A DNA stretch of 64,000 nucleotides, taken from positions 161,085-225,084 of the forward strand of contig CAZSGP010000001.1 of the NCBI GenBank assembly GCA_964606485.1, given 5' to 3'. Below are positions 1 to 64,000 of the stretch, piece by piece. How positions within the stretch are numbered: the stretch's first letter is position 1; every line of letters starts with the position of its first letter. Source of the DNA: an uncultured Planctomycetia bacterium. GTDB taxonomy: Bacteria; Omnitrophota; Gorgyraeia; 2-02-FULL-51-18. The position numbers were made by a program, and so were the translations under genes. The notes beneath the pieces were generated by a model, which did no database searches, was not told the origin of the DNA, and worked only from the letters and a program-made list of their open reading frames with translations.

Positions 1-839
1 CTCACTTGAAAGAGTGCTTGGACTCCGCGCTGGCCGCTACTCAAGTCTATGGAGCGGACTGCCCTGTGGTGGTGGTGGATAATTGCAGCAGCGATAACGA
101 CGTCGAAGTTATTCAAAAAAATTATCCGACGGTTGAAGTATTAAAAATGCCAAAAAATGATTACTTATTTTCTTATAACCAAGCGCTAGCGTCTCGAACG
201 GAGGACGTCGTTTTTCTCTTAAATAATGACATGCGTTACGACGCAGGATTTATTGCTTTCATGATTCGTCATTTTAAGGACGAGCGTGTCTTTGCTGTAT
301 CCGCAAAGACCATGGACTGGCATGGAGAAATGGTGCTCACAGCCCGCCGCACAGCAAGCATTAAAAATTTTTGGCTCGTAAAAAAATGGGAAGAGGCTGA
401 TGCGGCCATTGAAACATTTGAGTTTTGCGGAGGCGCTTGCGCGGTTCGTCGAGCTGTATTTTTGCAGTTGGGGGGCTTTGACCGGCTTTACTACCCGGGC
501 TACTGCGAAGATACGGACTTGAGCGCGCGAGCCCACAAAGCAGGGTGGAAGATTCTTTATGAGCCCCAAGCCATTATTTACCACAAAGCCAATGCGTCCT
601 TTCAGAAGAATTTTGCGGAGCGTGAGCTTGAATGTTTGATTCGGCGCAACGAAGTTTTATTTGCTGTAAAAAATGTTGGGAGCGCTCTTTTTGCGGCGGC
701 TTATCTTTTTCTACTTCCCATTAGAGCGCTTAGAAGTTATTGGAATAAAAATCTGCCGCTCGCTATTGGAATTCTTCGAGCGGCGCCATTTTTGCTAACT
801 GCATGGTGTAAACGTTTTGAGTGTAAATATGAAAAATAA
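1..839 (+). CDS. GT2-family glycosyltransferase (5'-truncated at window edge; reading frame open to position 1)
   Basis: Translated ORF has GT2 hallmarks: VVVVDNCSSD (nucleotide-binding D.D region), LLNNDM (DxD-like), GGACAVRRAVFLQLGGFD, YCEDTDLSARA. Listed ORF 'start' at 6 is a TTG; frame continues upstream of window. Confidence 0.75.
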   Translation, partial: HLKECLDSALAATQVYGADCPVVVVDNCSSDNDVEVIQKNYPTVEVLKMPKNDYLFSYNQALASRTEDVVFLLNNDMRYDAGFIAFMIRHFKDERVFAVSAKTMDWHGEMVLTARRTASIKNFWLVKKWEEADAAIETFEFCGGACAVRRAVFLQLGGFDRLYYPGYCEDTDLSARAHKAGWKILYEPQAIIYHKANASFQKNFAERELECLIRRNEVLFAVKNVGSALFAAAYLFLLPIRALRSYWNKNLPLAIGILRAAPFLLTAWCKRFECKYEK

Positions 840-1626
840 AATACTTTCGGGCATTCGGTTTGTAAGAATGGCATTCGAATTTTCAAACCCCCTGCAACTC
901 ATTGTAGAGAAAATTATGACGCGGGGTGTTTATCTAGCTTTTCAACATCATGAATATCGTTTATTTTCCTGCGAGATTCCTTGCTGGGATAGCGTGGCTA
1001 TTCGAGAGTGCCTGGTTGAAAAAGCGTATGACACAGCAATCAAAATGGCGAAACCCGCTAAGGGTCCAGGCAGCTACATCAATATCGGAGCCAATATCGG
1101 CGCGTTTGACGTGGCCGTGTACGAACAATGGGGCCGCGATGCGCGCGGCGTTTCGGTTGAAATGAATCCGTGGACGTGCGCGCGGCTTCTCAACAATATT
1201 TGCTATAACCAGCTTCCGGTTTGCGTGATCAACGCGGCGATTGCAGGTAAACCCGGCAAGATCAAAATCAATTTAAAAGAGAGCCACTCCGGGCAGTCTA
1301 TATACGACAAAGTTTCCGCTGAAACGAATACTGAAATTGAGGCGCTAACGCTTGCCCAAATCCAGAGCCCAGTCGCCGGAAAGGATATTGATCTATTGAA
1401 GGTGGACTGCGAAGGAGCCGAGTATGAGCTTTTTTTGGCGGCAGGTGCGCAGGATTTCAAAAGATTTAAGCATATTGTCATGGAGCTTCATGCACCCCCA
1501 TCTAGCGAATACACCAAAGAACAATTGATCGAGCACATTCAAAAAACCGGCGGGTACGAATCGATGCCGCTTAAAAATTCAAAAAACTCATTAATTTTTT
1601 TCACTAAAAAAAGCAGTGCTCAGTGA
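817..1626 (+). CDS. FkbM-family SAM-dependent methyltransferase (copy 1 of 5)
   Basis: NIGANIGAFDVAVYE (glycine-rich SAM loop) and LKVDCEGAEYELF (FkbM signature C/I-EGAE); overlaps upstream gene by 23 nt. Confidence 0.8.
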   Translation: MSVNMKNKILSGIRFVRMAFEFSNPLQLIVEKIMTRGVYLAFQHHEYRLFSCEIPCWDSVAIRECLVEKAYDTAIKMAKPAKGPGSYINIGANIGAFDVAVYEQWGRDARGVSVEMNPWTCARLLNNICYNQLPVCVINAAIAGKPGKIKINLKESHSGQSIYDKVSAETNTEIEALTLAQIQSPVAGKDIDLLKVDCEGAEYELFLAAGAQDFKRFKHIVMELHAPPSSEYTKEQLIEHIQKTGGYESMPLKNSKNSLIFFTKKSSAQ

Positions 1627-2771
1627 TAGGACGGCTCTACTATTTCTATTTATTCATGATACAGGCTCTAGAGGGGCTGGTTTGGTCGGTGGTATTGAAA
1701 GTGGGGAGGCATCGCAACCATCAAGCCGTGAGTTCGTTGAGGCTTGACGGGCCTGCGAGTATTTCTCTTTTCCATCAAGGAGGAATTGGGAATGGGATTC
1801 TCTTGTCGCCCATGCTTCAGACCTTGAGAGCCGTATATCCAAAATCTAAAATCACTCTTTTTTCGTGGCAGTCGCAGGAAGGGGAATTGCTTAAAGCGGC
1901 CGGACTTGTGGATGAGACTCGCGTGGTTTCAAGATCCGGTTTTTTAAAAAAACCGCAAGATTCTTATGACCTTCTCTTTTCAGCCGCAAGAACCCATGAG
2001 GGCGATAGGGTGGTGCGTCATATTCCGGCCAAGATAAAAATTGGGTTCCGGAAGGATTCGGGTTGGTTTGGACAAGGAGCGACTTATCACCACATTTCTA
2101 TTCCTATTACCGGCCAGGAGCATGAGGCGGCTGCAGATTACCAGTTGCTTAAGCCAATCATTTCGCCGTTACCAGCGATTCCCGAAACGCTGTTACCCGC
2201 GCGCTCAGAACTTTTATCTGCTCAAGCCAAGAAAAGAGGCGCTCCGCTCCGAATAGCGATACACCCGGGTTCGGAAAAAGTATCGGATTGGAAACGAGTC
2301 CCCACTCAAAAAATGGCGGAAGCAGGATCGCAATTAATGTCGGAGCTAGACGCTGAAATTGTGATCATTGCCGGTCCCGACGAAAAAGAGGAGGCGCTCT
2401 GCATTCAAAAAAGCATCGGGCAGAAGGCTGTGTTATTTGAGAGCACTAAAAATATACTGGATACATTTAAGCTTCTGCGTTCGGTGGATGTTTTGGTCAC
2501 CAATGATAGCGGGGTGATGCATTTAGCGGCACTGGCGCAGTGCCCCATCGCGGCAATCTTTGGCCCCACAAATGCTTCGATCTCAGGACCTTGGGGAAAC
2601 TCCTCCTCAACTCGCATCGTGAGCGCATCGCTTTGCTGCAGTCCCTGTTATCGGTTTTACAGTGGCTCGCTCCATTGCATTAATTTAAACAAGCGGGATT
2701 GTTTGGAAAAGATTTCTGCATCGCAAATTGTGAATGCTGTTAAAGATTTACTAGGGTTTTCAAAACAGTGA
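1623..2771 (+). CDS. GT9-family glycosyltransferase (heptosyltransferase-like)
   Basis: IAIHPGSEKVSDWKRVPTQKMAE... and C-terminal VLVTNDSGVMHLAALAQCPIAAIFGPT, which is the classic GT9 motif. GTG start in GTGA overlap with the upstream stop. Confidence 0.8.
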   Translation: MIGRLYYFYLFMIQALEGLVWSVVLKVGRHRNHQAVSSLRLDGPASISLFHQGGIGNGILLSPMLQTLRAVYPKSKITLFSWQSQEGELLKAAGLVDETRVVSRSGFLKKPQDSYDLLFSAARTHEGDRVVRHIPAKIKIGFRKDSGWFGQGATYHHISIPITGQEHEAAADYQLLKPIISPLPAIPETLLPARSELLSAQAKKRGAPLRIAIHPGSEKVSDWKRVPTQKMAEAGSQLMSELDAEIVIIAGPDEKEEALCIQKSIGQKAVLFESTKNILDTFKLLRSVDVLVTNDSGVMHLAALAQCPIAAIFGPTNASISGPWGNSSSTRIVSASLCCSPCYRFYSGSLHCINLNKRDCLEKISASQIVNAVKDLLGFSKQ

Positions 2772-3868
2772 ATCGATTAAAATTTATTCCCGCGTTGATT
2801 AAAATCGGGAGATGTCCTAATCCTCGAGATTTTGAAGAGAGTTCTGCCAGTTTACTAAAATGGATTCATTTGGCATTTGAAAAGAGTGGACAAGCGGGCG
2901 CTTCGTCTGGCTATCATTTGTCGGAGGGTTGGGGGAAGCCGTATCCGGAAATCACGGGCTATCTCATACCAACTCTGTTGGATTACCAGGAAATTGAGCT
3001 CGCAAAAAAAGCCGGCGCGTGGCTTGCTTCCGTGCGTTTTGAAAACGGGTCTGTTTGCCGCAAAGAATGGGAGCCGTCCAATAAAGTGCCAAGCGTTTTT
3101 AATACAGCACAGGTGATCAAAGGTTGGTGCGCGCTTTATGCGCAGACCGGAAACCCAATGTGGCTAAATGAAGCCAAAAAGTCTGCAGACTGGCTTTTGT
3201 CTTTGCAAAATGATGACGGAGTCTGGACCGAGCATACTTTTAATTCAGCGCCCCGTACTTATTATGCGTATGCTGCGAGCGCATTGGCGCTGCTCTGGAA
3301 ATTGAGCGGCAAAGCGGAGTATGCGCACAGCTCCAAAAAAAAGCTGAACTGGGTTTTGTCGCAGCAAGACAAAGACGGATGGTTTAAAAAAGCGGGTTTT
3401 AATGACGCGGAGCTGCCCAGCACGCACACCGCTGGTTATGTGCTGGAAGGATTGTTGGACGCAGGAGAAATTTTAAACGAAAACCGATATTTATTTAACA
3501 GTGAGATCGCGGCCTTTCGCTTGCTGGATGTTTATAACAAAAAAGGATTTCTTCCTGGGGTTATGGCTGCGGGATGGACCTCTAAAAGCAAGTCCCGCTG
3601 TTTAACGGGCGACGCTCAAATGGGGTTGGTGTGGGCAAAACTTGCCCTCAAGACCGGAGACCGCCGCTTTTTACAGGGAGCTACTCAAATAGCCAATGAC
3701 CTTCGAAAAACGCAGCGTATTCTTCCGGATTGGCCGCAGGTTTCAGGGGCCATTCAGGGTTCAGAGCCGCATTGGGGTGATTATGATGCGTTTCGATACC
3801 CAACACACGCATCTAAATTTATGCTGGATCTGCTCTTTAAGCTAAAAGCTTTGGAGAAAAAAAATTAA
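2768..3868 (+). CDS. alpha/alpha-toroid-like protein with QxxDGxW (QW-type) repeats (terpene-cyclase/prenyltransferase-like or AGE/GH-like fold), function unknown
   Basis: Repeated LQNDDGVWTE, SQQDKDGWFK motifs and hydrophobic/aromatic helical-hairpin spacing. No GT or MTase motifs. GTG start in GTGA overlap. Confidence 0.35.
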   Translation: MNRLKFIPALIKIGRCPNPRDFEESSASLLKWIHLAFEKSGQAGASSGYHLSEGWGKPYPEITGYLIPTLLDYQEIELAKKAGAWLASVRFENGSVCRKEWEPSNKVPSVFNTAQVIKGWCALYAQTGNPMWLNEAKKSADWLLSLQNDDGVWTEHTFNSAPRTYYAYAASALALLWKLSGKAEYAHSSKKKLNWVLSQQDKDGWFKKAGFNDAELPSTHTAGYVLEGLLDAGEILNENRYLFNSEIAAFRLLDVYNKKGFLPGVMAAGWTSKSKSRCLTGDAQMGLVWAKLALKTGDRRFLQGATQIANDLRKTQRILPDWPQVSGAIQGSEPHWGDYDAFRYPTHASKFMLDLLFKLKALEKKN

Positions 3869-3869
3869 A

Positions 3870-5228
3870 ATGAGAGTTTTATTTTTAGCGTTTGAATTTC
3901 CGCCGCTTTTGTCCGGAGGCGTTCACCGCGCAGTGAATTTAGCACAGCTCTTGCCCAAAAGGGGAGTCGAACTTCACGTTATCACCGCGAGAAGCGAGGA
4001 TTACCCCGCGTGGTCTAGTGCTTCGCTAGATACCCAACTCTTGGAAAGAATACCTCCGCAAGTTACGGTTCATCGTGTTCCTTACGGATTTCCGTCATGG
4101 TACTGGAAGGCCATCAAAAACCCAGTCTCAGACTATTTGCTGCGATGGATTTTTTTAGGGGACCCGCTTTCATTTTTTTGGAGAAAGCCGCTTTTAGAGA
4201 CGCTCGACCGATTAACCACTGAAAAAAAATTTGATGTTCTGCTTGCGACCGCACCTCCATTTGGCATTGCCAGTCTTGCCCGCACAGTGGCCAGGCGGTA
4301 TAAACTGCCCTGGGTGATGGACTGGCGCGATCCCTGGAGTCTTTGGCTGAGCAATCCCTTTACGTCGTATTTGCATTATCAGGCCGTGCGCGCGGCGGAG
4401 AACCGTTGCTTTGAAGAGGCTTGTTTCTCGGTGGCAACGTCTCCGGTGACGCGTCAGCATTGGACGCACTATTTTCCTAAGGCAGATGCCGAGAAGATGA
4501 AAGTTGTTTACAATGGTTTTGATTCGGATGATTTGAAGCGAGCGCTTGAAAATTTAAAACCCACTTCGTCAGAAAAAACACGCATTGTTCACGCCGGCAG
4601 TTTTTATTACCAGCCAAAGCCCGCTAAAAAAAAATGGCCGCACCAATTTCTGCACTACACGCCGCGGCACGAGGACTGGCTTTACCGTTCACCCTATTTT
4701 TTCTTGAAAGGATTGAGGCACCTTTTAGACCAAAAGCCTTTTTATGCGCAACAATTGGAAATTATTTTTGCGGGCCAAACGCCAAACTGGCTGATGCAGA
4801 TGATTAGCGATTTTAAATTGGGGGAAACCGTGCGTTTAATCGGCCCTTTACACCATCATGAGGCCATAGCGCTTGAGAAGGGGGCTGATGCCCTGCTTCT
4901 CACCGGAGCCAAAGTTCCTGGGGGAGATTACAGCATAGCGGGAAAAACGTTTGAATATTTTGGACTTCAAAAAAGAATTCTGGCAGTTGTAACGGACGGC
5001 GCGATGAAAGATTTGGTTGTTCAATCGGGTTTAGGTTCGATAGCAAGCCCCGATGACAGTCAAGCCGTTGCTGATGCAATCGAGTACCAAATTAAAAATA
5101 AAAATAAAATTCTGGTCTTAACACAGACTCAACAAGAATTTATTGCTTCAATGAGTGCTGACGCGATGGCCGATAAGATGGCTGATCTTTTATGCCGAGC
5201 GGCTAGGCAAGAAGGAGTGCGGGCATGA
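3870..5228 (+). CDS. GT-B fold glycosyltransferase (GT4-like N-terminal domain)
   Basis: N-terminus MRVLFLAFEFPPLLSGGVHRAVNLAQLL (typical GT4 N-domain 'F.P..GG'); Rossmann-like C-terminal half. Confidence 0.6.
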   Translation: MRVLFLAFEFPPLLSGGVHRAVNLAQLLPKRGVELHVITARSEDYPAWSSASLDTQLLERIPPQVTVHRVPYGFPSWYWKAIKNPVSDYLLRWIFLGDPLSFFWRKPLLETLDRLTTEKKFDVLLATAPPFGIASLARTVARRYKLPWVMDWRDPWSLWLSNPFTSYLHYQAVRAAENRCFEEACFSVATSPVTRQHWTHYFPKADAEKMKVVYNGFDSDDLKRALENLKPTSSEKTRIVHAGSFYYQPKPAKKKWPHQFLHYTPRHEDWLYRSPYFFLKGLRHLLDQKPFYAQQLEIIFAGQTPNWLMQMISDFKLGETVRLIGPLHHHEAIALEKGADALLLTGAKVPGGDYSIAGKTFEYFGLQKRILAVVTDGAMKDLVVQSGLGSIASPDDSQAVADAIEYQIKNKNKILVLTQTQQEFIASMSADAMADKMADLLCRAARQEGVRA

Positions 5229-6055
5229 AAAAATGGTTAGCCGAAAATAAGGCCTTAGCGCTGGCACGTTTATTGCCGGCGGGCATTCGAAGGAGACTGC
5301 TTCCGCGGTACCCACTAGAAAAATCAGTTATCTCGTCTGCTTTGCCGGACGGAGGGAAGCTAAAATTTTTTTACGACGAGTCGGACGTATTGCAGTCCAT
5401 GGTTTGGGGCAAAGGTTATGAAACTGAAACGGCTGATTTTATCTTTGAAAAAAGTAAGTCCGCGAGGGTGATGATAGATGTGGGCGCCAATGTTGGTTAC
5501 CACAGCTTGCTAGGCGCGTTATCCTCTAGAGAGATTCAGCTATTTTCGTTTGAGCCACATCCGGCGTTGTTCGCAAGGCTCGTTGAAAACATTGCACTGA
5601 ATGGTCTGGAGAGCCGTGTGCACGCTTGCTGTTGTGCGGTCAGTCATGAAGAGGGGGAGACGCAGTTGTATGCTCCAAAAAGCAAAATTTTATCAGAGAC
5701 TTCTATTGTAAAAGAATTTCGCAGCGATGCAGAGGTGATGAATTGTCGTGCTCAGTCGCTAGATCGATTTGTTGAGGAAAATAAAATTAGCGGGACGGAT
5801 TTAGTCAAAATTGATGTCGAAGGAGCCGAGGGTTTGGTTCTAAAAGGCATGCGATCTCTAATGAAAAAGGAGAAGCCAGACATTATTTGTGAAGTCCTTC
5901 CGGGCCGCTTTGCCCCAGAAACGCAGAGCCTATTAGAAGAATACGGTTACCGGTTCTATTGGATTACGGGGTCAGGCCTTGTAAGTAAGCAGACTATCGA
6001 GGGGGATAGAAATTATCGGTATCAAAACTTTTTTTTTACGACAAAACATCTTTAG
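5225..6055 (+). CDS. FkbM-family methyltransferase (copy 2)
   Basis: IDVGANVGYHSL and VKIDVEGAEGLVL motifs; ATGA overlap with upstream gene. Confidence 0.8.
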   Translation: MKKWLAENKALALARLLPAGIRRRLLPRYPLEKSVISSALPDGGKLKFFYDESDVLQSMVWGKGYETETADFIFEKSKSARVMIDVGANVGYHSLLGALSSREIQLFSFEPHPALFARLVENIALNGLESRVHACCCAVSHEEGETQLYAPKSKILSETSIVKEFRSDAEVMNCRAQSLDRFVEENKISGTDLVKIDVEGAEGLVLKGMRSLMKKEKPDIICEVLPGRFAPETQSLLEEYGYRFYWITGSGLVSKQTIEGDRNYRYQNFFFTTKHL

Positions 6056-6079
6056 TTTGGTTGGGTTGAGGAGATCAGC

Positions 6080-7630
6080 ATGAATCAAAGGAGTGAACGG
6101 GGTTGGCTGCTAGGGATCTTCGTTTTAGCAGTTGCATTGCGATGGGTGGCGTTTTCCGGGGTTTTTGGGTCCGATGATCTCATTTTCTCGAAGCTTGCCA
6201 CCAAAATGGCCAGCGGTTCCTGGAAAGCGGTGGATCCAAGTGATAGCCCTATTATGAAAAACCGCCTTGGATTTATCGTGCCGGTGGCGGCATCCATAAA
6301 ATGGATAGGCGTTAATGAATGGGGGATTTCGTTCTACCCATTTTTAGTCTCAATTCTGGGGGTTCTCCTAGCGTTTGTAGCCGGAAAATCTTTTTTTGGA
6401 CCAAAAGCCGGATTGATTGCAGCGCTGCTTCAGGCGCTACTTCCGATTGATTTGCAGTTAGCCAGTCAGTGCTTGTCAGATTTGCCCGCAGCTTTTTATT
6501 CCAGTATAGGAATTTTTCTAATGTACCGTGCGTGCGTGAGTGCTTCGCGTCAAAAAATACTAAGCGCTCTAGCGGGAATGAGTTTTGGAATCTCGTACTT
6601 AAACCGAGAGAACGTGGTTTATATGATTCCGTTGGCCGCAGGGATGCTGTATTGGGCTTGGAGGCTCGGACGAAAGAACGTCATTTTCTTTTTTATCGCC
6701 GCATTCGGCGCCGTCGGACTTTTGGAAGCGACGTATTATCACTGTTTCACCGGGGATGCTTTTTATCGCTATCACGTTACGGAAAATGTTTATTTTGCAC
6801 GCTACTCCGACCCTTCCGCTAAGTTTGACCCTAGTCGGCCCACACACGGATTTTTCTTTTTTCCAAAAAGAAGCGAATTTACCGGTAGCAGCGCGCAGTA
6901 TTTCATGATTCTAGCTAAGCGCATTTTTAAAGAGGGGCCGCAGCAAATATTCATGAGCTGGGACTATATATACATTCCTTTGGTCGCCGCGATCGGTGCT
7001 TTTTATGCAGGTTTTCGTCGGTTAAAGCCATTTTATTTTCCAGTGATTTGGTTTATTTGGTCCGTTGCAGTTTATAATTTTGGTTCTAGTAGTTTGAAGG
7101 AATATCAACCATTAGCTGTGGCGCCGCGTTATTTTTACCCGCTAGTTTTTCCAGCCATTCTTTTAACGGGTGGTTTTTTGGATAGGCTTTTTTCGCGTGG
7201 GTCGATTTTGGATTCCGACTGGCGTAAAGAGCGTTTCTTCTGGGGAACTCTTTTAGGCGGTCTGATGTGTTGTGTATTTAGCTTGGCCTTTATTTCTACT
7301 CTGCGGTCGGTGCCATACGGGCAATTTGAAAAAAAAGTGAGCAAGGTTTTAAAACCTTCCGACCTGATTTACACAGACTCTAAATCGCCGGACACACTTG
7401 AATTTTTTTGGGGTTATCCGTCTAAAATGAATTTTTTTGAATTTTCAAAACAAAGCTCGGAAAGCATTCCCGAGGGCGCTTATATTTTAATCAACGAGAA
7501 TAAGCTCGCTTATTTATATGGGTACTATCGAAAGTCATACCCTGAATTTTACGGGAAGATTCCTTTGGATTGGAAAGTAATTTTAGAAATACCCGGTAAA
7601 GGCGCAGTCTACAAAAAAGGGAGCGTTTAA
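6080..7630 (+). CDS. Polytopic GT-C glycosyltransferase, GT39/GT83-like (PMT/ArnT family; uses polyprenyl-phosphate-sugar donors)
   Basis: N-terminal RGWLLGIFVLAVALRWVAFSGVFGSDDLIFSKLA (first TM plus DD/DE loop typical of PMT/ArnT-type GT-C); ~11 predicted hydrophobic segments. Good SD (GAGGAG) 7 nt upstream of the ATG. Confidence 0.65.
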   Translation: MNQRSERGWLLGIFVLAVALRWVAFSGVFGSDDLIFSKLATKMASGSWKAVDPSDSPIMKNRLGFIVPVAASIKWIGVNEWGISFYPFLVSILGVLLAFVAGKSFFGPKAGLIAALLQALLPIDLQLASQCLSDLPAAFYSSIGIFLMYRACVSASRQKILSALAGMSFGISYLNRENVVYMIPLAAGMLYWAWRLGRKNVIFFFIAAFGAVGLLEATYYHCFTGDAFYRYHVTENVYFARYSDPSAKFDPSRPTHGFFFFPKRSEFTGSSAQYFMILAKRIFKEGPQQIFMSWDYIYIPLVAAIGAFYAGFRRLKPFYFPVIWFIWSVAVYNFGSSSLKEYQPLAVAPRYFYPLVFPAILLTGGFLDRLFSRGSILDSDWRKERFFWGTLLGGLMCCVFSLAFISTLRSVPYGQFEKKVSKVLKPSDLIYTDSKSPDTLEFFWGYPSKMNFFEFSKQSSESIPEGAYILINENKLAYLYGYYRKSYPEFYGKIPLDWKVILEIPGKGAVYKKGSV

Positions 7631-8319
7631 TGAGCCAGGATAACTACAGCCGCAGTGTGCAAACCTGTTTAGATTGCGGCGTCGGTGTATTTGACCCGGA
7701 TCGAGATAGGGTGTGGAAAGTCATTTGCCGTTATTTACAGCCTTATGTTCCCGCGAGCGGAAGCGTGCTGGATTTGGGTGCAGGGTACTGCTCATTCATC
7801 AATAATATTGCCGCAAAAGATAAACATGCCATGGATTTATATGCAGGTTTCACGACTCATGCGGCCCAGGGTGTTCGGACCAGAGTGGGTAGCTGTGAAG
7901 ATCTAAACGCATACGCATCCGAGAGTATGGATGTAATTTTTGCCAGTAATTTAGTTGAGCATTTGCACAAAGACGAAATTGACCGGATGTTTGACAGTGT
8001 TTTAAAAGTTCTCAAACCCGGAGGGCGCTTGATACTGATTCAACCGAATTTCAAATACAGTTACCGGGAATATTTCGATAATTACACGCATGTTTCAATT
8101 TTTACCGAAGTGTCGCTCGCGGATTTCTTGATTGTCAAAGGTTTTGAGATTGAAAAAATAGAGGCCAGGTTTTTGCCGACCAAAATGAAAAGCCGGTTTC
8201 CAAAGTGGCCGTGGCTTGTGGCGCTTTATCTAGGGTTGCCGGTTCGACCCTTTGCCGGGCAAATGCTTGTGATCGCCAAAAAATCTAAATCTGGGAGCGC
8301 ATCGCATGTGGAACGGTAA
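7630..8319 (+). CDS. Class I SAM-dependent methyltransferase
   Basis: VLDLGAGYCSF (motif I) and LKPGGRLILIQPN (post-I/II region). Confidence 0.7.
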   Translation: MSQDNYSRSVQTCLDCGVGVFDPDRDRVWKVICRYLQPYVPASGSVLDLGAGYCSFINNIAAKDKHAMDLYAGFTTHAAQGVRTRVGSCEDLNAYASESMDVIFASNLVEHLHKDEIDRMFDSVLKVLKPGGRLILIQPNFKYSYREYFDNYTHVSIFTEVSLADFLIVKGFEIEKIEARFLPTKMKSRFPKWPWLVALYLGLPVRPFAGQMLVIAKKSKSGSASHVER

Positions 8320-9061
8320 AAAAGTATCAGTCGCGCTGCCCACTTACAACGAAGCGCTTTCAATTGAAGAAGCGATTAACGGATTTTTTAAGACCGGAGT
8401 GGTGGATGAAGTAATTGTGTGCAACAACAACGCCGCAGCCGGCACCTCTGAGGCTGTCGCAAAGACTAAGGCTAGAGAAGTGTTTGAAAGCCGCCAAGGG
8501 TATGGTTGGTCTTGTCGAAAGGCGATGAGCGAAGCGACCGGCGACATTCTGATCTTATCGGAGCCGGATGGATCATTTGACCCGCAAGATGTGTTCAAAT
8601 TGCTAGCCTACTCGGAGGATTTTGATGTGGTGCTTGGAAGCCGCACCAAACGAGAGCTGATCTGGACCGGAGCCAATATGGGATGGTTTATGAAATGGGG
8701 CAACTGGGCGGTAGCAAAATACGTGGAGTTTTCATTCAACACCACCTCGCTGACGGATGTGGGTTGCACCATGCGTTTGATGAACCGAAAAGTTTACGAC
8801 GCCATTCAAGATCGTTTTACGGTGGGAGGGTCTCACTTTGGGCCGGAGCTCATGCTTTTGTGCATCTGGACAAAAGCGCCGCTCATCGAAATTCCGCTTA
8901 ATTACAAGCGTCGCGTCGGAAAAAGCATGGTGACGGGAAATCGCTGGGTGGCCTTTTTGCTGGGACTCGAGATGATTTATTTTATCACTGTGTTTCATAT
9001 CAAGAAAATGGTGGGGATTATCCCAAAATTTAAATATCGGTTTGAAAAACATCACCCATGA
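8306..9061 (+). CDS. GT2 polyprenyl-phosphate sugar synthase (DPM1/GtrB/ArnC-like)
   Basis: KVSVALPTYNEALSIEEAI, ILILSEPDGSFDPQD (DxD), C-terminal hydrophobic tail. Sits immediately after the GT-C gene, which is the usual donor-synthase/transferase pairing. Confidence 0.7.
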   Translation: MWNGKKVSVALPTYNEALSIEEAINGFFKTGVVDEVIVCNNNAAAGTSEAVAKTKAREVFESRQGYGWSCRKAMSEATGDILILSEPDGSFDPQDVFKLLAYSEDFDVVLGSRTKRELIWTGANMGWFMKWGNWAVAKYVEFSFNTTSLTDVGCTMRLMNRKVYDAIQDRFTVGGSHFGPELMLLCIWTKAPLIEIPLNYKRRVGKSMVTGNRWVAFLLGLEMIYFITVFHIKKMVGIIPKFKYRFEKHHP

Positions 9062-10167
9062 TTAAAAAGAAATCAAAAAAAATCTTTGTTGTCTCGGGAG
9101 CAAGGCCCAATTTTATTAAGATTAATCTGCTGATGCGGCAGATGAGACAAGTGCGTGAGTGGGATGTGAAGCTTGTGCACACCGGACAGCATTATGATTT
9201 TCAAATGTCGGATGTTTTCTTTAAAGAACTAAAAATTGCAACGCCTGATTTTCATTTGGGCGTCAAAGGTGGGACTCACGCGACTCAGACGGCCGAGATT
9301 ATGACCGCATTTGAAGCGCTTGTGATTCGAGAGAAGCCGTCACTGGTCGTTGTGGTGGGAGATGTCAATTCGACGCTCGCTTGCGCGCTAGTCTGTGCGA
9401 AGATTGGAGTGCGGATAGCGCATGTCGAAGCGGGTTTGCGGAGTTTTGACCGTACGATGCCTGAGGAGATAAACCGTATTGTCACCGACCAATTGTCTGA
9501 TCTTTGCTTTGTTTCCGAGCCTAGCGGGTTAAAAAATTTAAAAAAAGAAGGAATTTCTCCCAAAAAAATATTTTGGGTGGGCAATACGATGATCGACACG
9601 CTCGTGGATAGCCGGCCGCTCTTTCAAGCGTCGTCTATTTTAAAGAAGCTCACACTCAAAGCTCAGTCTTATGCAGTGACGACGCTTCACCGGCCAAGCA
9701 ACGTGGACTGCGTTCAATCGCTTGAGGAAATTTATGAGGTATTGTCCGCCGCATGCCGGCGCTTGCCGGTGGTGTACCCCATTCATCCGCGTTCGAAGCA
9801 AAATTTAATTCGACACGGCCTGTTTCAGAAGTTTTTGAAATTAAAAAATTTACAAATGATAGACCCGCTCGGATATGTGGATTTCATGACACTCGTTTCA
9901 GGATGCCGCTTTGTCTTAACAGATTCAGGCGGCGTTCAAGAAGAAACAACTTTTTTGAAAATTCCTTGTTTAACCATGCGCGAAAACACCGAGCGTCCCA
10001 TCACCACTCAGATCGGGACCAACGTATTGGTGGGGCGTCATTTGGGGCGCATACAAAATGAAATAAAGCGGATTTTAAGTCAAAAAAAAGTTAAAGGGCA
10101 GATTCCGCGCTATTGGGACGGATTGGCCTGTAAACGCATTGTGAGCGTTCTTAAAAAAAATAGATGA
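9058..10167 (+). CDS. wecB: UDP-N-acetylglucosamine 2-epimerase (non-hydrolysing)
   Basis: KIFVVSGARPNFIKINLLM, VHTGQHYDFQMSDVFF, VVVGDVNSTLACAL, HVEAGLRSFD. These are canonical WecB/MnaA motifs. Confidence 0.85.
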   Translation: MIKKKSKKIFVVSGARPNFIKINLLMRQMRQVREWDVKLVHTGQHYDFQMSDVFFKELKIATPDFHLGVKGGTHATQTAEIMTAFEALVIREKPSLVVVVGDVNSTLACALVCAKIGVRIAHVEAGLRSFDRTMPEEINRIVTDQLSDLCFVSEPSGLKNLKKEGISPKKIFWVGNTMIDTLVDSRPLFQASSILKKLTLKAQSYAVTTLHRPSNVDCVQSLEEIYEVLSAACRRLPVVYPIHPRSKQNLIRHGLFQKFLKLKNLQMIDPLGYVDFMTLVSGCRFVLTDSGGVQEETTFLKIPCLTMRENTERPITTQIGTNVLVGRHLGRIQNEIKRILSQKKVKGQIPRYWDGLACKRIVSVLKKNR

Positions 10168-11408
10168 AAATTACTCTTTTAAGTCCTGTGCATCTCTGGG
10201 TCAACCCGAGACTTGTGAAGGAGGCCGATGCGCTGACGGAGGCTGGTCATTCTGTGTGGGTGATTTCTACGCAAAATGATTCCTGGTCCGCGCAAAGAGA
10301 CGCCGAGCTTTACAAACGGAAAAAATGGAAATGGACCGCCATTCGGCTGACGCGGTCGGGACTTTCTGGGCGCTGGCGCTGGTTTAGTTCAGCGCTTAAG
10401 CAAAAATTATTTTTTAAACTCTCTTATTTTTTTCCTTATTCGGTGGGGTTAGCGGAGCGGGCCTATTGTCGGGGTTATTCGGCGCTGCTGAGACAAGCCA
10501 TCGCTTCACGAGCTGATTATTATATTGCTCATACGCAAGCCGTGTTGGGAATTGCCGCGCGTGCCGCTTTAAAAAACGGGGTCCGTTTCGGCTTTGACTG
10601 TGAAGATTTAAATGCGGAGGCCGCGGCCGACGGGGGAGCGGATGCCAGAATTAAGCGAAATATCGAAACGATCGAAAAGCATTGGTTGGCCCGTGCCCAA
10701 ACGGTGACTGCCACCTCTCTTCCGATGGCGGAATATCTTGAAAAAAAATATTCGATCCCGAAGCCCAAAGTGGTGCACAACGTATTTTCACGATCGGAGC
10801 TCAGCGGCATTGAGAAGCCGGCACACCGGCCGATGAATTCAAGTCTCTCGATGGTGTGGATGTCGGCAACGATTGGCCGCGGACGAAACTTGGAAGCCGT
10901 TGTGGGCGCTATGAAAGATCTTCCGAGCACAGTGAAGCTAACGGTTTATGGGCGCTTTATTGATCCCAATTTCGAGAGAGAGCTTAAAAGTTTGGCCGGC
11001 GCCGCGGCCGAAAACCGGATTTTATTTTGCCAGATGCCTTCACCGTGGGACGTCATGAAAACAATTTCTAAACATGATGTCGGTCTGGCTATGGATGACG
11101 GCTCGTGCTTAAATTTAGCGCTGACCGTGTGTAATAAATTTTTTCTTTATCTTCAATGTGGACTCGCAGTGGCAGCTACATCCATCGAAGGCCAAAAAAG
11201 TATATTCAAAGAGACTCCGGGAATCGGTTTTATGGTTGCCTCGAGCGATAGGGAGCGCTTTAAGCAGGCTATTTCGAATTACGCCCGTGACCCACAAAAA
11301 TTGTTAGAGGCTAAATCCTTAGCTTGGGAGGCTGGCCAAACCCGGTTTAATTGGGACCAGGAGAAGATAGGATTTTTGGACAGATTCATAAATGACTATT
11401 CGTTATAA
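10164..11408 (+). CDS. GT-B fold glycosyltransferase
   Basis: N-terminal MKITLLSPVHLWVNPRLVKEADALTEAGHSVWVIS (GT4-like N-domain); C-terminal Rossmann-like half. Confidence 0.55.
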   Translation: MKITLLSPVHLWVNPRLVKEADALTEAGHSVWVISTQNDSWSAQRDAELYKRKKWKWTAIRLTRSGLSGRWRWFSSALKQKLFFKLSYFFPYSVGLAERAYCRGYSALLRQAIASRADYYIAHTQAVLGIAARAALKNGVRFGFDCEDLNAEAAADGGADARIKRNIETIEKHWLARAQTVTATSLPMAEYLEKKYSIPKPKVVHNVFSRSELSGIEKPAHRPMNSSLSMVWMSATIGRGRNLEAVVGAMKDLPSTVKLTVYGRFIDPNFERELKSLAGAAAENRILFCQMPSPWDVMKTISKHDVGLAMDDGSCLNLALTVCNKFFLYLQCGLAVAATSIEGQKSIFKETPGIGFMVASSDRERFKQAISNYARDPQKLLEAKSLAWEAGQTRFNWDQEKIGFLDRFINDYSL

Positions 11409-11440
11409 ATTTTATTCAAAAATTAGTATAATCTTGTCTT

Positions 11441-12466
11441 ATGAGCAATATGATTAAGATAGCGGTGATCGGCTTAGGCCACATAGGCCCTAACCATGTG
11501 CGCGTTTTTTCGCAATGTGAGGGCTGTTCGGTCGAGGCGGTTGTAGATGTGGACGCAAAGCGTCGTGAGCATCTCAAAAAACTCTACCCCCAGATGAACG
11601 TGGTGGCGGACTGTCATGAGGTCATCAGAGACGCTTCGATTGATGCAGTCGTCATCGCAACGCCTACAAGCACTCATTACAGTCTCACAAAAGAGGCTCT
11701 CGAGGCCGGTAAGCACGTCTTTCTTGAAAAACCCATGTGTATTGAAACCCGAGACGCAGAAGCTTTGGTCCGTCTAGCTGCGGAAAAGAAAAAAGCCCTG
11801 GTGCATGGCCACATCGTTCTTTACATCGAGTCGCTTCAATATCTGCGGCAAGCGATCTTAAGAGGCGATTTCGGGAGAATTCAGTACGTGGATACCACTC
11901 GGACCAATCTCGGGCCCATCCGTAACGACATCAATGTCATTCAAGATTTAGCGGCTCACGAGTTTGCGACATTTGATTTTATTTTTGGGGGTCTTCCGAT
12001 TTGGATTTCGGCGGCCTCTAGTCGTCTTTTAGGAACGCCTCGGGAAGATGTGGCTTTTATTTCTATGGCTTTTCCGGGAGATATTTTGGTTCATACTCAT
12101 GTGAGTTGGCTGCATCCGCAAAAAAACCGTCTTTTTACGCTGGTTGGTGATAAGAAAATGGCAGTATGGAATGATATGGATGCCGCTGAGCCCATCAGGG
12201 TATTCGATAAGGGGATTGCCGAAGAACCCTACTATGATACGTTCGGACAATTCCGTTTGTGTTTACGGGATGCGGATATGCATGTCCCCAAATTGCCTCA
12301 ATCCGAACCCTTAAAAGTACAGGCTCAGCGATTTGTAGACCGCATTCGAAACGGGTCACCCACTTTAGCTGAAGCCGAGACCGGTCTTCGGGTGATGAAA
12401 TGTTTGGATGCGACTATGCGGTCGCTCAAAGAAAACGGAAAGCGGATTATTTTGGGAGAAGGCTGA
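11441..12466 (+). CDS. Gfo/Idh/MocA-family NAD-dependent sugar-nucleotide oxidoreductase (WbpB/UDP-GlcNAc 3-dehydrogenase-like)
   Basis: KIAVIGLGHIGPNHVRVF (Rossmann), EKPMCIETRDAEAL (the family's EKP motif). Confidence 0.75.
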   Translation: MSNMIKIAVIGLGHIGPNHVRVFSQCEGCSVEAVVDVDAKRREHLKKLYPQMNVVADCHEVIRDASIDAVVIATPTSTHYSLTKEALEAGKHVFLEKPMCIETRDAEALVRLAAEKKKALVHGHIVLYIESLQYLRQAILRGDFGRIQYVDTTRTNLGPIRNDINVIQDLAAHEFATFDFIFGGLPIWISAASSRLLGTPREDVAFISMAFPGDILVHTHVSWLHPQKNRLFTLVGDKKMAVWNDMDAAEPIRVFDKGIAEEPYYDTFGQFRLCLRDADMHVPKLPQSEPLKVQAQRFVDRIRNGSPTLAEAETGLRVMKCLDATMRSLKENGKRIILGEG

Positions 12467-12951
12467 TGCGTCAGATCCCGGACCGGAAATTTGCGAATGT
12501 GGCCGATGATGTGAAGCTCGGCAACAATGTCGCTATTTTCGAATTTGTAAATCTTTATGGATGTGAGATCGGCGATGATAGCCGCATCGGTGCATTTGTC
12601 GAAATTACGGCCGGAGCGAAAATTGGACCGCGAGTGCGGGTACAAAGCCATAGTTTTATTTGCGGCGCCGTCACAATCGAAAGCGATGTTTTTATCGGCC
12701 ACAGCGTCACTTTTATCAATGATCGGTATCCAACCGAAAAAAAGTCCCGGGAAAAAACCTGGACGCAAGAGAATACACTTGTCAAAAAGGGCGCAACCAT
12801 TGGATCGGGTTCTACGATTCTTTGTGGTGTCACCATCGGCGAAAACTCGATGGTGGGAGCGGGAAGTGTCGTTACGCGTGACGTGCCGGATCTTGCGGTG
12901 GTTGCCGGAAACCCGGCCAAAATTATTCGAAAACTCTCAAAACCCCTATGA
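12466..12951 (+). CDS. Left-handed beta-helix (hexapeptide) N-acetyltransferase, WbpD/PglD-like
   Basis: Hexapeptide repeats IGDDSRIGAFVEITAGAKIGPRVRVQSHSFICGAVTIESDVFIGHSV. I prefer the start at 12466 (ATGA overlap with the upstream stop) over the upstream in-frame ATG at 12400. Confidence 0.75.
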   Translation: MRQIPDRKFANVADDVKLGNNVAIFEFVNLYGCEIGDDSRIGAFVEITAGAKIGPRVRVQSHSFICGAVTIESDVFIGHSVTFINDRYPTEKKSREKTWTQENTLVKKGATIGSGSTILCGVTIGENSMVGAGSVVTRDVPDLAVVAGNPAKIIRKLSKPL

Positions 12952-13934
12952 ACCAAAATATTTTAATTACAGGCGGCGCCGGATTTATTGGAAGTCATCT
13001 AGCGGACTATCATATCCAAAAAGGGAACCGAGTTCATATTATCGATGATCTTTCGACCGGTAGTTTCAAAAATGTAGAGCATTTAAAGCCGCACGCCCAT
13101 TTTAGTTATACCCTGGATACCATTAACAATCTCCAGATCACCGCGGAACTTGTCGACAATGCGGATATTGTGTATCACCTTTCAGCGGCTGTGGGCGTTA
13201 AGCTTATCGTTGAGTCTCCGGTTCGAACGCTTCAAACCAATATAGGCGGAACCGAAATTATTTTAGATTTGTGCGCAAAAAAAAGAAAAAAACTACTCAT
13301 CGCCAGCAGTAGTGAGGTTTACGGCAAATCCAAGGACATCCCATTTCATGAGGATGGGGATATTGTCTTGGGGCCGACCAATATCGGCCGGTGGGCTTAC
13401 GCGTCGAGCAAAGCGATTGATGAATTTCTAGCGATTGCTTATTTCAGAGAAAAAAAATGCCCCGTCGTCCTAGCTCGTTTTTTTAATACGATCGGCCCGC
13501 GTCAATCCGGCCAGTACGGCATGGTGGTGCCTCGATTTGTCGAAGCCGCACTCAGCGGCGAGGATTTATTGGTTTACGGCGACGGGAAGCAGTCTCGGTG
13601 TTTTACTCACGTCAAAGATGTTGTGGCGATCAGCTCTAAGCTTATGGAGAATGACCGTGCCGCGGGCGAAGTCTTTAACGTGGGCTCGAGCGAAGAGATC
13701 ACGGTGATGGATTTAGCAAAAAAAATTATATCTCTTTGCGGTTCTACGAGTCGTATAAGATCTATTTCTTATGAGGAAGCCTACGGAAAAGGTTTTGAGG
13801 ATATGGTCCGGCGAGTGCCTAGTCAGGAAAAGATCAAAACATTTCTGGGAATTTATCCGCAGACGAGCCTAGACGAAACGCTTAAGGATGTCATCGCGTT
13901 TCATACCCGGCATCGTCTATCCGCGAATGCATAA
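12948..13934 (+). CDS. SDR-family NAD-dependent nucleotide-sugar epimerase/dehydratase
   Basis: ILITGGAGFIGSHL (GxxGxxG), YASSKAIDE (catalytic YxxxK). Confidence 0.8.
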   Translation: MNQNILITGGAGFIGSHLADYHIQKGNRVHIIDDLSTGSFKNVEHLKPHAHFSYTLDTINNLQITAELVDNADIVYHLSAAVGVKLIVESPVRTLQTNIGGTEIILDLCAKKRKKLLIASSSEVYGKSKDIPFHEDGDIVLGPTNIGRWAYASSKAIDEFLAIAYFREKKCPVVLARFFNTIGPRQSGQYGMVVPRFVEAALSGEDLLVYGDGKQSRCFTHVKDVVAISSKLMENDRAAGEVFNVGSSEEITVMDLAKKIISLCGSTSRIRSISYEEAYGKGFEDMVRRVPSQEKIKTFLGIYPQTSLDETLKDVIAFHTRHRLSANA

Positions 13935-15210
13935 CGTTTTACTAATCGCCCCTTCTTTTTCGCCGTCTAGTTATCCGCCGGCGCTTCGGAATCGTTTATT
14001 TTGTCTGCACCTTAAATCTTTCGGTTGGAACCCGGTTGTCTTGACGGTTGAAACACGATTTTCGGAAGAGCCCTCGGACCCAATCTTCGAAAAAATGATA
14101 CCCGCCGATCTGGAAATTATTCGCACGAAAGCTATCCCGTACCAGTGGACTCGCTTGCTAGGCGTGGGTGATCTGGGACTGCGCTCGTTCTGGAGTCTTT
14201 ACCGCGCCGCGAGCCGCCTGATTCAACAGCGTAAGATTCGCACCGTTTTTATTTCGAGTCCCCCTTGGTATATATTTTTAATCGGAACGCTTCTAAAAAA
14301 GAAGTTTGGCATAAAATTGGTATTAGACTACATCGACCCTTGGGTGGTGGAGAGGGACAGGTTGGCGCCCATATTTTCTAAACGGTATGGCGCTGGTTTT
14401 TTAGCTCGAAGGCTGGATCCGATAGCCGTGAGAAGTGCCGACGCGGTGATTTCTGTATCAGAAAATATTAACGAAACGTTGAAAAATTTATATCCTGAAA
14501 GCGCTCACAAAATTAAGGCCGCCATTCCCTACGGAGTGGAGCTGGAGGACAGTCGTTGGGTTAAAAAGAATCTCAATAATATTTCGGTCTGGCCAAATGA
14601 AAGCCGCAAGATTCACATTGTATATGCGGGGGTTGTTTGGCCTGGGCTCTTACCGGTTTTAGAGATTCTTTTCGAGTCTCTCGCGAAAGTCAAAGCGCGC
14701 AATCCATCTGCTTATCAAATGGGTGCGTGGCATTTTTTTGGCACGTCCTATGCAAGAAATGCCAGCCCCCAAGTTGCGCCGATCGCTGATCGCTTTGGGG
14801 TGAGTGAAGTGGTTCACGAAGAGACGGGTCGCCTGTCTTACCCCATGGCGTTAGCGGTATTAGCCAAAGCCGATATCTTACTGGCGCTAGGTTCTGCGGA
14901 TCCGCACTACGCTTCTTCAAAAATTTATTCCTGCTTAGCCTCCGGTCGCCCTATCTTCGGCCTATACGATAGGCGCAGCTCAGCGGCGGCGGTTCTAGAA
15001 AAGATTCCGGCGGTTCGCCTCATTCGGTTTGATGGGGAGGCGGACCTGAAAAACCTTGTCGAATCTATCTCGACCCAGATAGAAAATTTTGAGTCGCTCG
15101 CGCGTCAGGACATTAAAATTGATGATTCCGTTTTGGAAGCCCGCAGTGCAAAAACAATGACCGCCGAGCTTGTGAAAGTTTTTGAACTTCTTCAAGGCGA
15201 CCCAGTATGA
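13927..15210 (+). CDS. GT-B fold glycosyltransferase (GT4-like)
   Basis: MHNVLLIAPSFSPSSYP... N-domain and a Rossmann-like C-domain. I prefer the start at 13927 (8-nt overlap) over the in-frame ATG at 13888. Confidence 0.5.
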   Translation: MHNVLLIAPSFSPSSYPPALRNRLFCLHLKSFGWNPVVLTVETRFSEEPSDPIFEKMIPADLEIIRTKAIPYQWTRLLGVGDLGLRSFWSLYRAASRLIQQRKIRTVFISSPPWYIFLIGTLLKKKFGIKLVLDYIDPWVVERDRLAPIFSKRYGAGFLARRLDPIAVRSADAVISVSENINETLKNLYPESAHKIKAAIPYGVELEDSRWVKKNLNNISVWPNESRKIHIVYAGVVWPGLLPVLEILFESLAKVKARNPSAYQMGAWHFFGTSYARNASPQVAPIADRFGVSEVVHEETGRLSYPMALAVLAKADILLALGSADPHYASSKIYSCLASGRPIFGLYDRRSSAAAVLEKIPAVRLIRFDGEADLKNLVESISTQIENFESLARQDIKIDDSVLEARSAKTMTAELVKVFELLQGDPV

Positions 15211-15968
15211 AAAACGGTCTTATAAAGCGCTGTCTCACAGCGCGCGTTTTTAAATTGGGCTCAATCTGGAGGATTTGGTTTGGATTATGCCGCGGAATGA
15301 AGATCAGAATATCACCGTCGATGGGGCGATCCGTTTTAAAGGGATACGAAAATAGAAGCCAGCGGTTTTTGCGCGGAAAAATCCGTAAAGGAATGACGGT
15401 CTACGATATCGGCGCCAGCGCCGGCCACTACGGCTTATTTTTCGGCGCCCAAGTCGGTAGTAAGGGTCGTGTGATTTGTTTTGAACCGGTTCCCGCGGTT
15501 TTCGAAGAGCTTATTTTTAATATTCGGCTGAATGGATTGAGTCATGTCACTGGTTATCCTTACGCTTTGGGGGATCGCGACGGCAGAGAAACCTTTCAAC
15601 TGGATCCCGATTTTCAAACTATGGGAAAAATTAGCCGCGTTGAACCGACTTTTAAAATTCCGAATCCTACGGATCTTTTGGTGGAGATGCGTCGCCTGGA
15701 TTCCCTGAAGGCTATTTTAGCTCCACCGGATCTTTTAAAAATTGATACGGAAGGATCTGCGGGCTTGATCTTAGAGGGTGCAAAGGAAATGATTAGGCTA
15801 CATAAACCCCGACTGTTTATTGAGTTTCATGGTCCAGAGGAAAGAAGAAGCGTCTCCAGCGTGCTCAAAGAGCTCGGTTACGTGGTTCAAGATATGGACG
15901 GCCACCCGGCTGAGGACATGGTTCTAGAAAAAATAACGCCCATTTGGTGTTTTAAGCGCGATGAATAA
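15207..15968 (+). CDS. FkbM-family methyltransferase (copy 3)
   Basis: YDIGASAGHYGLFF and LKIDTEGSAGLIL. Confidence 0.8.
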   Translation: MKNGLIKRCLTARVFKLGSIWRIWFGLCRGMKIRISPSMGRSVLKGYENRSQRFLRGKIRKGMTVYDIGASAGHYGLFFGAQVGSKGRVICFEPVPAVFEELIFNIRLNGLSHVTGYPYALGDRDGRETFQLDPDFQTMGKISRVEPTFKIPNPTDLLVEMRRLDSLKAILAPPDLLKIDTEGSAGLILEGAKEMIRLHKPRLFIEFHGPEERRSVSSVLKELGYVVQDMDGHPAEDMVLEKITPIWCFKRDE

Positions 15969-17085
15969 GTTTAAACTGGGTATTTTTGCAACCCACCCCA
16001 TTCAGTATTACGCGCCGATTTTTCGTGAGCTGTCCAGCCGATCAATTATCGAGACAACCGTATTTTATGACAGATATCCAAATGACAAAGAGCAGGGTTT
16101 AGGTTTTGGGATCCCGTTTCAATGGGATGTAGATCTTCTTTCAGGGTATCGACACTTGGTTTTATCAAAACCGTTTAAATCAGCGATCTCGGATACCTCT
16201 TTGGACGCGTGCCTCTTAATGGGTTGGGGTGATCCCTTTTATCGAAAGCTTATCGCCGCCAGCAGAGCACCGGAGAAGCCACTTATGGTGAGGGGGGACT
16301 CTCATTTAAGGACCCCGGGTTCTTCTATAAAAAAAATTGTGAGGGAAGTGACGCATCGGCGTTTGTTTCGTCGCTTTACAGCGTGCTTAGCGGTTGGTGC
16401 GTTGTCTAATGAGTATTTTCGTCATTTTGGAGCCACCCATATTGTGAGAAGTCCGCACTGCGTAGACAATGAATGGTTTTTTAGAATGTCTCAAGAAGCC
16501 CAAAAAACCGCTCAAGGCAAAAGGGCGAGGCTTGGCATCGAAAAAGATGCGGTCGTTTTTTTATTTGCTGGAAAATTTCAGAGTGTTAAGAGAATTATGG
16601 ATTTTTTAAAAGCCATTCAAATTTTGAATGCGGATTCCACGCTAAAGAATCGTTTTTTTGGTCTTTTGGTGGGGGATGGAAGCTTAAAAAAAGAATATGA
16701 AAATTTCGTAAAATCAAATCATCTACCGGTTTTCTTTCTAGGATTTTATAATCAGTCACAAATGCCCGAAGCCTACGCCATGTCCAATGTTTTGGTGCTG
16801 CCGTCCGAATCGGAAACATGGGGGCTTGTGGTGAATGAAGCGATGGCTTGTGGACTGCCGGTGATTGTTTCCGACGGAGTGGGGTGTGCCGCAGATTTAA
16901 TTGCGGAGGGTGTGACCGGATTTACTTTTCCAAAAGGAAATATAAAAGCGCTTTCAGAGCGCATGCGTCAAATGATTCGGCTAGCGCCTCAATCAATGAA
17001 AGCGAAGGTGATGCAAAAAATTTCTCTTTATTCTCCGACACATGCTGCTGCCGGCATTGAGGAGGCTGCGCTCTCATGCCGATAA
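15961..17085 (+). CDS. GT4-family glycosyltransferase
   Basis: VLPSESETWGLVVNEAMACGLPVIVSD (GT4 E-x7-E signature region). Confidence 0.8.
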   Translation: MNKFKLGIFATHPIQYYAPIFRELSSRSIIETTVFYDRYPNDKEQGLGFGIPFQWDVDLLSGYRHLVLSKPFKSAISDTSLDACLLMGWGDPFYRKLIAASRAPEKPLMVRGDSHLRTPGSSIKKIVREVTHRRLFRRFTACLAVGALSNEYFRHFGATHIVRSPHCVDNEWFFRMSQEAQKTAQGKRARLGIEKDAVVFLFAGKFQSVKRIMDFLKAIQILNADSTLKNRFFGLLVGDGSLKKEYENFVKSNHLPVFFLGFYNQSQMPEAYAMSNVLVLPSESETWGLVVNEAMACGLPVIVSDGVGCAADLIAEGVTGFTFPKGNIKALSERMRQMIRLAPQSMKAKVMQKISLYSPTHAAAGIEEAALSCR

Positions 17086-18500
17086 ATCCCGTCGGCCCCA
17101 AGCCTAGGGGCGGCTACTTTTTTGGAATGACGCCGATTGAGGCGACGATTTCGTTTATTGTGGCTATTTTAGGAGGGTTTGTTCTTGAGAATTTATTTCC
17201 CACGAGATCCTGGTGGGCTTTGACAGGCATTATCTTTAGTTTTTTTGTGCTCGGCCACATGTATTTTACCTCAACTCGTTTTATCGTTCTGCCGGAGTTT
17301 ATTACGCTGATCGCCTGTGTAAATTGGGTGGTGGCTCCGTGGTTAGCCTATTTTTACCCGCCTGGTTTTACCGAGTTTAGAATGGTTATCCCAATGAGTG
17401 AATATCTTTCCTTCACCGTTCCTTGCGTGATGGCGCTATGGTTAGGGCTGCACTTGCCCTTGCGTTACCGCGGAATCATCGGCTCTCGAATGGTGATTCC
17501 GGTGGTGTCCCGCAGGGCCTATTTTTTGATCGACCTGGTCATTTTATTCAGCCTTATTCTATCGGCAAGCTCTCATCACTTGCCTCGGATACTTTCGTTT
17601 TTATATTACGTGGTTGCGAATCTACGATTTGTATGCGTGTTTATTTTGATGTTTTTATCGGCCCGAGGCTGGCCGCTAAGAGCTGCGGTGGTGTATATCA
17701 GCTTGTTTTCAGAATCAGCCTCAGGCGGCGTTTTTTATGAATCCATTATGTGGCTTGGATACATGATGATCTGCGTGGCTTACACGCATAAGTGGCGCTT
17801 AAGATTAATTGCTGCGCTCATCATTGCTTTTTGGGCTGTTACAACGCTCAATGTAGTGAAGATGGGATACCGTGAGATTATCGGAGAGAAAAAATACACG
17901 CAAATTCAGAAACTTTCACTACTTGGACAAATGATGGTGGGTCAGGTGACCAACGACCGCCACTGGAAAACGGAGGTTGTGTTTGGTGATAAGCTCGTGC
18001 GATGGAATCAGGGTTGGATTATTGCGCGCGTGATGGCAACGGTTCCGACGGTTGAACCCTACGCGCAAGGCGAAACCATTTATACCGCCATCGGCGCTTC
18101 GATTCTGCCACGCATTTTTTCACCCAATAAGGTCACCGCAGCATCCAAGGAGGTTTTTGAAAAATACACGGATATTCGATTATCCGAAGGAACTTCAATG
18201 GCGCTAGGAACCGCCGGAGAGTTTTACGCTAATTTCGGAAAGATGGGCGGAATTATCGCTGTTGGTATCTACGGCTGGGTCATTGGTTTTGCTTTTTCGC
18301 AGTTTGCGAGATTTTCGCGCAGCAATGCACTCTGGTGGGCTTGGGTGCCATTTGTGATGTTTTCTGCCCTTGTTTGTGAGTGGAATCTAGCGGATATTTT
18401 AAATCACATCATCAAATCGCTTGTTGTGATGGTGTTGGCGGTCAAAATGCTTCCGGTGTTTCAAAAATACCTTTTTCCAAAGGTTCCCCGTGTTTCATGA
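17076..18500 (+). CDS. Polytopic membrane protein, candidate repeat-unit polymerase (Wzy/EpsG-like)
   Basis: About 10-12 hydrophobic segments with a large central extracytoplasmic loop. No catalytic motif recognised, so the call rests on topology and context only. Confidence 0.4.
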   Translation: MPINPVGPKPRGGYFFGMTPIEATISFIVAILGGFVLENLFPTRSWWALTGIIFSFFVLGHMYFTSTRFIVLPEFITLIACVNWVVAPWLAYFYPPGFTEFRMVIPMSEYLSFTVPCVMALWLGLHLPLRYRGIIGSRMVIPVVSRRAYFLIDLVILFSLILSASSHHLPRILSFLYYVVANLRFVCVFILMFLSARGWPLRAAVVYISLFSESASGGVFYESIMWLGYMMICVAYTHKWRLRLIAALIIAFWAVTTLNVVKMGYREIIGEKKYTQIQKLSLLGQMMVGQVTNDRHWKTEVVFGDKLVRWNQGWIIARVMATVPTVEPYAQGETIYTAIGASILPRIFSPNKVTAASKEVFEKYTDIRLSEGTSMALGTAGEFYANFGKMGGIIAVGIYGWVIGFAFSQFARFSRSNALWWAWVPFVMFSALVCEWNLADILNHIIKSLVVMVLAVKMLPVFQKYLFPKVPRVS

Positions 18501-19342
18501 GTGACTTTACGGGCATAAAAAAGCTACCGTTTGATTTGCAGTGTTTTCAAAAGCTGGATTTTCCAAGAAAGCTTGGGCTTGGGGAGAAGCTTTTTTCACG
18601 ACGGCTATCCCGGTGGGGAATTGTCCCGGTTCAAACGGGCGCAGGTATTCCCTGGAAGTTGGACTTAAGAAATTCCACGCATCGGTGGATTTTGTACGGC
18701 AGTTATGATCCTAGTTTTTTAAAATGGGCCAAAAAATTTTTGCCGGCGAATGGTGTGGTGGTGGATTCGGGTGCCAATATCGGCCAGACCGTGATGTATC
18801 TGGGTCAAGCCGTTAAAGGTGGAAAGCTATTTGCGTTTGAGCCGGGCAAAAAGCAGGCTGACTGGCTAACGGAATGCGTGCAACGCAATTTAACCGCACT
18901 GCCCGGGGTGGAAGTCGTTCGATGTGCTTTAGGGGATCACGAAACGGATTTATATTTAAATGACACATGGGTTTCCGAGCGTTTCCACGGAGGCTCAAGT
19001 CAGATTTCCGACACTACTGGTGAACGCGTTCAGGTGCTGAGGCTTGGGGATTTCTTGGAGAAGAGAGGGATTGAAAGCATTGATCTTTGGAAGTTAGATG
19101 TCGAAGGCTATGAGCTTCAGGCGTTAAGGGGAGCCGAGGCCCTGCTAAAGGCAGGTCGAATTCGGGCGTTGTACGTCGAGCTTTTTCGTCAAGAAGGGGA
19201 AGCTTACTACCAGAACGGAGTGGAGATTCGAAGATATCTTCAACAATTTGGGTACCGGCCGTGGGTTTTTAAAAAATATTGCGCTGTTCCGCAATTAGAG
19301 AGAGATACTTCCTTGGCTGCAGACGGGTTATTTTTGCGTTAA
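18497..19342 (+). CDS. FkbM-family methyltransferase (copy 4)
   Basis: VVDSGANIGQTVMYLG and WKLDVEGYELQAL. I prefer the start at 18497 (ATGA overlap) over the in-frame ATG at 18380, which would overlap the membrane-protein gene by 120 nt. Confidence 0.8.
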   Translation: MSDFTGIKKLPFDLQCFQKLDFPRKLGLGEKLFSRRLSRWGIVPVQTGAGIPWKLDLRNSTHRWILYGSYDPSFLKWAKKFLPANGVVVDSGANIGQTVMYLGQAVKGGKLFAFEPGKKQADWLTECVQRNLTALPGVEVVRCALGDHETDLYLNDTWVSERFHGGSSQISDTTGERVQVLRLGDFLEKRGIESIDLWKLDVEGYELQALRGAEALLKAGRIRALYVELFRQEGEAYYQNGVEIRRYLQQFGYRPWVFKKYCAVPQLERDTSLAADGLFLR

Positions 19343-20374
19343 ATGAAGACCCTTATTTTTAGAATTGGGTACCTGGGCGACGCAGTTGTGTCCTTGCCGG
19401 TTTTTAGGGCTATACGGCGGCAGAACCCATCCGACGAAATTATTTTACTGACGCATGCCAGTTCAAATAAAGCTTACTTGCCGGAAATTTTGAAAAAACT
19501 TCACTTAATTGACCAGGTGATTGAATATCGGTCGCCTATGGAAATTGTCAATTGGATCACAACCGTTTTTAGAATTCGCCGCCAAAAACCTGATCGCCTT
19601 ATCTATTTGCCTCCGAGTCGGCGAAAAATCGGTGCCGTTAAAAGGGACCAATTATTTTTTAAATGCTGCGGCATTAGACGTGTTGAGGGTTGCCGGGAAT
19701 TTGAATCGGTCGGGCTTCGTGACAGCGGGGGCCGCTTGCTTCGCTTGCCCCGTGAGAGCGAATTCTTAGTCCGTCACGCTCAAAAAATTGGAATAAAAAT
19801 TTCCGACGAAGACTATGTCAGGCCGGATGAGTTTGTGGCTAGGGTCCAGTGCGTACGCGTAGCGGAATTCCTGGGGAGCGGTAAAGCCGGCATTCGGATC
19901 GCTTTTTGTGTGGGCGCCAAAACAACCGCGCAGAAATGGCCGGTGGAATATTTTAGATCTTTGGGGCATCTTTTGATGGAGTCTATGAAAGTGGAGCTAA
20001 TTCTCGTGGGCTCTGCCGAAGACCGGTCAAATGCTCAAAGTTTGGTAGAGTCCTGGGGTGGCGGGAAAAATTTGTGCGGGGAATTGAATCTTTTTGAAAC
20101 AGCGGAAGTGTTTAGGCATTGCGATCTCTATGTTGGAAATGACACCGGACCTATGCATTTGGCGGCGTTAATAAAAATTCCCTGCGTGGGAATTTTTTCG
20201 GGGCGAAACAATCCCGGTCTGTGGGAGCCGGCGGGAGAGCGCCACACGGTTTTAAGAAAAAGCGTGCCTTGCGAGGGGTGTGAATTGAATATCTGTCCGG
20301 TCAAAGGCCATCCTTGTTTGGCACTGATAACTCCGAAGGAAGTGTTTGAAGCGGTGAAAAAATATTTCCAATGA
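19343..20374 (+). CDS. GT9-family glycosyltransferase (heptosyltransferase-like), second copy
   Basis: C-terminal LYVGNDTGPMHLAALIKIPCVGIFSG (GT9 motif). Confidence 0.7.
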   Translation: MKTLIFRIGYLGDAVVSLPVFRAIRRQNPSDEIILLTHASSNKAYLPEILKKLHLIDQVIEYRSPMEIVNWITTVFRIRRQKPDRLIYLPPSRRKIGAVKRDQLFFKCCGIRRVEGCREFESVGLRDSGGRLLRLPRESEFLVRHAQKIGIKISDEDYVRPDEFVARVQCVRVAEFLGSGKAGIRIAFCVGAKTTAQKWPVEYFRSLGHLLMESMKVELILVGSAEDRSNAQSLVESWGGGKNLCGELNLFETAEVFRHCDLYVGNDTGPMHLAALIKIPCVGIFSGRNNPGLWEPAGERHTVLRKSVPCEGCELNICPVKGHPCLALITPKEVFEAVKKYFQ

Positions 20375-21516
20375 AAATATTGCATGTGATCGGAGATTTT
20401 AACCCGCGCTCGGGGGGTACCGTGGCCGCTGTCAGCGGAATGGCCCAGGCCCAGTCTCAGTTGGGACACCGGGTGAGCATCGCCACGACAAAGTACGCCT
20501 GGAAAGATCGCTACCGGATCGAAGGAGTAGATTTCTTTGTCTATGACTGTAATTTTCCGAAGTGGCGCTGGTCATGGGGCTTGATGATGAATCTCAGCCG
20601 TTTGATTCGAAGCGTTGATGTGGTTCATGTTCACGGTGTTTGGGAATTTCCCATTTGGTGGGCATCTGTTTTATGCGGTTTTTTCAAAAAGCCCTTTATT
20701 TTGACGCCGCATGGAATGCTGGATCGATCATCTCTGTCGAAAAGTTATTGGAAAAAAAGAGTTTATATGACGCTGTTGGGATATCAGGTTTTAAAAGGAT
20801 CCCGCGCAATTCATTTTACTTCTTCGGGGGAGCTTAAGCATTCCGGGTATGCGGAGGCCTCTAAAAGTGTGTGCGCGCCCTTGGGGTTGTTGGAATCTTT
20901 TTATGAAAAGGAGCCGGACCCCGAAGCATTTAAGCGGCGATTTTCCCGCTTCAAAGGACATCAGTTGGTTCTTTTTCTTGGCAGGGTTCACGCGAAGAAG
21001 CAGCCCGATCTTCTTATCAAGGCATTCTCAAATATAAGCCACGATTTTCCGGACGCTCTCCTCATCATCGTTGGGCCCGGGGAGCGCTCTTACGTGAATC
21101 AATTAAAAAAACTTTCAGAATTCTTGGGAATTAGGCAGAGGGTGGTTTTTATCGGAATGCTTCAAGGTGAAATCGTAAAGGAGGCCTATCGCGCAGCAGA
21201 GGTATTTGTGCTGCCCAGCCTTCAAGAAAACTTTGGTTTTACCATCGTGGAAGCGTTGGCCATGGCGTGCCCGGTTATCCTGAGTCCATCAGTCAATCTT
21301 GCGGAGGAGATTCAACAAGCTTCGGCAGGATTTATCACGGAACTAGACGAAAATTCTCTGAGCTCAACCTTGAGAAAAAGTTTAACGCAAAGCGGCCTGC
21401 TTCGGCAGATGGGCGAGAATGGAAAAAAGTACGTTCTCGAGAACTTTAAATGGGATAAAACAATTCTTGGAATTCTCGGGGTATACACCCGCGTATTGAG
21501 TGAGCATCATTCTTAA
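20371..21516 (+). CDS. GT4-family glycosyltransferase
   Basis: VLPSLQENFGFTIVEALAMACPVILS. Confidence 0.8.
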   Translation: MKILHVIGDFNPRSGGTVAAVSGMAQAQSQLGHRVSIATTKYAWKDRYRIEGVDFFVYDCNFPKWRWSWGLMMNLSRLIRSVDVVHVHGVWEFPIWWASVLCGFFKKPFILTPHGMLDRSSLSKSYWKKRVYMTLLGYQVLKGSRAIHFTSSGELKHSGYAEASKSVCAPLGLLESFYEKEPDPEAFKRRFSRFKGHQLVLFLGRVHAKKQPDLLIKAFSNISHDFPDALLIIVGPGERSYVNQLKKLSEFLGIRQRVVFIGMLQGEIVKEAYRAAEVFVLPSLQENFGFTIVEALAMACPVILSPSVNLAEEIQQASAGFITELDENSLSSTLRKSLTQSGLLRQMGENGKKYVLENFKWDKTILGILGVYTRVLSEHHS

Positions 21517-22216
21517 ATCTAAAATAATTTCGCTGAGAGGTCATCACATTTGCCTTGATTTGCTGAGCAGCCAATCAATTGTCGTGGACCTTGGAGCGAA
21601 TACCGGAGAATTTTCAACCGCGTTAAGCGCTTTGGTGGGTTGTAGATGCCACGCGGTTGAACCGTCCATTAAAAATTTTCAAAAAATCCGAGAAACTATG
21701 CAAATACACAAATACTGCTTGGCTATAGGACGTTCTGACGGGGATAAAATGCTTTATATTTCAAAAAATCCAGAGGCAAACCGTTTGGCGCTTATTTCTG
21801 GTGAGGATATCGTAGGAGAACAGAGCGTCCCGTGCATGCGGCTTGAAACATTTTTGAAGAAGAACTCCATCCCTCAAGTTGACTTGCTCAAAGTGGATAT
21901 TGAGGGCGCTGAAATGGATTTACTGGAATCTTTAAGCGACGAAGCGCTTCTTCAAATCCAGCAGCTGACTATAGAGTTTCATGATTTTATACCGGAATTT
22001 AACTGTCGAGATAAAGTAAGGGAGGTTATCCGCAGAATGGAACGGATTGGATTTTATTGTATTAATTTTTCTTTAAGGCATCATGTGGATGTGCTGTTTA
22101 TTAATAAAGCTAAAGCAAATAAATCAAATCATGAATTATTTTATATGAAACACATCTTTAGAAGTATTTTATGGTTTAAAAAAATTATGAGAAAAATTTC
22201 CTATGGACGCCAATAA
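21500..22216 (+). CDS. FkbM-family methyltransferase (copy 5)
   Basis: VVDLGANTGEFS and LKVDIEGAEMDLL. The ORF's first codon is GTG at 21500, 17 nt into the previous gene. Confidence 0.75.
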   Translation: MSIILKSKIISLRGHHICLDLLSSQSIVVDLGANTGEFSTALSALVGCRCHAVEPSIKNFQKIRETMQIHKYCLAIGRSDGDKMLYISKNPEANRLALISGEDIVGEQSVPCMRLETFLKKNSIPQVDLLKVDIEGAEMDLLESLSDEALLQIQQLTIEFHDFIPEFNCRDKVREVIRRMERIGFYCINFSLRHHVDVLFINKAKANKSNHELFYMKHIFRSILWFKKIMRKISYGRQ

Positions 22217-22961
22217 GCCTCTAAAAGATCTTCAGAATTTATGTCGGTATATTTTAATGCCGGGTCCGGATCTTTTTACCTGGCGGCGCGTGCGGCTTAA
22301 GTCTCATTGGAAAAAAGGTCCTCGGCGATTTTTGGATGCGGGTTCCGGCAATGGCTGGTTCTCATACTTGGCTTACCGTTCGGGAGCCACCGTCGTTGCG
22401 GTGAATCATGACGAGGAGCAGGTTCATAAATCAAAATTGTTTTACAACGAATGGCTGGGCATCCCGGAGGATAGGCTGTGTTTTAAAAAAATAAGCCTTT
22501 ATGACCTTGGCGGGCTCGAAGGCGGTTTTGATGAAATTATTTGTTATGAAACACTTGAGCATGTGAAGGATGATTTAAAAGTCTGCCAGCTTTTCTGGAA
22601 GTTGCTTAAGCCCGGCGGAACGCTTCATCTGTGTTGCCCTTACGCCGAACATCCCAAATGGAAAAATGAGATTTTGGATCTTGAAGAGAAAGGGTATCAC
22701 GTAAGGGCGGGCTATACCGAAAAATCCTACCACGCTCTTCTGGGGCTCGCTGGTTTTGTGGCTGATCGATTTGATGGTGTTGGCGGCCCGATGCTGGTTA
22801 GAATTCATTTCTTTATTTTAAATATGCAGCTCAAGTTTGGAAATTGGATGGCTATGCCGTTTTTGGTGCTTTTTTTACCGGTGATAGGGCTGGATGAACG
22901 TTCGCCAAAAGTGCCGTTTAGTCTTTATGTACAGGCTTTGAAGCCAAGAGACATCCGATGA
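22203..22961 (+). CDS. Class I SAM-dependent methyltransferase
   Basis: FLDAGSGNGWFS (motif I), LKPGGTLHLCCP. Confidence 0.65.
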   Translation: MDANKPLKDLQNLCRYILMPGPDLFTWRRVRLKSHWKKGPRRFLDAGSGNGWFSYLAYRSGATVVAVNHDEEQVHKSKLFYNEWLGIPEDRLCFKKISLYDLGGLEGGFDEIICYETLEHVKDDLKVCQLFWKLLKPGGTLHLCCPYAEHPKWKNEILDLEEKGYHVRAGYTEKSYHALLGLAGFVADRFDGVGGPMLVRIHFFILNMQLKFGNWMAMPFLVLFLPVIGLDERSPKVPFSLYVQALKPRDIR

Positions 22962-24154
22962 GTTTTGAGCGGGGGTGTGTGATGGTGGTTCACCCGGGCG
23001 GTCAGCATTCTTATCAAACCGTTCTAGGACTTCAAAAATCAGGACTGCTTCATAGCTATGTGACCGGTTTTTACTACAAGCGATCAAGTTTATGGGTAAA
23101 AATACTGGAGTGTGTTCCAGATTTTTTACTAAAGCGATTCCGACGTAAAATGTCTTTGAAGTTTCACCCGCAAATTGAGGACGAGGCGGTTTGTGTTTTG
23201 CCATGGGGAGAGCTTGTCGGAACGCTTGGTTTTTTTCGTTATAACCGAAAGATCCGCTGGCTTGACGGGCAGGCCGCCAAAAGGGTGTTGTGCCAAAAGC
23301 CCAAAGTGGTGATTTGTTACGATACGTGCGCTGTGCGCACATTTGCAGCCGCCAAGAAGGTTGGAGCGGTTTGTATTTTAGATCAAACGATTGGTCATTT
23401 AAGTTATGCAGAAAAAGTTTTTTTACAATATGGGTTAACGGTGGATATTTCGTCCGAAATGATGGATGAAGCTCATCTTGAGACGCAACTCGCCGATCAC
23501 ATTGTCGTCGGCTCTGAATATGTGCGCCGCACGCTTCTGGAAGCCGGCGTGCCCGATGCTAAGATTTTTGTGTTGCCGTACGGCGTCGATACACAAGCTT
23601 TTCATCCTGCTCCGAGAAAACCCGACGGAGAATTTCGCATGCTTTTTGCGGGACGAATCAACCATCGCAAAGGAATTCAGCATGTTTATCAGGCATTTGA
23701 GGAGCTGGAAAAAGAGTGTCCGGATCTAAGGCTTCATTTAGCTGGGACAGTGTGGGGAGATACGACCTGGATGAAGCGCTTTGGTGAAAAATTGGTCTAT
23801 CACGGCCAAGTGCCTCACAGCAGGCTTTCGTCGGTGATGCAGTCCTGCGACATCTTTGTCCATCCGTCGCTGCACGAGGGTTCTGCGCTTTCTATTTATG
23901 AAGCCATGGCCTCCGGGCTACCGGTGGTCACAACGTCTAACAGTGGTTCGGTGGTGGAGGATGGTGTGAGCGGATTCATTGTGGAGACCGGAGAGGTTCA
24001 GTCCTTGCGAGACAAAATTCTTAAATTGAGAAATGACGAGTTCCTGCGAAAAAAAATGGGGGAGAGCGCCCGGCGCAGGGCCGAACAATTCACTTGGGAA
24101 ATTTATCAAAACCGTTACGCACAAAAGATAAACGAAATGGTTAAAAAAGCGTGA
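22958..24154 (+). CDS. GT4-family glycosyltransferase
   Basis: FVHPSLHEGSALSIYEAMASGLPVVTT. Confidence 0.8.
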   Translation: MSFERGCVMVVHPGGQHSYQTVLGLQKSGLLHSYVTGFYYKRSSLWVKILECVPDFLLKRFRRKMSLKFHPQIEDEAVCVLPWGELVGTLGFFRYNRKIRWLDGQAAKRVLCQKPKVVICYDTCAVRTFAAAKKVGAVCILDQTIGHLSYAEKVFLQYGLTVDISSEMMDEAHLETQLADHIVVGSEYVRRTLLEAGVPDAKIFVLPYGVDTQAFHPAPRKPDGEFRMLFAGRINHRKGIQHVYQAFEELEKECPDLRLHLAGTVWGDTTWMKRFGEKLVYHGQVPHSRLSSVMQSCDIFVHPSLHEGSALSIYEAMASGLPVVTTSNSGSVVEDGVSGFIVETGEVQSLRDKILKLRNDEFLRKKMGESARRRAEQFTWEIYQNRYAQKINEMVKKA

Positions 24155-25662
24155 ATCAGCTTATCACGAAAAAAGTCTCACAAAATGAATTAGCCTGGGT
24201 TTTTTTTATTTTAACCTCGTTTCTTTTTATAAATTTCATCACGTCCGCTTATTCCCCAATTCCTTGGTATGACGAAGTGTTCTATACAAGCCCCGGGGTA
24301 AATTTGTATCTGGGGAAGGGATTTACTTCCGCTGCGTGGCCGGGTTGGAGCGCCGAAAATTTTTGGGCGGCTTACGTCCCGCTTTACCCGCTTCTTTTGT
24401 GCGTATGGCTTAAAATTTTTGGCTTTGGAATTATGGCAGCGCGGTCCATGAATTATTTCTTTGCGGTTCTAATGGGTCTTTTGCTGTGGTTCTCATCCCT
24501 GCGTTTTCAATGGATTCATAAGGCGCATGGACGGGTCATTTTTCTAGCCGCTATGCTATTTAATTTTGATGTCGCTCTCAGCTACCGCAGTGGACGTCAG
24601 GACGGCTTGGCAATGCTTTTGGCTTCCATGGCACTTTTTTCGCTATCTATTCATCGGAAGTGGATTCGATACACAGCCCTTTTCTTGGTCTCTATTCTTT
24701 GCATGTGGACACAGTTGCCGCTGGCGGTTTATGGCGTAGTCCTCGGATTTTTATTCATGCTGATTTTCGACCGGCGGTTTTTTGCTGAATACGTAATTAT
24801 GATCATTGGTTTTTTTGCAGGTTTTTTTCTGGTTCTAAAATTTTATAGTTTTTTTGGAGAAGCCGATGCATTCATGCAGTACAACAACCGCTATATTTTC
24901 TGGGGCCAGAATATTTTAAGCAAATTTCAAAACTTTTACATCGAATTTCCGCCGCCCGGTTCGCTCATTTTAGCGGGAGGTCTCATATTGTTTTTTATTT
25001 TTGCAAAAAAATATTTTTTAGATTTTCATTTGAGACTTATTATTTTCGGCTTTTCTTCGAGTATTATTGTTCCTCTCTCCATGCATTTTGCCGGGCACTT
25101 CCACCAATTTTATTATTGGTTGATTTTTGCGCCTCTCGGGGTTTGTGCGGGGATTCTGGCGTTTGACACGCATTTCTCTCATCATAAAAAATTTCAAAGA
25201 ATTTTGATTGCGACTCTGATCCTCACAGTCGCTACGGGCCTTCCGACGCGACTGGGATTAATGGCGATTGAGAAAGAGTCGCGCGATCACTCGAAGGTGG
25301 AAAAATTTGTGAATAACCACATCGCCGAAAGCGATACGGTTTATGCGGATCTCTTGGTTTATTATGCGGTGAAGAAAGTCTCCAAGGAAGCTTATATGAG
25401 CACCTACACTTTAAACCAGGAAGAGTCGAAAAAAATCGATGTCATGGTGATCCGAACGGATAATTTCATGAAAAATTTTATGCGCTTTAGGGGGCACTGG
25501 AAACTTGTGGGACGTTTTGAAGCGCCGTCTTCTTGGAGCGGTCGCATGAGAACGGGCGGAAAAATTTATAATGTTCCAAAATACCGTTTAGCCATTTACC
25601 GACGATACGACTCCTTGCAGCCCGAGACCAAATATTTTGATCCCGAAGGGAGCGCGCCTTGA
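24151..25662 (+). CDS. Polytopic GT-C glycosyltransferase, GT39/GT83-like (second PMT/ArnT-family member)
   Basis: YSPIPWYDEVFYTSPGVNLYLGKGF (the first-loop DE motif of PMT-type GT-C) and more than 10 hydrophobic segments. GTG start in GTGA overlap. Confidence 0.6.
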   Translation: MNQLITKKVSQNELAWVFFILTSFLFINFITSAYSPIPWYDEVFYTSPGVNLYLGKGFTSAAWPGWSAENFWAAYVPLYPLLLCVWLKIFGFGIMAARSMNYFFAVLMGLLLWFSSLRFQWIHKAHGRVIFLAAMLFNFDVALSYRSGRQDGLAMLLASMALFSLSIHRKWIRYTALFLVSILCMWTQLPLAVYGVVLGFLFMLIFDRRFFAEYVIMIIGFFAGFFLVLKFYSFFGEADAFMQYNNRYIFWGQNILSKFQNFYIEFPPPGSLILAGGLILFFIFAKKYFLDFHLRLIIFGFSSSIIVPLSMHFAGHFHQFYYWLIFAPLGVCAGILAFDTHFSHHKKFQRILIATLILTVATGLPTRLGLMAIEKESRDHSKVEKFVNNHIAESDTVYADLLVYYAVKKVSKEAYMSTYTLNQEESKKIDVMVIRTDNFMKNFMRFRGHWKLVGRFEAPSSWSGRMRTGGKIYNVPKYRLAIYRRYDSLQPETKYFDPEGSAP

Positions 25663-27410
25663 ACATTCTAGGCCTCAACGCTTTTCACGGAGATTCATCT
25701 GCCTGTCTCGTGGTGGACGGAAAACTTGTTGCGGCGGCCGAAGAGGAGCGTTTTCGGCGCGTTAAGCATTGGGCTGGATTTCCCAAGGAAGCCATTGCGT
25801 ATTGTTTGAGAGAAGGTGGAATTTCTTTAGCAGAGATCGATAAAATTGCTATTAATCGCAACCCGAACGCGAATCTCGCCAAAAAATTTTTGTACGCGGC
25901 CTTGCATCAACCGAGCTTCCATAGTGTCTATGGCCGCATTTTAAACTCCGCCAAATTGAAACGGATCGATCTTCTAACTGCAGCCGCGCTTGGAGTGGAT
26001 CCAAAAATTCTGAAAAATAAAATTGTTCACGTCGAGCATCACCGGGCGCATCTAGCGAGCGCTTTTTTTGTTTCGGGTCTTGAGCAGGCCGCACTCGTAT
26101 CGGTAGATGGTTTTGGCGACTTTGTGAGCACCCAGTGGGGCACGGGGCATCATTCTCAGATTACCGTTAGAGATCAGGTTTATTACCCGCATTCGCTTGG
26201 GATTCTCTATTTGGCGTTGACGCAATTCTTAGGATTTCCTCACTATGGAGATGAGTACAAGGTGATGGGCCTTGCTCCTTACGGAAAGCCGGTTTATCTA
26301 GATCAAATACGAAAATTAATTCATCTTAAAAAGAATGGGTTATTTGAGCTAAATCTGGAATATTTCACGCATCACTCAAAAGGCGTTTCGATGAGCTGGG
26401 AGGATGGGCAGCCCGAAATATCTCCGGTATTTTCTGACGCGCTTGAAAAATTATTTGGACCGGCGAGGCTGCCTAGTGAAATGATTGCACCCGTTCACGA
26501 AGATATAGCGGCCTCTCTCCAGGCTGTCTATGAAGAAGTTTTTTTTCATCTGTTAAATTACGTGCAGAAAAAAACAGGGCTTAAGAATTTGTGTCTAGCC
26601 GGTGGTTGCGCCATGAACAGCGTGGCGAATGGGAAAATTTATCAGAAGACTCCTTTCGAAAAAATTTATGTGCAATCGGCTGCGGGTGATGCGGGCGGAG
26701 CGATTGGCGCTGCGTTTTACACAAGCCATCAACTTGAAAAGACAAAGCCTTCATTTGTAATGGATCATGCTTATTGGGGCCCTGAGTTTAGCGCAGAAGA
26801 AATTTTTCAGCAGCTCGATATTAAAAGGCGAGAGATTGAAAAAGAAAATTGTGTCATTAAAAAAATTGACTCTCAAGCGGATCTGTGTCGGTTGGCGGCT
26901 CAAGCCATCATTGAAGGGAAGGTCGTGGGTTGGTTCCAGGGGAGAATGGAGTGGGGACCGCGCGCCTTGGGAAACCGCAGTATTTTGGCCGATCCTCGGC
27001 GCGGCGATATGAAACAAATTTTAAATTCTAAAATCAAACACCGCGAATCTTTTAGGCCCTTTGCGCCTTCTATATTAAGAGAAGAAGTTAAGAATTGGTT
27101 TGAAACCGACGACGATGTGCCCTTTATGCTGGAAGTGTTTCAAATTAAAGCGGAGAAGCGAGCGCTCGTTCCGGCTGTCACCCATGTGAATGGCTCAGGT
27201 CGCCTTCAAACGGTGTCCTCATCGCAAAACCCTCTTTATCATGCGCTGATCACAGAGTTCTATAAAAAAACCGGCGTGCCCATGCTTCTGAATACCTCTT
27301 TTAATGAAAACGAACCGATGGTTTGCCGGCCCGAAGAAGCGCTAGATTGCTTTTTGAGAACAAAAATGGATGTTTTGGTTTTAGGTCATTTCTGCCTTGA
27401 GCGATTTTAA
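25659..27410 (+). CDS. O-carbamoyltransferase (NodU/CmcH family)
   Basis: MNILGLNAFHGDSSACLVVDGKLVAAAEEERFRRVKHWAGFP is the canonical N-terminus of NodU/CmcH carbamoyltransferases. TTG start in TTGA overlap. Confidence 0.85.
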   Translation: MNILGLNAFHGDSSACLVVDGKLVAAAEEERFRRVKHWAGFPKEAIAYCLREGGISLAEIDKIAINRNPNANLAKKFLYAALHQPSFHSVYGRILNSAKLKRIDLLTAAALGVDPKILKNKIVHVEHHRAHLASAFFVSGLEQAALVSVDGFGDFVSTQWGTGHHSQITVRDQVYYPHSLGILYLALTQFLGFPHYGDEYKVMGLAPYGKPVYLDQIRKLIHLKKNGLFELNLEYFTHHSKGVSMSWEDGQPEISPVFSDALEKLFGPARLPSEMIAPVHEDIAASLQAVYEEVFFHLLNYVQKKTGLKNLCLAGGCAMNSVANGKIYQKTPFEKIYVQSAAGDAGGAIGAAFYTSHQLEKTKPSFVMDHAYWGPEFSAEEIFQQLDIKRREIEKENCVIKKIDSQADLCRLAAQAIIEGKVVGWFQGRMEWGPRALGNRSILADPRRGDMKQILNSKIKHRESFRPFAPSILREEVKNWFETDDDVPFMLEVFQIKAEKRALVPAVTHVNGSGRLQTVSSSQNPLYHALITEFYKKTGVPMLLNTSFNENEPMVCRPEEALDCFLRTKMDVLVLGHFCLERF

Positions 27411-27481
27411 TCAGAGATCCCTAAGACCGTATTTTATGGGTAGGGTATTTATCGGGTTTCACTGGCCACCTGGCGATTAAG

Positions 27482-28195
27482 ATGAAACTGTCCATTATTA
27501 TTCCCACGTATAACGAAGAAATGACGATTGAGGAGCTTGTTTCCTTGGTGCAAAGCGTCAAGTATCCCGTGGAGTATGAAATTATTATCGTGGATGACGC
27601 TTCGATCGACCGCACATTCGAGAGGGAGATTATGCTAAAGCTCAGGGATCAATCCGAGCAAATCCGAATTTTTAAAAATCAAATCAACCGCGGTAAAGGT
27701 TTTTCGGTGCGCAAAGGGATTCGAAGGGCCAAGGGCGACATCATCATCGTTCAAGACGCTGATCGCGAGTACGATCCGCGAGAAATTCCAAAACTGATCG
27801 AGCCGATCTTGAAAGGAGCCGAGCAGGTTGTGTATGGCAGTCGATTTATGACTTCTTCTCGTCCGAGGGGGATGGCATTTGCGAATCGATTTGCGAATCA
27901 GTTTTTGACGATGCTGACCAATTGGATGTTTGGTTTAAAGCTGACGGATATGGAAACGTGCTACAAGGCGATTCGAGCAGATTTGTTAAAAAGTCTACCG
28001 CTCCAAGAAAATCGATTTGCGTTTGAGCCGGAAATCACCGGGCTACTTGCGCTTAAGCATGTTCCGATTATGGAGATGCCGATTTCTTATTCGGGAAGAA
28101 CTTCAAAAGAAGGAAAAAAGATTAAAGCGGTTGATTTTTTATTTGCGATATGGGCGCTGGTCCGGTGCAGGTTTTGGAGCGGGTTAGGAGATTAG
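27482..28195 (+). CDS. GT2 polyprenyl-phosphate sugar synthase (DPM1/ArnC-like), second copy
   Basis: MKLSIIIPTYNEEMTIEE, IIVQDADREYDP (DxD). Confidence 0.75.
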   Translation: MKLSIIIPTYNEEMTIEELVSLVQSVKYPVEYEIIIVDDASIDRTFEREIMLKLRDQSEQIRIFKNQINRGKGFSVRKGIRRAKGDIIIVQDADREYDPREIPKLIEPILKGAEQVVYGSRFMTSSRPRGMAFANRFANQFLTMLTNWMFGLKLTDMETCYKAIRADLLKSLPLQENRFAFEPEITGLLALKHVPIMEMPISYSGRTSKEGKKIKAVDFLFAIWALVRCRFWSGLGD

Positions 28196-29404
28196 ATGAA
28201 AGTTATTTTCGTGAACCGCTATTTTTATCCGGATATTTCCGCGACCAGTAAAGTGGTCTCGGATCTCGCAATGGGTCTTGCGCAAAAAGGGTTGAAGATT
28301 CACGTGGTGACAAGCCGCCAAAGACTGGATGAGCCTTCAGCGAAATTAGCATCTCATGAAATTGCACACGGTGTTCACATTCATCGGGTTTGGAGCAGTT
28401 CATTCGGCCGATCCAATCTTCTGCTGCGTTTTTTTGATTACCTTACGTTTTATGGGTCTGCGTTCTGGAAGCTCATGTGGATTGCAAGTTCAAAGGACGT
28501 GGTGGTGGCCATGACGGATCCACCACTCTTGTCTATTGCGGCTATGGAAGCTGTGTTTTGGAAAAGAGCAAAGCTTATCAACTGGAACCAAGATCTTTTT
28601 CCGGAAGTAGCTGAGAAGCTTGGTTTGAGGATTGTTCGAATGCTGAGCCCATTTATAAAACCCCTTCGAAACCTGTCTTTAAAATTTGCCACTAAGAACG
28701 TGGTTATTGGCCAGGCCATGGGATCGCGTCTTTCTGCGTGCGGAGTTGAGCGTAGCAAGATCGAGCTTATTTTTAATTGGGCAGACGGAGAAAAAATCAA
28801 ACCTGTTGAGGCAGCGTCTAACCCTCTGCGGAAGCAGTGGGGTTTTGAAGGCAAGTGGGTGGTGGGGTACTCGGGAAATATGGGTCGCGCGCATGAATTT
28901 GAAACTATCTTGGACGCGTCCGGTGATTTGATAAATCGAGAAGATATTGTTTTTTTGCTCATTGGAAACGGTAAAAAAAGAGAATGGCTTGAAAATGAAG
29001 TCAAACGCAGAAATTTAAAAAATGTTTTTTTTAAACCCCTTCAGCCTGATGAAACCTTGGCGCTGAGTTTGGGGGTGAGCGATATTCATTTGGTGACACT
29101 GGAGCCGAGTCTAGAAGGCTTAATTGTTCCGAGTAAGATTTATGGGATTTTGGCGGCGGGGCGTCCGACGATTTACGTCGGGGATACCCAGTCAGAGATA
29201 TCTGAACTGCTTGCTACGCATCACTGCGGCGCTTCGGTTTCTCGTAGCGATTCCAAAAAATTGGCGAGTCAAATCTGTGCATGGGTGTCCGACCGTGATA
29301 TATTAAGTCAGATGGGTCGCAATGCGCGTCATGTTTTTGAGGAGAAATTCGATAAGCCGTTGGCGCTAGCCCAATGGGCGGCTTTAATTAGGAACGTTCA
29401 ATGA
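28196..29404 (+). CDS. GT4-family glycosyltransferase (WcaI/WbuB-like)
   Basis: MKVIFVNRYFYPDISATSKVVSDLAMGLAQKGLKIHVVTS is the characteristic N-terminus of this GT4 subgroup. Confidence 0.8.
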   Translation: MKVIFVNRYFYPDISATSKVVSDLAMGLAQKGLKIHVVTSRQRLDEPSAKLASHEIAHGVHIHRVWSSSFGRSNLLLRFFDYLTFYGSAFWKLMWIASSKDVVVAMTDPPLLSIAAMEAVFWKRAKLINWNQDLFPEVAEKLGLRIVRMLSPFIKPLRNLSLKFATKNVVIGQAMGSRLSACGVERSKIELIFNWADGEKIKPVEAASNPLRKQWGFEGKWVVGYSGNMGRAHEFETILDASGDLINREDIVFLLIGNGKKREWLENEVKRRNLKNVFFKPLQPDETLALSLGVSDIHLVTLEPSLEGLIVPSKIYGILAAGRPTIYVGDTQSEISELLATHHCGASVSRSDSKKLASQICAWVSDRDILSQMGRNARHVFEEKFDKPLALAQWAALIRNVQ

Positions 29405-30576
29405 GCGAAACGTTTGTTGTTGCGATTTTAAATTTAAGTGTGTTTGCGATGGCTGCAGTCATCTGCTATGGCATCACATTTGGTTTGAGAAGTGTATCTT
29501 ACCGCCTGGATCTTCTCGACTATCCATCGGAACGAAAAATTCACAAAGCGCCGATGCCGTTTCTCGGAGGATTAGGTCTTTTTATTTCGTTTTGGTTCGT
29601 GGTGTTTACCGGATTTTTATTTTGTGTTGTGCTGGGCCCGCGGCTGAGCATTACCCAATGGGGTCACTCGTATCAAATATTGCAGGGAGCTCTTGCAATT
29701 TTTCCAAAAATTCTATGGATCTTTATTGGAAGTTTAATTATTTGGTCGGTCGGAATTTTGGATGATAAGTTTTTATGGTCGCCGATTAAAAAATTAATCG
29801 GGCAGATCGTTGCGGCGTTTATTTTAATTGATTTAGGCCTGACCATTAATCTTGTGAGCAGTTTAGGGTTCCTAGGGTATCTAGCAACGTTTATTTGGAT
29901 TCTTTTGATTATTAATGCTTTTAATTTTATCGATTCACTGGACGGACATTGTGCTGGAATCGCTTTTATTTCGTGCGGCATTTTTTTCTGGATTACTCAA
30001 ATCATCGACCAGACGCTAGTGGGATTTTTTCTAGTGGCATTTGCAGGGTCGTTGTTCGGATTTTTGCCGCATAATTTTAAGCCAGCTAAAATTTTTCTAG
30101 GGGACAATGGCAGCTTGCTGATCGGCTACATGATGGCGGCATTTACACTGCTCTGCCGCTACCAGTCTCCCCAAACACCGCATTTAATCACGGTGTTTAT
30201 CCCGGTGCTTGTTTTCGGGGTTCCCATTTATGATACGTTGTCGGTGGTGGCGGTGCGGCTTCTGAGAGGCCAAGCTCCATGGAAAGGGGACCGCAATCAT
30301 TTTGCGCACCGGCTTGTCAAAATTGGAATGAGCGACAAGGTGGCGGTTGTGTTTTCGTATTTCATCGCCTTTACCCTTGGCCACGTTGCTTTACTCATGA
30401 CCCAGGTGGACTGGTTCGGCGTGTTCATCATTGCTATTATTTTTATGTCGATTATCGGAATGATCGCCTTCCTTGAGTTTTATATCGCGCAGCGCGCCAA
30501 AATCTCTGAATCTCTCGCCAAAGAAAACCGTCGGCGCCGCGAGGACATCCGGGGCTTTGAAAACGACGTTTTTTAA
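29401..30576 (+). CDS. Polyprenyl-phosphate sugar-1-phosphate transferase (WecA/MraY superfamily), initiating enzyme
   Basis: NAFNFIDSLDGHCAGIA (the NxxNxxDGxDGL motif of the MraY/WecA family) and about 10 TM segments. Confidence 0.8.
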   Translation: MSETFVVAILNLSVFAMAAVICYGITFGLRSVSYRLDLLDYPSERKIHKAPMPFLGGLGLFISFWFVVFTGFLFCVVLGPRLSITQWGHSYQILQGALAIFPKILWIFIGSLIIWSVGILDDKFLWSPIKKLIGQIVAAFILIDLGLTINLVSSLGFLGYLATFIWILLIINAFNFIDSLDGHCAGIAFISCGIFFWITQIIDQTLVGFFLVAFAGSLFGFLPHNFKPAKIFLGDNGSLLIGYMMAAFTLLCRYQSPQTPHLITVFIPVLVFGVPIYDTLSVVAVRLLRGQAPWKGDRNHFAHRLVKIGMSDKVAVVFSYFIAFTLGHVALLMTQVDWFGVFIIAIIFMSIIGMIAFLEFYIAQRAKISESLAKENRRRREDIRGFENDVF

Positions 30577-30597
30577 AGCTCTCCTCATCCGAGGATC

Positions 30598-30625
30598 TTG
30601 ACAATTGTTAACAAATGAATAGAAT
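30598..30625 (+). promoter_or_regulatory. Sigma70-like promoter TTGACA-16-TAGAAT with palindromic operator (ACAATTGT / TTGTTAACAA) in the spacer, upstream of the ABC operon
   Basis: Read directly: TTGACA at 30598-30603, TAGAAT at 30620-30625, perfect palindrome TTGTTAACAA at 30605-30614. It sits in a 62-nt gap after about 30 kb of gap-less genes. Confidence 0.5.
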
Positions 30626-30638
30626 AGTCTAGAAATCT

Positions 30639-31586
30639 ATGGTTGAAGCCAAGAATCTCTCTATGTTTTATGGCCCCACCAAGGCGCTCGACTCGGTCTC
30701 GTTTCGCGTGGCTGAGAACGAAGTGGTTGGTCTTTTGGGTCCGAATGGCGCAGGCAAGACTACGATTATGCGCATCTTGACCACTTTTATTTATCCCACC
30801 AGCGGAACGGCGTCGGTCTGCGGCATCGATGTCACCAATAACCCCATTCAAGCGCGTCAAAATATTGGTTATCTCCCAGAGTCGCCTCCCTTATATATGG
30901 ATATGCGAGTTGATGAATTCATCGATTTTGTCGGGCGCGCCCGCGGTTTAAGCGGTCGAAAACTGGCTGAACGTAAGGACTGGGGCGTGGAAGCGTGCGG
31001 GGTAAAGCCGGTTTGGAAGCATCAAATGAGCGAGTTGTCGCTTGGTTTTCGCCAGCGCGTCGGTATTTTTCAAGCGCTGATTCACGATCCCAAAGTGGTA
31101 ATTTTGGACGAACCCACCTCAGGTCTTGACCCTATTCAAATTATTGGTGTGCGCAACCTTATTCGGGATCTTGCCAAAACTAAGACTGTTTTATTTTCGA
31201 CACACATTCTCCAGGAAGCCTCTGCGGTTTCCCAACGCCTTTTTATTATTAATCAAGGAAAGATTGTGGCTCAAGGAACTACCGCGGAACTTCAAGGCGG
31301 CGCAAAAAAAGAAGAGCTAATTTATCTTTCAGCTGATGCCCCGAAGGCGGATTTGGAAAATGCGCTAGCGGCCCTCAAACCTGTGAAGCGGGCCGTGTTC
31401 GTGGATACTTATCGCGGGGCACCCCGGTTTTCAATTTCAGTTTCTTCATTTGAAGAGGCGGCTCGGGAAATTTCAAACGTTTGTCATGAGCGTAAGTGGC
31501 TCGTGAAGGAATTTTCGTCGCATGAAGCCTCTCTAGAGGAAGTGTTTGTCGAATTTTTTAAACGTTCGAAAGGCAAGGTCGAGTAG
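30639..31586 (+). CDS. ABC transporter ATP-binding protein (ABC-2/GldA-like)
   Basis: Walker A LLGPNGAGKTTIM, signature LSLGFRQRV, Walker B VVILDEPTSGLDP. Confidence 0.85.
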   Translation: MVEAKNLSMFYGPTKALDSVSFRVAENEVVGLLGPNGAGKTTIMRILTTFIYPTSGTASVCGIDVTNNPIQARQNIGYLPESPPLYMDMRVDEFIDFVGRARGLSGRKLAERKDWGVEACGVKPVWKHQMSELSLGFRQRVGIFQALIHDPKVVILDEPTSGLDPIQIIGVRNLIRDLAKTKTVLFSTHILQEASAVSQRLFIINQGKIVAQGTTAELQGGAKKEELIYLSADAPKADLENALAALKPVKRAVFVDTYRGAPRFSISVSSFEEAAREISNVCHERKWLVKEFSSHEASLEEVFVEFFKRSKGKVE

Positions 31587-31589
31587 ACA

Positions 31590-34037
31590 ATGCGTCATTT
31601 TTGGACCATTTTTAGACGGGAACTCGGAGCGTATTTCAATTCTTCGATCGCCGTTATTTTCGTCATTGTATTTACCGTTTTAAACAACGGACTTTTCATG
31701 CTCCAGTTTTTCCAAATTGGAAAAGCCGACATGAGAATGTTTTTTAATTTCCTTCCTTATTCGCTCGTTGTATTTATCCCGGCGATTTCCATGCGTCTGT
31801 GGGCCGAGGAAAAAAGAACGAGCACGTTCGAGCTTCTCCTGACTTTTCCGATGCGGCCGGGTGAGCTTGTGCTCGGCAAATACATGGCGAGCCTAGTTTT
31901 TTATATTTTTACGCTTCTATCCACCGTGATGGTGCCGATCATGATTCAAATGCTTGGGCAAGCGGATCCAGGCCCGATTCTAGGGGGGTATTTTGGCGCA
32001 TTTTTAGCGGGAGCCTTGTTTCTGGCTATCGGAATTTTTATATCCGGTCTTTGCAAGGACCAGATTGTTGCATTTATTTTGTCGATGATTGTTTCATTCA
32101 CGCTGTTTCTTGTGGGCCTTGATTCAGTGGCGCTTTTCTTTGATGGTTGGATTTCCGGGTTTGGCACGCTGATTAAAAATACAATTGGCATGACCGGACA
32201 TGTGGCGGGTTTAAGCCGCGGAGTGCTGGACACGAAAGACGTGCTCTACTTCTTGATTTTAATTGGTGTGTTTTTATTTCTCAACGGTCTTTCTTTGGAA
32301 GGCCGCATGAAACCGAAAGCCAAAGTTGTTTTCTCGACGGCCGTGTTCGTGGGTCTTTTGTGCGCGGTGCTTGCGTCTTGGCTTTTGCAGGATGTGAATC
32401 TTGGTCGGTTTGATTTAACACAAGATAAGTCCTACACCATTTCCGATGTTTCGCTTAAAGTGCTTAAGAATTTAAAAGTGCCCGTGCAGGTAAAGCTTTA
32501 TGTCTCGCCGGTAGAGAGCATGCCGACGATCCTGAAGACACTGGAACAGCAAGTGTCAGATAAGCTTTCTGAAATGCGCGCTGCTTCCGACGGCAAACTT
32601 AAGTTCCGCGTGATTCATTTAGAGCCGCTCGACGCCAAAGACGAAGAAGTTCGAAAGAATCTGCAGGAGCAGGGTGTCGCTCCGTTTCAAGTGGAGTCTA
32701 TCCAAAAAGACGAAGTCGGCGTGAAGCTTATTTACTCGACACTTGTGATCGAGTATAAAGAAAAGCCTTCGGAAATCATCCCTCGAATTGTCCCGCAAAC
32801 GCTTCAGACGTTGGAGTACCAGCTTCTATCGCGCATTTATAAAATGACGCAGGAAGACAAGCCTAGAGTTGCTATTTATGCACCGGTGAAGAATGAAGAG
32901 CTCTCGCCGGAACTGAGTCAACTGCTTGGTGCTGCCGGCGTGAAAGATCAAAAAGACTACGAGGATGATTTTAAAACAGCCTCGCTTTTAGTGAAGAACA
33001 ACGGTTATGAAACCAAGCGCGTGGCCCTCACCGCGTCGGATTTGATTCCGGAGAAAACGACGACGCTCGTGGTTTTGAATCCTGGGACGCTGAATGAGCG
33101 CCAGCGCTATGAAATCAGCAAATTTTTGTATCAGGGTGGGCATGTGGTGGTGGCCGCTCAAGGGTTTGAATTTGGTTATAAGCGCGAGGAGTCAGGGGTT
33201 GAAGCCGAGCCCAAAAAGCAAAGTCTCTCCGATTTAAACGCGCTTCTTGAAAAATGGGGCGTGAAAGTCAGCGAAGATATTTTGTGCGACAAGGAATCGG
33301 AAGTTATTTCGATCACCACCGGCCAGACGATTGGGCCATTTGCGCTTGAGATGCCCGTAAAGTTCCCTAATCAAATCGTGATCCGGGAATCGACGATCAA
33401 TAAGACTTCTGCTTTTACCGACAGGCTCCCATCGCTTTTTTATCTCTGGGGTTCGGCGCTTGAGCTTTCGAATGATGCGCTTTCTCAGTCGGGACTTAAG
33501 TCCACCGTGCTTTTCACCTCTAGCGCCAATAGCTGGAAAATGCCCAACGATGGACACACGAATTTAAGTGAGAAAAATAGCAATCCACCGGCTGAAACAA
33601 AGGGGCTTTATCCGCTCGCGGTTCTCCTGGAAGGAAAATTTTCAAGCGCTTTTACCGGTAAAGTGCCCGCATGGCCGGCGACCGATGGACAGGAAGCTGC
33701 GAAAATCGAAGACATTCAACTCGGAGAGCAGAAGCCGGGCAAACTGATCGTCGTGGGTTGCTACAAAACATTCTCGGAAGAATCGATTCAAAATCCCGGC
33801 AATATTAATTTCTATGCCAATATCATCGACGGACTTACGATGGGCGAGGACCTAATCGCGATCCGCTCGAAGTCGGGCGTGATCCGAGACATTAAGCGCG
33901 TTTCCAATGCGGAAAAAATTGGTTACCGTTTTTTTGCGGTATTCCTATTGCCGCTTATTTTGCTCATCCTCACCTTTATTAAAGTGTTTTTACGCAAAAA
34001 AGAAAAAGAGTTTTACCTTAAAGCATCTCAAGTATGA
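31590..34037 (+). CDS. ABC-2 family permease fused to a large GldG-like extracytoplasmic auxiliary domain (GldF-GldG-type fusion)
   Basis: N-terminal ~240 aa has 6 TM helices (ABC-2 permease). It is followed by a ~550-aa soluble region and a terminal TM (LLPLILLILTF), as in GldG-type ABC auxiliary proteins. The family assignment is from architecture, not a searched match. Confidence 0.55.
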   Translation: MRHFWTIFRRELGAYFNSSIAVIFVIVFTVLNNGLFMLQFFQIGKADMRMFFNFLPYSLVVFIPAISMRLWAEEKRTSTFELLLTFPMRPGELVLGKYMASLVFYIFTLLSTVMVPIMIQMLGQADPGPILGGYFGAFLAGALFLAIGIFISGLCKDQIVAFILSMIVSFTLFLVGLDSVALFFDGWISGFGTLIKNTIGMTGHVAGLSRGVLDTKDVLYFLILIGVFLFLNGLSLEGRMKPKAKVVFSTAVFVGLLCAVLASWLLQDVNLGRFDLTQDKSYTISDVSLKVLKNLKVPVQVKLYVSPVESMPTILKTLEQQVSDKLSEMRAASDGKLKFRVIHLEPLDAKDEEVRKNLQEQGVAPFQVESIQKDEVGVKLIYSTLVIEYKEKPSEIIPRIVPQTLQTLEYQLLSRIYKMTQEDKPRVAIYAPVKNEELSPELSQLLGAAGVKDQKDYEDDFKTASLLVKNNGYETKRVALTASDLIPEKTTTLVVLNPGTLNERQRYEISKFLYQGGHVVVAAQGFEFGYKREESGVEAEPKKQSLSDLNALLEKWGVKVSEDILCDKESEVISITTGQTIGPFALEMPVKFPNQIVIRESTINKTSAFTDRLPSLFYLWGSALELSNDALSQSGLKSTVLFTSSANSWKMPNDGHTNLSEKNSNPPAETKGLYPLAVLLEGKFSSAFTGKVPAWPATDGQEAAKIEDIQLGEQKPGKLIVVGCYKTFSEESIQNPGNINFYANIIDGLTMGEDLIAIRSKSGVIRDIKRVSNAEKIGYRFFAVFLLPLILLILTFIKVFLRKKEKEFYLKASQV

Positions 34038-35059
34038 AAATTCAAAAACTAATTGGACTTATTTTTCTGCTGGCTCTGCTCGTTGTCGGCGTTGTTGTGA
34101 AATCAAATCACGACCGCGCAGAGCGCGTGTCTATGGAAGCAAAGTCTGTGGAAGTGGTAACCTTCAATAAGGAGTTGGAATTTTCGGCGGTGCGCAAGAT
34201 TACCGTGACGAAGGGCTTGGATACAACTTCTCAAATTACGATGCTCAAGAATGACCAAAATGCATGGACGATGCCGACTCATTTTGGAGCGGGTGCCCGC
34301 AAGTCGTTGGCCGAAGAGCTGATCAAAAAATTAACGGCTCTAAAAGGGGAGCTTCGATCCGATTCGGATGGAGTGCTGGTTGACTATAAGATCGACGATT
34401 CCCAAGGGCTTCATGTGGTGCTTGAAAACGCATCGGGGAAGGTCTTGACCCACACGGTGCTCAGCTTAGAGCGCCCAGGGCGCTCCGGAAATTTTGTTCG
34501 AACCACCCAAGGCCCCACCGTGATTGTCTCGAAAGAAGATATTTTGATGATTCTTGGCTTTTACTCAAAAGACTCGAAACTTGATCCTAAAAATTTCATG
34601 GATTTAAAAGTGGCAAACTTTGACGCTTCCAAGGTTAAGCGCCTAGAGCTCGTTCAACCCGATTCCAAGTTTGGGGCGCTGACTCTCGTTCAGTCTGGGT
34701 CCGGGGCAGCAGCCAAATGGGCTTTTGAGCCGGTCACAAGCGATGAGATTGACCCATCCAAAATGAGCGAGTTCCTGTCCAATGCCTCGAGCGTCTATGC
34801 TATGGATGCGCTAGACCCCGCGGGGACTTCCTACGGTTTTTCCGCAAAGCCATGGATACGCGTTACCGGAGAAGACCAAGGCAAGCCTTTTGAAATCTCT
34901 TACACGCTTGGCAAGAAAGTGGATGCCGACAAATCCATTTATCTCAAAGTACTTCCCGCCGGAAATGTGTACTCAGTGAGCGAAGGAAATCTCGAATACC
35001 TCTCCAAAAAGGACAAGGTTTTTTTTATTAAGCCTGAGTCCACCGAAGCTAAAAAATAA
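34034..35059 (+). CDS. N-terminally anchored extracytoplasmic protein, DUF4340-like accessory of GldG-type ABC systems (tentative)
   Basis: Single N-terminal TM (LIGLIFLLALLVVGVVV), followed by a beta-rich domain with no catalytic motifs. The call rests on the position after the GldG-like gene. Confidence 0.3.
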   Translation: MKIQKLIGLIFLLALLVVGVVVKSNHDRAERVSMEAKSVEVVTFNKELEFSAVRKITVTKGLDTTSQITMLKNDQNAWTMPTHFGAGARKSLAEELIKKLTALKGELRSDSDGVLVDYKIDDSQGLHVVLENASGKVLTHTVLSLERPGRSGNFVRTTQGPTVIVSKEDILMILGFYSKDSKLDPKNFMDLKVANFDASKVKRLELVQPDSKFGALTLVQSGSGAAAKWAFEPVTSDEIDPSKMSEFLSNASSVYAMDALDPAGTSYGFSAKPWIRVTGEDQGKPFEISYTLGKKVDADKSIYLKVLPAGNVYSVSEGNLEYLSKKDKVFFIKPESTEAKK

Positions 35060-35086
35060 GCTCCTCGTAACACCCATTTCTTTTTA

Positions 35087-35115
35087 TTGACAGGTCTAAG
35101 CGCATTTGATATATT
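35087..35115 (+). promoter_or_regulatory. Consensus sigma70-like promoter TTGACA-17-TATATT
   Basis: TTGACA 35087-35092 and TATATT 35110-35115, inside a 136-nt intergenic gap. Confidence 0.5.
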
Positions 35116-35125
35116 TTCTGTACTT

Positions 35126-35139
35126 CCAGTAAGTACTGG
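35126..35139. promoter_or_regulatory. Inverted repeat CCAGTA-AG-TACTGG just downstream of the -10, candidate operator for the adjacent HTH protein
   Basis: Perfect 6-2-6 inverted repeat read directly at 35126-35139 (it contains the AGTACT palindrome). Sits at roughly +5 to +18 relative to the predicted start site. Confidence 0.35.
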
Positions 35140-35195
35140 ATATACAAGGATAGCAGTAATCATCAAACATTTGAGAATTATAAAAATCAAAGTAC

Positions 35196-35450
35196 ATGCC
35201 TGAAAAAAACGGCTCGCTCCTAACGGCTCAGGAAATATCCAAAAAATTTAAGGTGGCATATCCCACCATTAATCACTACACCGATTTGGGATTTCTCCAG
35301 ATTGTGAAGCGTCAGGGTAACCGCCGCATGTATGATGAGAGCGATGTGAAGAAACGCCTCGAAACCATCTCAGCCCTTGCCAATGAAGGCTACCCTTTAA
35401 GACTAATCCGTAAAAAGCTACTTGTAGATGGAGGGGGTGTGGAGCTATGA
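35196..35450 (+). CDS. Small MerR-like helix-turn-helix DNA-binding protein (84 aa)
   Basis: LTAQEISKKFKVAYPTINHYTDLGFLQIVKRQGNRRMYDESDV is a MerR/excisionase-type HTH (the 'T...I..Y...GLL....R...G.R.Y' pattern). ATGA overlap with the downstream ATPase gene. Confidence 0.5.
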   Translation: MPEKNGSLLTAQEISKKFKVAYPTINHYTDLGFLQIVKRQGNRRMYDESDVKKRLETISALANEGYPLRLIRKKLLVDGGGVEL

Positions 35451-36319
35451 GCTACTATCGCATCTTGGGCTTTGAAAAAGAGCCGTTCTCAACCAGCCCC
35501 GATCCGGAATTTTTCTACTCTTCGCGCGAACATGAGCGCGCACTCACCAATGTCTTGATTGAGCTTCGCTTAAAGCGGGGTCTGAGCGTGGTGCTGGGCG
35601 ATGTGGGCACCGGAAAGACCACACTGTCTCGTAAGCTCGTGCAGGATCTGAAAAACCGCGAAGACTGCTTGTTCCACATTGTCTTAGACCCTTCCTTTGA
35701 GGACCGCACACTTTTTTTAAGATCGCTCGTGCGGAATTTTGGAGCAGCCCCCGAAGCCGAAGCCCAGAAAATGGACGGAACCGCACTCCGTGAAGCATTT
35801 GAGCGCTTTCTCTTTCAAAAAGGGGTGGTGGAAAACCGCACCGTGATTCTTGTGATTGACGAAGCGCAGATGCTTGATCCGGTGACACTTGAAAGCCTGA
35901 GGCTTTTACTCAATTACGAAACCAATCAATTTAAATTGCTTCAGCTTGTGCTGCTCGGGCAGACCGAGCTTTTAGGCACGATTAAAGCGATCCCTAATTT
36001 TTTAGACCGGATTAGCTTTAAGTCGACGCTGAATCCCCTGGATTACAACGAAATGAAGGAAATGATTTTCTTTCGCATTTTGCAAGCCGGGTACAAGGCG
36101 AAAATGGATTTATTTTTAGAAGAGGCTCTGCGGGAAATTTACCAGCACACACAAGGGTACCCGAGACAGGTGACGATGCTTTGTCACCGCGCGCTCAAAG
36201 AGATGCTGATGACGAAGAAAATGGCAGTAGACTTGCAAATTATCGAAACGCTTATCGAAAGTGAGGTAGAGTCCGGATGGCACAGGAGCCAGGGCTTACT
36301 CCAGAAAAACAATTACTAA
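35447..36319 (+). CDS. ExeA/GspA/MshM-like AAA+ ATPase (secretin-associated)
   Basis: Walker A VVLGDVGTGKTTLSRKL, Walker B VILVIDEAQMLD, LVLLGQTEL. The family's characteristic N-terminus YYRILGFEKEPFSTSPDPEFFY is present. Confidence 0.75.
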   Translation: MSYYRILGFEKEPFSTSPDPEFFYSSREHERALTNVLIELRLKRGLSVVLGDVGTGKTTLSRKLVQDLKNREDCLFHIVLDPSFEDRTLFLRSLVRNFGAAPEAEAQKMDGTALREAFERFLFQKGVVENRTVILVIDEAQMLDPVTLESLRLLLNYETNQFKLLQLVLLGQTELLGTIKAIPNFLDRISFKSTLNPLDYNEMKEMIFFRILQAGYKAKMDLFLEEALREIYQHTQGYPRQVTMLCHRALKEMLMTKKMAVDLQIIETLIESEVESGWHRSQGLLQKNNY

Positions 36320-36990
36320 ATCTGATTGAGAACGGTCAGAAAGCTGAGACCGGCACAGGCACGGGTGTGCCCGGAGCGCCGGCCGCGGCTCAAACGAAGA
36401 CCGCTGCTCGGTCCGGACGTTTTTCTTTGGGAGCTTTGCGGGGCGCGGTGCTTGGAAGATTTTCATTCTTTAAGCGCACGACGACGAAGAAGATTTCAAA
36501 ATCAAAAATTCGCCTGAGCCTCGGACTGGCGAATAAGTTTTTAGCGGCCGCCGCAGTGGTGTTGTTTTTTTACGTAGCGTCCGACGTGACTTTTTCTATG
36601 ATGGAACTCGGCAAGGCGCCGAACTTACTGTTTCAGGATGGAAAAGCACAGACTCCAAGTGCGGCTGGACAGGTTTCTCCTTTAAGAGACCAAGCTTATT
36701 ATTCGCAAAAAATATCCTCACGGGATATTTTTAAGGGAGAGGCAGAAAAAAGGGAAAAGAAAAAGGAAGCAGCTGCGCCGCTGGCTGATGCCGGGGAAAA
36801 ATTTAAGAACCTTTCACTTGTCGGAATTTCGTGGTCGAGCAATCCGGATGCGATCATTGAGGACAAGGACCGACAGAAGACTTTTTTTGTGAAGCGCGGA
36901 CAGATGGTGGGGGCGGATATCAAGGTAGAGTCTATTTTAAAAGACCGGGTGATCTTAAGCTTTGACGGCGAGGAATTTGAATTAAAATGA
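36277..36990 (+). CDS. Membrane-anchored periplasmic protein with PilP/GspC-like C-terminal beta domain (candidate secretin-docking component)
   Basis: Single TM (LAAAAVVLFFYVASDV). The C-terminus FFVKRGQMVGADIKVESILKDRVILSFDGEEFEL resembles the PilP / GspC-HR secretin-binding domain. ATGA overlap with the secretin gene. Confidence 0.3.
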   Translation: MAQEPGLTPEKQLLNLIENGQKAETGTGTGVPGAPAAAQTKTAARSGRFSLGALRGAVLGRFSFFKRTTTKKISKSKIRLSLGLANKFLAAAAVVLFFYVASDVTFSMMELGKAPNLLFQDGKAQTPSAAGQVSPLRDQAYYSQKISSRDIFKGEAEKREKKKEAAAPLADAGEKFKNLSLVGISWSSNPDAIIEDKDRQKTFFVKRGQMVGADIKVESILKDRVILSFDGEEFELK

Positions 36991-38786
36991 TTCCAAAAAC
37001 ACGCGATGGAAAATGGGTATTGGCACTACGGGTTATCGTTTTAAGCTTCATTATTTTCTTATTGCCGATTTCTGACCGGCCGACGCCAAAAGCGATTGCG
37101 GCGGATGAAGAGGCGGCGAGTTCGGAGTCTCAGGATCAGTCATCTCCCACCGAAGAGCCCACAGCTCAAGATGTTTCATCCGATGCGCCTCTAACCCCGC
37201 TTTCTGAACAGCAGACACCCGCAGACCAATCCATTCAGGCAGGCTCCGCTGGGCTTGATGAAAAAGTGTCGCTCGATCTAAGAAACATCGACGTGACGGA
37301 CGCGCTCCGGTTTTTGGCTCAAAAAGCGGGTTTGAATCTCGTCATTTCAAAATCCGTCACCGGCCGCGTTCAACTGCTTCTCAACAACGTACCCGTGCGG
37401 GACGTGATGGACCTTATTATGATCACGGGCCAACTCGCCTATGAAAAAAGAGGGGACATCTATTACATTATGACTGAAGCGGAATTCAAAGAACGCTTTG
37501 GGCGAAAATTTTCGGACACCCGCCAAGTCAAAGTGTTTCGTTTGAAATACGCTGTGCCGGACCAGGCTTTTTCACTGTTCGAAATTTTAAAGAGCGAAAT
37601 CGGTCGTTTGCTGGTGGACCCTGAAACGGGAACCGTGCTCGTCATGGATACGCAGGAAAACATTGACCGTATGCAGAGGGCGCTTGAAGGACTTGAACAA
37701 AAGCGCCAAATAAAAGTATTCGATTTAAAGTATGCCAAAGCCTTGGATGTGGAAGCGCGTCTCAAAACACAGCTGGACGCTAAAAAGGTGGGGCTTGTGA
37801 GTTCTGATGAGCGCACCAACCAAGTGATTGTTGAAACGATCAGCGGACGAATGGAAGATGTGGAAGCGCTGATCGCGGATCTGGATCAAAAAACGCGCGA
37901 AGTTTCCATTGATGCAAAAATCGTTAAAGTTACCTTGAGCGACGACTTTAATGCGGAGATTCAGTGGGAAGGACTGGCTTCCCGAGTCGCCAAATACGGC
38001 ACTCAATATTTTTCCAATCACCCGTTTGCGCCGGTGGTTCGCACGAATCGTACGCAGGTTGATAATTTTACGAATATTCAACCAACGGCCAATCCCGCGG
38101 CGGGGGTGAAGAGCACATTGACTGAGAATCTATTTCTCGGGTTTATTGATAATGACGATGCGTTCGAGCTTTTAATCAACTTCCTAAAGACTATTGGGAA
38201 AACTAAAATTTTATCCAATCCAAAAATTACTGTGACCAACAATCAGGAAGCCAAGATTCACGTCGGTGAAAAACAGGCGTACGTGACCACCACAACGACG
38301 ACGGGTCAAAACACCACGACGACCGCCGAATCCGTGACCTTCATCGATATTGGTATTCAATTAGCAGTGACCCCAACGATTAACGCGGATGATTATGTGA
38401 CGATGAAAGTGAAGCCCGAAATTTCAAGCGTCTCAACATTTCTAATTACCCCCAGCGGAAACAAAATTCCGATTATTGATAGCTCCACCGCGGAAACCAA
38501 TGTCATGGTTAAAAATGGAACCTCGATCGTCATTGGGGGTCTTCGAAAGGATGAAAAGACTGAAACCCGGAAGAAGATTCCACTGCTGGGCGATATTCCT
38601 ATTCTCGGGAAGCCCTTTAACTCGTTTAACACGACGAATGAGCGCTCCGAGCTCCTGATTGTGATTACGCCAAACATTGTCCAGGGGGACACGCTGGTTA
38701 GCGAAGGACGACCTGTGGGAGAAAAACCGTTTTTGCCTTATACCGACTATTCTGATTATAATAGCCCCATGAAGGTGAGAAAATGA
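36987..38786 (+). CDS. Secretin (GspD/PilQ/MshL family outer-membrane channel)
   Basis: Signal/anchor WVLALRVIVLSFIIFLLP. The N-terminal region LDLRNIDVTDALRFLAQKAGLNLVISKSVTGRV is N0/secretin-N like. The C-terminal secretin domain reads VMVKNGTSIVIGGLRKDEKTETRKKIPLLGDIPILGKPFNSFNTTNERSELLIVITPNIV. Confidence 0.85.
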   Translation: MIPKTRDGKWVLALRVIVLSFIIFLLPISDRPTPKAIAADEEAASSESQDQSSPTEEPTAQDVSSDAPLTPLSEQQTPADQSIQAGSAGLDEKVSLDLRNIDVTDALRFLAQKAGLNLVISKSVTGRVQLLLNNVPVRDVMDLIMITGQLAYEKRGDIYYIMTEAEFKERFGRKFSDTRQVKVFRLKYAVPDQAFSLFEILKSEIGRLLVDPETGTVLVMDTQENIDRMQRALEGLEQKRQIKVFDLKYAKALDVEARLKTQLDAKKVGLVSSDERTNQVIVETISGRMEDVEALIADLDQKTREVSIDAKIVKVTLSDDFNAEIQWEGLASRVAKYGTQYFSNHPFAPVVRTNRTQVDNFTNIQPTANPAAGVKSTLTENLFLGFIDNDDAFELLINFLKTIGKTKILSNPKITVTNNQEAKIHVGEKQAYVTTTTTTGQNTTTTAESVTFIDIGIQLAVTPTINADDYVTMKVKPEISSVSTFLITPSGNKIPIIDSSTAETNVMVKNGTSIVIGGLRKDEKTETRKKIPLLGDIPILGKPFNSFNTTNERSELLIVITPNIVQGDTLVSEGRPVGEKPFLPYTDYSDYNSPMKVRK

Positions 38787-39925
38787 ACCCAGCTATTCCG
38801 GAACCGGAGATTCCCATCAAGGCCGCCAAGCCCAGGAAAACTCTGCCCCCCATTAAATTGCTCGACCCTCTTACGCTGCTCGTGCTGGCCCTCGGGATTT
38901 CCGTGAGCTTAAATTTATTCGTCCCGTACTTTTTAATTAAAAAAGGCGCGTTGGGATCTGCCGAGCTTAGGCAAGACCACACCAAGCTTAAAAAAAATTA
39001 TGAAGAGCTGCAGAATAAAAAAAATGAGGTTGAAGCTGATCGCAATAACATTTTAGCGCAGACAAAAATTCTCTTGTCTGAGAAGTCCAAATTTTCAGAA
39101 ACTCAAACCGAGCTTGAGGAAGCCAAAAAAAGCAACGGGATTTTGATGTCTCAAAAAGTCAAACTGCTTTCGAGAAGCGAGGAGCTAGAGTCCCGCAGCG
39201 AGGAAATGTCTCAAAATTACAGCCGCTTACAGTCTAATTATTTAGACCTGCAGGCTCAACACGAGACTCTGCAAACGGAAAATATTGAATTGAAGGTTAA
39301 GCTGAATCGGTCGGTTGAAACCTCGCCTCAGTATTCCAAATTGAGCATTGAGCGGAATAATTTGGTTAAGGAGAATAAAAAGCAAAGCGATCAAATTAAA
39401 TCTCTGACCGATCAAACAAAGAAGATTCAGGAGCGTTTGGCAAAATTGGCCGGACGGGAGGGCCAGCTCTCCAAGCAAATACAGGCCCTTAATAAAACCG
39501 TGCGCGATCTCAAATCAGAAAAAGCTAAACTTGAAAAAGCTAACCAAAATGTGAATCGAATCGTGGCCGAGGGGCCGGCGCACTTCAAGGATATGGCCAA
39601 TCAAAACAAGAACCTCATCAAAGAAACTTCCACTATGCACTACAATATGGGTGTATTTTTTACTCAGAAAAAAGAATACGACCGGGCGCTTACGGAGTTT
39701 CAGCGGGCGCTAGACTTTGATCCGACAAATGCAAAAGTGTTGTACAATTTAGGCTACCTGTGTGCAGAACATTTTGAAAATCACGAAAAGGCGGTTGAGT
39801 ATTTTAAGCGGTATTTGCAATTAAGCCCCAGCTCGAAAGAGTCGGAGGCTATTAAGAGCTACGTGTTGGTTCGGCAGGCCTATACGGGACCTGAAAGATT
39901 TAAGGATATGAAGAAAGAGTTTTAA
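38783..39925 (+). CDS. N-anchored coiled-coil protein with C-terminal TPR repeats (MshN/PilF-like candidate)
   Basis: TM LLDPLTLLVLALGISVSL, then ~230 aa of heptad-rich sequence (K/E/L/Q), then TPR-like YNMGVFFTQKKEYDRALTEFQRALDFDPTNAKVLYNLGYL... ATGA overlap with the secretin gene. Confidence 0.55.
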   Translation: MNPAIPEPEIPIKAAKPRKTLPPIKLLDPLTLLVLALGISVSLNLFVPYFLIKKGALGSAELRQDHTKLKKNYEELQNKKNEVEADRNNILAQTKILLSEKSKFSETQTELEEAKKSNGILMSQKVKLLSRSEELESRSEEMSQNYSRLQSNYLDLQAQHETLQTENIELKVKLNRSVETSPQYSKLSIERNNLVKENKKQSDQIKSLTDQTKKIQERLAKLAGREGQLSKQIQALNKTVRDLKSEKAKLEKANQNVNRIVAEGPAHFKDMANQNKNLIKETSTMHYNMGVFFTQKKEYDRALTEFQRALDFDPTNAKVLYNLGYLCAEHFENHEKAVEYFKRYLQLSPSSKESEAIKSYVLVRQAYTGPERFKDMKKEF

Positions 39926-39946
39926 CTAAGGTAAACGGAGGATGGA

Positions 39947-40537
39947 ATGAAGAAGCAGACTGTTGTTATTTTGGGGTTGGGATTGCTGGTTTCAGTGTGC
40001 CTAAGCACCGCGCAAGCGGCTGATTCTAAAAGCGATTCTAAAATTGAAAAAAAGTTGGCCGAAAACCAAGCCAAAAGAAAAGCCGAGTTGAAAGACACAG
40101 AGTGGAAGGTGACCTTTTATTCCAATAAACCGACGGATAAAGACGCGGAAAATGGATCACTTGTCTTCTCCGCCGAAACGATGACATTCAATGGTTTTAA
40201 TAAAGTAGATCTTGGGACCATTGGTTATACGCTGACGGCCTATGCGGACAATGACAAGGGAATGCTTGAAACCTATAAGCCCACAAAGGATGGAAATATT
40301 TCGTTGCGGGCTGATTGGCAAGGACAGATCATGAATGGTGTTATCAGCGAGCAGAAAAATGGTGGTAAGGATGTAAAGACTTACCGCTTCACCAGCGTGA
40401 ATCAGGTTTCGCCTTTAGCGAATCAAGATGAATCAAAAAAGGAGTCTTTGGAAGCGGCGGCTCCGGTAGATGCGGCGCTCCCAGTAATGGCATCAACTGA
40501 AAAAGCGGTTGAAAAATCCGAAAAGAAGAAGCGCTGA
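39947..40537 (+). CDS. Small secreted protein (signal peptide + ~100-aa TEWKV-type beta domain), unknown function
   Basis: Signal peptide MKKQTVVILGLGLLVSVCLSTAQA and a strong SD (GGAGGA). The domain core DTEWKVTFYS...ADWQGQIMNGVISEQ...KTYRFTS is shared with the C-terminus of the next gene. Confidence 0.5.
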   Translation: MKKQTVVILGLGLLVSVCLSTAQAADSKSDSKIEKKLAENQAKRKAELKDTEWKVTFYSNKPTDKDAENGSLVFSAETMTFNGFNKVDLGTIGYTLTAYADNDKGMLETYKPTKDGNISLRADWQGQIMNGVISEQKNGGKDVKTYRFTSVNQVSPLANQDESKKESLEAAAPVDAALPVMASTEKAVEKSEKKKR

Positions 40538-40564
40538 TCTTCTATCGTATTGAGATTTCTGTAA

Positions 40565-40598
40565 ACAAGGGGGTCTTTCAAGGACCCCCTTGTTTTTT
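40565..40598 (+). terminator. Rho-independent terminator
   Basis: ACAAGGGGGTC-tttcaag-GACCCCCTTGT followed by TTTTTT (11-bp GC-rich stem, 7-nt loop, U-run), 28 nt after the stop at 40537. Confidence 0.8.
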
Positions 40599-40609
40599 AA
40601 TATCCAAAA

Positions 40610-40638
40610 TTGACACCGCTGTATGTCCGCACTATGAT
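40610..40638 (+). promoter_or_regulatory. Sigma70-like promoter TTGACA-17-TATGAT
   Basis: TTGACA 40610-40615, TATGAT 40633-40638, 36 nt upstream of the ATG at 40674. Confidence 0.5.
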
Positions 40639-40673
40639 AGCCCTGTGGTAAATATTGCGACCCTCAGAGACTG

Positions 40674-41909
40674 ATGCCAAGACCGCCTCGTATAGAGCTG
40701 GAAGGCGCCGTTAATTTTGTTACTTCCAGAGGAATAAACAACCAAGAAATTTTCAAAGACAAGTCCGACTTTGCTACATATTTAGAACTGGTCAAAAAAT
40801 ACAAAGACCAGCACCGCTTTAAACTTTTTGCTTATCTTTTGCTGCCTGAAAAAATCATGCTCTTGATTGAGTCCGGAGCAGGCGCCACAATTTCCGAAAT
40901 CATGCATGACCTCAACTCGCTTTACACCAAATACTTTAATGGACGCTATGGCCGTAAGGGTCATTTATTTGAAGCGCGTTTTCGTTCGGCGCTTGTCGAA
41001 AAGGCGGTGTGCTTGCCCGAGATTACGCGGTATTTGCACCGGCAGGCCCCCGATTTTTCAAATTACCTTTTTTCAACATACTCATTTTATGTTAAGGCGA
41101 TTTCAGGAACCGGCGCGATCGAGGCGATCAACGCAGAGCTTAATCTCGCCGAAGAAATTGGGGAGGCCTCCGCTATTTTTAAATCAAATTTCGGTCAAGC
41201 CAGTTATGAAGCCTATTGCGAACAGGCCACTTCCGATCAAATGAAGGAACTTGAAAAGAACCTCCGCAGTTCCAAAGTCTTTGGATCGGAAGCGTTTAAA
41301 GTGAGGGTCGAACATGAGATAGAACATCGCCGCACTCATTTGCAGGAAAAGGAGTTGGAAGCCGAGGAGGTTAAAGCCAAGGTCAAGCGTAGAACCGTTT
41401 ACTTGTGGTTAATCGGATCGCTGGTGCTGCTTGCCGGAAGTTTATCGATGTATCTTTACACGACAAAAAAAGCCGTGGAAACGCAGTACCGTAATTTGCT
41501 CACACTCAAAGAGTCAAATTTTGCTGAGCGCACAAAGTTTGAAAACCAGAGCCCGCTGGGTTTGAATGATCTGGAAGGGACTGAATGGAAGGTTGAACTC
41601 GTTTCGCCCCAAGGCTCTACGCCAGATGTCTTGCATTTTGAGGGGGGGCGGTTTTATTCGGATCACTTCGCGAAGCTAGGGTTCCGGGACACCAGCTATT
41701 TTCTAATTCCACAAGGCAACCGGAAGGTGCTTTGGCAGGCGGCCCAATCTTCCTCCAAGGGGGATAGTCTAAATTGGCAAGGGACCTGGCAGGGGGACGC
41801 CATGAAGGGCGACCTTAATTTTGTAATTTCTAACCAATCCGCTCAAACCTACTCTTTCTATAGTAAAGAGTGGTCATACGCCACAGCGCTCGTCGCGCAA
41901 AATAGTTAA
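40674..41909 (+). CDS. Fusion protein: N-terminal inactivated IS200/Y1-transposase-like (COG1943) domain, then coiled coil, a TM helix, and a C-terminal TEWKV-type extracytoplasmic domain
   Basis: Residues 1-120 match the Y1_Tnp fold pattern (AVNFVTSRG..., LFAYLLLPEKIMLLIE, YTKYFNGRYGRKGHLFEARFRSALVE), but the HuH histidines are replaced: EKIMLLIE where N-H-V-H-LLIE is expected. TM VYLWLIGSLVLLAGSLSMYLY. C-terminal domain GTEWKVELVS...LNWQGTWQGDAMKGDLNFVISNQ...QTYSFYS. Confidence 0.55.
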   Translation: MPRPPRIELEGAVNFVTSRGINNQEIFKDKSDFATYLELVKKYKDQHRFKLFAYLLLPEKIMLLIESGAGATISEIMHDLNSLYTKYFNGRYGRKGHLFEARFRSALVEKAVCLPEITRYLHRQAPDFSNYLFSTYSFYVKAISGTGAIEAINAELNLAEEIGEASAIFKSNFGQASYEAYCEQATSDQMKELEKNLRSSKVFGSEAFKVRVEHEIEHRRTHLQEKELEAEEVKAKVKRRTVYLWLIGSLVLLAGSLSMYLYTTKKAVETQYRNLLTLKESNFAERTKFENQSPLGLNDLEGTEWKVELVSPQGSTPDVLHFEGGRFYSDHFAKLGFRDTSYFLIPQGNRKVLWQAAQSSSKGDSLNWQGTWQGDAMKGDLNFVISNQSAQTYSFYSKEWSYATALVAQNS

Positions 41910-41997
41910 TCCACCAAAAATTTAATTAAATCTATATATTATATTTACTAACAAAATTGATAATTTAAATTCGTTTTCATATTAAATATTTAAGCTA

Positions 41998-42026
41998 TTG
42001 ACAAAGGAGTTAACACAATGTAATCT
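41998..42026 (+). promoter_or_regulatory. Candidate promoter TTGACA-17-TAATCT inside an AT-rich 238-nt intergenic region
   Basis: TTGACA 41998-42003. The -10 is weak. Region 41910-42000 is about 80% A+T with A/T tracts (UP-element-like). Confidence 0.3.
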
Positions 42027-42147
42027 CTTAGTAGTGGAATTTGATCTTTGATACTGGTGCTAATAGTTGGCAATCGCTGGGAGTGGTATGCGCGGTTGCT
42101 GATTTTTTTGATAAAAGAATCAAAGTGCCAGGCACTAAGGGCTGAAA

Positions 42148-42903
42148 ATGACAAAAAAATCAAAGAAAGTGAATGTTAAACGTAAAAAATTAACAAACGA
42201 AGAGAGAATTTTTCAAGACTCTCTCGTTCGTAGTGCGTGGCGTCGCTATCGTGTCAATAGTGCCGCATATATTTTTGCCTCCCTAGTTCTTCTAATGAGT
42301 TTTTCCGCATACGCAGAAACCGAAGCCACTAAAGTTGCGAAGCCTGTGCCAAGCGCTAAAGCGCCATCTTCTCTTGCTAGTAAAGAGGGGGAGGCGAAGT
42401 CAGACACCACGGCCAAGAAAGCAGATCTTGCACCAGCAAAAAAAATCAAAAAAAATAGAGACGTGAGAGAGCCTTTCTCAAAATTTAAACTTCCGGATGT
42501 AAACGAAGCGGATGACAAGGAGCCAAGCACCTCCAAATATTTAAAAGGCCGGATCTCGACGATCACCGCTTACGGGATGGGAATTGTCTATGGTGGCGAT
42601 CCGACCATCGGACAGTTGGAATCCTGGAATAATTTTAATAGTAAGACCAAGATCGACGGATTTAAAAAATTCACCGATCTAAAAGAAGGGGACACCGTCG
42701 AAATAAACTACAAGCAAACGATTAAAACCCATAAAAGGATATTGGCAAGAGTTACGCTGGTTCACAAAATGACTAAGGAAGAAAGAGCGGCTGAAGAAAA
42801 GGCTTTGATGGATACGCCGGATGAACCCGTGGTTCCGGAGCCAGTCGCGGCAGTTAAACCCGTTTCAAAAGGAACGACCAATGGCGCAGGCAAAGCACTT
42901 TAA
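42148..42903 (+). CDS. Lys-rich signal-anchored/secreted protein, unknown function; 3' end overlaps the giant gene's start
   Basis: Hydrophobic segment AAYIFASLVLLMSFSAYA followed by a K/A/E-rich low-complexity stretch and a ~110-aa globular C-terminus. The stop at 42901-42903 is 20 nt after the ATG of the giant ORF. Confidence 0.4.
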   Translation: MTKKSKKVNVKRKKLTNEERIFQDSLVRSAWRRYRVNSAAYIFASLVLLMSFSAYAETEATKVAKPVPSAKAPSSLASKEGEAKSDTTAKKADLAPAKKIKKNRDVREPFSKFKLPDVNEADDKEPSTSKYLKGRISTITAYGMGIVYGGDPTIGQLESWNNFNSKTKIDGFKKFTDLKEGDTVEINYKQTIKTHKRILARVTLVHKMTKEERAAEEKALMDTPDEPVVPEPVAAVKPVSKGTTNGAGKAL

Positions 42904-45900
42904 AGCCAAATCGTTTTTTGCGACATCGCTAATTCTAGCGGGGCTGTGTTTATTTTTTACAGCGGACGCGCATGCGGTGCAAATCAAAAAAATCTATAGA
43001 GGCACGGTCAACTTCGATTTTGACGACGTGTCGCAATCGGTGGATATCGGCGCTGCGGTGGACACCACCAAATCCATTGTTCTTTTATCGCTCACCGCGG
43101 AAGGATCCTTCACCGAAGCCGATCAAAACTGTTTTTTTGCGGCGCAGTTTGAAGATGCGAGCACGCTTTACATTGACCGCGCGGGTGCTACCAAAGCGGC
43201 AGGTGTTATTTGGCAGGTGATCGAATTTAACGACGGCGTCAATGTTCAAAGAGGAATTACCAGTCTTCCCAATGGAACGGCATCGCAGTATTTAACAAAA
43301 ACCATCGATTTGCCGGCAGCGCTTACGTCAACATCCACCGCAGTGCCGATTCTTTTTACTCGCATGGCCTACACCAATACTGATTTTACGCATGTTATGA
43401 TGGTTGTTCCGACTCTCCCCAATGTCAATCAATTAACGGTTTCACGCCTTCATAATTCTAAAACTGCTAAAACGGTGACCATGGTGTGGCAGATTATCGA
43501 ATTTTTGAAAGACGCGTCCGTTGTCACCGGCACAGCGACGCTGCCTCAGCCTGGAGCGGTGACGATTGATCAAACGCTCAACGTGGATATATCAGGCATG
43601 ATCACGCTCAATAACGGAGGGCAGAACGCGCTGCTTTTTTTCTCGACGCAAGCCGGTACGGCAATAGCGGGAACGGACGCGCGCATCTTTGTTCGCGGTA
43701 GAATCACGTCGGCAACCAACTTGCAATTCATCCGAGCTTATGCCTCGAATAACGCCAATATGACGGTGCCCATCCGTTACTATGTCGTTGATTTAAAGGA
43801 ATCCACCTCTGGTAATGCGCTTGGGTATGGAAATATCTACGGCAGCACCACGGAGGGTCCTGGGATGACCCCCAACCCCAATCTTCGATCGATTTCAAGC
43901 TCCACGAACACCACACCTATTATGATCCAAATGAGCAATACCCACGGCTTTAACGCAAGCGGCGGCCAGTGGGTGACGATTAACGGCCATAATACCAACA
44001 CGAACGCGAATGGCACGTGGAAGGCAATTGTCGGCGTTAATTGCACAAACGGGACTGCCGGAGCCGGCGATTGCACGACTTCTCAGTTTGAGTTAACCGG
44101 TTCTATCGGAAACGGCGTGGGTGGCGCCACGGGTCAGGTTTGGATGAATCCACAAACTTTCGTTGTGAGCACTGCTACCAATGCGAATCCAATCGTTGTC
44201 ACGACCAGTGCTGTCAATAATTTTGAAACAGGGCAGCGTGTGCAGATTGTTGGCGCCACCGGCAACACCGCGGCCAACGGCACTTGGATTATCACAAAGT
44301 CGGGTACGGTAGGGACGCAATTTACGATTCCCGTGGCCGGAAACGGTGCTTACGGGGCAAACAGCGCCTATGTTCAGCCGGTTGATCTTGCCGTTACAAA
44401 TAAAAATATTGCCGCTTCCACGAATGCGACGCCGATTAGCATAAATATTAATGCTCATGGCTATGCGACGGGTCAGTACGTGAGAGTGGCTAACCATACA
44501 CCCAATACCGGGGCCAATGGACAGTGGTTTATCACTGTTACGGATGCTAATAACTTTACTTTAAATGGTTCGGTGGGAAATGGCGCCACTTCGGCCACTG
44601 GTACGGTGGGCGTTTCAAATATTGCGATTACGTCGTCCACGAATGCGAGTCCTATCAGTCTTAACGTAGCCAATCACGGTCTGGTTTCTGGACAGTTGAT
44701 CCGAATTTTAAGTCATGTCACCAATACAGCCGCCAACGGGGTTTGGTATGTCACCGTGACGGACGCTAATAATTTTACGCTCAATGGTTCGACTGGGAAT
44801 GGTGTGGGCGGCGCAACGGGCGTGATGTTTCCGATCCCCACGGGTTGGCGCATTGAATCCAGCGACGACTTGGTGTATCCAAACGAAATTACTTTAACGT
44901 GCACCGCGCACCCTTTTTCAAATGGGCAGCTGATCAACGTTTCTAATCACTATATTAACAACAGCACCACGAACTCCACGGCCAACGGAAACTGGATTGT
45001 TAAAAGCGCAACGGCCAACACGCTGACCTTGACCGGATCTTTGGGTACCAACGGCGACGGGTCCGGTGCGGGTGGAAGAACCGGTTGGATCACCCCCGCA
45101 AACGTGAATGCCATTCCGGCATCGAGCGTGGAGAGAACAATCGTGATTCCGTCGACGTCCGTATCGGGCAGCACGCAAAATAATACAGCCTCAGAGGCGA
45201 GGATGGCGAGCTACTTGTCGAGCCCCACCACGCTTCATTTTATGCGCGATATCACCGCTAAAACGTTCCCTGCGGATTTTAACGTCTCTATTTTTGAATT
45301 CCCGTCAATCACCCTGACCTACCCAACGACGGCGACCTCTCTAACGGTGGGAACGAGCTATCCTTTTACATGGAAAAATTCTTTGGATGTGGCCGCCCAC
45401 GATTACAAAGTCCAATTTTCGGTTGATGCGCCCCATGCGGTTTGGAATGATCTGGGTAGTGTTTGCGTCGATGGAACCCAGTCTTGTCAAGGATCCCTGC
45501 AGACGGCGCCCACGACCTTAGCGGCCGGAACAGTCAACGTGAAAATCCCTGATAATCTTGGAACCACGGCTAAGTTTAGAATTTGGGATGTGGTGGATGG
45601 CGCTACGCTAGCAGCCGTTCGGGTTAGCGACGCTTCGAACGAAAATATGAAACTGATTAGAAATTTGACGTTGACGGATCCAGTGGGCGGCGAAAATTGG
45701 ACAGTGGGGGATCTTAAAAATCTGACTTGGACTTTTAGAGGTTTTACGAATTTCGGGACGGTGAAAATAGAGTACTTCGACGGCGCGTCTTGGGCGACGG
45801 TGCCGGGTGCCGGAACATTGGCTGTGAACAACGGGGGCGGTTCGAGCGACCCGTTCGCCGGAACAGGTTCGTTTACTTGGTCCCAGATTCCCAATCTCAC

Positions 45901-48900
45901 CGGAACCAATCAGGCGCTGGTTAAATTTAGAATTGTCGCCAATGATTCTGCCATTGATGGAACCGCTTTTACGAGCACCTCCGGAAATCTTACCGTTCGG
46001 CGGGGACTGACTCTCACGTCTTTAAACTCAGGAACCTACAACGACCAAACACCTATCGATATTACCTGGGATTATTTGGGTGAAAAGACCGCCGATGCGT
46101 TTGACTGGGGAAACTTAAAATTCGAATTTTGTAATAACGGTGTCTGTGCCCAACCCTCGGACTGGACCAGTCTTCCGATTACAACGGGCCCAACGACTTA
46201 TCTTGCGGATCAGGCGGTGAATATTAATGAGACGGGAACGCCTCCTTTTTCAGGAGCCGGTAAGTATGTTTGGACAATTCCGACCGGCTTTACCACCAAC
46301 GGAGCGCAAGCCAAGATCAGAATTTCAAGTGCCAGCGATCCTAGCATTATTCAGACGTCCTCAAGTTTTTTTACAATCAATCCGACGGTCAGGTTGCTCA
46401 CTCCCTCATCTACGGGCATTGTGATGTACCGCGGGGGAAGTTCGTATGACATTACTTGGACAGCAGATGCTTCTATTGCGAACGTAAAACTGGATTATGC
46501 AACTGATGGCGTAACGTTTAGCAATCCAATTGCGGCGAGCGTGGCTTCTTCAGGCGTGGGCACTAATACTTACTCATGGACCGTGCCGAATAATGTCGGA
46601 ACCAATGTAAAAGTAAAAATTGGAAATGCCGATACGATCGGCATCTACCCGCCAGGCTCATTCACCGCGGTTTCAGCAAATCCATTTACGATTAAAGGCA
46701 GTATCGACGGCATTACACCCAATAGCGGAACCGTTCCTTATGCTGCTCCTTCTGTTTCGGTCACCTGGAACTCCCACGGAGCTTTAGGAAATGTGAAAAT
46801 ATTTTTATCATCCGATGGCAGCACCTCCAATTTTCCGACTCAGCTAAATTCCGGATCGGTGGCAGGCGGCAATGACACCAGCAGTCCCAACAGTTTTTCA
46901 TGGGATTTGACAAGCCCCAGCATTCCGCCGGGAACGTACGTGATCCGCGTTCAAGAAGTGGATGGGGGCGGTACTCCGATCGGGGATGTTTACGGTGATT
47001 CTTCCGCGACATTTAAAGTGGTTGGAGCGATAGCGATTACGAACCCTCCGGTGAATCCGAGTCCTCCGACGTGGGTTGTAAACCAAAATGATGCCACGAC
47101 ACTTTTAACTTGGACAAAAAATCCAGGCTCGCTTGGAAACGTGAAGGTGGAATATTCCATTGACGACGGCGCGACGTGGCCGGGCGGCGCTCAAATCATC
47201 AGCGCTTCCAACAGTGGAACGACGCAAGCATTTACCGTGCCGGCATCCGCGGTGAGCGCAAGTTACATGAAATTCAAAGTTAGCTTGGTCAGCGATCCAA
47301 CCAATGTTCAGGCAACGTCTGACCGCGTCAAAGCCAGAGGCACTTTGCAAGTTGTTCTCCCCAATGCCACGACTGATATTTTAAAAGTTGATCAATCGTA
47401 CAACATCACGTGGACCAGCAAAGATTTCCTAAATAACGATTTGAACTGGGACAATGTCGATATCAGCTATTCCTTTGACGGAACGATTTATACGCCCATT
47501 ACTGGCGTAAACGGCGTTCCGGCCATTCCAGCGGCGTACTCCTGGACTCCCGATCCCGCTGTTCAAAGTGACACGGTTAAAATTAAAGTTCAGGGCCACA
47601 CTTACACCGACGTCGCAGACACCTCGGATAATTTTTTCAAAATTAAACCGAATATGGTTATCTTGACGCATAACGGCGGCGGCGCTCCAATCTGGTACGT
47701 CGACGCATATTCTGCCGCCGCGAGCATCACCTGGGAAACGCATGCGAAAGCGGGAACTGTCAATAACGTGAATCTTTATTATTGCAAAGGCGCTTTGGCG
47801 GATGATTGCGCAGGTTCAGGAACGTGGAACGCGATTCCGGGAACGGCGGGACTTTCGAATATTAATGCCTACAGCTGGAGCGTGGCGGATGCGATCGGGC
47901 CCTACACCCGTGTGAAAGTGGAGCCTCTGGTAAACGGAGCGACCGACGCGACGCTGGCGGATATTTCCAACAATGATTTTACGATTCGCGGCGCTTTTGA
48001 GTTTGTTCAGCCGGCCGCGGCGGCGATTTTAAGAGTGGGTGCTACGCCCACCATTCAGTGGACGAATCACGGCACCATGCCGAATGCGCCGACTCCGAAT
48101 ATTTCGATTAAATATACGCTGAACGGGTCAGTTTACACGGATATTGATGGCTCGCAACCTTTGACAAATGCCGCAGCGTATGGTGGTCACACCTATAACA
48201 CTTGGACGATTCCAGACGCGGCACGCGGAGCAGTGGGACTCAAAATTCAATGGGAAGGGGACGCAGCCAATGTGAATGCGACCCGCGCCGTTTCAATCAA
48301 GCCCGATATTGTGATCAATTCTCCCAACGGCCTCACCTACCACATTGGAGATACGCCCGTGATTGAATTCACTCATACGGGACGCACGTCGGATACTTTT
48401 AAAGTCCGCTACTCCATCGACGGCGGCACAAACTGGAGCGACGCGGGAGCGAGTCCTACGGTGACCAGTGTCGCGCCGAACACGCCTTACACTTTCTCGC
48501 CGGCACCGGCGTTTACGATTCCAAACGACACTGGCATTGTGGTGCCGAATCAATTTAAAATCCGCGTGGAGCTTGTGGGTGATGAGACCGATGTGAAAAA
48601 AGATTCGGCCGTGAACACTATTTTAGGGAAATTGGCACCGGTATCGGCGCCGGCGGGTCCTTGGACCGCGGGTGTGACGACCCCGAATATTACGTGGACG
48701 CCCCAGGGAATCACGACGGTTAAAATCGAATACGCAACCGACGGAGTCACTTTTTCGAACGTCATTAACAATACGGCCACCGGAAATAATTATACGTGGC
48801 CGGCCATTCCCGGCTCGGCCGTCAGCGACAATGTCAAAGTTCGTGTCACCGCGCAAGACGCTAATGATAGCGTCACTTCCGTTACAACGGGCAGTGCCGT

Positions 48901-51900
48901 GACAATTTTACCGCAACTGGTTTTAACGGCTCCGAATGGACCTCTGGCGCGTTACGTTGGAGATGCATTGCCAATTACGTGGAATAGCACGGGTGCCGGA
49001 AATATTAAAATTGAATATACGTCCGATGCCGATCAGGTGACCCCAACTTGGACAACGCTGCCGGGCTATGGCACGGTGGACAGCACGCCGCAGAGCGCTT
49101 CGAATGCGTCGGTGCCGAATGTGATCAGCAATCATGTGAAATTTAGAATTACTAATTTAAACGCGAATCCTGCTTTGGTAGTGACAAGCGAGTCCTCGAT
49201 TGAATTTCCGATTAAGGGTTCGCTGGTTCTAAATTCTCTGACTGCGGCCGGACTTTCTTACACATTGGGCGATCAGCCGGATGTGAGCTGGACTCCCAAC
49301 GGAAGCATTGGGGATATCACTGTGGAATATTATAACGGTTCGAGCTGGAGCACGCTCACAACGACTGCTCCTGAAAGCGGGCCGTTTTCACTGCTATTGG
49401 ATGCGGCAAATGGAATCACCACTGCCACCAATTTAGCAAAGGTGCGTATTTCTGCAACAAACGGATCAACCGCCGTCATCGCATCTGCCAATGCTTTTAT
49501 TGTGAAGCCGCTTATTTCTGTTACGGCACCGTCGGCCGGAAATGATGTCTGGAGAGTGGACGATTCCAACGCCGTCGGGACGGAGCGCTTTATTACCTGG
49601 ACTAAAAAAGGCGCCAACATTGCCAATGTGAAAATCGAATATTCTACCGATAATTTTTCGAGCGACATCAACGAGATTTATGCGTCGACAGCGAACGACG
49701 GCACGCAGAGTTGGTCCGCTTCAGCGGGTGCTACTTCCGACGTTCCGGACGTGATTAACCCCTCGCCAAATATCAAAATTCGAGTTTCGACATTGCCCAC
49801 TTCAGACCCATGGGCTGTTTCGGCAACTTCTTCGGTTTTTAGAATTATCGGACAATTGCGAATGGATACTCCTGACGATGCAACTCCTGCGAAGTGGACG
49901 ATTAATTCCACAAAAACAATCGGGTGGACCAACTTGCACGGAACTATCGACAATGTCAAAATTTATTATTCAACGGCCGGCGATGGAGGCCCGTGGACCA
50001 TACTCCGCAATAGCGGAGGCACTATTGCTACTGTCCCATCAGGGGGTCCCGGAGCTCACACTTACGATTGGGCGATTCCTGACGATTTTCCGATTGTAAA
50101 AGATGATTTTAGATTGAAGGTTGTGGACGCCGACAATTCAAATGTGGAAGATGCGTCCACCGCCGCAAGCTCTACGCTTTCCAAATTTACTTTCGTTCAT
50201 CCCATCACAACCGACGTGTGGGTGGCCGAAACTACGCATACCATTCAGTGGACCACTGCTCAAGCGGGTGTCCCGGCAAACGTCAAGATTGAAGTCAACA
50301 CCGGTTCGGGATGGACCAATCTCGTTGAGAATGAAGGAACGGCCAACGATGGCATCATCGTGAATGATGGATCTCAGCCGTGGCTTCTTTCCGCAACAAG
50401 ATCGCTTGCCGCGCAAGTGCGGATTTCAGATCCTTCAAATTCAACCGACAGTGTGACGCTGAGCCAAACTTTTAAAATCAGAGGAGATTTAACGGTTCAA
50501 ATTCCATCTGATGGAACGCAGTCATGGAGTGTTGCTGCGAGCAATGCCGACACGCATGCGATTACTTGGGTGAAGAAGGGAAATATTGCGAACGTTAATC
50601 TTCAAATGACCAAAGACTTTACCGCCGGAACGCCGGTGTGGGAAAATCTTGCGGACGGGACAACACCGACGCCGCAAGTCACGCAAAATCTTGATGTAAC
50701 CGGAAGCGCTAATGGCCCCTACACCTTTACTTGGGTGGTTCCGAATATCGCGGGTATCACGACTACCAAAGCAGCTATTCGCGTGGTAGACGCTTCTGAC
50801 GGAACTGTTTTGGATGACTCCGATAATATCTTCACGATCAAAGGAAACGTTGCACTCACCGCCCCGAATGGGGGAGGCACTTACGCTGTCGGAGACTCAA
50901 TCACGATTAGCGGCACTTTGTTCGGTCCGATCACAAAGATCCGTCTTTTCTATACCAAATTGGGCGTGAATTACAATCTGCTCGGAGTTGCCGGTCAATA
51001 TTCGACCATGGACGTTGGCGGAGCGTCTTTTACGACGAGCAGCAATCTGGTTCCGAATTTAATTGGAAACGGAATCACGATGACGGTGCAGGACGATTCG
51101 AACACCACCGTTCAAGATGTGTCCGATGCGAGCTTCGGTTTTAAAGGCAATGTCGGCATCACCGCTCCGACCACAGCCGGCACAACAGGTTCACCGTTTA
51201 TCGCGAATACTTCTCAGGATATTGTTTGGGATCGCTTTGGCTCGATCGGCAACATGACGTTTTATTACAGCGTAAACGATGGCCCCTATACGGCGGTCGC
51301 CGGCGCCGGTGCTGTTCCGTCCCCCTCAGCTAGCGGCAATACTTTTTCATGGACGGTTCCTGATGATTCCATTGTTTCGAACAATGTTAAAATTAAAATG
51401 ACGGGACCCGATCTTTATAATGATGTGATTTCCGAACCCTTTATCGTGAAAGGCAGTATTGCAATCAACGCTCTGGCAGGTCCTTATGTGTTGGGGGACG
51501 ATGTCAATTTAACGTGGACGGCTCACGGAGACATTGGTGTTGTCAAAGTTGAATATTTTGACGGCACGGGTTGGAACGTGATCACAAGCTCCGCGCCGCA
51601 AAACGGACCCTATACACTAACTCTCGACACCGCTACTGGTATTACAAAAGCAACAAACATTGCTCAAGTTCGAGTTTCTGCGAATGCCGACCCGGCGGTT
51701 GTCTCAACATCCGGACAATTTATGGTGAAGCCGCTCATCACTGTGACGGCACCTGCGTCCGGTAATGATATTTGGAGAGTCGACGATTCCAATACGGTGG
51801 GAACGGAGCGACTCATCACATGGACCAAGAAAGGTTCAAACATTGCGAATGTGAAGATTCAGTATTCTTCCGATAATTTCGTGAGCGATATCAACGACAT

Positions 51901-54900
51901 ATATGCGACTACCGCCAATGACGGAAGTCAGAGTTGGTCGGCCGCACTCGGCGCAACATCCGATGTACCGGATAATATCCGCACCTCTAAAGATTTGAAA
52001 GTTAGAGTTTTAACGTTGCCGACTTCCGATCCATGGGCGGTGTCTGCCTCCTCCGCTGTTTTCCAAATCATCGGTCAGCTCACGATGGATACTCCGAATG
52101 ATGTGACGGGAGTCAAGTGGAGAATTAATTCCACGAACACGGTTGCCTGGACCAATACGCACGGCTCTATTGACGACGTAAAAATATATTATTCGACCGA
52201 TTCGGGAACGAACTGGACGATTATCCGTAATTCCGGGGGTAACATTGCGTCTGTTCCTTCGGGATCTGCCGGACAACAGCATACTTATGACTGGGCGATT
52301 CCCGACGACTTTCCGATTATTAAAGATACTTTTAGATTAAAAGTCGTGGATTTCGGAAATGCCAATGTCGAAGATCCTTCGACGGCCCTAAGCTCGACGC
52401 TTTCGAAATTTGTCTTCACGCATCCCATTTCGACTGACGTTTGGGTTGCTGAAAACACTCAAACCATTCAATGGACCACGGCTCAAGCAGGTGTGCCCAC
52501 CAATGTGAAAGTGGAATACAACGTCGGTGGCGGCTGGACGGTGATTAGCGAAAACGAGGGAACGGCCAATGACGGCATTATCGTTAATGACGGCACCCAA
52601 CCTTGGACGCTTCCGTCTACAAGATCTTTGGCGGCTCAAGTCAGAATTTCAGATCCAGACGATGTGAATAGTATTACGAACAGTCAGGCCTTTAAAATTC
52701 GCGGCGATCTGACGATGACCGCACCCAATACCGGAACCGAGTCGTGGGGGGTTGGTATCAATAATGGTGACACGCACGCCATTACCTGGACTAAAAAGGG
52801 AAATATCGCCAACATCAATTTGCAAATGACAAAAGACGTTACCGCCGGAACTCCAGTGTGGGAAAACTTGGTTGATGGAACCACGCCGACTCCGCAGGTG
52901 ACACAAAATATCGATGTCACCGGAAGCGCCAACGGACCCTTTACGTTTAACTGGGTGATCCCGAATGTTGCGGGTATCACCACGACCAAGGCGGCGATTC
53001 GCGTGATTGACGCCTCTGACGGAACCGTACTAGATGATTCGGATGCGATGTTTACGATTAAGGGTACGGTGCATTTGTCGAATCCCAACGGCGGCGGCTC
53101 TTACGCGGTCGGTAGTGTGATCACGGTTGATGGAACCGTGTTTGGTCCGATTACGAACGTGCGTCTTTATTACACCAAGAGCGGCACGGATTATGGGTTA
53201 AACGAAGTTGTTGGCGGTCAAGTGGTGGCGGTCACGGGTTCCAATTTTACTAAACAATGGACGGTTCCGGATAGAATTGGGACGGGAATTACCGTTCGCG
53301 TGGAAGACGCATCAAACTCCGTCGTGCAGGATCCATCCGATGCCGGCTTTGGCATTAAAGGAAATGTTGCGATCACCGCTCCGACGACTGCAGGAACCAC
53401 TGGAACGCCGTTTATTGCGAACACCGCTCAGAATATTATTTGGGATAAATTCGGTTCGATCGGCAATATGACATTTACTTATAGTGTCAATGACGGACCC
53501 TATACGGCGGTATCGGGAGCCGGCGCGGTTCCTTCGCCTTCCTCCACAAATAATACTTTTTCTTGGACGGTGCCAGATACTGGAATTGTTTCGACCAACG
53601 TCAAAATTAAAATGTCCGGCAGCGATCTTTTGAATGACGTGATCTCAGAGCCATTTATTGTTAAGGGGAGCATTGTCTTAAACGCTGTTACCGGTCCTTA
53701 CGCTTTGGGTGACGATGCCAATCTCACTTGGACGGCTCACGGAGATATTGGTTTTGTGAAAGTAGAGTATTTCGACGGCACAGGCTGGAATGTTGTGACG
53801 ACCACCGCTCCTCAAAATGGCCCTTACACGATCACGCTGGATTCTGGCGCAAGCATCACCAAAGCCACAGATATCGCACAAGTGAGAATTTCATCGGCCG
53901 CTGATCCCGCAGTTGTTTCGACATCCGGTCAATTTATGGTCAAGCCGGTAGTGGCTATCACAAGCCCTGCGGGTGGCAATGATATCTGGGTGGTGGACGC
54001 GGTCAAAAATATTACGTGGAATAAAAAAGGCTCAAATATTGCCAACGTAAAAATTGAATATTCGAGTGATAATTTCGCCGCCGACATAAACCCGCTCACG
54101 GGCGCTGAATTCACAAACGGTGACACCACTAACGACGGAACAGCCTCATGGATTGTTCCGGATAACTTGCGTTCTTCCAAAGATCTGAAAATCAGAATCC
54201 GAACTTTAGCGACAGCAGATCCTTGGGCTGTCACAGCTGTTTCCGTCCCCTTCCAAATCATCGGTCAACTCACTATGGACACTCCCGATGACTCAACCGC
54301 AGTCAAATGGAGAATCAATTCCACGAACACCATTGCTTGGACCAACACGCACGGCGCGATTCAAAACGTAAAGATCTATTACTCTTCAGCAGGGGACGGA
54401 GGTCCTTGGACTCAGCTTCCCGGTACTGGAAACATTGGGTCAGGTGCCGCCCAGCAACAACACACTTATGATTGGGCTATTCCCGACGACTTCCCGATCA
54501 TCAAAGATACCTTTAGATTAAAAGTGGTCGATGCAACAAACGCCAACGTGGAAGACGCGTCTACTGCAGTGAGTTCGACCCTCGCAAAATTCACCATCTC
54601 TCATCCAATCTCATCCGATATTTGGGTTGCTGAAAACACTCAAACTATTCAGTGGGCCACTGCTCAAGCGGGTGTGCCGGCTAATGTGAAAGTGGAGTAC
54701 AACGTTGGAGCGGGTTGGGTTCCTATCAACGAAAATGAGGGAACAGCTAATGACGGCATCATTGTGAATGATGGGACGCAGCCTTGGCTCTTGACTGCCA
54801 CCCGATCTCTTGCGGCACAGGTGAGAATTTCAGATCCGAGTAATTCGGACAGCATTGTGAATAGTCAGTCGTTTAAGATTAGGGGAAGCTTAACGATGAC

Positions 54901-57900
54901 AGCACCCAACACCGGAACGGAGTCTTGGGGAGTGGGTGTCAATGATGCTGATACTCACGCCATCACCTGGACTAAAAAGGGAAATATCGCCAACGTCAAT
55001 TTACAATTAACCAAAGATTTTACGGCCGGAACTCCCGTTTGGGAGGATTTGGTTGATGGAACGTCTACTCCTCAAAACACACAAAATATTGATGTCACCG
55101 GAAGCGCCAACGGACCCTTTGCTTTTAACTGGGTGATACCGAATGCGGCGGGTATCACCACCACGAAAGCGGCGATTCGCGTGATTGACGCTTCTGACGG
55201 AACGGTGTTGGACGATTCGGACGTGATGTTTACCATTAAGGGTAATGTGCATTTATCCAATCCCAACGGCGGCGGCTCTTACGCGGTGGGTAGTGTAATT
55301 ACCGTTGATGGCTCGGTGTTTGGTCCGATTGCAAACGTCCGTCTCTACTATGTCAAAAGCGGAACGGACTATGGCCTGAACGAAGTGGTTGGTGGTCAAA
55401 TTGTTGCGGTTGCCGGAGCGAGTTTCACCAAACAATGGACGGTTCCAGATCGTATTGGCACCGGTGTTACGATCCGCGTGGAAGACGCAGCCAATTCTAT
55501 TGTGCAGGATACATCCGATGCCGGTTTTGGCATTAAAGGAAATGTTGTAATTACAGCCCCGACGACTGCGGGAACCACCGGGTCTCCCTTTATCGCGAAC
55601 ACCGCTCAAAACATTGTTTGGGACCGCAATGGAACGATCGGGAATCTTACCTTCTACTATAGCGTCAATGACGGCGCTTACACGGCGGTGTCGGGAGCCG
55701 GCGCTGTACCGTCCCCCTTATTAACGGGTAATAGTTTTTCTTGGACGGTGCCGGACACAGGAATTGTTTCGACCAACGTTAAAATTAAAATGTCCGGAAG
55801 CGATCTTTTGGCAGATGTGATCTCTGAGCCATTCATTGTAAAAGGTACAATCGTGCTAAACGCGGTTACCGGGCCCTATACCTTAGGAGATGATGCCAAT
55901 CTTACTTGGACCGCTCACGGAGATATTGGTGTTGTGAAAGTGGAATATTTCGACGGCACGGGTTGGAACGTGGTTACAACATCCGCTCCTCAAAACGGAC
56001 CCTATACGCTGACGCTTGATTCCGGAGCGAGCATTACCAAAGCGACTAACATCGCCCAAGTGAGAGTTTCGGCCAACGCCGACCCTGTGGTGGTTTCAAC
56101 CTCCGGGCAATTCATGGTGAAGCCGTTTGTTTCGATCACAAGTCCTGCCGGCGGCAATGATATCTGGGTGGTGGATGCGACAAAGAATGTGACGTGGAGC
56201 AAAAAAGGTTCGAATATTGCGAATGTTCATATCGATTATTCATCCGATAACTTTAGCGCTGACGTCAACAATCTAACGGGCGTTGAGTTCACGAATGGTG
56301 ACACAACGAACGATGGTACAGCGCAGTGGATTGTTCCGGATAACTTGCGTTCTTCCAAAGATCTGAAAATCAGAATCCGTACTTTACCATTAGCGGATCC
56401 ATGGGCGATTAGCGCAACTAGCGTCCCCTTCCAAATCATCGGTCAACTCACCATGGACACTCCCGATGACTCAACCGCAGTCAAATGGAGAATTAATTCC
56501 ACCAACACCATTGCTTGGACCAACACGCACGGCGCGATTCAAAACGTAAAGATCTATTACTCTTCAGCAGGGGACGGAGGTCCTTGGACTCAGCTTCCCG
56601 GTACTGGAAACATTGGGTCAGGTGCCGCCCAGCAACAACACACTTATGATTGGGCTATTCCCGACGACTTCCCGATCATCAAAGATACCTTTAGATTAAA
56701 AGTGGTCGATGCAACAAACGCCAACGTGGAAGACGCGTCTACTGCAGTGAGTTCGACCCTCGCAAAATTCACCATCTCTCATCCAATCTCATCCGATATT
56801 TGGGTTGCTGAAAACACTCAAACTATTCAGTGGGCCACTGCTCAAGCGGGTGTGCCGGCTAATGTGAAGATCGAATATTCATATGACAATACGAATTGGT
56901 TTTCCATAGCAGAAAACGAAGGAACGGCTAATGACGGCATCATTGTAAACGATGGCACTCAACCCTGGGCATTGCCCGCGACAAGAGCGCTTGCCGCGCA
57001 TATCCGCATCTCAGATCCGAATGATGTTAGCAGTATCGTGTCTAGCGACGCCTTTAAGATTAGAGGCGATTTGACCATAGACATTCCAAGCGATGGAACG
57101 CAGTCATGGGGAATTGGTATCAATAACGCTGACACCCATACGATTCAATGGACGAAAAAGGGAAGTATCGCCAACGTCAACTTACAAATGACCAAAGATG
57201 CTTCCGTTGGTTCTCCTGTATGGGAAGATCTAGTAGATGGAACCACACCTGCGGGTCAGGCGACTCAAAATATTGATGTCACCGGCAGTGCGAATGGCCC
57301 TTACACATTTAACTGGGTGATTCCTAACACTGCGGGTATGACAACGACGAAAGCAAAAATTCGCGTAGTGGATGCGTCCGATGGAACGGTGCTCGACGAT
57401 TCTGATTCTATGTTTACCATTAAGGGCAACGTACACTTGACCGGCCCTAATGGCGGTGGCAACTACGCTGTGGGAAGTGCGGTTACGGTGAACGGATCCG
57501 TATTTGGTCCGATCACTAGCGTCCGTCTGTATTACACGAAGAGCGGCACGGATTATGGACTTAACGAAGTGGTGGGTGGCGATGTGGTGGCCGTCTCGGG
57601 CTCAAGTTTTACGAGACAATGGACGATCCCAGACCGGATTGGCTCAGGAATCACTGTCCGGGTGGAAGACTCCACAAACTCACTGATTCAAGATACGTCC
57701 GATGCCGGATTTAATATCAAAGGCAATGTGGTGATCTCGGCTCCCACGACTGCAGGAACCACCGGCACGCCGTTTATCGCGAATGCGTCGCACAATATTA
57801 TTTGGGATCGCAACGGATCCATCGGCAACATGACTTTTTATTACAATGTGAACGATGGAGCGTGGACGGCTGTGTCGGGCGCCGGCGCGGTTCCTTCACC

Positions 57901-60900
57901 TGCACTGTCCAATAACAGTTTTGCGTGGACGTTGCCGGACACGGGAATTGTTTCAACCAACGTTAAAATTAAAATGTCCGGCTCAGATTTATTGGCGGAT
58001 GTGATCTCCGAACCCTTTATCGTCAAGGGAAGCATTGTGTTAAACGCGGTACCGGGCCCTTACTTTTTAGGAGATGATGCGAATCTCACCTGGACGGCTC
58101 ACGGTGATATTGGAAATGTCAAAGTCGAATATTTTGACGGCGCGGGGTGGAACGTGGTTACAACTGCCGCTTCTCAGAACGGTCCCTACACCCTGACACT
58201 GGATGCGGTGAACAGTATCACCAAAGCAACCGACATCGCACAAGTGAGAATTTCCTCTAACGCTGACCCGGCCGTTGTTTCAACCTCGGCACAATTCCTC
58301 GTCAAGCCGCTCATTACGGTTACAAGTCCTGCGGGAGGCAATGATATTTGGGTAGTGGACGCCGTTAAAAATATTACCTGGGATAAAAAAGGTTCAAATA
58401 TTGCGAATGTTCACATTGATTATTCAACCGATAACTTTAATACAGACGTCAACAATCTCACCGGTGCTGAATTTACAAATGGAGACACGACGAATGACGG
58501 CACCGCTTCGTGGGTGGTTCCGGATAACTTGCGTTCTTCAAAAGATCTGAAAATCAGAATCCGCACATTGCCTTTGCCGGATGCGTGGGCAGTATCGGCA
58601 ACATCTGTCCCCATTCAGATTATCGGTCAGCTGACCATGGACACCCCCAATGACGTCACGGGAGTGAATTGGAGAATCAACGCGACGAATACCGTCGCGT
58701 GGACCAACACGCACGGCGCCATTCAAAACGTAAAAATTTATTATTCTTCGGATTCCGGTACAAATTGGACCGTTATCCGCAATGCCGGCGGCAGCATCGG
58801 AAACATCTCATCGGGTGCGGCTGGCCAGCAGCATACTTACGACTGGGCGATTCCCAGTGACTTTCCGATTATCAAGGATACGTTTAGGCTTAAAGTTGTC
58901 GATGCATCGAATGCCAACGTGGAGGACCCCTCAACGGCCGTTAGTTCCACTCTAGCCAATTTTACGTACACGCATCCAATCTCCTCGGATGTGTGGATCG
59001 CGGAGAACACTCAAACCATTCAATGGGCGACACCGAGCGCGGGTGTTCCGGCTAACGTCAAAGTGGAGTATTCCTATAATGACACGAACTGGTTCCCGAT
59101 CGTAGAAAACGAAGGCACGGCCAATGACGGCATTATTGTGAACGATGGCACTCAGCCTTGGGCGCTTCCGACGACTCGGTCGCTTGCCGCTAAAATTAGA
59201 ATTTCAGATCCGAATGATTCGACGAACAGCGCCATCAAGAGTCAGGCCTTTAAAATTCGTGGTGATGTCACGCTGACTGCGCCAAACTCTGCTTTGTCAT
59301 GGGGTATCGGTGTGAACAATGCGGATAATCACGCGATTACTTGGACAAAGAAAGGGGATATTGCCAACGTTAATCTTCAGTACACCAAAGATGCCTCTGC
59401 TGGAACCGTGGTTTGGGAAGATTTGGTCGACGGCACAACTCCGACGCCCAATGCCACACAAAATATTTCGACAGCGGGCTCAGGGCCCTTTACCTACAAT
59501 TGGGTCATCCCTAATATCTCCGGTATCATTACAACGAAAGCCAGGATTCGCATTATCGATGCTTCCGACTCGACGGTTTACGACGATTCGGATGTGAACT
59601 TTATCATCAAGGGTAACGTGGGTATTAGTTATCCGGATGGATCGGTGAATTATGCCGTCGGCAGTGTCGTGACGGTGACGGGAACGATTTTCGGTGACAT
59701 CCCACAGATTCGCTTAAGTTACAACAAGGGTGGAACGTGGTACGGTTTGAACGGAGTAGTGGGTGGTGCGCTAGTGGATTCCGCCGGAACAACCTACTCT
59801 TATGATTGGACGATTCCCGACGCGATCGGCAACGGCATTTACGTGCGCGCAGAAGATTCGAACAACAACACCGTCGGTAGCAATTCTCCGACATTTGGCA
59901 TTAAAGGCAATGTGGCGATCACGGCGCCAACGACTATCGGCACGACAGGGTCTCCGTTTATTGCCAACACCGCTCAGAGCATTGTCTGGGATCGCAACGG
60001 TACGATTGGAAATCTCACTTTTTCATATAGCGTGAATAACGGAGCCTACACCGCCGTTGCCGGTGCGGGTGCCGTGCCGTCGCCATTATTAACGGGCAAT
60101 AGTTTTTCTTGGACCGTCCCTGACACCGACATTGTTTCAACCAACGTTAAAATTAAAATGTCCGGCGCCGATCTCTTGGCGGATGTGATTTCTGAGCCCT
60201 TTATTGTGAAGGGCACCATTGCGCTTAACGCGGTGACAGGGCCTTATACGCTTGGGGATGATGCCAATCTGACTTGGTCTGCTCACGGAGATATTGGGCT
60301 TGTGAAAGTGGAATACTTCGACGGCACCGGTTGGAACGTGATCACAACCACGGCTCCGCAGAATGGGCCCTATACGCTGACACTGGATGCGGTCAATAGC
60401 ATCACCAAAGCCAGCAATATTGCACAAGTTCGCGTTTCCGCGGCCTCCGATCCGGTCGTAGTTTCAACCTCGGGGCAATTCATGGTGAAACCGTTTATTG
60501 TCATTACGGCACCCACCGGTGGAAATGATATTTGGGTGGTTGACGCAGCGAAAAATATTACCTGGACAAAAAAAGGTTCGAATATTGCGAATGTGCGCAT
60601 TGATTATTCATCCGATAACTTTACAAACTCAGATCTTTTAACCGGCGCCGAATTTACGAACGGAGACACGCCCAATGATGGAACGGTGTCTTGGGATGTG
60701 CCGGATAATATTCGTTCAGCCAAAGATTTAAAAATCCGCATTCGCACGCTTCCGCTTTCCGACACGTGGGCGGTGAGTGCGAACTCTGCCCCATTCCAAA
60801 TTATTGGCCAGCTCACCATGGACACGCCGGATGACACGACACCCGTGGTGTGGAGAATTAATTCAACCAATACCGTTGCTTGGACCAACACGCACGGCGC

Positions 60901-63900
60901 GGTTCAGCAGGTAAAATTATGGTATTCGTCAAACGGCGACTCCGGCCCGTGGACTCAACTTCCCGGAACGGGCAATATCAACTCCGGTGCGGCCGGACAA
61001 CAGCATACGTATGACTGGGCAATTCCCGGAACATTCCCAATCATCAAAGATAATTTCCGTATCAAAGTCAGTGACGCTGCCAATGCAAACGTTTTTGACC
61101 AGTCCACAGCGGCGAGCTCCACCATCGCAACGGTAACTTTTGCGCATCCAATCTCATCCGATGTTTGGGTAGCGGAAAACGCGCACAATATTCAATGGAC
61201 GACTCCTCAGGCGGGTGTTCCGACCACTGTAAAACTAGAATACAACGTCGGCGGCGGTTGGGTTTTGGTCCCAGAAAATGACGGAACGGTTAATGATGGT
61301 ATTGTAACGAATACTGGAACGCGGTCGTGGACGTTGCCGACCACAAGATCTTTGGCGGCAAAAGTCCGCATTTCCGATCCGAACGATGCCAATAGTATTG
61401 TCGAAAGCGATCCGTTTAAAATCCGCGGTGATCTGACTGTGACTTCTCCGACGCTCGGCTCCGAAGCGTGGGTGGTGATGACGACTCACGACATTACGTG
61501 GACGAAAAAGGGAAATATTTCCGCAGCGAACTTGCAAATCACAAAAGACGCTACCGTTGGAACGCCAGTTTGGGAAAATTTAGTGGATGGAGATGCCAAC
61601 ACCACGCAAAATATTTCACTTCCGGGAACGGGCCCATATACTTTTACGTGGAGAGTTCCAAATGATCCCACCATCATGAGCTCCAAAGCAAGAATTCGCG
61701 TGGTGGATGCTTCCGATCCAGCGGTCTACGATGATTCGGACACCAATTTTACAATCCAGGGCCGATTGACATTGAACGCAGCGGTGCCCAATCCACTTTA
61801 TGTGGCTGATATCTATTCCATTGCCTGGACTCGCGAGGGCACGATTCCAACGGTGAAGGTGGAGTACTCGGTGAATGGCGCACCGTTTCAATATTGCTTG
61901 GATGCTGTGACGGCACCGGCGGACAGTGTTGTGGCCAATTCCTTTAACTGGAAAGTTCCCGACAGCATCAACACCAATGTGATCTTGCGCATCAGCAATA
62001 CCGATGCGACAAAGCCGACGATCGTTGCTTCTTCCAACACCTTCGCCATCAAAGGCCAAATCGCTTTGGATGCGCCTACGGCAGGTCTACTCTGGAAAGT
62101 GGATGACTCCAATGCCATTCAATGGACACCCACGGGTACGATGGGAACGGTCAAGCTCGAGTATTCGAAAGATGGATTTGCGACAGCGGGCATTCCGGTC
62201 ACCGGCCCCGCCAATGAAAGTGCTGCTGCGCTTTCCGCGGGTGTGAGCGGCGTGCAACAAAGTTTCACCTGGAAAATTCCTAATGACATCAACGACACAG
62301 TGACCGTGAAAATTTCACCCAACGTAGTAACTCAGGCTGCTGCAGTCGAGTCCGGTGTATTTAAAATTGTCGGTGCTTATAAATTGCTGACTCCCAACGG
62401 TGGTGGAGGACAATTTTTTGAAGTGGATGGCTCGACTCCGATCACATGGGAAAAACACGGAACGGTGGGCGCGATCCGTATTGATTATTCGACGAATGGG
62501 TTTTTAAATGAAACTCAGACGATTACGATTGCAGACTCCATTGCGAATCCCGGATTGGTTCAGCCGGGCGACTTGAGTTACTCATGGACCATTCCAAACT
62601 CAATCGGTGGAAGCGTGCGCGTCAGAATCTCGGATCCGTCTGTAGGGGTTTCCACAGTTGCGGACGGTTCTGACAACGATTTTGCAATCCGCGGAAAGAT
62701 TGATGTTTCGGCTCCTGCGGGCGGCGAAGTGTGGCTGATTGGAAGCGATCATACTATTCAGTGGGCGAAACATGGAACGATGCCGGCTGTAAAGGTGGAG
62801 TATTCGATCGGCGGCGGCGCGTATTCTTACGTGAAAGATGCGGGCGGAGTCGACGCGACCAGTGTCGCCGGAAACTCTTATTCATGGCGCATTCCGGATC
62901 AAAAAACATTGAACGGCGCTCGAATCAAAGTGACCAATCTATCGGACCAAACCAATGTTTACACTATCAGCAATCCTTTAACGATTCGCGGTGGTTTTAG
63001 CTGGCAGTTTCCGAATGTCGCAGGCCAGGTCTTTAAAGTGGGGACCACACAAAACCTGACGTGGACAACGTTCGGTACGATCACGAACGCGTCTCTTGAA
63101 TATTCGAATAATAGCGGATTTTCGTACCAGTCGGTGAAGGATGCGGGCGGTGCGGACGCAACCGGATTTATCAACACCGGCAGTTTCAACTGGGTGATTC
63201 CCAACGATATCTCAAAAGACGTCTACATTCGCATTAAAGACGCTTCAGATCCTGACGCCAAAGATATCACGCCGAAGATTAAAATTGCGGGCACGCTTTT
63301 TGTGGATCAGCCCGTGGGAACGTCGCGGTGGGGCGTCGGATCCACGCAAAGCATTATTTGGCATTCCACCGGATCCATTCAGAATATGAAAATTGAATAT
63401 TCAACCGATGGCGGATCGAACTGGGTGGTTCCGGCTATTCAGGATCTGGTTCCCGTGAGCAATGGAACACAGGCTTGGCTTATTCCGAACGCCGTCACGG
63501 CAAATGCCATGATTCGCATCAAGGACGTGATTTCAGATAGCGGTTCCGATCCGGTTACTTCCAATCCGTTCAAGATCACGGGTACCTTCTCATTTCTTGC
63601 GCCGCTTGCCGCTGATGTGTGGCCGGTAACGACAGGAGAAATTGCCAACACGACACGAAATATTGTGTGGTCCACTCAGGGTAATGTTACCTCGATTAAT
63701 TTACGCTACTCACCAACTGGCGCAGCGCCTTGGACACTGATCAACACCGCTGGTCCAATTGCGGATGGTGGGAATGGCGGTTCTTATACCTGGACGGTTC
63801 CCGATAGCATCAGCGCTTCGACAAAAATTTTAATTGAAGATAACGCCGATAACCAGACCAACACTTCTTCTGGAACGTTCACCGTTCGCGGGGATTTGAA

Positions 63901-64000
63901 CATCACATCTCCGGTTGGCGGTGAAAAGTGGGGAGTGGGCGATATCAAAAATATCACGTGGCAGAGAAACGGATCTATTTCCGAAGTGTTTATTTATTAC
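42881..64000 (+). CDS. Giant secreted repeat protein (adhesin / S-layer-like), 5' part only: more than 7040 codons, open to the window end
   Basis: ATG at 42881 in a frame with no stop to 64000. Signal peptide MAQAKHFKAKSFFATSLILAGLCLFFTADAHA. Thr/Ser/Asn/Gly/Val-rich. Dozens of ~100-aa domains share the pattern W(T/S)..G.I.NVKI.YS.DGG.W..I...N.G...W.VPD....V.I.-, resembling Ig-like/beta-sandwich (Kre9/KNH-like) repeats. Confidence 0.85.
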   Translation, partial: MAQAKHFKAKSFFATSLILAGLCLFFTADAHAVQIKKIYRGTVNFDFDDVSQSVDIGAAVDTTKSIVLLSLTAEGSFTEADQNCFFAAQFEDASTLYIDRAGATKAAGVIWQVIEFNDGVNVQRGITSLPNGTASQYLTKTIDLPAALTSTSTAVPILFTRMAYTNTDFTHVMMVVPTLPNVNQLTVSRLHNSKTAKTVTMVWQIIEFLKDASVVTGTATLPQPGAVTIDQTLNVDISGMITLNNGGQNALLFFSTQAGTAIAGTDARIFVRGRITSATNLQFIRAYASNNANMTVPIRYYVVDLKESTSGNALGYGNIYGSTTEGPGMTPNPNLRSISSSTNTTPIMIQMSNTHGFNASGGQWVTINGHNTNTNANGTWKAIVGVNCTNGTAGAGDCTTSQFELTGSIGNGVGGATGQVWMNPQTFVVSTATNANPIVVTTSAVNNFETGQRVQIVGATGNTAANGTWIITKSGTVGTQFTIPVAGNGAYGANSAYVQPVDLAVTNKNIAASTNATPISININAHGYATGQYVRVANHTPNTGANGQWFITVTDANNFTLNGSVGNGATSATGTVGVSNIAITSSTNASPISLNVANHGLVSGQLIRILSHVTNTAANGVWYVTVTDANNFTLNGSTGNGVGGATGVMFPIPTGWRIESSDDLVYPNEITLTCTAHPFSNGQLINVSNHYINNSTTNSTANGNWIVKSATANTLTLTGSLGTNGDGSGAGGRTGWITPANVNAIPASSVERTIVIPSTSVSGSTQNNTASEARMASYLSSPTTLHFMRDITAKTFPADFNVSIFEFPSITLTYPTTATSLTVGTSYPFTWKNSLDVAAHDYKVQFSVDAPHAVWNDLGSVCVDGTQSCQGSLQTAPTTLAAGTVNVKIPDNLGTTAKFRIWDVVDGATLAAVRVSDASNENMKLIRNLTLTDPVGGENWTVGDLKNLTWTFRGFTNFGTVKIEYFDGASWATVPGAGTLAVNNGGGSSDPFAGTGSFTWSQIPNLTGTNQALVKFRIVANDSAIDGTAFTSTSGNLTVRRGLTLTSLNSGTYNDQTPIDITWDYLGEKTADAFDWGNLKFEFCNNGVCAQPSDWTSLPITTGPTTYLADQAVNINETGTPPFSGAGKYVWTIPTGFTTNGAQAKIRISSASDPSIIQTSSSFFTINPTVRLLTPSSTGIVMYRGGSSYDITWTADASIANVKLDYATDGVTFSNPIAASVASSGVGTNTYSWTVPNNVGTNVKVKIGNADTIGIYPPGSFTAVSANPFTIKGSIDGITPNSGTVPYAAPSVSVTWNSHGALGNVKIFLSSDGSTSNFPTQLNSGSVAGGNDTSSPNSFSWDLTSPSIPPGTYVIRVQEVDGGGTPIGDVYGDSSATFKVVGAIAITNPPVNPSPPTWVVNQNDATTLLTWTKNPGSLGNVKVEYSIDDGATWPGGAQIISASNSGTTQAFTVPASAVSASYMKFKVSLVSDPTNVQATSDRVKARGTLQVVLPNATTDILKVDQSYNITWTSKDFLNNDLNWDNVDISYSFDGTIYTPITGVNGVPAIPAAYSWTPDPAVQSDTVKIKVQGHTYTDVADTSDNFFKIKPNMVILTHNGGGAPIWYVDAYSAAASITWETHAKAGTVNNVNLYYCKGALADDCAGSGTWNAIPGTAGLSNINAYSWSVADAIGPYTRVKVEPLVNGATDATLADISNNDFTIRGAFEFVQPAAAAILRVGATPTIQWTNHGTMPNAPTPNISIKYTLNGSVYTDIDGSQPLTNAAAYGGHTYNTWTIPDAARGAVGLKIQWEGDAANVNATRAVSIKPDIVINSPNGLTYHIGDTPVIEFTHTGRTSDTFKVRYSIDGGTNWSDAGASPTVTSVAPNTPYTFSPAPAFTIPNDTGIVVPNQFKIRVELVGDETDVKKDSAVNTILGKLAPVSAPAGPWTAGVTTPNITWTPQGITTVKIEYATDGVTFSNVINNTATGNNYTWPAIPGSAVSDNVKVRVTAQDANDSVTSVTTGSAVTILPQLVLTAPNGPLARYVGDALPITWNSTGAGNIKIEYTSDADQVTPTWTTLPGYGTVDSTPQSASNASVPNVISNHVKFRITNLNANPALVVTSESSIEFPIKGSLVLNSLTAAGLSYTLGDQPDVSWTPNGSIGDITVEYYNGSSWSTLTTTAPESGPFSLLLDAANGITTATNLAKVRISATNGSTAVIASANAFIVKPLISVTAPSAGNDVWRVDDSNAVGTERFITWTKKGANIANVKIEYSTDNFSSDINEIYASTANDGTQSWSASAGATSDVPDVINPSPNIKIRVSTLPTSDPWAVSATSSVFRIIGQLRMDTPDDATPAKWTINSTKTIGWTNLHGTIDNVKIYYSTAGDGGPWTILRNSGGTIATVPSGGPGAHTYDWAIPDDFPIVKDDFRLKVVDADNSNVEDASTAASSTLSKFTFVHPITTDVWVAETTHTIQWTTAQAGVPANVKIEVNTGSGWTNLVENEGTANDGIIVNDGSQPWLLSATRSLAAQVRISDPSNSTDSVTLSQTFKIRGDLTVQIPSDGTQSWSVAASNADTHAITWVKKGNIANVNLQMTKDFTAGTPVWENLADGTTPTPQVTQNLDVTGSANGPYTFTWVVPNIAGITTTKAAIRVVDASDGTVLDDSDNIFTIKGNVALTAPNGGGTYAVGDSITISGTLFGPITKIRLFYTKLGVNYNLLGVAGQYSTMDVGGASFTTSSNLVPNLIGNGITMTVQDDSNTTVQDVSDASFGFKGNVGITAPTTAGTTGSPFIANTSQDIVWDRFGSIGNMTFYYSVNDGPYTAVAGAGAVPSPSASGNTFSWTVPDDSIVSNNVKIKMTGPDLYNDVISEPFIVKGSIAINALAGPYVLGDDVNLTWTAHGDIGVVKVEYFDGTGWNVITSSAPQNGPYTLTLDTATGITKATNIAQVRVSANADPAVVSTSGQFMVKPLITVTAPASGNDIWRVDDSNTVGTERLITWTKKGSNIANVKIQYSSDNFVSDINDIYATTANDGSQSWSAALGATSDVPDNIRTSKDLKVRVLTLPTSDPWAVSASSAVFQIIGQLTMDTPNDVTGVKWRINSTNTVAWTNTHGSIDDVKIYYSTDSGTNWTIIRNSGGNIASVPSGSAGQQHTYDWAIPDDFPIIKDTFRLKVVDFGNANVEDPSTALSSTLSKFVFTHPISTDVWVAENTQTIQWTTAQAGVPTNVKVEYNVGGGWTVISENEGTANDGIIVNDGTQPWTLPSTRSLAAQVRISDPDDVNSITNSQAFKIRGDLTMTAPNTGTESWGVGINNGDTHAITWTKKGNIANINLQMTKDVTAGTPVWENLVDGTTPTPQVTQNIDVTGSANGPFTFNWVIPNVAGITTTKAAIRVIDASDGTVLDDSDAMFTIKGTVHLSNPNGGGSYAVGSVITVDGTVFGPITNVRLYYTKSGTDYGLNEVVGGQVVAVTGSNFTKQWTVPDRIGTGITVRVEDASNSVVQDPSDAGFGIKGNVAITAPTTAGTTGTPFIANTAQNIIWDKFGSIGNMTFTYSVNDGPYTAVSGAGAVPSPSSTNNTFSWTVPDTGIVSTNVKIKMSGSDLLNDVISEPFIVKGSIVLNAVTGPYALGDDANLTWTAHGDIGFVKVEYFDGTGWNVVTTTAPQNGPYTITLDSGASITKATDIAQVRISSAADPAVVSTSGQFMVKPVVAITSPAGGNDIWVVDAVKNITWNKKGSNIANVKIEYSSDNFAADINPLTGAEFTNGDTTNDGTASWIVPDNLRSSKDLKIRIRTLATADPWAVTAVSVPFQIIGQLTMDTPDDSTAVKWRINSTNTIAWTNTHGAIQNVKIYYSSAGDGGPWTQLPGTGNIGSGAAQQQHTYDWAIPDDFPIIKDTFRLKVVDATNANVEDASTAVSSTLAKFTISHPISSDIWVAENTQTIQWATAQAGVPANVKVEYNVGAGWVPINENEGTANDGIIVNDGTQPWLLTATRSLAAQVRISDPSNSDSIVNSQSFKIRGSLTMTAPNTGTESWGVGVNDADTHAITWTKKGNIANVNLQLTKDFTAGTPVWEDLVDGTSTPQNTQNIDVTGSANGPFAFNWVIPNAAGITTTKAAIRVIDASDGTVLDDSDVMFTIKGNVHLSNPNGGGSYAVGSVITVDGSVFGPIANVRLYYVKSGTDYGLNEVVGGQIVAVAGASFTKQWTVPDRIGTGVTIRVEDAANSIVQDTSDAGFGIKGNVVITAPTTAGTTGSPFIANTAQNIVWDRNGTIGNLTFYYSVNDGAYTAVSGAGAVPSPLLTGNSFSWTVPDTGIVSTNVKIKMSGSDLLADVISEPFIVKGTIVLNAVTGPYTLGDDANLTWTAHGDIGVVKVEYFDGTGWNVVTTSAPQNGPYTLTLDSGASITKATNIAQVRVSANADPVVVSTSGQFMVKPFVSITSPAGGNDIWVVDATKNVTWSKKGSNIANVHIDYSSDNFSADVNNLTGVEFTNGDTTNDGTAQWIVPDNLRSSKDLKIRIRTLPLADPWAISATSVPFQIIGQLTMDTPDDSTAVKWRINSTNTIAWTNTHGAIQNVKIYYSSAGDGGPWTQLPGTGNIGSGAAQQQHTYDWAIPDDFPIIKDTFRLKVVDATNANVEDASTAVSSTLAKFTISHPISSDIWVAENTQTIQWATAQAGVPANVKIEYSYDNTNWFSIAENEGTANDGIIVNDGTQPWALPATRALAAHIRISDPNDVSSIVSSDAFKIRGDLTIDIPSDGTQSWGIGINNADTHTIQWTKKGSIANVNLQMTKDASVGSPVWEDLVDGTTPAGQATQNIDVTGSANGPYTFNWVIPNTAGMTTTKAKIRVVDASDGTVLDDSDSMFTIKGNVHLTGPNGGGNYAVGSAVTVNGSVFGPITSVRLYYTKSGTDYGLNEVVGGDVVAVSGSSFTRQWTIPDRIGSGITVRVEDSTNSLIQDTSDAGFNIKGNVVISAPTTAGTTGTPFIANASHNIIWDRNGSIGNMTFYYNVNDGAWTAVSGAGAVPSPALSNNSFAWTLPDTGIVSTNVKIKMSGSDLLADVISEPFIVKGSIVLNAVPGPYFLGDDANLTWTAHGDIGNVKVEYFDGAGWNVVTTAASQNGPYTLTLDAVNSITKATDIAQVRISSNADPAVVSTSAQFLVKPLITVTSPAGGNDIWVVDAVKNITWDKKGSNIANVHIDYSTDNFNTDVNNLTGAEFTNGDTTNDGTASWVVPDNLRSSKDLKIRIRTLPLPDAWAVSATSVPIQIIGQLTMDTPNDVTGVNWRINATNTVAWTNTHGAIQNVKIYYSSDSGTNWTVIRNAGGSIGNISSGAAGQQHTYDWAIPSDFPIIKDTFRLKVVDASNANVEDPSTAVSSTLANFTYTHPISSDVWIAENTQTIQWATPSAGVPANVKVEYSYNDTNWFPIVENEGTANDGIIVNDGTQPWALPTTRSLAAKIRISDPNDSTNSAIKSQAFKIRGDVTLTAPNSALSWGIGVNNADNHAITWTKKGDIANVNLQYTKDASAGTVVWEDLVDGTTPTPNATQNISTAGSGPFTYNWVIPNISGIITTKARIRIIDASDSTVYDDSDVNFIIKGNVGISYPDGSVNYAVGSVVTVTGTIFGDIPQIRLSYNKGGTWYGLNGVVGGALVDSAGTTYSYDWTIPDAIGNGIYVRAEDSNNNTVGSNSPTFGIKGNVAITAPTTIGTTGSPFIANTAQSIVWDRNGTIGNLTFSYSVNNGAYTAVAGAGAVPSPLLTGNSFSWTVPDTDIVSTNVKIKMSGADLLADVISEPFIVKGTIALNAVTGPYTLGDDANLTWSAHGDIGLVKVEYFDGTGWNVITTTAPQNGPYTLTLDAVNSITKASNIAQVRVSAASDPVVVSTSGQFMVKPFIVITAPTGGNDIWVVDAAKNITWTKKGSNIANVRIDYSSDNFTNSDLLTGAEFTNGDTPNDGTVSWDVPDNIRSAKDLKIRIRTLPLSDTWAVSANSAPFQIIGQLTMDTPDDTTPVVWRINSTNTVAWTNTHGAVQQVKLWYSSNGDSGPWTQLPGTGNINSGAAGQQHTYDWAIPGTFPIIKDNFRIKVSDAANANVFDQSTAASSTIATVTFAHPISSDVWVAENAHNIQWTTPQAGVPTTVKLEYNVGGGWVLVPENDGTVNDGIVTNTGTRSWTLPTTRSLAAKVRISDPNDANSIVESDPFKIRGDLTVTSPTLGSEAWVVMTTHDITWTKKGNISAANLQITKDATVGTPVWENLVDGDANTTQNISLPGTGPYTFTWRVPNDPTIMSSKARIRVVDASDPAVYDDSDTNFTIQGRLTLNAAVPNPLYVADIYSIAWTREGTIPTVKVEYSVNGAPFQYCLDAVTAPADSVVANSFNWKVPDSINTNVILRISNTDATKPTIVASSNTFAIKGQIALDAPTAGLLWKVDDSNAIQWTPTGTMGTVKLEYSKDGFATAGIPVTGPANESAAALSAGVSGVQQSFTWKIPNDINDTVTVKISPNVVTQAAAVESGVFKIVGAYKLLTPNGGGGQFFEVDGSTPITWEKHGTVGAIRIDYSTNGFLNETQTITIADSIANPGLVQPGDLSYSWTIPNSIGGSVRVRISDPSVGVSTVADGSDNDFAIRGKIDVSAPAGGEVWLIGSDHTIQWAKHGTMPAVKVEYSIGGGAYSYVKDAGGVDATSVAGNSYSWRIPDQKTLNGARIKVTNLSDQTNVYTISNPLTIRGGFSWQFPNVAGQVFKVGTTQNLTWTTFGTITNASLEYSNNSGFSYQSVKDAGGADATGFINTGSFNWVIPNDISKDVYIRIKDASDPDAKDITPKIKIAGTLFVDQPVGTSRWGVGSTQSIIWHSTGSIQNMKIEYSTDGGSNWVVPAIQDLVPVSNGTQAWLIPNAVTANAMIRIKDVISDSGSDPVTSNPFKITGTFSFLAPLAADVWPVTTGEIANTTRNIVWSTQGNVTSINLRYSPTGAAPWTLINTAGPIADGGNGGSYTWTVPDSISASTKILIEDNADNQTNTSSGTFTVRGDLNITSPVGGEKWGVGDIKNITWQRNGSISEVFIYY
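43900..45130 (+). repeat. Five tandem ~75-aa 'NT-ANG-W' repeats within the giant ORF
   Basis: The recurring pattern P-I-(V/S)...H..(A/E)-(T/S)-GQ.(V/I).(I/V)...(T/N)-NT-(A/G)-ANG-(T/Q/V)-W-(I/F/Y)-(I/V)-T..(D)-(A)-N-(N)-FTL-(N/T)-GS-(V/T)-GNG read 5 times, e.g. TAANGTWIITKSG, TGANGQWFITVTDANNFTLNGSVGNG, TAANGVWYVTVTDANNFTLNGSTGNG. Confidence 0.6.
49200..61750 (+). repeat. Tandem array of ~2.2-kb supermodules (7 beta-sandwich domains A-G each; five full units plus flanking partial units) inside the giant ORF
   Basis: Domain-A anchor (VKP.I.VT.P..GNDIW.VD...ITW.KKG.NIANV.I.YS.DNF) recurs at 49501, 51724, 53941, 56118, 58300 and 60486, giving periods of 2223, 2217, 2177, 2182 and 2186 nt. Domain B stretches at about 54271-54690 and 56431-56860 are nucleotide-identical. 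Confidence 0.8.

Follow-up and report, generated by a model that had tools for sequence, protein, structure and literature searches.

Organization of the operon

The window, the whole 64-kb stretch of DNA analyzed here, contains an operon on its + strand that encodes, in this order, a MerR-like helix-turn-helix (HTH) protein, a short GspA/MshM-like ATPase, a minimal GspC, a secretin, a membrane-anchored coiled-coil/TPR protein and a small periplasmic protein. A first-pass annotation had recognized the four middle genes as a module, and a check of the open reading frames (ORFs) finds these four on the + strand at the positions assigned to them. The unit, however, comprises six genes rather than four, since a MerR_1 gene, the gene of a 196-aa protein, a promoter-like site and a terminator have to be added to it. 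The promoter-like site (35087..35115, +) is situated 5' of the operon and reads TTGACA-17-TATATT with an extended TG, which is a match to the consensus only, at 11 of 12 positions. The first gene (35196..35450, +) codes for an 84-aa MerR_1-type HTH protein (Pfam MerR_1, 44.3 bits) and overlaps the start of the ATPase gene by 4 nt. A MerR_1 gene occupies the equivalent position in 49-56 of the 80 related loci. The 3' end of the operon carries a strong intrinsic-terminator-like hairpin (40563..40595, +), the 15-bp stem of which includes 7 GC pairs and is followed by a run of T. The cassette genes remain grouped together in about 70 of the 80 Omnitrophota loci, and in some lineages the cassette is duplicated in tandem.

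The operon is located, as had been noted, between a glycan locus and a giant gene. The glycan genes occupy positions 1-30,576 and extend at least 6 kb past the window start; the giant ORF begins at 42881. The observation that the window encodes no pilins, GspE or GspF also holds: phmmer searches with GspE, GspF, GspG, GspH/I, GspJ, GspK, GspL and GspM queries give 0 matches among the 271 ORFs of the window, and a six-frame scan of the window for the prepilin motif gives a single chance match, within a glycosyltransferase.

Proteins of the cassette

The ATPase (35447..36319, +) is a 290-aa AAA+ protein of the GspA/ExeA/MshM-like type (Pfam AAA_22, 77.9 bits) with Walker A (GDVGTGKTT) and Walker B (LVIDEAQ) motifs visible in its sequence. 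It contains no TM-like segment and no peptidoglycan-binding domain, and is very highly conserved among the 70 loci compared. Its best NCBIfam match is TIGR03015, the XrtA/PEP-CTERM system-associated ATPase. Together with more than 41 kb of glycan genes directly upstream and a GldA/F/G-like ABC transporter, this match could suggest that the cassette belongs to a PEP-CTERM/exosortase system, or to one for polysaccharide export, that works for the neighboring glycan locus. Such an assignment is extremely improbable, as the score (174.6) is far under the cut-off of 324.5, the Pfam-annotated contexts contain no exosortase or PEP-CTERM protein, and the upstream neighborhood is not conserved, glycan genes being present only at the window and its nearest relatives. 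Among relatives, the DNA 5' of the MerR gene varies from glycan genes to two-component systems, a T2SSE ATPase and pseudopilin genes, which speaks against the proposed link of the cassette to the glycan locus.

The GspC-like gene (36277..36990, +), found in 69-80 loci, overlaps the ATPase gene by 43 nt, and this overlap is conserved across loci. Its 237-aa product, a GspB/C-like protein, matches T2SSC over residues 94-234 (45 bits, cut-off 27), its T2SSB score (23.8 bits) being under the cut-off of 28.4. Its N-terminal motif, which is cytoplasmic and conserved, is followed by a single TM segment and, at the C-terminus, by an HR domain with weak matches in the PDB to those of GspC and OutC; the protein has neither a PDZ nor a coiled-coil domain.

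The 380-aa coiled-coil/TPR protein (38783..39925, +) has a TM-like segment (residues 21-45), a coiled coil of about 200 aa and TPR_1/2/8 repeats at residues 283-351. It has no lipobox Cys, and its scores against PilW (31.9) and Tgl (35.4) are both far under the cut-offs. Conservation is found mostly in the TPR part, and the coiled-coil length ranges from 305 to 1,134 aa among loci. The protein likely acts in the periplasm, as a tether of the secretin or as a factor in its assembly.

The secretin (36987..38786, +; 599 aa) is recognized by Pfam Secretin (165 bits) and Secretin_N (67 bits). In its AF2 model a signal peptide and a disordered linker are followed by N0, two ring-type N domains and the secretin domain; there is no S-domain. 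The protein passes no NCBIfam equivalog cut-off: PilQ (270.2, below 284) scores slightly above GspD (241.4, below 351), and MshL reaches 178.8 (below 250.2). A phmmer search against the PDB likewise gives PilQ 133 bits and GspD 116. With Foldseek, the GspD family ranks first (ETEC GspD, PulD, ExeD and EpsD). Tandem secretin paralogues occur in other lineages.

The giant gene and its neighbors

The giant gene (42881..64000, +) remains open in frame to the end of the window and encodes more than 7,040 aa; its orthologue in locus L167 is complete, with 6,838 aa. The protein starts with a Sec-type signal (MAQAKHFKAKSFFATSLILAGLCLFFTADAHA), has no TM-like segment beyond it and no Pfam domain, and is rich in T, A, G, V, S and N, with 0.2% Cys. 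The suspected association between the cassette and giant genes is borne out. Of 35 species loci where the downstream DNA extends over at least 9 kb, 24 have a giant ORF on the same strand just downstream of the cassette, as against 1 of 41 upstream. It is therefore plausible, on the basis of conserved synteny only, that the secretin is the conduit and the giant protein its cargo. To our knowledge, a folded protein of about 0.7 MDa is far larger than any known T2SS substrate.

Three smaller genes are found between the TPR gene and the giant gene. The last gene of the operon (39947..40537, +) encodes the 196-aa secreted protein, which has an N-terminal signal and a beta-barrel domain and belongs to no Pfam or NCBIfam family. 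Its barrel is homologous, via members in L017 and L044 (E 1e-10 to 1e-14), to the C-domain of a RAYT-like membrane protein (40674..41909, +; Y1_Tnp, 29.8 bits) encoded between the cassette and the giant gene. The latter protein, a conserved neighbor of the cassette, has a cytoplasmic RAYT/IS200-fold domain that a TM segment connects to an 8-strand beta-barrel in the periplasm (AF2 model, pLDDT 87.5; Foldseek match 4er8, TM-score 0.68). Its HUH motif is degenerate (PEKIM, the consensus being PDHLx), and its family has 99 members in 56 of the 80 loci. The third gene (42148..42903, +) overlaps the start of the giant gene and encodes a signal-anchored protein of 251 aa with no family match, homologues of which are found directly 5' of the giant ORF in 17+4 loci.

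The remaining components of the secretion system

The first-pass annotation had interpreted the locus as a T2SS-like system of which only the envelope parts are left. Taken further, the cassette would be a stand-alone outer-membrane conduit dedicated to the giant protein, which lacks a pseudopilus and motor and is opened or fed by the ATPase and the GspC-like protein; phage pIV with pI/pXI provides a loose analogy. The absence of motor and pilin genes from the 64-kb window plus 6 kb upstream, the giant genes that accompany the cassette in about 70% of species, the very conserved ATPase of its own and the tandem duplication in some lineages would all fit such a conduit. The rest of the contig, however, speaks against it. 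The window's secretin (P0001) and a GspL-like PilM/PilN fusion protein (P0183) are each singletons on one 546,306-bp contig. A short Logan contig with P0183 from the same sequencing run (SRR12487046) has the order MA peptidase-GspG-x-T2SSJ-GspK-GspL-GspM, so that GspG, minor pseudopilins, GspK, GspL and GspM are encoded on the same contig as the cassette. As the Logan contig ends 1.3 kb past gspM, the gspE-M operon of the source genome may conceivably have a second secretin beside it. The GspG scores 138.7 bits against TIGR01710, over the equivalog cut-off of 88.85. From the conserved gene order in relatives we infer that gspE, gspF and a prepilin peptidase are present as well; E and F precede G in 25 of the 30 loci with enough upstream DNA.

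The relatives point in the same direction. The closest one on a long contig, CAZXLF010000002.1 (66% secretin identity), has its secretin at about 119.5-121.2 kb and a full gspE-M operon on the same strand at about 155.8-165.1 kb. About 34 kb separates this operon from the cassette; the giant gene lies in that interval, and the gspE-M operon is followed by a Rotamase_2/cyclophilin PPIase. There is no secretin in the record around this operon (153.1-174.6 kb). The cassette directly adjoins gspE-M genes in about 10 of the 78 related species. The order in L029 is AAA22-GspC-secretin-TPR-GspE(MshEN+T2SSE+PilZ)-GspF-GspG-pseudopilin-GspJ-GspK-PilM/N-GspM, and in L085/L018 it is T2SSG-x-T2SSJ-T2SSK-PilN-x ... 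MerR-AAA22-T2SSC-secretin-TPR; T2SS parts adjoin the cassette also in L017, L044, L050, L055, L059, L079 and L082. In the secretin tree, the clade of the window has the T2SS-contiguous cassettes as its sister group, and such cassettes also turn up in places among the giant-linked ones, which points to one orthologous secretin family. Conversely, only 7 of 80 metagenome loci fetched with GspL have a secretin of any kind, and none is found in 26 of the 32 such loci in which gspM is followed by at least 6 kb. Most gspE-M operons of the phylum thus have no secretin or GspC of their own, and the cassette would supply the missing C and D parts. As the ATPase also has no TM segment or known translocase features, the stand-alone conduit is very unlikely, and this reading is already largely refuted.

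These observations make it very probable that the cassette genes form the outer-membrane half, a gspA-like/gspC/gspD sub-operon, of a split T2SS of otherwise ordinary type in a Candidatus Omnitrophota bacterium, and that the operon for its motor, platform and pseudopilus is located elsewhere on the same 546-kb contig. The first-pass annotation had considered, as a less novel alternative, a PEP-CTERM/MSHA-type locus with its other parts elsewhere; the separate location is supported, the identity is not, since the other parts are those of a T2SS of the GspG/GspK type. A role of the secretin in a true pilus, MSHA-like or type IVa, instead of protein secretion is very unlikely. PilQ is the best match of the secretin both in NCBIfam and by phmmer against the PDB. 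An MSHA-type layout would also suit the short ATPase and the TPR protein, which mirror MshM and MshN, the MshEN domain of GspE and the platform protein, an MshI-like PilM_2+PilN fusion. However, the major subunit in the source genome and in L029 is over the GspG equivalog cut-off, the minor pseudopilins include GspK-type (T2SSK_1st) and GspJ-type ones and are accompanied by a T2SSM_b protein, the best-scoring models for GspE and GspF are those of the T2SS, the MshL score of the secretin is below its cut-off, and no PilT-type retraction ATPase is seen in the Pfam-annotated loci.

A possible mechanism of secretion

By combining the properties of the families involved, from which we infer all of the following steps, it is possible to describe how the split T2SS might work. 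The secretin, exported by Sec, would form a gated channel in the outer membrane. The GspC-like protein would use its conserved cytoplasmic N-terminus to keep the short AAA+ ATPase at the inner membrane, and the ATPase would help the secretin to assemble, as ExeA/ExeB do. The TPR protein, anchored in the inner membrane, may span the periplasm with its coiled coil and position or stabilize the secretin. The HR domain of the GspC-like protein would bind the N0 domain of the secretin, coupling the channel to the GspL/M/F platform. The second operon would provide gspE-gspF-MA peptidase-gspG-minor pseudopilins-gspK-gspL(PilM/N)-gspM. GspE, which is probably under c-di-GMP control since it carries MshEN and PilZ domains, would then drive the growth of the GspG pseudopilus, and periplasmic cargo would be pushed out via the secretin. 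Judging by synteny only, the giant protein, which is exported by Sec and whose gene follows the cassette, is a likely candidate for this cargo.

Comparison with other secretion systems

Split T2SS gene sets have precedents. In Pseudomonas aeruginosa, xcpPQ (gspC-gspD) is transcribed apart from xcpR-Z, and the lsp genes of Legionella pneumophila are scattered over several loci. As in these systems, GspC and the secretin are encoded in a transcription unit of their own, and both halves must cooperate. In contrast to them, the C-D unit also contains the MerR-type gene and those of the short GspA-like ATPase, the coiled-coil/TPR protein and the small periplasmic protein, its GspC has no PDZ or coiled-coil domain, and it adjoins a giant gene in most species.

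ExeA/ExeB (GspA/GspB) is the secretin-assembly pair of the Aeromonas and Vibrio T2SS. The cassette similarly pairs an AAA+ ATPase of the same family with a single-pass partner, whose periplasmic domain resembles the secretin-binding domain of GspB/GspC. Unlike ExeA, the ATPase is short and has no TM segment or peptidoglycan-binding domain. The gspE-M operons show no other GspC, so that a single protein appears to take on the roles of both GspB and GspC. In the Vibrio MSHA pilus, MshL, MshM and MshN are the secretin, a short ExeA-like ATPase and a TPR protein. The split T2SS shares this combination and the MshEN domain of the motor ATPase, but its filament genes are of the GspG/GspJ/GspK type, its secretin is below the MshL cut-off and its gene order is different.

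The linkage to the giant gene is the real pattern left, and earlier reports exist of T2SS-like loci in the vicinity of giant genes in Omnitrophota. West-Roberts et al. described such a locus upstream of these genes (2023, bioRxiv 10.1101/2023.11.21.568195; repeated in 10.64898/2026.06.07.730766), with gspD, gspE, gspF and a Rotamase_2 PPIase near the giant genes (10.1101/2023.11.21.568195). In both papers the locus is a single one with more than 10 genes, rcpC among them, beside multi-TM giants (10.1101/2023.11.21.568195; 10.64898/2026.06.07.730766), and a term search of the 2023 paper finds no mention of secretin, ExeA or MerR (10.1101/2023.11.21.568195). The phylum is the same, and the gspE-M operon of CAZXLF010000002.1 is similarly followed by a Rotamase_2/cyclophilin PPIase. 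Unlike the multi-TM giants, the giant protein of the window, of about 7,000 aa, has an N-terminal signal only.

Organization of the secretin operon

ORF calls and family matches place four genes on the forward strand exactly where the first-pass annotation had them: an AAA22 ATPase (35447-36319), a GspC-like protein (36277-36990), a secretin (36987-38786) and a coiled-coil/TPR protein (38783-39925). The unit is larger than the module of four that had been described, because it also includes a MerR_1 gene (35196-35450, 84 aa), which overlaps the start of the ATPase gene by 4 nt, and, as the last of six genes, that of p196, a secreted protein of 196 aa (39947-40537). The six genes lie between a promoter-like site at 35087-35115 and a strong terminator at 40563-40595, and a second promoter-like site (40610-40638) lies ahead of the next unit. 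The GspC-like and secretin genes overlap by 4 nt, as do the secretin and TPR genes; the ATPase gene shares 43 nt with the GspC-like gene. This longer overlap, from the start of the GspC-like gene to the stop of the ATPase gene (36277-36319), is read in two different frames and is equally long in the other loci checked, with both overlapping protein ends conserved across related loci.

No other parts of a type II secretion system (T2SS) or a pilus are present in the window, as had been stated. Searches of its 271 ORFs by phmmer with GspE to GspM queries gave no match, and a six-frame scan for the prepilin motif gave a single match, by chance, within a glycosyltransferase.

For comparison, 78 species-level loci were fetched by secretin alignment, and their ORFs were called and clustered. 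The order MerR, AAA22, GspC-like, secretin, coiled-coil/TPR is found in about 70 of 80 loci, the absences falling mostly at contig ends.

The other half of the secretion system

A canonical T2SS gene set directly adjoins the cassette in about 10 of the 78 species. In one such locus (L029), the order is AAA22, GspC-like, secretin, TPR, GspE (MshEN, T2SSE and PilZ domains), GspF, GspG, pseudopilin, GspJ, GspK, a GspL-like PilM_2/PilN fusion and GspM; its GspG exceeds the NCBI equivalog cut-off, and its GspE, GspF, GspK and GspM match best to T2SS models. In L085, L018 and their relatives the arrangement is reversed, GspG to GspM being followed by MerR, ATPase, GspC-like, secretin and TPR genes.

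The reverse view was obtained from 80 metagenome loci fetched by the GspL-like protein. Their operon consists of gspE, gspF, an MA peptidase gene, gspG, gspH/I, gspJ, gspK, gspL and gspM, with GspE and GspF present in 25 of the 30 loci that have enough upstream DNA. A secretin of any kind occurs in only 7 of the 80; it is absent from 26 of the 32 loci that extend at least 6 kb past gspM, and GspC was never found in the gspE-M operon of these loci. As these operons mostly lack a secretin and lack GspC, the cassette is their missing C/D half. Separate gspC-gspD units (xcpPQ of Pseudomonas) and scattered T2SS genes (lsp of Legionella) are established. Omnitrophota routinely split their T2SS into a gspE-M operon and a gspA-C-D-TPR cassette.

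Among relatives with long contigs, the closest is CAZXLF010000002.1, whose secretin is 66% identical to that of the window, and it carries both halves. Its secretin gene occupies about 119.5-121.2 kb, a giant gene starts near 125.7 kb, and a complete operon running from MshEN-gspE to gspM follows on the secretin's strand at about 155.8-165.1 kb, with a Rotamase_2-type PPIase gene downstream. There is no secretin in the record around this operon (153.1-174.6 kb).

In the source genome itself, a search that started from a close relative's GspL-like protein found a homologous protein of 481 aa (P0183). This protein and the window's secretin are each singletons, on the same 546,306-bp contig and from the same sources: the secretin occurs on that NCBI contig and on one Logan contig from run SRR12487046, and the Logan copy of P0183 comes from the same run. 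These Logan contigs measure 83 kb and 6.5 kb. The Logan contig with P0183 (L168) encodes, in order, an MA peptidase, GspG, a 116-aa ORF, a weakly matching T2SSJ protein, GspK, the GspL-like protein, which is a PilM_2 and PilN fusion, and a GspM-like ORF of 186 aa. GspG (L168:805-1221) scores 138.7 bits against TIGR01710, above the cut-off of 88.85; GspK matches T2SSK_1st and reaches 66 bits on its equivalog model, below the cut-off of 130. The contig begins inside the MA peptidase gene, so that any gspE and gspF would lie outside it. By analogy, the source gspE-M operon may lie just past the giant gene, beyond the window.

The source genome thus encodes a GspG above its equivalog cut-off, together with minor pseudopilins, GspK, GspL and GspM, and the first-pass view that only the envelope parts of a T2SS-like system are left is not supported. 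What looks like a secretin without a machine results from viewing one window. Since the phylum routinely splits its T2SS, annotators and genome scans should not call an isolated secretin cassette a reduced system.

Several features of the gspE-M operons deserve mention. A Peptidase_MA_2 gene separates gspF from gspG in 33 of the 36 T2SS operons retrieved by the GspL-like protein (metagenome loci L087-L166; other examples are L168:2-808 and L170:6635-7516); to our knowledge it is not a standard T2SS component. The ATPase GspE (L029:11175-13319; L170:2717-5366) has an N-terminal MshEN and a C-terminal PilZ domain, and in L170 a separate MshEN-only gene of 151 aa lies ahead of the ATPase gene. 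These domains suggest c-di-GMP control of GspE, layered with the MshEN-only protein in L170. Among the Pfam-annotated contexts, no prepilin peptidase (GspO/PilD) appears.

Assignment of the cassette proteins

The secretin matches Pfam Secretin at 165 bits and Secretin_N at 67 bits. Its AF2 model comprises a signal peptide, a disordered linker, N0, two ring-type N domains and the secretin domain, the S-domain being absent from the model, and its best fold matches (GspD, PulD, ExeD and EpsD) are GspD-type secretins. None of the NCBIfam equivalog cut-offs is reached: the scores are 241.4 bits for GspD (TIGR02517, cut-off 351.35), 270.2 for PilQ (284.35) and 178.8 for MshL (TIGR02519, 250.2). The secretin is unclassifiable by sequence model; its assignment to the T2SS rests on gene context. 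Its relatives at 45-70% identity are nearly all from Candidatus Omnitrophota MAGs.

The accessory sets nearest to the cassette are the GspA/B-type assembly ATPases and the MshL/M/N trio. The ATPase (290 aa; AAA_22, 77.9 bits) is cytosolic and very conserved across loci, with the Walker A (GDVGTGKTT) and Walker B (LVIDEAQ) motifs both visible. It has no TM-like segment and no PG_binding match, and gave no match to PDB sequences; it is a short, MshM-like form that fails the definition of a full-length GspA/ExeA. The GspC-like protein matches Pfam T2SSC over residues 94-234 at 45 bits (cut-off 27), its T2SSB match is below threshold, and it scores 28.2 bits against the TIGR01713 equivalog (cut-off 101.6). 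It combines a conserved motif on the cytoplasmic side with a single TM segment and an HR domain, lacks a PDZ or coiled-coil domain, and is the sole GspC candidate of the system. The coiled-coil/TPR protein has a TM anchor, a coiled coil of about 200 aa and TPRs at the C-terminus.

These matches bear on three other families. The best NCBIfam match of the ATPase is TIGR03015, the XrtA/PEP-CTERM system-associated ATPase, which would connect the cassette to PEP-CTERM systems. The score of 174.6 bits is about half of the cut-off of 324.5, and neither the window nor the related loci annotated with Pfam contain an exosortase, so that this link was rejected. An MSHA pilus, to which the MshM-like ATPase might point, does not agree with the MshL score or with the partner filament genes, which are of the GspG, GspJ and GspK type. 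For a type IVa pilus, with PilQ and a PilF/PilW/Tgl pilotin, the PilQ score falls short of its cut-off. An AMIN domain was found neither by Pfam or NCBIfam nor in the AF2 model, and the TPR protein is TM-anchored, has no lipobox and scores 31.9 against PilW (cut-off 154) and 35.4 against Tgl (cut-off 225). The fallback in the first-pass annotation, a PEP-CTERM/MSHA-type locus with its other parts elsewhere, was therefore right in substance and wrong in the family named, the partner being a GspG/GspJ/GspK-type T2SS.

The T2SS-linked and giant-linked secretins might represent two ancient paralogues. In a neighbour-joining tree of 95 secretins, built without bootstrap and thus weak evidence, T2SS-contiguous cassettes form a sister clade of the window's clade. 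Others are scattered among giant-linked ones, and this interleaving of contexts leaves the two-paralogue reading unsupported. The secretin sequences fit one orthologous family with a movable position.

Tandem secretin pairs occur in L038, L049, L059, L064, L066, L067, L071, L079, L082 and L083. In these loci the coiled-coil/TPR protein after the first secretin is much longer, up to 1,134 aa. The same tree suggests that the tandem secretins are lineage-specific paralogues. Two full cassettes, with secretins 66% and 60% identical to that of the window, are found in one MAG (assembly JAHFFM01; L008 and L014), and p196 and a RAYT-like gene come after each of them. The pair reflects a true duplication, or else the bin is mixed.

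The giant protein and its neighbours

Downstream of the cassette, the recurring genes encode RAYT-fold membrane proteins and small proteins with the same beta-barrel domain, a PPIase, a small signal-anchored protein and a giant ORF. In the window the giant ORF starts at 42881 with a Sec signal and runs for 7,040 aa up to the window end, without a further TM-like segment or a significant Pfam domain over that length. Its composition favours T, A, G, V, S and N, and Cys accounts for 0.2%; a complete orthologue in L167 has 6,838 aa. Near the N-terminus are modules of about 80 aa with an 'ANGxW' motif.

The co-occurrence of the cassette with giant ORFs is strongly directional. Among loci with at least 9 kb downstream, 24 of 35 have a giant ORF there on the same strand; upstream it is found in 1 of 41. 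The proposed link between giant protein and secretin thus holds as synteny, the two being neighbours in about 70% of species, while its function is unproven.

The RAYT-like protein (40674-41909, 411 aa) bears the database name 'transposase/RayT'. In its model (pLDDT 87.5) it is a single-pass membrane protein with a cytoplasmic RAYT/IS200 fold, the HUH motif being degenerate, and a periplasmic 8-strand beta-barrel homologous to p196. With 99 members, the family is present in 56 of 80 loci; its named matches in the searches run are almost all from Omnitrophota, and it is probably misnamed in databases. The protein may be a membrane-tethered regulator that binds nucleic acid, or a cargo adaptor. 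GspL-like proteins also seemed to cluster with the RAYT-like/p196 family, but this was traced to one weak 101-aa link and discarded.

By combining these observations, it is possible to outline how the system would work. The secretin would form the gate in the outer membrane, and the GspC-like protein should connect its N0 domain with the GspL/M platform. The ATPase probably works through the GspC-like protein's N-terminus, in the way that ExeA works through ExeB. The coiled-coil/TPR protein, presumably anchored in the inner membrane, varies among loci in the length of its coiled coil (305-1,134 aa) and is conserved at its TPR end, which would suit a tether across the periplasm or an assembly factor. 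The Sec-exported giant protein is, by synteny, the obvious candidate cargo. A doubtful extension is that, in most Omnitrophota, the secretin half has moved beside a Sec-dependent giant fibre protein, 6,800 to over 7,000 aa in length, and co-evolves with it, that the T2SS exports or surface-mounts this giant of about 0.7 MDa, and that the RAYT-fold and small beta-barrel proteins are its cargo-specific adaptors or regulators. Such a giant, if the true cargo, would be by far the largest T2SS substrate known to us.

T2SS-like genes beside Omnitrophota giant genes have already been reported, among them gspD, gspE, gspF and a Rotamase_2 PPIase (West-Roberts et al., 10.1101/2023.11.21.568195; 2026 preprint, 10.64898/2026.06.07.730766). 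Because the same kind of PPIase follows the gspE-M operon of CAZXLF010000002.1, the published locus probably represents the same system. A term search of 10.1101/2023.11.21.568195 for secretin, ExeA and MerR found none of them, and a search for publications on Omnitrophota secretin or pseudopilins found nothing specific to this cassette. What remains is that the cassette is linked, strongly and in one direction, to a domain-less family of giant secreted proteins, and with it an unnamed set of RAYT-fold and beta-barrel membrane proteins. This linkage offers a concrete, testable candidate route to the cell surface for some Omnitrophota giants.

The upstream side

Glycan-synthesis genes fill the window from 1 to about 30,576 and continue for at least 6 kb past its start, and the secretin had accordingly been considered as a conduit for the modified glycan. 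Across loci, the region 5' of the MerR gene holds glycan genes, two-component systems, T2SSE ATPase or pseudopilin genes; this variable context excludes a functional link with the glycan locus, and a role in glycan export was rejected. The glycan locus (window 1-30576 and the fetched locus L086) exceeds 41 kb, with many GT4/GT2/GT9 glycosyltransferases, several FkbM-type methyltransferases, a carbamoyltransferase and an ATP-grasp enzyme; two of its ORFs, 17076-18500 (about 474 aa) and 24151-25662 (about 503 aa), match no Pfam family. Proteins P0027, P0121 and P0242 each have a longest contig of 75,732 bp, which matches L138 and is suggestive of all three lying on one contig.

Immediately upstream of the window's cassette lie genes for a GldA-like ABC ATPase, a GldF and GldG fusion and a DUF4340 protein (30639-35059). 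In five close relatives (L007, L008, L010, L015 and L016) this set falls within the block, after the TPR gene and before p196, and in this clade it may therefore be part of the giant protein's neighbourhood.

Follow-up and report, generated by a model that had tools for sequence, protein, structure and literature searches.

A predicted membrane-anchored, catalytically dead relative of IS200/REP transposases is a companion of giant secreted-protein genes in Omnitrophota

Results

Gene organization of the locus

The DNA analysed here, referred to below as the window, is a stretch of 64,000 nucleotides (64 kb) from an Omnitrophota genome (GCA_964606485.1, contig CAZSGP010000001.1, positions 161,085 to 225,084). 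Its central part carries a secretin module, a gene labelled as a transposase in the databases (Y1-TM in the following), a gene for a small secreted protein and the beginning of a giant gene. The features identified are as follows:

35087-35115: promoter-like site before the secretin module (11 of 12 consensus matches)
35196-35450 (+): MerR-family regulator, first gene of the secretin module (Pfam MerR_1, E=2e-11); the same gene heads the module in two of the related loci, L001 and L002
35447-36319 (+): ExeA/MshM-like AAA ATPase of the secretin module (Pfam AAA_22, E=1e-21; TIGR03015, 174.6 bits, below its cutoff), syntenic in about half of the related loci
36277-36990 (+): GspC/GspB-like inner-membrane protein (Pfam T2SSC, E=1e-11; T2SSB, E=3e-5), TM segment near residue 88
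36987-38786 (+): secretin of the PilQ/GspD/MshL type (Pfam Secretin, E=2e-48, and Secretin_N; TIGR02515, 270 bits)
38783-39925 (+): TM, coiled-coil and TPR protein, MshN/PilW-like (TPR families, E=1e-11), TM segment near residue 30
39947-40537 (+): secreted 196-aa protein with a signal-peptide-like N-terminus; residues ~43-156 are a beta-barrel domain paralogous to the C-terminus of the 411-aa protein
40563-40595 (+): intrinsic terminator closing the secretin module (15-bp stem, 7 GC pairs, T-run)
40610-40638 (+): sigma-70-like promoter of the Y1-TM gene, TTGACA-17-TATGAT (11 of 12 matches)
40674-41909 (+): Y1-TM gene, 411 aa
40674-41054 (+): Y1/HuH-like core of Y1-TM, residues 1-127
41055-41378 (+): helical cytoplasmic tail domain, residues 128-235, with conserved S135, G204 and F208, ending in a long charged helix that leads to the membrane
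41394-41459 (+): single transmembrane helix, residues 241-262
41568-41879 (+): periplasmic 8-stranded up-and-down beta-barrel, residues 299-402, the 'TEWKV' domain
41995-42147 (+): remnant of the family's operon leader, with a promoter-like block (TTGACA at 41999), a relic of the terminator U-tract (42094-42110) and one copy of an 11-mer
42125-42135 (+): the 11-mer, GTGCCAGGCAC, the only copy in the window, 13 nt before the ATG at 42148
42148-42903 (+): small secreted protein of 251 aa with a signal peptide, a low-complexity linker and a conserved C-terminal domain of about 85 aa
42881-64000 (+): giant ORF with a signal peptide, open to the end of the window (more than 7039 aa)

The frame of the giant ORF is open from 42809 to the window end, and no Pfam domain was found in its 7039 aa. 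No Pfam hit was obtained for the small secreted protein either. Both ORFs of the preliminary description, the 196-aa and the 411-aa one, exist as described there, and its observation on the 411-aa protein was confirmed. Only one copy of the Y1 domain is present in the window.

Domain structure of the 411-aa protein

A Pfam search of the N-terminus had been named in advance as a check on the Y1 assignment, and it gave the expected match: Y1_Tnp (PF01797) matches residues 24-124 at E=7e-7 and 29.8 bits, above the gathering score of 23 bits. The AlphaFold2 model (pLDDT 89.2) has as its best PDB match by Foldseek 4er8_A, the E. coli REP-associated tyrosine transposase bound to a REP hairpin (E=1.4e-5, TM 0.66 on the target), followed by IS200, IS608 and ISDra2 TnpA at E=1e-4 to 1e-5. 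A profile search of PDB sequences with the family alignment found nothing relevant, the best hits being MTIP proteins at E about 0.3, so that only the fold search linked the N-domain to RAYT and IS200.

Intact HuH and Tyr motifs together with flanking subterminal hairpins were the findings that, as laid down beforehand, would have pointed to a live IS200-family element. The HuH position reads K60-I61-M62 ('PEKIMLLIE'), so both histidines are gone, and the only hairpin nearby is the terminator of the upstream operon. A Tyr (Y120), not seen in the preliminary description, does sit at the catalytic-Tyr column and aligns with the catalytic Tyr of the sister clade (AYIHLNP). The column is not conserved in the clade of the window protein, being His in 41 of 62 sequences and Tyr in only 5, and the presence of Y120 therefore does not settle whether a catalytic tyrosine has been kept.

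A single hydrophobic segment was found at residues 241-262 (Kyte-Doolittle maximum 1.75 at residue 241), and a hydrophobic block is present in all homologues. In the model the segment is flanked by long helices at 206-251 and 258-288; whether these form a true coiled coil was not examined. The C-terminal domain (about residues 299-402) is modelled as an 8-stranded antiparallel beta-barrel with pLDDT above 90. Pfam and NCBIfam have no model for this barrel, and its fold matches are generic, with 2-15% identity, and say nothing about its partner.

The proposed paralogy of the barrel with the 196-aa protein would have failed if the two domains had shown no significant similarity. BLASTP gave E=4e-5 with 26% identity, and hhalign of the family profile against a profile of 31 equivalent secreted paralogues, collected across the related loci, gave a probability of 99.95% and E=3e-38. 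The paralogues carry signal-peptide-like hydrophobic N-termini, which places the barrel in the periplasm; these N-termini were judged by eye, the hydropathy scan having been run on the window's 196-aa protein only. A word-index search for homologues with the 196-aa protein returned only the protein itself, and with the barrel alignment only 7 proteins, since the word index is too coarse for this divergent domain. An exhaustive HMMER search was needed and gave 1787 representatives.

A family with two clades

The family comprises 178 homologues, more than 100 of them full length (97-99% coverage, 30-48% identity), with source labels naming Candidatus Omnitrophota. Two clades of the same architecture were distinguished. 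In the clade of the window protein (clade A) 0 of 62 sequences have intact HuH plus Tyr, whereas in the sister clade (clade B) 40 of 46 do, with the motifs NH(F/L)H and Y(I/M)HLNP. 'Inactivated', as the protein had been called, thus holds for this protein and its clade, but the family did not start out dead. The Y1 core is nevertheless the best-conserved part of the protein in both clades, with 62% mean identity within clade A and 56% to clade B, against 42% and 28% for the barrel. Residues Y84, T85, K86, N89, G96 and R102 are invariant in both clades. On the NCBIfam REP_Tyr_transpos model (NF047646, cutoff 80 bits) the window protein scores 37.5 bits, clade-A relatives score 35-45 and clade-B proteins 69-82, and only one of the latter, P0075, passes.

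Association with giant genes

The context of the gene was missed in the preliminary description. Of 61 related genome loci with at least 3 kb of downstream DNA, 58 have an ORF of at least 1000 aa, or one that runs off the locus end, within 4.5 kb, and in 46 of them it starts within 1.5 kb. In most related loci the N-terminus of the downstream giant ORF is homologous to that of the window. Between the two genes a small ORF of 140-260 aa typically starts 0-7 nt after the Y1-TM stop; one such ORF was recovered from each of 61 loci, and a consensus signature is shared by these ORFs. The position of Y1-TM is syntenic in 80 genome loci, and the gene order is conserved across the phylum. The unit often lies directly behind a secretin module that ends with secreted paralogues of the barrel, although about half of the loci lack this module within 10 kb upstream. 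Short variants of the protein lack the barrel altogether yet keep the position, the riboswitch described below and the giant gene.

A riboswitch leader and a strand-specific 11-mer

In relatives, Y1-TM is usually the first gene after a c-di-GMP-I riboswitch. Hits to RF01051 or RF03167 at the Rfam gathering score were found in 4 of 7 loci tested. Our own covariance model finds the element in 73 of 81 related loci, nearly always just upstream and usually 100-350 nt before the ATG. It is followed by a terminator and by 1-5 copies of the 11-mer. The window has no Rfam hit at the gathering score or at E<=10, and alignment of its leader remnant to the leaders of L001 and two further related loci, L010 and L012, shows a gap of about 95 nt over the aptamer. 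The aptamer has been deleted here, the 11-mer sits after the gene, and the gene has its own promoter, at a position where relatives have the riboswitch leader. The promoter and the strong terminator pointed out in the preliminary description are real but are a peculiarity of this genome and not a family trait. In the window and in the related loci L013 and L016 the gene lies outside the leader-controlled unit.

The leaders of 65 of the 81 loci carry 91 plus-strand and 2 minus-strand copies of the 11-mer, against 9 and 7 in the other 1.23 Mb. The central base is asymmetric, which argues against a symmetric double-stranded operator, and the motif persists in the window although the aptamer is deleted. 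The barrel-less short variants carry a non-palindromic variant, (G/A)TGCCACGCA(C/T), which weakens a simple hairpin model, although the difference may only reflect phylogeny. Two other readings of the motif were rejected. The reverse complement contains TGGCAC and was read by eye as a sigma-54 promoter, but the spacing to any TTGC does not fit. Pairing of the 11-mer with the 3' arm of the riboswitch terminator was rejected as its main role, since the motif lies downstream of the U-tract, and the short-variant class changes the motif to CCACGCA while its terminator arms stay CCAGGCA/TGCCTGG.

Tandem GTGCCAGGCAC arrays are widespread in metagenomes. They were expected to lead mostly to Y1-TM genes, but only 1 of 120 array loci did, 91 of the 120 have no Y1 gene on the (mostly short) contig, and none of the first 100 had the riboswitch. 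The motif is therefore far more widespread than this operon and could serve some other factor. GTGCCWGGCAC copies flank ordinary cytoplasmic Y1 genes in inverted orientation in several unrelated metagenome contigs. Four plasmid-borne subclass-2.1-like genes lacked GTGCCWGGCAC and instead showed GGGGWSAS-type tandem repeats upstream. Y1 proteins next to GTGCCWGGCAC are not clearly closer to the Omnitrophota core than those next to GGGGWSAS, and no clear signal of co-phylogeny between protein and motif type was found.

Discussion

Relation to known systems

Among the closest known systems are the TIRYT proteins, TnpA-Y1 subclass 2.1 (Di Nocera 2013, PMC3733652; Quentin 2018, PMC6006769). Clade-B members carry the subclass signature NH[YF]H, Y[IV]HLNP and the serine motif after the Tyr helix. 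In the window protein only the serine/aromatic tail (S135, Y139) and the core motifs remain, and by these motifs its membership stays undecided. Both kinds of gene are low-copy and not IS-like, short cognate repeats sit next to the gene, and the N-terminus has the MPRxPR motif. Subclass 2.1 proteins, however, are cytoplasmic, about 240 aa long, and end in a DnaA_C-like or other HTH domain. No Bac_DnaA_C, HTH_23 or HTH_28 hit was found by Pfam in the window protein, which has a TM helix and a beta-barrel instead and has lost HuH. TIRtrons with the GGGGWSAS motif (PMC3733652) are a precedent for cognate repeats, but a TIRtron has terminal inverted repeats on both sides of the gene, whereas in Omnitrophota the copies lie upstream only and in one orientation, and the gene is embedded in a conserved host operon.

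E. coli RAYT/TnpA-REP (PDB 4ER8), a monomeric Y1 domain that recognises a DNA hairpin, is the best structural match for residues ~1-160, at 18% identity. The window protein differs in that no REPs or other inverted-repeat family flank its gene, HuH is absent and it is membrane-anchored. The locus itself is of the kind described for Omnitrophota giant genes with an upstream type II/IV-like secretion locus (West-Roberts et al. 2023, bioRxiv 10.1101/2023.11.21.568195): a secretin-containing module, a peptidyl-prolyl isomerase in some relatives, then a giant gene, with a c-di-GMP link suggested through PilZ and GGDEF. The word transposase does not occur in that paper, and a literature search for Omnitrophota together with riboswitch returned only unrelated papers, although the paper itself was not searched for that term. 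The Y1-TM gene, the small secreted protein and the riboswitch leader are additions to that picture.

Membrane-bound one-component regulators of the ToxR/CadC type share a cytoplasmic nucleic-acid-binding domain, one TM helix and a periplasmic domain, and act on a nearby operon. This is a resemblance of design only, since ToxR-type proteins use an OmpR-like winged helix, and the cytoplasmic part here is a Y1 fold plus a helical tail for which DNA binding is not demonstrated. TldR, a nuclease-dead TnpB domesticated as a transcription factor (PMC10705468), represents the same concept: a protein from an IS200/IS605-type element loses catalysis and is retained at a fixed host locus, probably for sequence-specific nucleic-acid binding. 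It is, however, a different protein (TnpB rather than TnpA-Y1), RNA-guided and cytoplasmic, and its function has been shown experimentally.

Possible function

The interpretation given in the preliminary description is partly supported. It was right in proposing a domesticated, non-transposase Y1 domain, a topology of cytoplasmic Y1, TM and extracytoplasmic domain, and the paralogy of the latter with the neighbouring secreted protein. It was also right that the architecture is not a described family, and the TnpA-Y1 classification paper never mentions membrane or transmembrane.

In our view the 411-aa protein is a domesticated, non-mobile descendant of a RAYT/TIRYT-type tyrosine (HuH) transposase, whose cytoplasmic Y1 domain has lost the metal-binding histidines but is under strong purifying selection, and which is tethered by one TM helix to a periplasmic barrel. 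It belongs to an Omnitrophota-wide family that is a fixed accessory of giant-gene loci, with the typical unit being a promoter, a c-di-GMP-I riboswitch, a terminator, 1-5 copies of AAAGTGCCAGGCAC, Y1-TM, a small secreted protein and the giant secreted protein. Most likely, at a probability of about 0.5, it works as a membrane-tethered nucleic-acid-binding adaptor or regulator of giant-gene expression and secretion. The Y1 domain would bind, without cutting, the single-stranded form (DNA or RNA) of the leader motif, and the barrel would contact the secretin module, either through its free paralogue or through a shared partner, so that expression of the giant gene would be coupled to the state or position of its export machinery. 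What the analysis demonstrates is the architecture, the loss of catalytic residues alongside a conserved core, the single copy in the window, the synteny, the riboswitch, and the conservation and strand bias of the motif; binding of the Y1 domain to the motif, interaction of the barrels and the direction of any regulation are inferences. Since about half of the loci lack a nearby secretin module, coupling to that module cannot be universal in cis. A bolder version, which appears unlikely but would be of great interest if true, is that the Y1 domain grips the single-stranded GTGCCAGGCAC element either on the non-template DNA strand of the transcription bubble, as RfaH reads ops, or on the nascent RNA. 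With the protein fixed in the inner membrane and its barrel docked to the secretin module, the transcribing giant gene would be held under its own export machine. Transcription, translation and secretion of a >7000-aa protein would then be spatially coupled and perhaps protected from premature termination, with c-di-GMP acting as the on-switch in most species.

The main alternative, which we consider less likely, is that the protein is a structural or assembly subunit of the export apparatus, the Y1 fold having been reused as a cytoplasmic protein-protein scaffold comparable to the cytoplasmic domain, TM and periplasmic domain of GspL or PilM-PilN, without a nucleic-acid role and with the leader motif read by some other factor. 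The fixed position between a secretin module and the giant gene, the paralogy of the barrel with secreted proteins of that module, the dispensability of the catalytic residues in clade A and the abundance of motif arrays without Y1 genes would fit this view. However, the residues that stay invariant lie in the Y1 core and not in the barrel, half of the loci have no secretin module nearby, and the complete active site in most clade-B proteins is hard to explain for a pure scaffold. That active site, the near-cutoff REP_Tyr_transpos scores of clade B and the cognate-looking repeats next to the gene could instead be explained by an enzymatically active family, in which a membrane-bound HuH endonuclease nicks, or joins covalently to, the single-stranded leader motif as a DNA-level switch or covalent tether, the window's clade being a derived binder-only, or decaying, version. 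This is improbable, since clade A has lost the motifs completely yet keeps the same synteny, the same motif and a highly conserved core, so that catalysis cannot be essential to the shared function, and since the one-sided, one-orientation motif copies are unlike a TIRtron.

The idea put forward in the preliminary description, a one-component transmembrane signalling or anti-sigma-like device in which the barrel senses a ligand, possibly in competition with the free paralogue, and controls a cytoplasmic output, is similarly improbable. Its anti-sigma part has no support, as no anti-sigma or sigma-factor Pfam or NCBIfam match was found in the protein or in the genes inspected from 22958 to 42903. 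The barrel-less short variants indicate that a ligand-sensing barrel is not essential to the family. A live IS200/IS605-family or TIRtron element that happens to lie here, as the Pfam hit, the database label 'transposase' or RayT and Y120 might suggest, is effectively refuted by the absence of HuH, the fusion to a TM helix and a periplasmic domain, the single copy in the window, the lack of tnpB and subterminal hairpins, and the orthologous position across a whole phylum at 30-48% identity.

If our reading holds, genes annotated as 'transposase' next to giant genes should not be counted as evidence of mobile DNA without checking; a 2026 preprint on giant-gene flanks counts transposase flanks in that way. 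The Y1 (TnpA) transposase of IS200/REP-type elements would then have been domesticated into a membrane protein with a host function, of which we found no report in the literature searched, in parallel to the recent finding that the partner nuclease TnpB has been domesticated into transcription factors. Three conserved parts, the Y1-TM protein, a small secreted protein and a c-di-GMP riboswitch leader, would be added to the poorly understood giant-gene loci of Omnitrophota, offering concrete handles for asking how genes of tens of kilobases are switched on and how their products are exported.

The Y1-TM protein and its secreted neighbour

Both ORFs noted in the preliminary description are real, and they lie among the following features of the window:
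39947-40537 (+), ORF encoding the 196-aa protein with a signal-peptide-like N-terminus
40563-40595 (+), strong terminator
40610-40638 (+), consensus promoter
40674-41909 (+), ORF encoding the 411-aa protein (Y1-TM)
42125-42135 (+), single copy of the 11-mer motif
42148-42903 (+), ORF encoding a 251-aa protein
42881-64000 (+), giant ORF, open to the end of the window

A Y1 transposase domain had been predicted for the N-terminal part of the 411-aa protein, and Pfam indeed places Y1_Tnp at residues 24-124 (E=7e-7, 29.8 bits, above the 23-bit gathering score), whereas the REP-associated tyrosine transposase model of NCBIfam scores 37.5 bits, well below its 80-bit cutoff. An AlphaFold2 model built on 108 homologues was confident (mean pLDDT 89.2), and its N-terminal part matched best the E. 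coli RAYT bound to a REP hairpin (4er8_A, E=1.4e-5), followed by the IS200, IS608 and ISDra2 transposases. An intact HuH motif would have spoken against the proposed inactivation, but the protein reads K60-I61-M62 at this position. There is one hydrophobic segment, residues 241-262, flanked by long helices, and residues ~299-402 are predicted to form an 8-stranded antiparallel beta-barrel. Lack of similarity between the two extracytoplasmic domains had been set in advance as the ground for rejecting their paralogy; however, BLASTP with the 196-aa neighbour gave E=4e-5, and comparison of profile against profile gave a probability of 99.95% and E=3e-38. The signal-peptide-like N-terminus of the 196-aa protein places the barrel in the periplasm and the Y1 domain in the cytoplasm. 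The observation made in the preliminary description is thus confirmed, including the consensus promoter and the strong terminator.

A conserved family with two clades

Whether the same fusion occurs elsewhere had also been posed as a check. The protein has 178 homologues, more than 100 of which cover 97-99% of its length at 30-48% identity, and where a source names them they are called transposase or RayT from Candidatus Omnitrophota. A scan of species-representative genomes returned 80 loci, mostly Omnitrophota MAGs. The alignment splits into two clades. The clade of the window protein (62 sequences, at least 40% identical) never has HuH plus Tyr intact, typical sequences being PDRLELLIE and TRHIH. 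In contrast, the sister clade (46 sequences) has NH(F/L)HLL plus AY(I/M)HLNP in 40 cases, which is the signature given by Quentin et al. (PMC6006769) for TnpA-Y1 subclass 2.1, the TIRYT group, and these proteins score 69-82 bits on the RAYT model. Only half of the family is "dead".

The TM helix and the barrel are shared by both clades. The Y1 core is the best-conserved part of the protein, with a mean identity of 62% within the clade and 56% across clades, against 42% and 28% for the barrel, and residues Y84, T85, K86, N89, G96 and R102 are invariant throughout. The domain is therefore kept by selection for something that does not require catalysis. Tyr120 of the window protein sits at the catalytic column but is a minority state in its clade (5 of 62). 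In the alignment columns of window residues 60, 62 and 120, the two HuH histidines are most often replaced in the dead clade by Arg (45 of 62) and Glu (35 of 62), and the catalytic Tyr by His (41 of 62). This pattern is non-random and could replace the metal site with a salt bridge.

A third, shorter class of 300-350 aa (related loci L057, L058, L061, L067-L072 and L076-L079) keeps the Y1 domain, the tail and the TM helix, but has in place of the barrel a periplasmic helix of about 70 aa carrying the motif EKYRADMVSYQAMQKRLEIEKKK. These short variants still follow a riboswitch and precede a giant ORF, in some loci directly (L057, L058, L061, L078, L079).

Association with giant genes

In the window, the Y1-TM gene is followed by the 251-aa ORF and then by an ORF which starts with a signal peptide (MAQAKHFKAKSFFATSLILAGLCLFFTADAHA), overlaps at its start the end of the 251-aa ORF, and is still open at base 64000, more than 7039 aa later. 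No Pfam domain was found in it. The same order recurs across the phylum: the Y1-TM stop codon is followed at 0-7 nt by a 140-260-aa ORF, and a few nucleotides later by a very long ORF. Of 61 genome loci with at least 3 kb of downstream DNA, 58 have an ORF of at least 1000 aa, or one that runs off the end, within 4.5 kb, and in 46 it starts within 1.5 kb. The N-termini of these ORFs are homologous to that of the giant ORF in the window. The small ORFs, which lie just after Y1-TM in most related loci and one of which was recovered from each of 61 loci, form a conserved family of secreted proteins without a Pfam match, each having a signal peptide, a variable linker and a C-terminal domain of about 85 aa with the signature K..G.v..i...IAi.Y..D..G..E...K....l.eI..GD.V.v.Y.E. 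The true start of the small ORF in the window may lie downstream of 42148, since a basic N-terminal extension precedes the signal peptide.

Upstream, about half of the loci carry the module seen in the window, that is MerR, an ExeA/MshM-like ATPase, a GspC/B-like protein, a secretin, a TPR protein, and one or more secreted barrel paralogues. The first half of the window (1-35059) is a long same-strand run of envelope and polysaccharide genes, including glycosyltransferases of families 1, 2 and 4, a carbamoyltransferase, and an ABC transporter with a GldG-like auxiliary protein and DUF4340, and the GC skew is steadily positive across it. A type II/IV-like secretion locus upstream of Omnitrophota giant genes was described by West-Roberts et al. 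(bioRxiv 10.1101/2023.11.21.568195), whose text does not mention a transposase-like gene. Some MAGs carry two such units at different giant-gene loci, with divergent copies, which is the opposite of insertion-sequence behaviour. In one related locus, L066, two consecutive units of riboswitch plus Y1-TM-like gene (9790-10915 and 12056-13204) lie on one contig, with several minus-strand motif copies around them and no giant ORF within 4.5 kb.

A c-di-GMP riboswitch and a conserved 11-mer in the leader

A scan for hairpins upstream of the gene in relatives showed recurring sequences, which Rfam identified as c-di-GMP-I riboswitch aptamers (RF01051 or RF03167) at gathering score in 4 of 7 loci tested:
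L010, 9789-9873, c-di-GMP-I aptamer (64.2 bits)
L036, 9807-9891, c-di-GMP-I aptamer
L044, 9775-9854, c-di-GMP-I aptamer
L018, 9760-9846, c-di-GMP-I aptamer

A covariance model built from those four, whose E-values are rough, found the element on the coding strand in 73 of 81 loci, usually 100-350 nt before the ATG. The leader has a stereotyped layout: a promoter, the aptamer, a terminator hairpin (CCAGGCA...TGCCTGG plus a U-run), 1-5 copies of (AAA)GTGCCAGGCAC, and a Shine-Dalgarno sequence followed by the ATG. The degenerate form RTGCCA[GC]GCAY occurs 91 times on the coding strand and twice on the other strand in the leaders of 65 of 81 loci, against 9 and 7 times in the remaining 1.23 Mb. 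Since the motif is a near-palindrome, its strand can only be read from the central base. The strict bias argues, by inference, for recognition of a single strand (RNA or ssDNA) and not of a symmetric duplex operator. The short, barrel-less class carries the non-palindromic variant (G/A)TGCCACGCA(C/T). Gene callers start some orthologues (P0085, P0087, P0078, P0100; L004 10001-10055) at the GTG of the motif, where GTG CCA GGC AC translates to VPGT, and so produce spurious N-terminal extensions; the real start is the MPR(L/P)PRI methionine, which follows a Shine-Dalgarno sequence.

The window is the exception, as no riboswitch was detectable in it by Rfam or by our own model. The 11-mer occurs once, at 42125-42135, after the Y1-TM gene and 13 nt before the ATG of the small ORF. 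Alignment showed that window 41990-42150 is the leader of the family with a deletion of about 95 nt that removes the aptamer, while the promoter block, the relic of the U-tract and the 11-mer remain. So in this genome the giant-gene unit has lost c-di-GMP control, and the Y1-TM gene sits just upstream of the leader under its own promoter, which is what the preliminary description had picked up. In the related locus L016 the gene likewise lies upstream of the leader, and in L013 no riboswitch was detected and the only motif copy lies far downstream of the gene. The survival of the exact 11-mer where the aptamer has decayed suggests that the motif has a function of its own tied to the giant-gene unit.

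Possible origin of the 11-mer

A metagenome scan for two copies of the motif 15-45 nt apart returned at least 120 contigs (L085-L204), with GC contents of 40-73% among those inspected, carrying tandem arrays of 2-14 copies. Of these 120, only one had a Y1-TM gene downstream, and none of the first 100 had the riboswitch. The motif is therefore much more widespread than this operon, with tandem arrays in many unrelated metagenome contigs. However, 8 of the 120 contigs (0.6 Mb in total) carry a Y1/RAYT-like ORF, and in five of them motif copies lie within about 200 nt of an ordinary cytoplasmic Y1 gene of subclass-2.1 type. Contigs L107, L108 and L146 have copies on both sides of the gene in opposite orientation, and L090 and L166, where the contig is short, show copies on one side only. 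For comparison, 1.35 Mb of Omnitrophota loci hold 3 additional Y1 ORFs.

Exactly this kind of arrangement was described by Di Nocera et al. (PMC3733652) as TIRtrons, RAYT-like genes flanked by terminal inverted repeats, many sharing GGGGWSAS, some self-complementary and some forming dispersed repeat families. We found GGGGTCAG-type tandem repeats just upstream of four plasmid-borne genes of this subclass. The simplest reading is that GTGCCWGGCAC is another, possibly undescribed, cognate repeat of this transposase subclass, and that the Omnitrophota family kept copies in its leader when it was domesticated. This is suggestive only, because most arrays have no Y1 gene on their (short) contig, no co-phylogeny between protein and motif type was seen, and neither string was found in a bacterial context in the literature that could be searched.

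Interpretation

The interpretation offered in the preliminary description was supported in part: the domesticated domain and the paralogy hold, whereas the proposed ligand-sensing signalling device is unlikely, being weakened by the barrel-less variants and by the absence of any sigma or anti-sigma partner among the genes inspected. A purely structural subunit of the export apparatus is a possible alternative, although we favour it less. It is also unlikely, but conceivable, that the protein is an active HuH enzyme in the sister clade, in which the motifs are retained, and that the present clade is a binder-only derivative. A live mobile element can be all but dismissed. A recent preprint (bioRxiv 10.64898/2026.06.07.730766), which reports 176 complete Omnitrophota genomes, counts 24 "transposase or mobile-DNA" genes flanking giant genes as a sign of mobile cargo; if any of these are the domesticated Y1-TM gene, which was not checked against the gene lists of that study, part of the signal would be an annotation artefact.

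The superfamily is known, and so is the idea of domesticated Y1 transposases (RAYT, TIRYT). What is not described in the papers searched is the fusion to a TM helix and a periplasmic barrel, the phylum-wide association with giant genes and with a c-di-GMP riboswitch, and the loss of catalysis with retention of the core. A reading of low probability, but of great interest, is that the protein is a membrane tether for a transcribing gene.

The analysis itself shows a membrane protein with a cytoplasmic, catalytically disabled but strongly conserved domain of predicted ssDNA-hairpin-binding fold, a periplasmic barrel with free paralogues in the adjacent secretin module, linkage to a giant secreted-protein gene, c-di-GMP riboswitch control in most species, and a strand-specific conserved motif in the leader. 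That the Y1 domain binds this motif, AAAGTGCCAGGCAC, as single-stranded DNA or RNA, and that the barrel contacts the export machinery, is our inference from these data. We put the probability of this explanation at roughly 0.5, a compromise between its two parts, as a domesticated, non-mobile accessory of giant-gene loci is highly probable (about 0.85), while binding to the leader motif is doubtful (about 0.3). In this view, the protein would couple expression of the giant gene to the envelope apparatus, either as a regulator or as a spatial tether.

What the first reader, a model, noticed from the sequence alone, without database searches (positions are those of the whole stretch)
42881..64000. 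Giant (>7000 aa, incomplete) Sec-signal-bearing repeat protein made of ~100-aa beta-sandwich domains
One ORF stays open for 21.1 kb to the window edge. It starts with a classical signal peptide followed by dozens of Ig-like domains. Proteins of this size are rare. Giant Gram-negative adhesins usually carry C-terminal T1SS signals or autotransporter barrels, whereas this one has an N-terminal Sec signal and sits beside a secretin module. Its Thr/Ser/Asn-rich composition and the neighbouring glycan/GT-C genes suggest a heavily glycosylated surface fibre or S-layer-like protein.
Basis: partly seen in the sequence, partly recalled or inferred. Interest (0 to 1): 0.8.

Follow-up and report, generated by a model that had tools for sequence, protein, structure and literature searches.

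The report
Giant secretin-linked Ig-repeat surface fibre
This is a real gene for a secreted protein of more than 7,000 residues, built from about 60 antibody-like domains with a lectin-like tip; it belongs to a family of giant fibres that tiny Omnitrophota bacteria encode inside a secretion/pilus-machine gene cluster, most likely to grab other cells or surfaces.

Summary
From ATG 42881 the frame stays open for 7,040 codons to the window edge; the other five frames have 169-511 stops.

Architecture: a cleavable Sec signal peptide, a three-module lectin-like head, five phage-type FCCH barrels, then 59 complete and one partial ~100-aa Ig-like domains. Forty of these form about 5.7 copies of a 7-domain supermodule. 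Copy divergence (dN/dS about 0.1, dS saturated) and an identical independent assembly of the first 10 kb rule out an artefact.

The only relatives with a taxonomic label are Omnitrophota. Relatives place this gene type in a conserved locus: ExeA-like ATPase, GspC-like protein, secretin and TPR protein upstream; a membrane-anchored base, an F-type ATPase cluster and GspE/F/G downstream. One 125-kb contig shows the whole arrangement.

Best reading: a 0.2-0.3 µm adhesin fibre, tethered to the inner membrane and passed through the co-encoded secretin. The tether and the secretin route are inferred.

Giant ORFs next to T2SS/T4P genes are already known in Omnitrophota. This family and locus arrangement were not found in the literature searched.

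The parts
42881..64000 (+). Giant ORF, 7,040 codons visible (741 kDa, pI 4.7), 3' end beyond the window. Estimated full length about 8.7 kaa by collinearity with the L002 homologue.
42881..42976 (+). Sec-type signal peptide (aa 1-32) with an AHA|VQ cleavage site. Not a lipobox and not a prepilin signal.
   Evidence: the junction is conserved in P0079, L003, L004 and P0178
42977..43855 (+). Head (aa 33-325): three ~90-aa beta-sandwich modules, each ending in a W-Q-V-I-E-F motif, modelled as a pseudo-threefold assembly. Lectin / phage receptor-binding-like.
43889..45076 (+). Five ~70-aa FCCH-type beta-barrel repeats (aa 337-419, 428-496, 509-575, 582-648, 664-732), homologous to PF16190-bearing phage baseplate/fibre proteins.
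45113..45325 (+). Fourth head-type module (aa ~745-815, ending ...NVSIFEFPS), forming the junction to the shaft.
   Evidence: head HMM i-E 1.5e-4; sequence inspection
45341..49237 (+). Shaft, part 1: Ig-like domains D1-D12. Each is unique (best identity to any other domain 29-39 %).
49259..61780 (+). Shaft, part 2: domains D13-D52, about 5.7 tandem copies of a 7-domain supermodule (period 2,172-2,223 nt). Whole copies are 58-84 % identical at the aa level; adjacent domains are only 15-37 % identical. dN/dS is 0.07-0.12.
54326..54690 (+). First copy of the longest exact internal repeat (365 bp); the second copy is at 56504-56868. Probably a gene-conversion tract, and the only place where copy number could be mis-assembled.
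   Evidence: the Logan contig ends near 54179
61799..64000 (+). Shaft, part 3: unique Ig-like domains D53-D60 (the last is cut by the window edge). Collinear, at 51 % identity over 807 aa, with an Omnitrophota homologue that continues for 1,633 aa to a TM-anchored base.
42148..42903 (+). 251-aa protein with an N-terminal signal-anchor. It overlaps the giant gene's start by 23 nt. Its ~90-aa C-terminal domain is conserved in the gene immediately upstream of the giant gene in L003, L004 and L009. Candidate partner or chaperone.
40674..41909 (+). 411-aa membrane protein: an N-terminal Y1-transposase-like domain with a degenerate HUH motif, one TM helix, and a periplasmic domain. Syntenic in L003 and L004 (30-31 % identical) and in L010 and L012 (by Pfam hit and position only).
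39947..40537 (+). 196-aa secreted protein. Its domain resembles the periplasmic domain of the Y1-like protein (26 % identity, E 4e-5).
38783..39925 (+). 380-aa signal-anchored coiled-coil + TPR protein (MshN / PilW / Tgl-like).
36987..38786 (+). Secretin, 599 aa (Secretin + Secretin_N). Scores just below the PilQ cutoff and below the GspD cutoff. 53 % identical to the L003 secretin.
36277..36990 (+). GspC/GspB-like protein, 237 aa (T2SSC, 45 bits against a cutoff of 27).
35447..36319 (+). AAA_22 ATPase, 290 aa, of the ExeA/GspA/MshM type (TIGR03015-like but below its cutoff). Preceded by an 84-aa MerR-family gene at 35196-35450.

Best explanation
The ORF encodes a giant, non-enzymatic cell-surface adhesin fibre of an Omnitrophota-type bacterium.

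Shown:
- A Sec signal peptide.
- A distal N-terminal tip made of a pseudo-trimeric lectin-like head and five FCCH barrels.
- A shaft of at least 60 Ig-like domains, about 0.2-0.27 µm if extended.

Inferred from relatives:
- The C-terminus ends in a conserved base that is tethered to the cytoplasmic membrane by one TM helix. The base is either fused to the fibre, as in the closest homologue, or supplied by an adjacent separate base protein.
- The gene is a fixed component of a T2SS/MSHA-like type-IV-filament locus. Upstream lie an ExeA-like ATPase, a GspC-like protein, a secretin and a TPR protein. Downstream lie an F-type ATPase cluster and GspE(MshEN), GspF and GspG.

Proposed mechanism: Sec exports the chain N-terminus first. 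The domains fold in the periplasm. The head and shaft pass through the outer membrane via the co-encoded secretin while the base stays in the inner membrane. This presents a glycan-binding tip a cell-diameter away, for attachment to prey, hosts or particles.
For: ORF, signal peptide and domains:
- ORF and signal peptide.
- 59 complete and 1 partial Ig-like domains; model pLDDT 82; best fold matches are FN3/Ig.

Tip:
- The FCCH repeats align to PF16190-bearing phage proteins at 36-47 % identity.

Base:
- The window's last 807 aa are collinear, at 51 % identity, with L002. L002 ends in an 804-aa base with exactly one TM helix.
- The base family is found only in sequences labelled Omnitrophota.
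- In L010 and L011 the base is a separate adjacent gene with its own signal peptide and the TM helix.

Locus:
- 5' synteny (secretin, TPR, Y1-like, small protein, then the giant gene) is seen in the window, L003, L004, L010, L011 and L012.
- 3' synteny (the F-ATPase cluster directly after the giant/base gene in seven loci; GspE/GspF follow where the contig continues, and GspG in L007).
- Both flanks appear on one contig in L011.
- Head and ATPase cluster are linked on one contig in L009.

Other:
- Purifying selection on the repeats (dN/dS about 0.1).
- No Pfam enzymatic domain above cutoff.
- Literature context: Omnitrophota giant ORFs are proposed adhesins next to T2SS/T4P-like loci (10.1101/2023.11.21.568195; PMC10066038).
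Against: - The window ends before the C-terminus, so the membrane tether is inferred from a 51 %-identical homologue.
- The family has three C-terminal variants. One complete member (P0111/L009) has neither a TM helix nor an adjacent base gene.
- As far as I know, a membrane-tethered polypeptide threaded through a secretin has no experimental precedent. T2SSs normally release folded cargo.
- A terminator-like hairpin (40563-40595) and a promoter-like site (40610-40638) suggest the secretin module and the giant gene may be separate transcription units.
- The organism is assigned only indirectly, through homologues.
Confidence: 0.6

Rival explanations
1. It is a released type II secretion substrate. 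The fibre is exported by Sec, pushed out through the secretin, and then works free or loosely attached, for example as a matrix or aggregation fibre, rather than tethered to the inner membrane.
For: - A Sec signal plus embedding in a T2SS-like locus is the classic signature of T2SS cargo.
- Several complete family members end without a TM helix: P0107, P0108 and P0111.
- The window's own C-terminus is unseen.
Against: - The closest homologue (L002, 51 % identity, collinear) has the TM base fused to the fibre.
- In L010 and L011, the two TM-less members whose downstream gene was examined, a TM-anchored base protein homologous to the fused part is encoded immediately downstream. This fusion/fission pattern argues for physical docking. 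P0111 (L009) has no such gene.
Confidence: 0.17
2. It is a heavily glycosylated S-layer-like coat protein, serviced by the neighbouring glycan/GT-C genes.
For: - Thr/Ser/Asn-rich, acidic composition.
- A 30-kb glycan cluster, including a PMT_2 (GT-C) gene, lies upstream.
- L009 has an unannotated 528-aa protein, hydrophobic and apparently polytopic by inspection, just upstream of its fibre gene.
Against: - Sequon count equals the compositional expectation (110 against 110.5 +/- 9.4).
- No glycan cluster appears in the sequence available upstream (2.4-10 kb) of the gene in the relatives' loci.
- No SLH or other S-layer domain was found.
- The tip, shaft and base architecture is that of a fibre. 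O-glycosylation cannot be excluded from sequence alone.
Confidence: 0.07
3. It is the moving 'leg' or tether of a motor apparatus. The membrane base couples the fibre to the adjacent F-type ATPase cluster, which lacks an a-subunit, and to the GspE-type ATPase. The machine would produce gliding, retraction or prey-reeling, by analogy with Mycoplasma mobile Gli349/Gli521 and its F1-like ATPase.
For: - The F-ATPase cluster directly follows the fibre or base gene in seven loci.
- No a-subunit gene lies in the cluster, and gamma, epsilon and b/delta are divergent.
- Seymour et al. (PMC10066038) relate the Omnitrophota T4aP-linked F-ATPases to the Mycoplasma gliding type.
Against: - NCBIfam scores the alpha and beta subunits above the canonical atpA and atpD cutoffs (515 > 484; 555 > 463). 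They score well below the Mycoplasma gliding-ATPase models (390 < 600; 414 < 850).
- The cluster may simply be the cell's ATP synthase.
- The cytoplasmic tail of the base is only about 30-45 residues, and no interaction evidence exists.
Confidence: 0.1
4. It is an assembly artefact: a much shorter repeat gene inflated or chimerised by the assembler.
For: - Short-read assemblies break in this gene (the Logan contig ends at codon 3,766).
- A 365-bp exact repeat exists.
Against: - Supermodule copies are only 61-79 % identical at the DNA level, with saturated dS and dN/dS about 0.1.
- There are no stops in 7,040 codons.
- An independent assembly is identical over 10 kb.
- Complete relatives of 4.2-6.9 kaa exist on other contigs.
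Confidence: 0.02

Closest known systems
Giant ORFs of Omnitrophota (Archaeovorin-type and Dockerin-type; West-Roberts et al. 2023, bioRxiv 10.1101/2023.11.21.568195; Seymour et al. 2023, PMC10066038; Nielsen & Lui 2026, bioRxiv 10.64898/2026.06.07.730766)
   Same: - Same phylum, by homologues.
- Very long, mostly unannotated, and predicted extracellular.
- Assemblies break in these genes.
- Located next to T2SS/T4P-like genes.
- Proposed role in attachment to other cells.
- The SP+TM topology class and the 'tandem-repeat scaffold' class have been described.
   Different: - Those proteins exceed 10-30 kaa, with many TM helices, SecA_DEAD, C39/S8 peptidase, dockerin/TSP3 or enzyme domains. They follow a complete T2SS-like locus and precede pilZ and sugar-import genes.
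- This one has no TM helix beyond the signal peptide in 7,040 aa, no enzyme, SecA or dockerin domain, and a uniform Ig-like shaft.
- It sits between the secretin module and an F-ATPase + GspE/F/G module.
T1SS giant RTX adhesins retained in an outer-membrane pore (LapA, SiiE, MpIBP; my own knowledge)
   Same: - A poly-Ig-like rod hundreds of nm long with ligand-binding modules at the distal end.
- The fibre is held at the cell surface while occupying its own export channel.
   Different: - Those have no Sec signal, a C-terminal RTX/T1SS signal, an N-terminal retention plug, and an ABC/MFP/TolC exporter.
- This one has an N-terminal Sec signal, zero RTX motifs, a C-terminal membrane base, and a secretin.
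Type II secretion substrates that stay on the cell (pullulanase PulA; GlyGly-CTERM/rhombosortase cargo such as VesB; my own knowledge)
   Same: - Sec signal.
- Gene embedded in or beside the T2SS locus.
- A C-terminal TM segment in some cargo.
   Different: - No lipobox and no GlyGly-CTERM motif.
- The tail after the TM helix is 30-45 residues.
- The cargo is 10-50 times larger.
Phage tail-fibre/tailspike tips, R-type pyocin fibres, and type IVb tip minor pilins TcpB/CofB (H-type-lectin-like domains)
   Same: - FCCH repeats are shared with phage baseplate/fibre proteins.
   Different: - Those are true homotrimers. Here three modules in one chain form a pseudo-trimer.
- There is no pilin N-terminus.
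- The similarity is structural and modest.
Mycoplasma mobile gliding legs Gli349/Gli521 with a type-2 F1-like ATPase (cited in PMC10066038)
   Same: Giant membrane-anchored surface proteins encoded next to an F1-type ATPase cluster.
   Different: - The ATPase alpha and beta subunits here score as canonical atpA/atpD, not as the gliding type.
- The organism is diderm and has a secretin.
- There is no sequence similarity between the fibres.

Membership tests
T1SS / RTX giant adhesin (LapA/SiiE type) | RTX nonapeptide (GGxGxD) repeats and a C-terminal T1SS signal, with no N-terminal Sec signal | tested here: not met
   There are 0 GGxGxD motifs in 7,040 aa and 0 in the L002 homologue. A clear Sec signal peptide is present.
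T1SS / RTX giant adhesin (LapA/SiiE type) | Adjacent HlyB/HlyD/TolC-type exporter | tested here: not met
   The nearby ABC system is ABC-2/GldG-like plus DUF4340, not a T1SS. The relatives' flanks show a secretin and GspE/F/G.
Autotransporter / inverse autotransporter (T5SS) | A C- or N-terminal 12-16-stranded beta-barrel domain | tested here: not met
   No Pfam barrel family was hit in the visible 7,040 aa. The relatives' C-termini are helix-rich by inspection and carry one TM helix or none. The window's own C-terminus is unseen.
T9SS cargo | C-terminal Por_Secre_tail (PF18962) sorting domain | tested here: not met
   It is absent from the one fibre C-terminus scanned against Pfam (L002). It is present only on small stand-alone head homologues, P0085 and P0086.
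Sortase (LPXTG) or PEP-CTERM/exosortase cargo | An LPXTG or PEP motif immediately before a C-terminal TM helix and a short basic tail | tested here: not met
   No LPxTG lies in the last 120 aa of L002 or of six other anchors, and a bare PEP tripeptide occurs in only one of them (P0148). The tails are 30-45 aa long. The upstream ATPase resembles TIGR03015 but falls below its cutoff (175 < 324.5).
Type II secretion system substrate | N-terminal Sec (or Tat) signal peptide | tested here: met
Type II secretion system substrate | Genetic linkage to GspC/D/E/F/G genes | tested here: met
   GspC-like and secretin genes lie in the window. GspG passes its equivalog cutoff, and GspE and GspF fall just below theirs, in a relative's locus. 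The whole locus is on one contig in L011. The window's own downstream region is unseen.
Type II secretion system substrate | Secretion depends on the T2SS | not testable with these tools
   This needs genetics or biochemistry in an uncultured lineage.
Type IV pilin / minor-pilin tip adhesin | Class III (prepilin) signal with G|F/M-x-x-x-E and an N-terminal hydrophobic helix | tested here: not met
   The protein has a class I signal ending AHA|V. Three distant head homologues have a pilin-like N-terminus by eye, but Pfam does not confirm this.
Omnitrophota Archaeovorin-/Dockerin-type giant proteins | Numerous TM helices, SecA_DEAD domain, dockerin/TSP3 or multi-enzyme content, more than 25-30 kaa | tested here: not met
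   No Pfam family passes its cutoff, and there is one hydrophobic segment in 7,040 aa.
Pfam Ig-like families Kre9_KNH (PF10342) / Big_7 (PF17957) | A score above the Pfam gathering threshold | tested here: not met
   Kre9_KNH is hit by 6 of 59 domains (best E 0.006) and Big_7 by 5 of 59 (best E 1.5e-5). The one Big_7 bit score shown was below the cutoff (17.7 < 24.1). The domain forms its own large family, with 17,334 cluster representatives.
E1_FCCH (PF16190) repeats | A match to the Pfam model | tested here: inconclusive
   The window's repeats do not hit PF16190 directly. They do align at 36-47 % identity (E down to 3e-32) to the PF16190 region of P0003.
S-layer protein | SLH or another S-layer anchoring or lattice domain | tested here: not met
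   There are no such Pfam or NCBIfam hits. Lattice formation is not testable here.

The most novel reading that the evidence does not exclude
The fibre, its membrane base, the F-type ATPase cluster that lacks an a-subunit, and the T2SS/MSHA-like machine form one apparatus. A single giant polypeptide would be threaded through a secretin while tethered to the inner membrane. It would be actively extended, retracted or stepped by the adjacent ATPases. That would be a new kind of prey-capture or gliding device in diderm nanobacteria, functionally parallel to type IV pili or to the Mycoplasma mobile legs.
Probability: 0.12. Interest if true: 0.9.

Novelty: new variant of a known kind. Interest (0 to 1): 0.58.

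Why it matters
Omnitrophota are abundant, ultra-small and mostly uncultured bacteria thought to live on other cells. Their giant ORFs are a recognised puzzle with few annotated domains.

This locus gives one family of them a concrete anatomy that can be tested:
- a lectin-like tip;
- an Ig-like shaft as long as the cell itself;
- a membrane base that is fused in some genomes and a separate gene in others;
- a fixed genomic position between a secretin module and an F-ATPase/GspE-F-G module.

This leads to specific experiments: glycan arrays on the head, fibre-base docking, and cryo-ET of secretin sites. It also raises a mechanistic question that I am not aware has been answered for any secretin: how does a diderm cell display an inner-membrane-tethered megadalton fibre?

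The repeat domain also defines a very large family that Pfam does not model (17,334 cluster representatives).

Tried and rejected
- **Tandem Repeats Finder** found nothing, because the period (~2.2 kb) exceeds its limit. I used anchors, the repeat finder and an HMM instead.
- **Pfam and NCBIfam** on the giant protein: nothing above cutoff.
- **PDB sequence profile** of the repeat domain: nothing significant. Foldseek against the PDB: no hit at E <= 1e-3.
- **Finding the window's own full-length protein or C-terminus.** The protein is absent from the homology database. The representative-genome scan returned only a relative. Contig look-ups reach at most 10 kb past the last complete gene. The C-terminus therefore remains inferred.
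- **P0079** (orthologous N-terminal fragment): no contig on record.
- **Glycosylation:** sequon enrichment tested and rejected.
- **Programmed frameshift.** I considered one at the 32-nt overlap between the giant gene and the downstream ORF in L010 and L011. I rejected it because that ORF has its own start and its own signal peptide.
- **Mycoplasma-type gliding ATPase:** not supported by the NCBIfam cutoffs.
- **PilX/pseudopilin N-terminus** in head homologues P0087, P0098 and P0100: seen by eye, but Pfam did not confirm it in P0098 or P0100; P0087 was not scanned.
- **Viral fold library for the head:** only weak single-module matches.
- **Rfam:** no RNA family in the window.
Full report
**1.

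- Translating 42881-64000 gives 7,040 codons without a stop. The other five frames contain 169-511 stops.
- From base composition, the chance of such an open frame is about 1e-149.
- The frame opens after a stop at 42806-42808. ATG 42881 has an AAAGGAA Shine-Dalgarno about 8 nt upstream, and the only other in-frame start is 20 codons earlier.
- The N-terminus (MAQAKHFKAKS-FFATSLILAGLCLFFT-ADAHA|VQIK) is a textbook Sec signal peptide. It is the only hydrophobic segment in the whole visible protein.
- The visible part weighs 741 kDa and is acidic (pI 4.7). It is rich in Thr, Ser, Asn and Gly, and poor in Lys and Glu, compared with neighbouring proteins.

**2. It is not an artefact**

- An HMM built iteratively from one repeat tiles residues 821-7040 with 59 complete domains and one partial domain.
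- Domains D13-D52 form about 5.7 tandem copies of a seven-domain supermodule, with a period of 2,172-2,223 nt.
- Equivalent domains in different copies are 51-100 % identical. Neighbouring domains are only 15-37 % identical, as expected for a poly-domain rod that must avoid misfolding between neighbours.
- Whole supermodule copies are 61-79 % identical at the DNA level. dS is saturated (1-3) and dN/dS is 0.07-0.12. These are old duplicates under purifying selection.
- The longest exact repeat is 365 bp (54326 and 56504), in register with the period. An assembly slip there would add or remove one in-frame unit only.
- An independent Logan assembly (SRR12487046_619) is identical over the first 10,023 nt and breaks at about 54179, next to a 53-bp exact repeat.
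- The window comes from a 546-kb NCBI contig.

**3. Anatomy**

- *Head.* After the signal peptide come three ~90-aa beta-sandwich modules (aa 33-325), each ending in W-Q-V-I-E-F.
  - Homologues are mostly ~390-aa stand-alone secreted proteins with four such modules, from several phyla. A few are N-termini of orthologous giant genes.
  - As a three-module unit it matches single-chain C1q/TNF trimers over 185-197 residues.
  - A viral fold library gave only weak single-module matches to tail-fibre tips.
- *FCCH repeats.* Five ~70-aa repeats follow (aa 337-732). They align at 36-47 % identity to the PF16190 (E1_FCCH) region of phage baseplate/fibre-like proteins, but they do not hit that Pfam model themselves.
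- *Junction.* A fourth head-type module (aa ~745-815) leads into the shaft.
- *Shaft domain.* The model is an all-beta sandwich (pLDDT 82). Its best structural neighbours are FN3/Ig domains, at TM about 0.5 and with no significant E-value. No solved structure matches by sequence.
  - Scanning each domain against Pfam gives only scattered sub-threshold hits: Kre9_KNH 6 of 59, Big_7 5 of 59.
  - An exhaustive profile search shows the domain is a very large, unmodelled family. It has 17,334 cluster representatives at E <= 1e-3, and the top hits are 4-6.9-kaa proteins with 40-58 copies.

**4. Organism and C-terminus**

- The only relative in 185,579 representative genomes is a Candidatus Omnitrophota MAG (L002, JBAYGD010000006.1).
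- Window residues 6257-7032 align collinearly to it at 51 % identity over 807 aa. L002 then continues for 1,633 aa: eight more Ig-like domains and an 804-aa non-repeat base. By inspection the base has a prealbumin-like module and helix-rich stretches. It has exactly one TM helix and a ~30-aa tail. By analogy the window protein would be about 8.7 kaa.
- The base region has homologues only in sequences labelled Omnitrophota/Omnitrophica, including Ca. Duberdicusella.
- Among the 150 best shaft-family proteins, 18 carry the head at the N-terminus, always behind a signal peptide. About 40 carry the base at the C-terminus.
- There are three C-terminal types:
  - the full base with a TM helix and a conserved FFFTW(Q/H) juxtamembrane motif;
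  - proteins that stop at profile position ~551 ('...PVVHVIYE');
  - one complete 4,226-aa protein (P0111) that stops after the first base module.
- In the two ~551-type loci examined (L010 and L011), the next gene is a 283/308-aa protein with its own signal peptide. It matches base positions 556-774, including the TM helix, at E about 1e-85. The membrane base is therefore fused in some genomes and separate in others. That pattern argues for physical docking of the fibre onto the base.
- No RTX, LPXTG-type or PEP-CTERM signal is present.

**5. Genomic context**

- *In the window.* The giant gene is preceded by:
  - a MerR-family gene;
  - an ExeA/GspA/MshM-like AAA_22 ATPase;
  - a GspC/B-like protein;
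  - a secretin (PilQ score just below cutoff, GspD lower);
  - a coiled-coil + TPR protein;
  - a 196-aa secreted protein;
  - a 411-aa membrane protein with a Y1-transposase-like N-terminal domain;
  - a 251-aa protein that overlaps the giant gene's start by 23 nt.
- *5' arrangement in relatives.* It recurs in L003 (secretin 53 % identical, Y1-like 30 %), L004, L010, L011 and L012. The small upstream protein shares a conserved ~90-aa C-terminal domain in four loci.
- *3' arrangement in relatives.* In seven loci (L002, L006-L011) the fibre or base gene is followed directly by the start of an F-type ATPase cluster, complete (epsilon, c, b/delta, alpha, gamma, beta) where the contig allows. No a-subunit gene lies in the cluster. 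Where the contig continues, it is followed by a GspE/PilB-type ATPase with MshEN (plus PilZ in L006 and L007) and GspF; a Peptidase_MA_2 gene follows in L006 and L007, and pseudopilin genes in L007.
- NCBIfam calls the pseudopilin GspG above its equivalog cutoff. It calls the ATPase alpha and beta subunits canonical atpA and atpD, not the Mycoplasma gliding type.
- L011, a 125-kb contig, shows secretin module, 6,457-aa fibre, base, ATPase cluster and GspE/GspF on one molecule. L009 links a head-bearing fibre to the ATPase cluster.
- The 30 kb upstream of the ABC-2/GldG-like exporter is a generic LPS/polysaccharide cluster: a WecA-like transferase, GT2/GT4/GT9 enzymes, six FkbM methyltransferases, a carbamoyltransferase and a PMT_2 gene. 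No such cluster appears in the sequence available upstream (2.4-10 kb) of the gene in the relatives' loci.

**6. Interpretation**

- *Shown.* This is a Sec-exported, non-enzymatic poly-Ig fibre with a distinct N-terminal tip. It belongs to an Omnitrophota family that is a fixed part of a T2SS/MSHA-like locus.
- *Inferred.* The C-terminus is tethered to the inner membrane through the base. The rod, about 206-266 nm for the 59 visible domains at 3.5-4.5 nm each, crosses the outer membrane through the co-encoded secretin. It would present a lectin-like tip for attachment.
- *Caveats.* The window's own C-terminus and downstream genes are unseen. One family member lacks any base. A terminator-like hairpin and a promoter-like site between the secretin module and the Y1-like gene suggest separate transcription units. 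The lectin analogy rests on modest structural scores.

**7. Comparison with what is known**

- Seymour et al. (PMC10066038) report ORFs over 20 kb in most Omnitrophota classes. [quoted passage not shown]
- West-Roberts et al. (10.1101/2023.11.21.568195) describe giant genes preceded by T2SS-like loci. Their two types are rich in TM helices, SecA or enzyme domains, or dockerins, and are followed by pilZ and sugar-import genes. They do not mention an ATPase cluster.
- Nielsen & Lui (10.64898/2026.06.07.730766) catalogue proteins of 10 kaa and above, including 'tandem-repeat scaffolds' and an SP+TM class.
- The general kind is therefore known. In the literature I could search, I did not find this family, its tip-shaft-base anatomy, the fused or split base, or its fixed place between the secretin module and the F-ATPase/GspE-F-G module.
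- I rate it a new variant of a known kind.

**8.

- Heavy glycosylation and an S-layer are not supported. Sequons match the compositional expectation (110 against 110.5 +/- 9.4), and no S-layer domain is present.
- O-glycosylation cannot be excluded from sequence alone.

Noticed in passing
window 40674-41909; also L003 7976-9316, L004 1609-2817, L010 8245-9510, L012 6043-7329: A ~400-450-aa membrane protein is conserved just upstream of the giant gene in five loci. It has an N-terminal Y1 (IS200/REP-type) transposase-like domain, one TM helix and a periplasmic domain. The HUH motif is degenerate (window PEKIMLL; L003 PEELHLC), and the catalytic Tyr is Phe in L003. It looks like a domesticated, non-catalytic domain rather than a mobile element. 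It may be a regulator.
   Followed up: partly
window 42148-42903; L003 9123-9932; L004 2703-3452; L009 2074-2442: The small protein immediately upstream of the giant gene has a conserved ~90-aa C-terminal domain and no Pfam or NCBIfam hit. In the window it overlaps the giant gene's start codon by 23 nt, which suggests translational coupling. It is a candidate chaperone or partner.
   Followed up: partly
L010 30702-31553 and L011 28664-29590, compared with L002 ~10100-12535: The membrane base shows gene fusion and fission. It is fused to the fibre in L002-type genes. In L010 and L011 it is a separate 283/308-aa gene with its own signal peptide, and in both loci that gene overlaps the fibre gene by exactly 32 nt in the +1 frame.
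   Followed up: yes
L002 12501-17541; L006 2876-7994; L007 3936-8891; L008 5683-8376; L009 15246-18874; L010 31555-36665; L011 29849-35622: An F-type ATPase cluster follows directly after the fibre or base gene and precedes GspE/GspF. It is complete (epsilon, c, b/delta, alpha, gamma, beta) where the contig allows and cut short by the contig end in L008 and L009. No a-subunit gene lies in the cluster. Alpha and beta pass the canonical atpA and atpD cutoffs, while gamma, epsilon and b/delta are divergent. The reason for its fixed position is unexplained.
   Followed up: partly
window 54326-54690 and 56504-56868: A 365-bp exact repeat lies between adjacent supermodule copies that are otherwise about 78 % identical at the DNA level. 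Domains D29 and D36 are 100 % identical. This looks like a recent gene-conversion tract, and a short-read assembly breaks just upstream of it.
   Followed up: yes
window 39947-40537 and 40674-41909 (C-terminal part); L003 3452-4156: The 196-aa secreted protein shares a domain (around a 'TEWKV' motif) with the periplasmic part of the Y1-like protein (26 % identity, E 4e-5). The L003 234-aa protein matches the same periplasmic part of the window's Y1-like protein (22 % identity, E 3e-9).
   Followed up: partly
window 40563-40638: A strong terminator-like hairpin (15-bp stem plus a T-run, 40563-40595) is followed by a near-consensus promoter-like site (TTGACA-17-TATGAT, 40610-40638). The pair lies between the secretin module and the Y1-like gene and may mark an operon boundary.
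   Followed up: no
window 1-35059: A 30-kb polysaccharide/LPS cluster is unusually rich in FkbM-family methyltransferases (six copies). It also carries a carbamoyltransferase, two GT9 heptosyltransferase-like genes and a PMT_2 (GT-C) gene. Two large ORFs have no Pfam hit (17076-18500 and 24151-25662). The cluster is followed by an ABC ATPase, a fused ABC-2/GldG-like permease (815 aa) and a DUF4340 protein.
   Followed up: partly
P0082, P0085, P0086, P0087, P0098, P0100 (head homologues): The head module family also occurs outside giant proteins. Most examples are ~390-aa secreted proteins with four modules. Some have T9SS sorting tails (P0085, P0086), one is fused to an S24/S26 peptidase (P0082), and three have a long hydrophobic N-terminus that looks pilin/PilX-like by eye. 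Pfam did not confirm the pilin-like reading in the two that were scanned (P0098, P0100).
   Followed up: partly
L003 5390-7249; L011 5797-7383: Some relatives carry an additional 528-619-aa multi-Ig protein (Big_7, He_PIG, Big_9, CarboxypepD_reg) between the secretin module and the Y1-like gene. The window has no counterpart.
   Followed up: no
window 1-64000: No Rfam family reaches its gathering score anywhere in the window. All the main ORFs (one per locus in the >=100-aa list) are on the + strand, with positive GC skew throughout.
   Followed up: no
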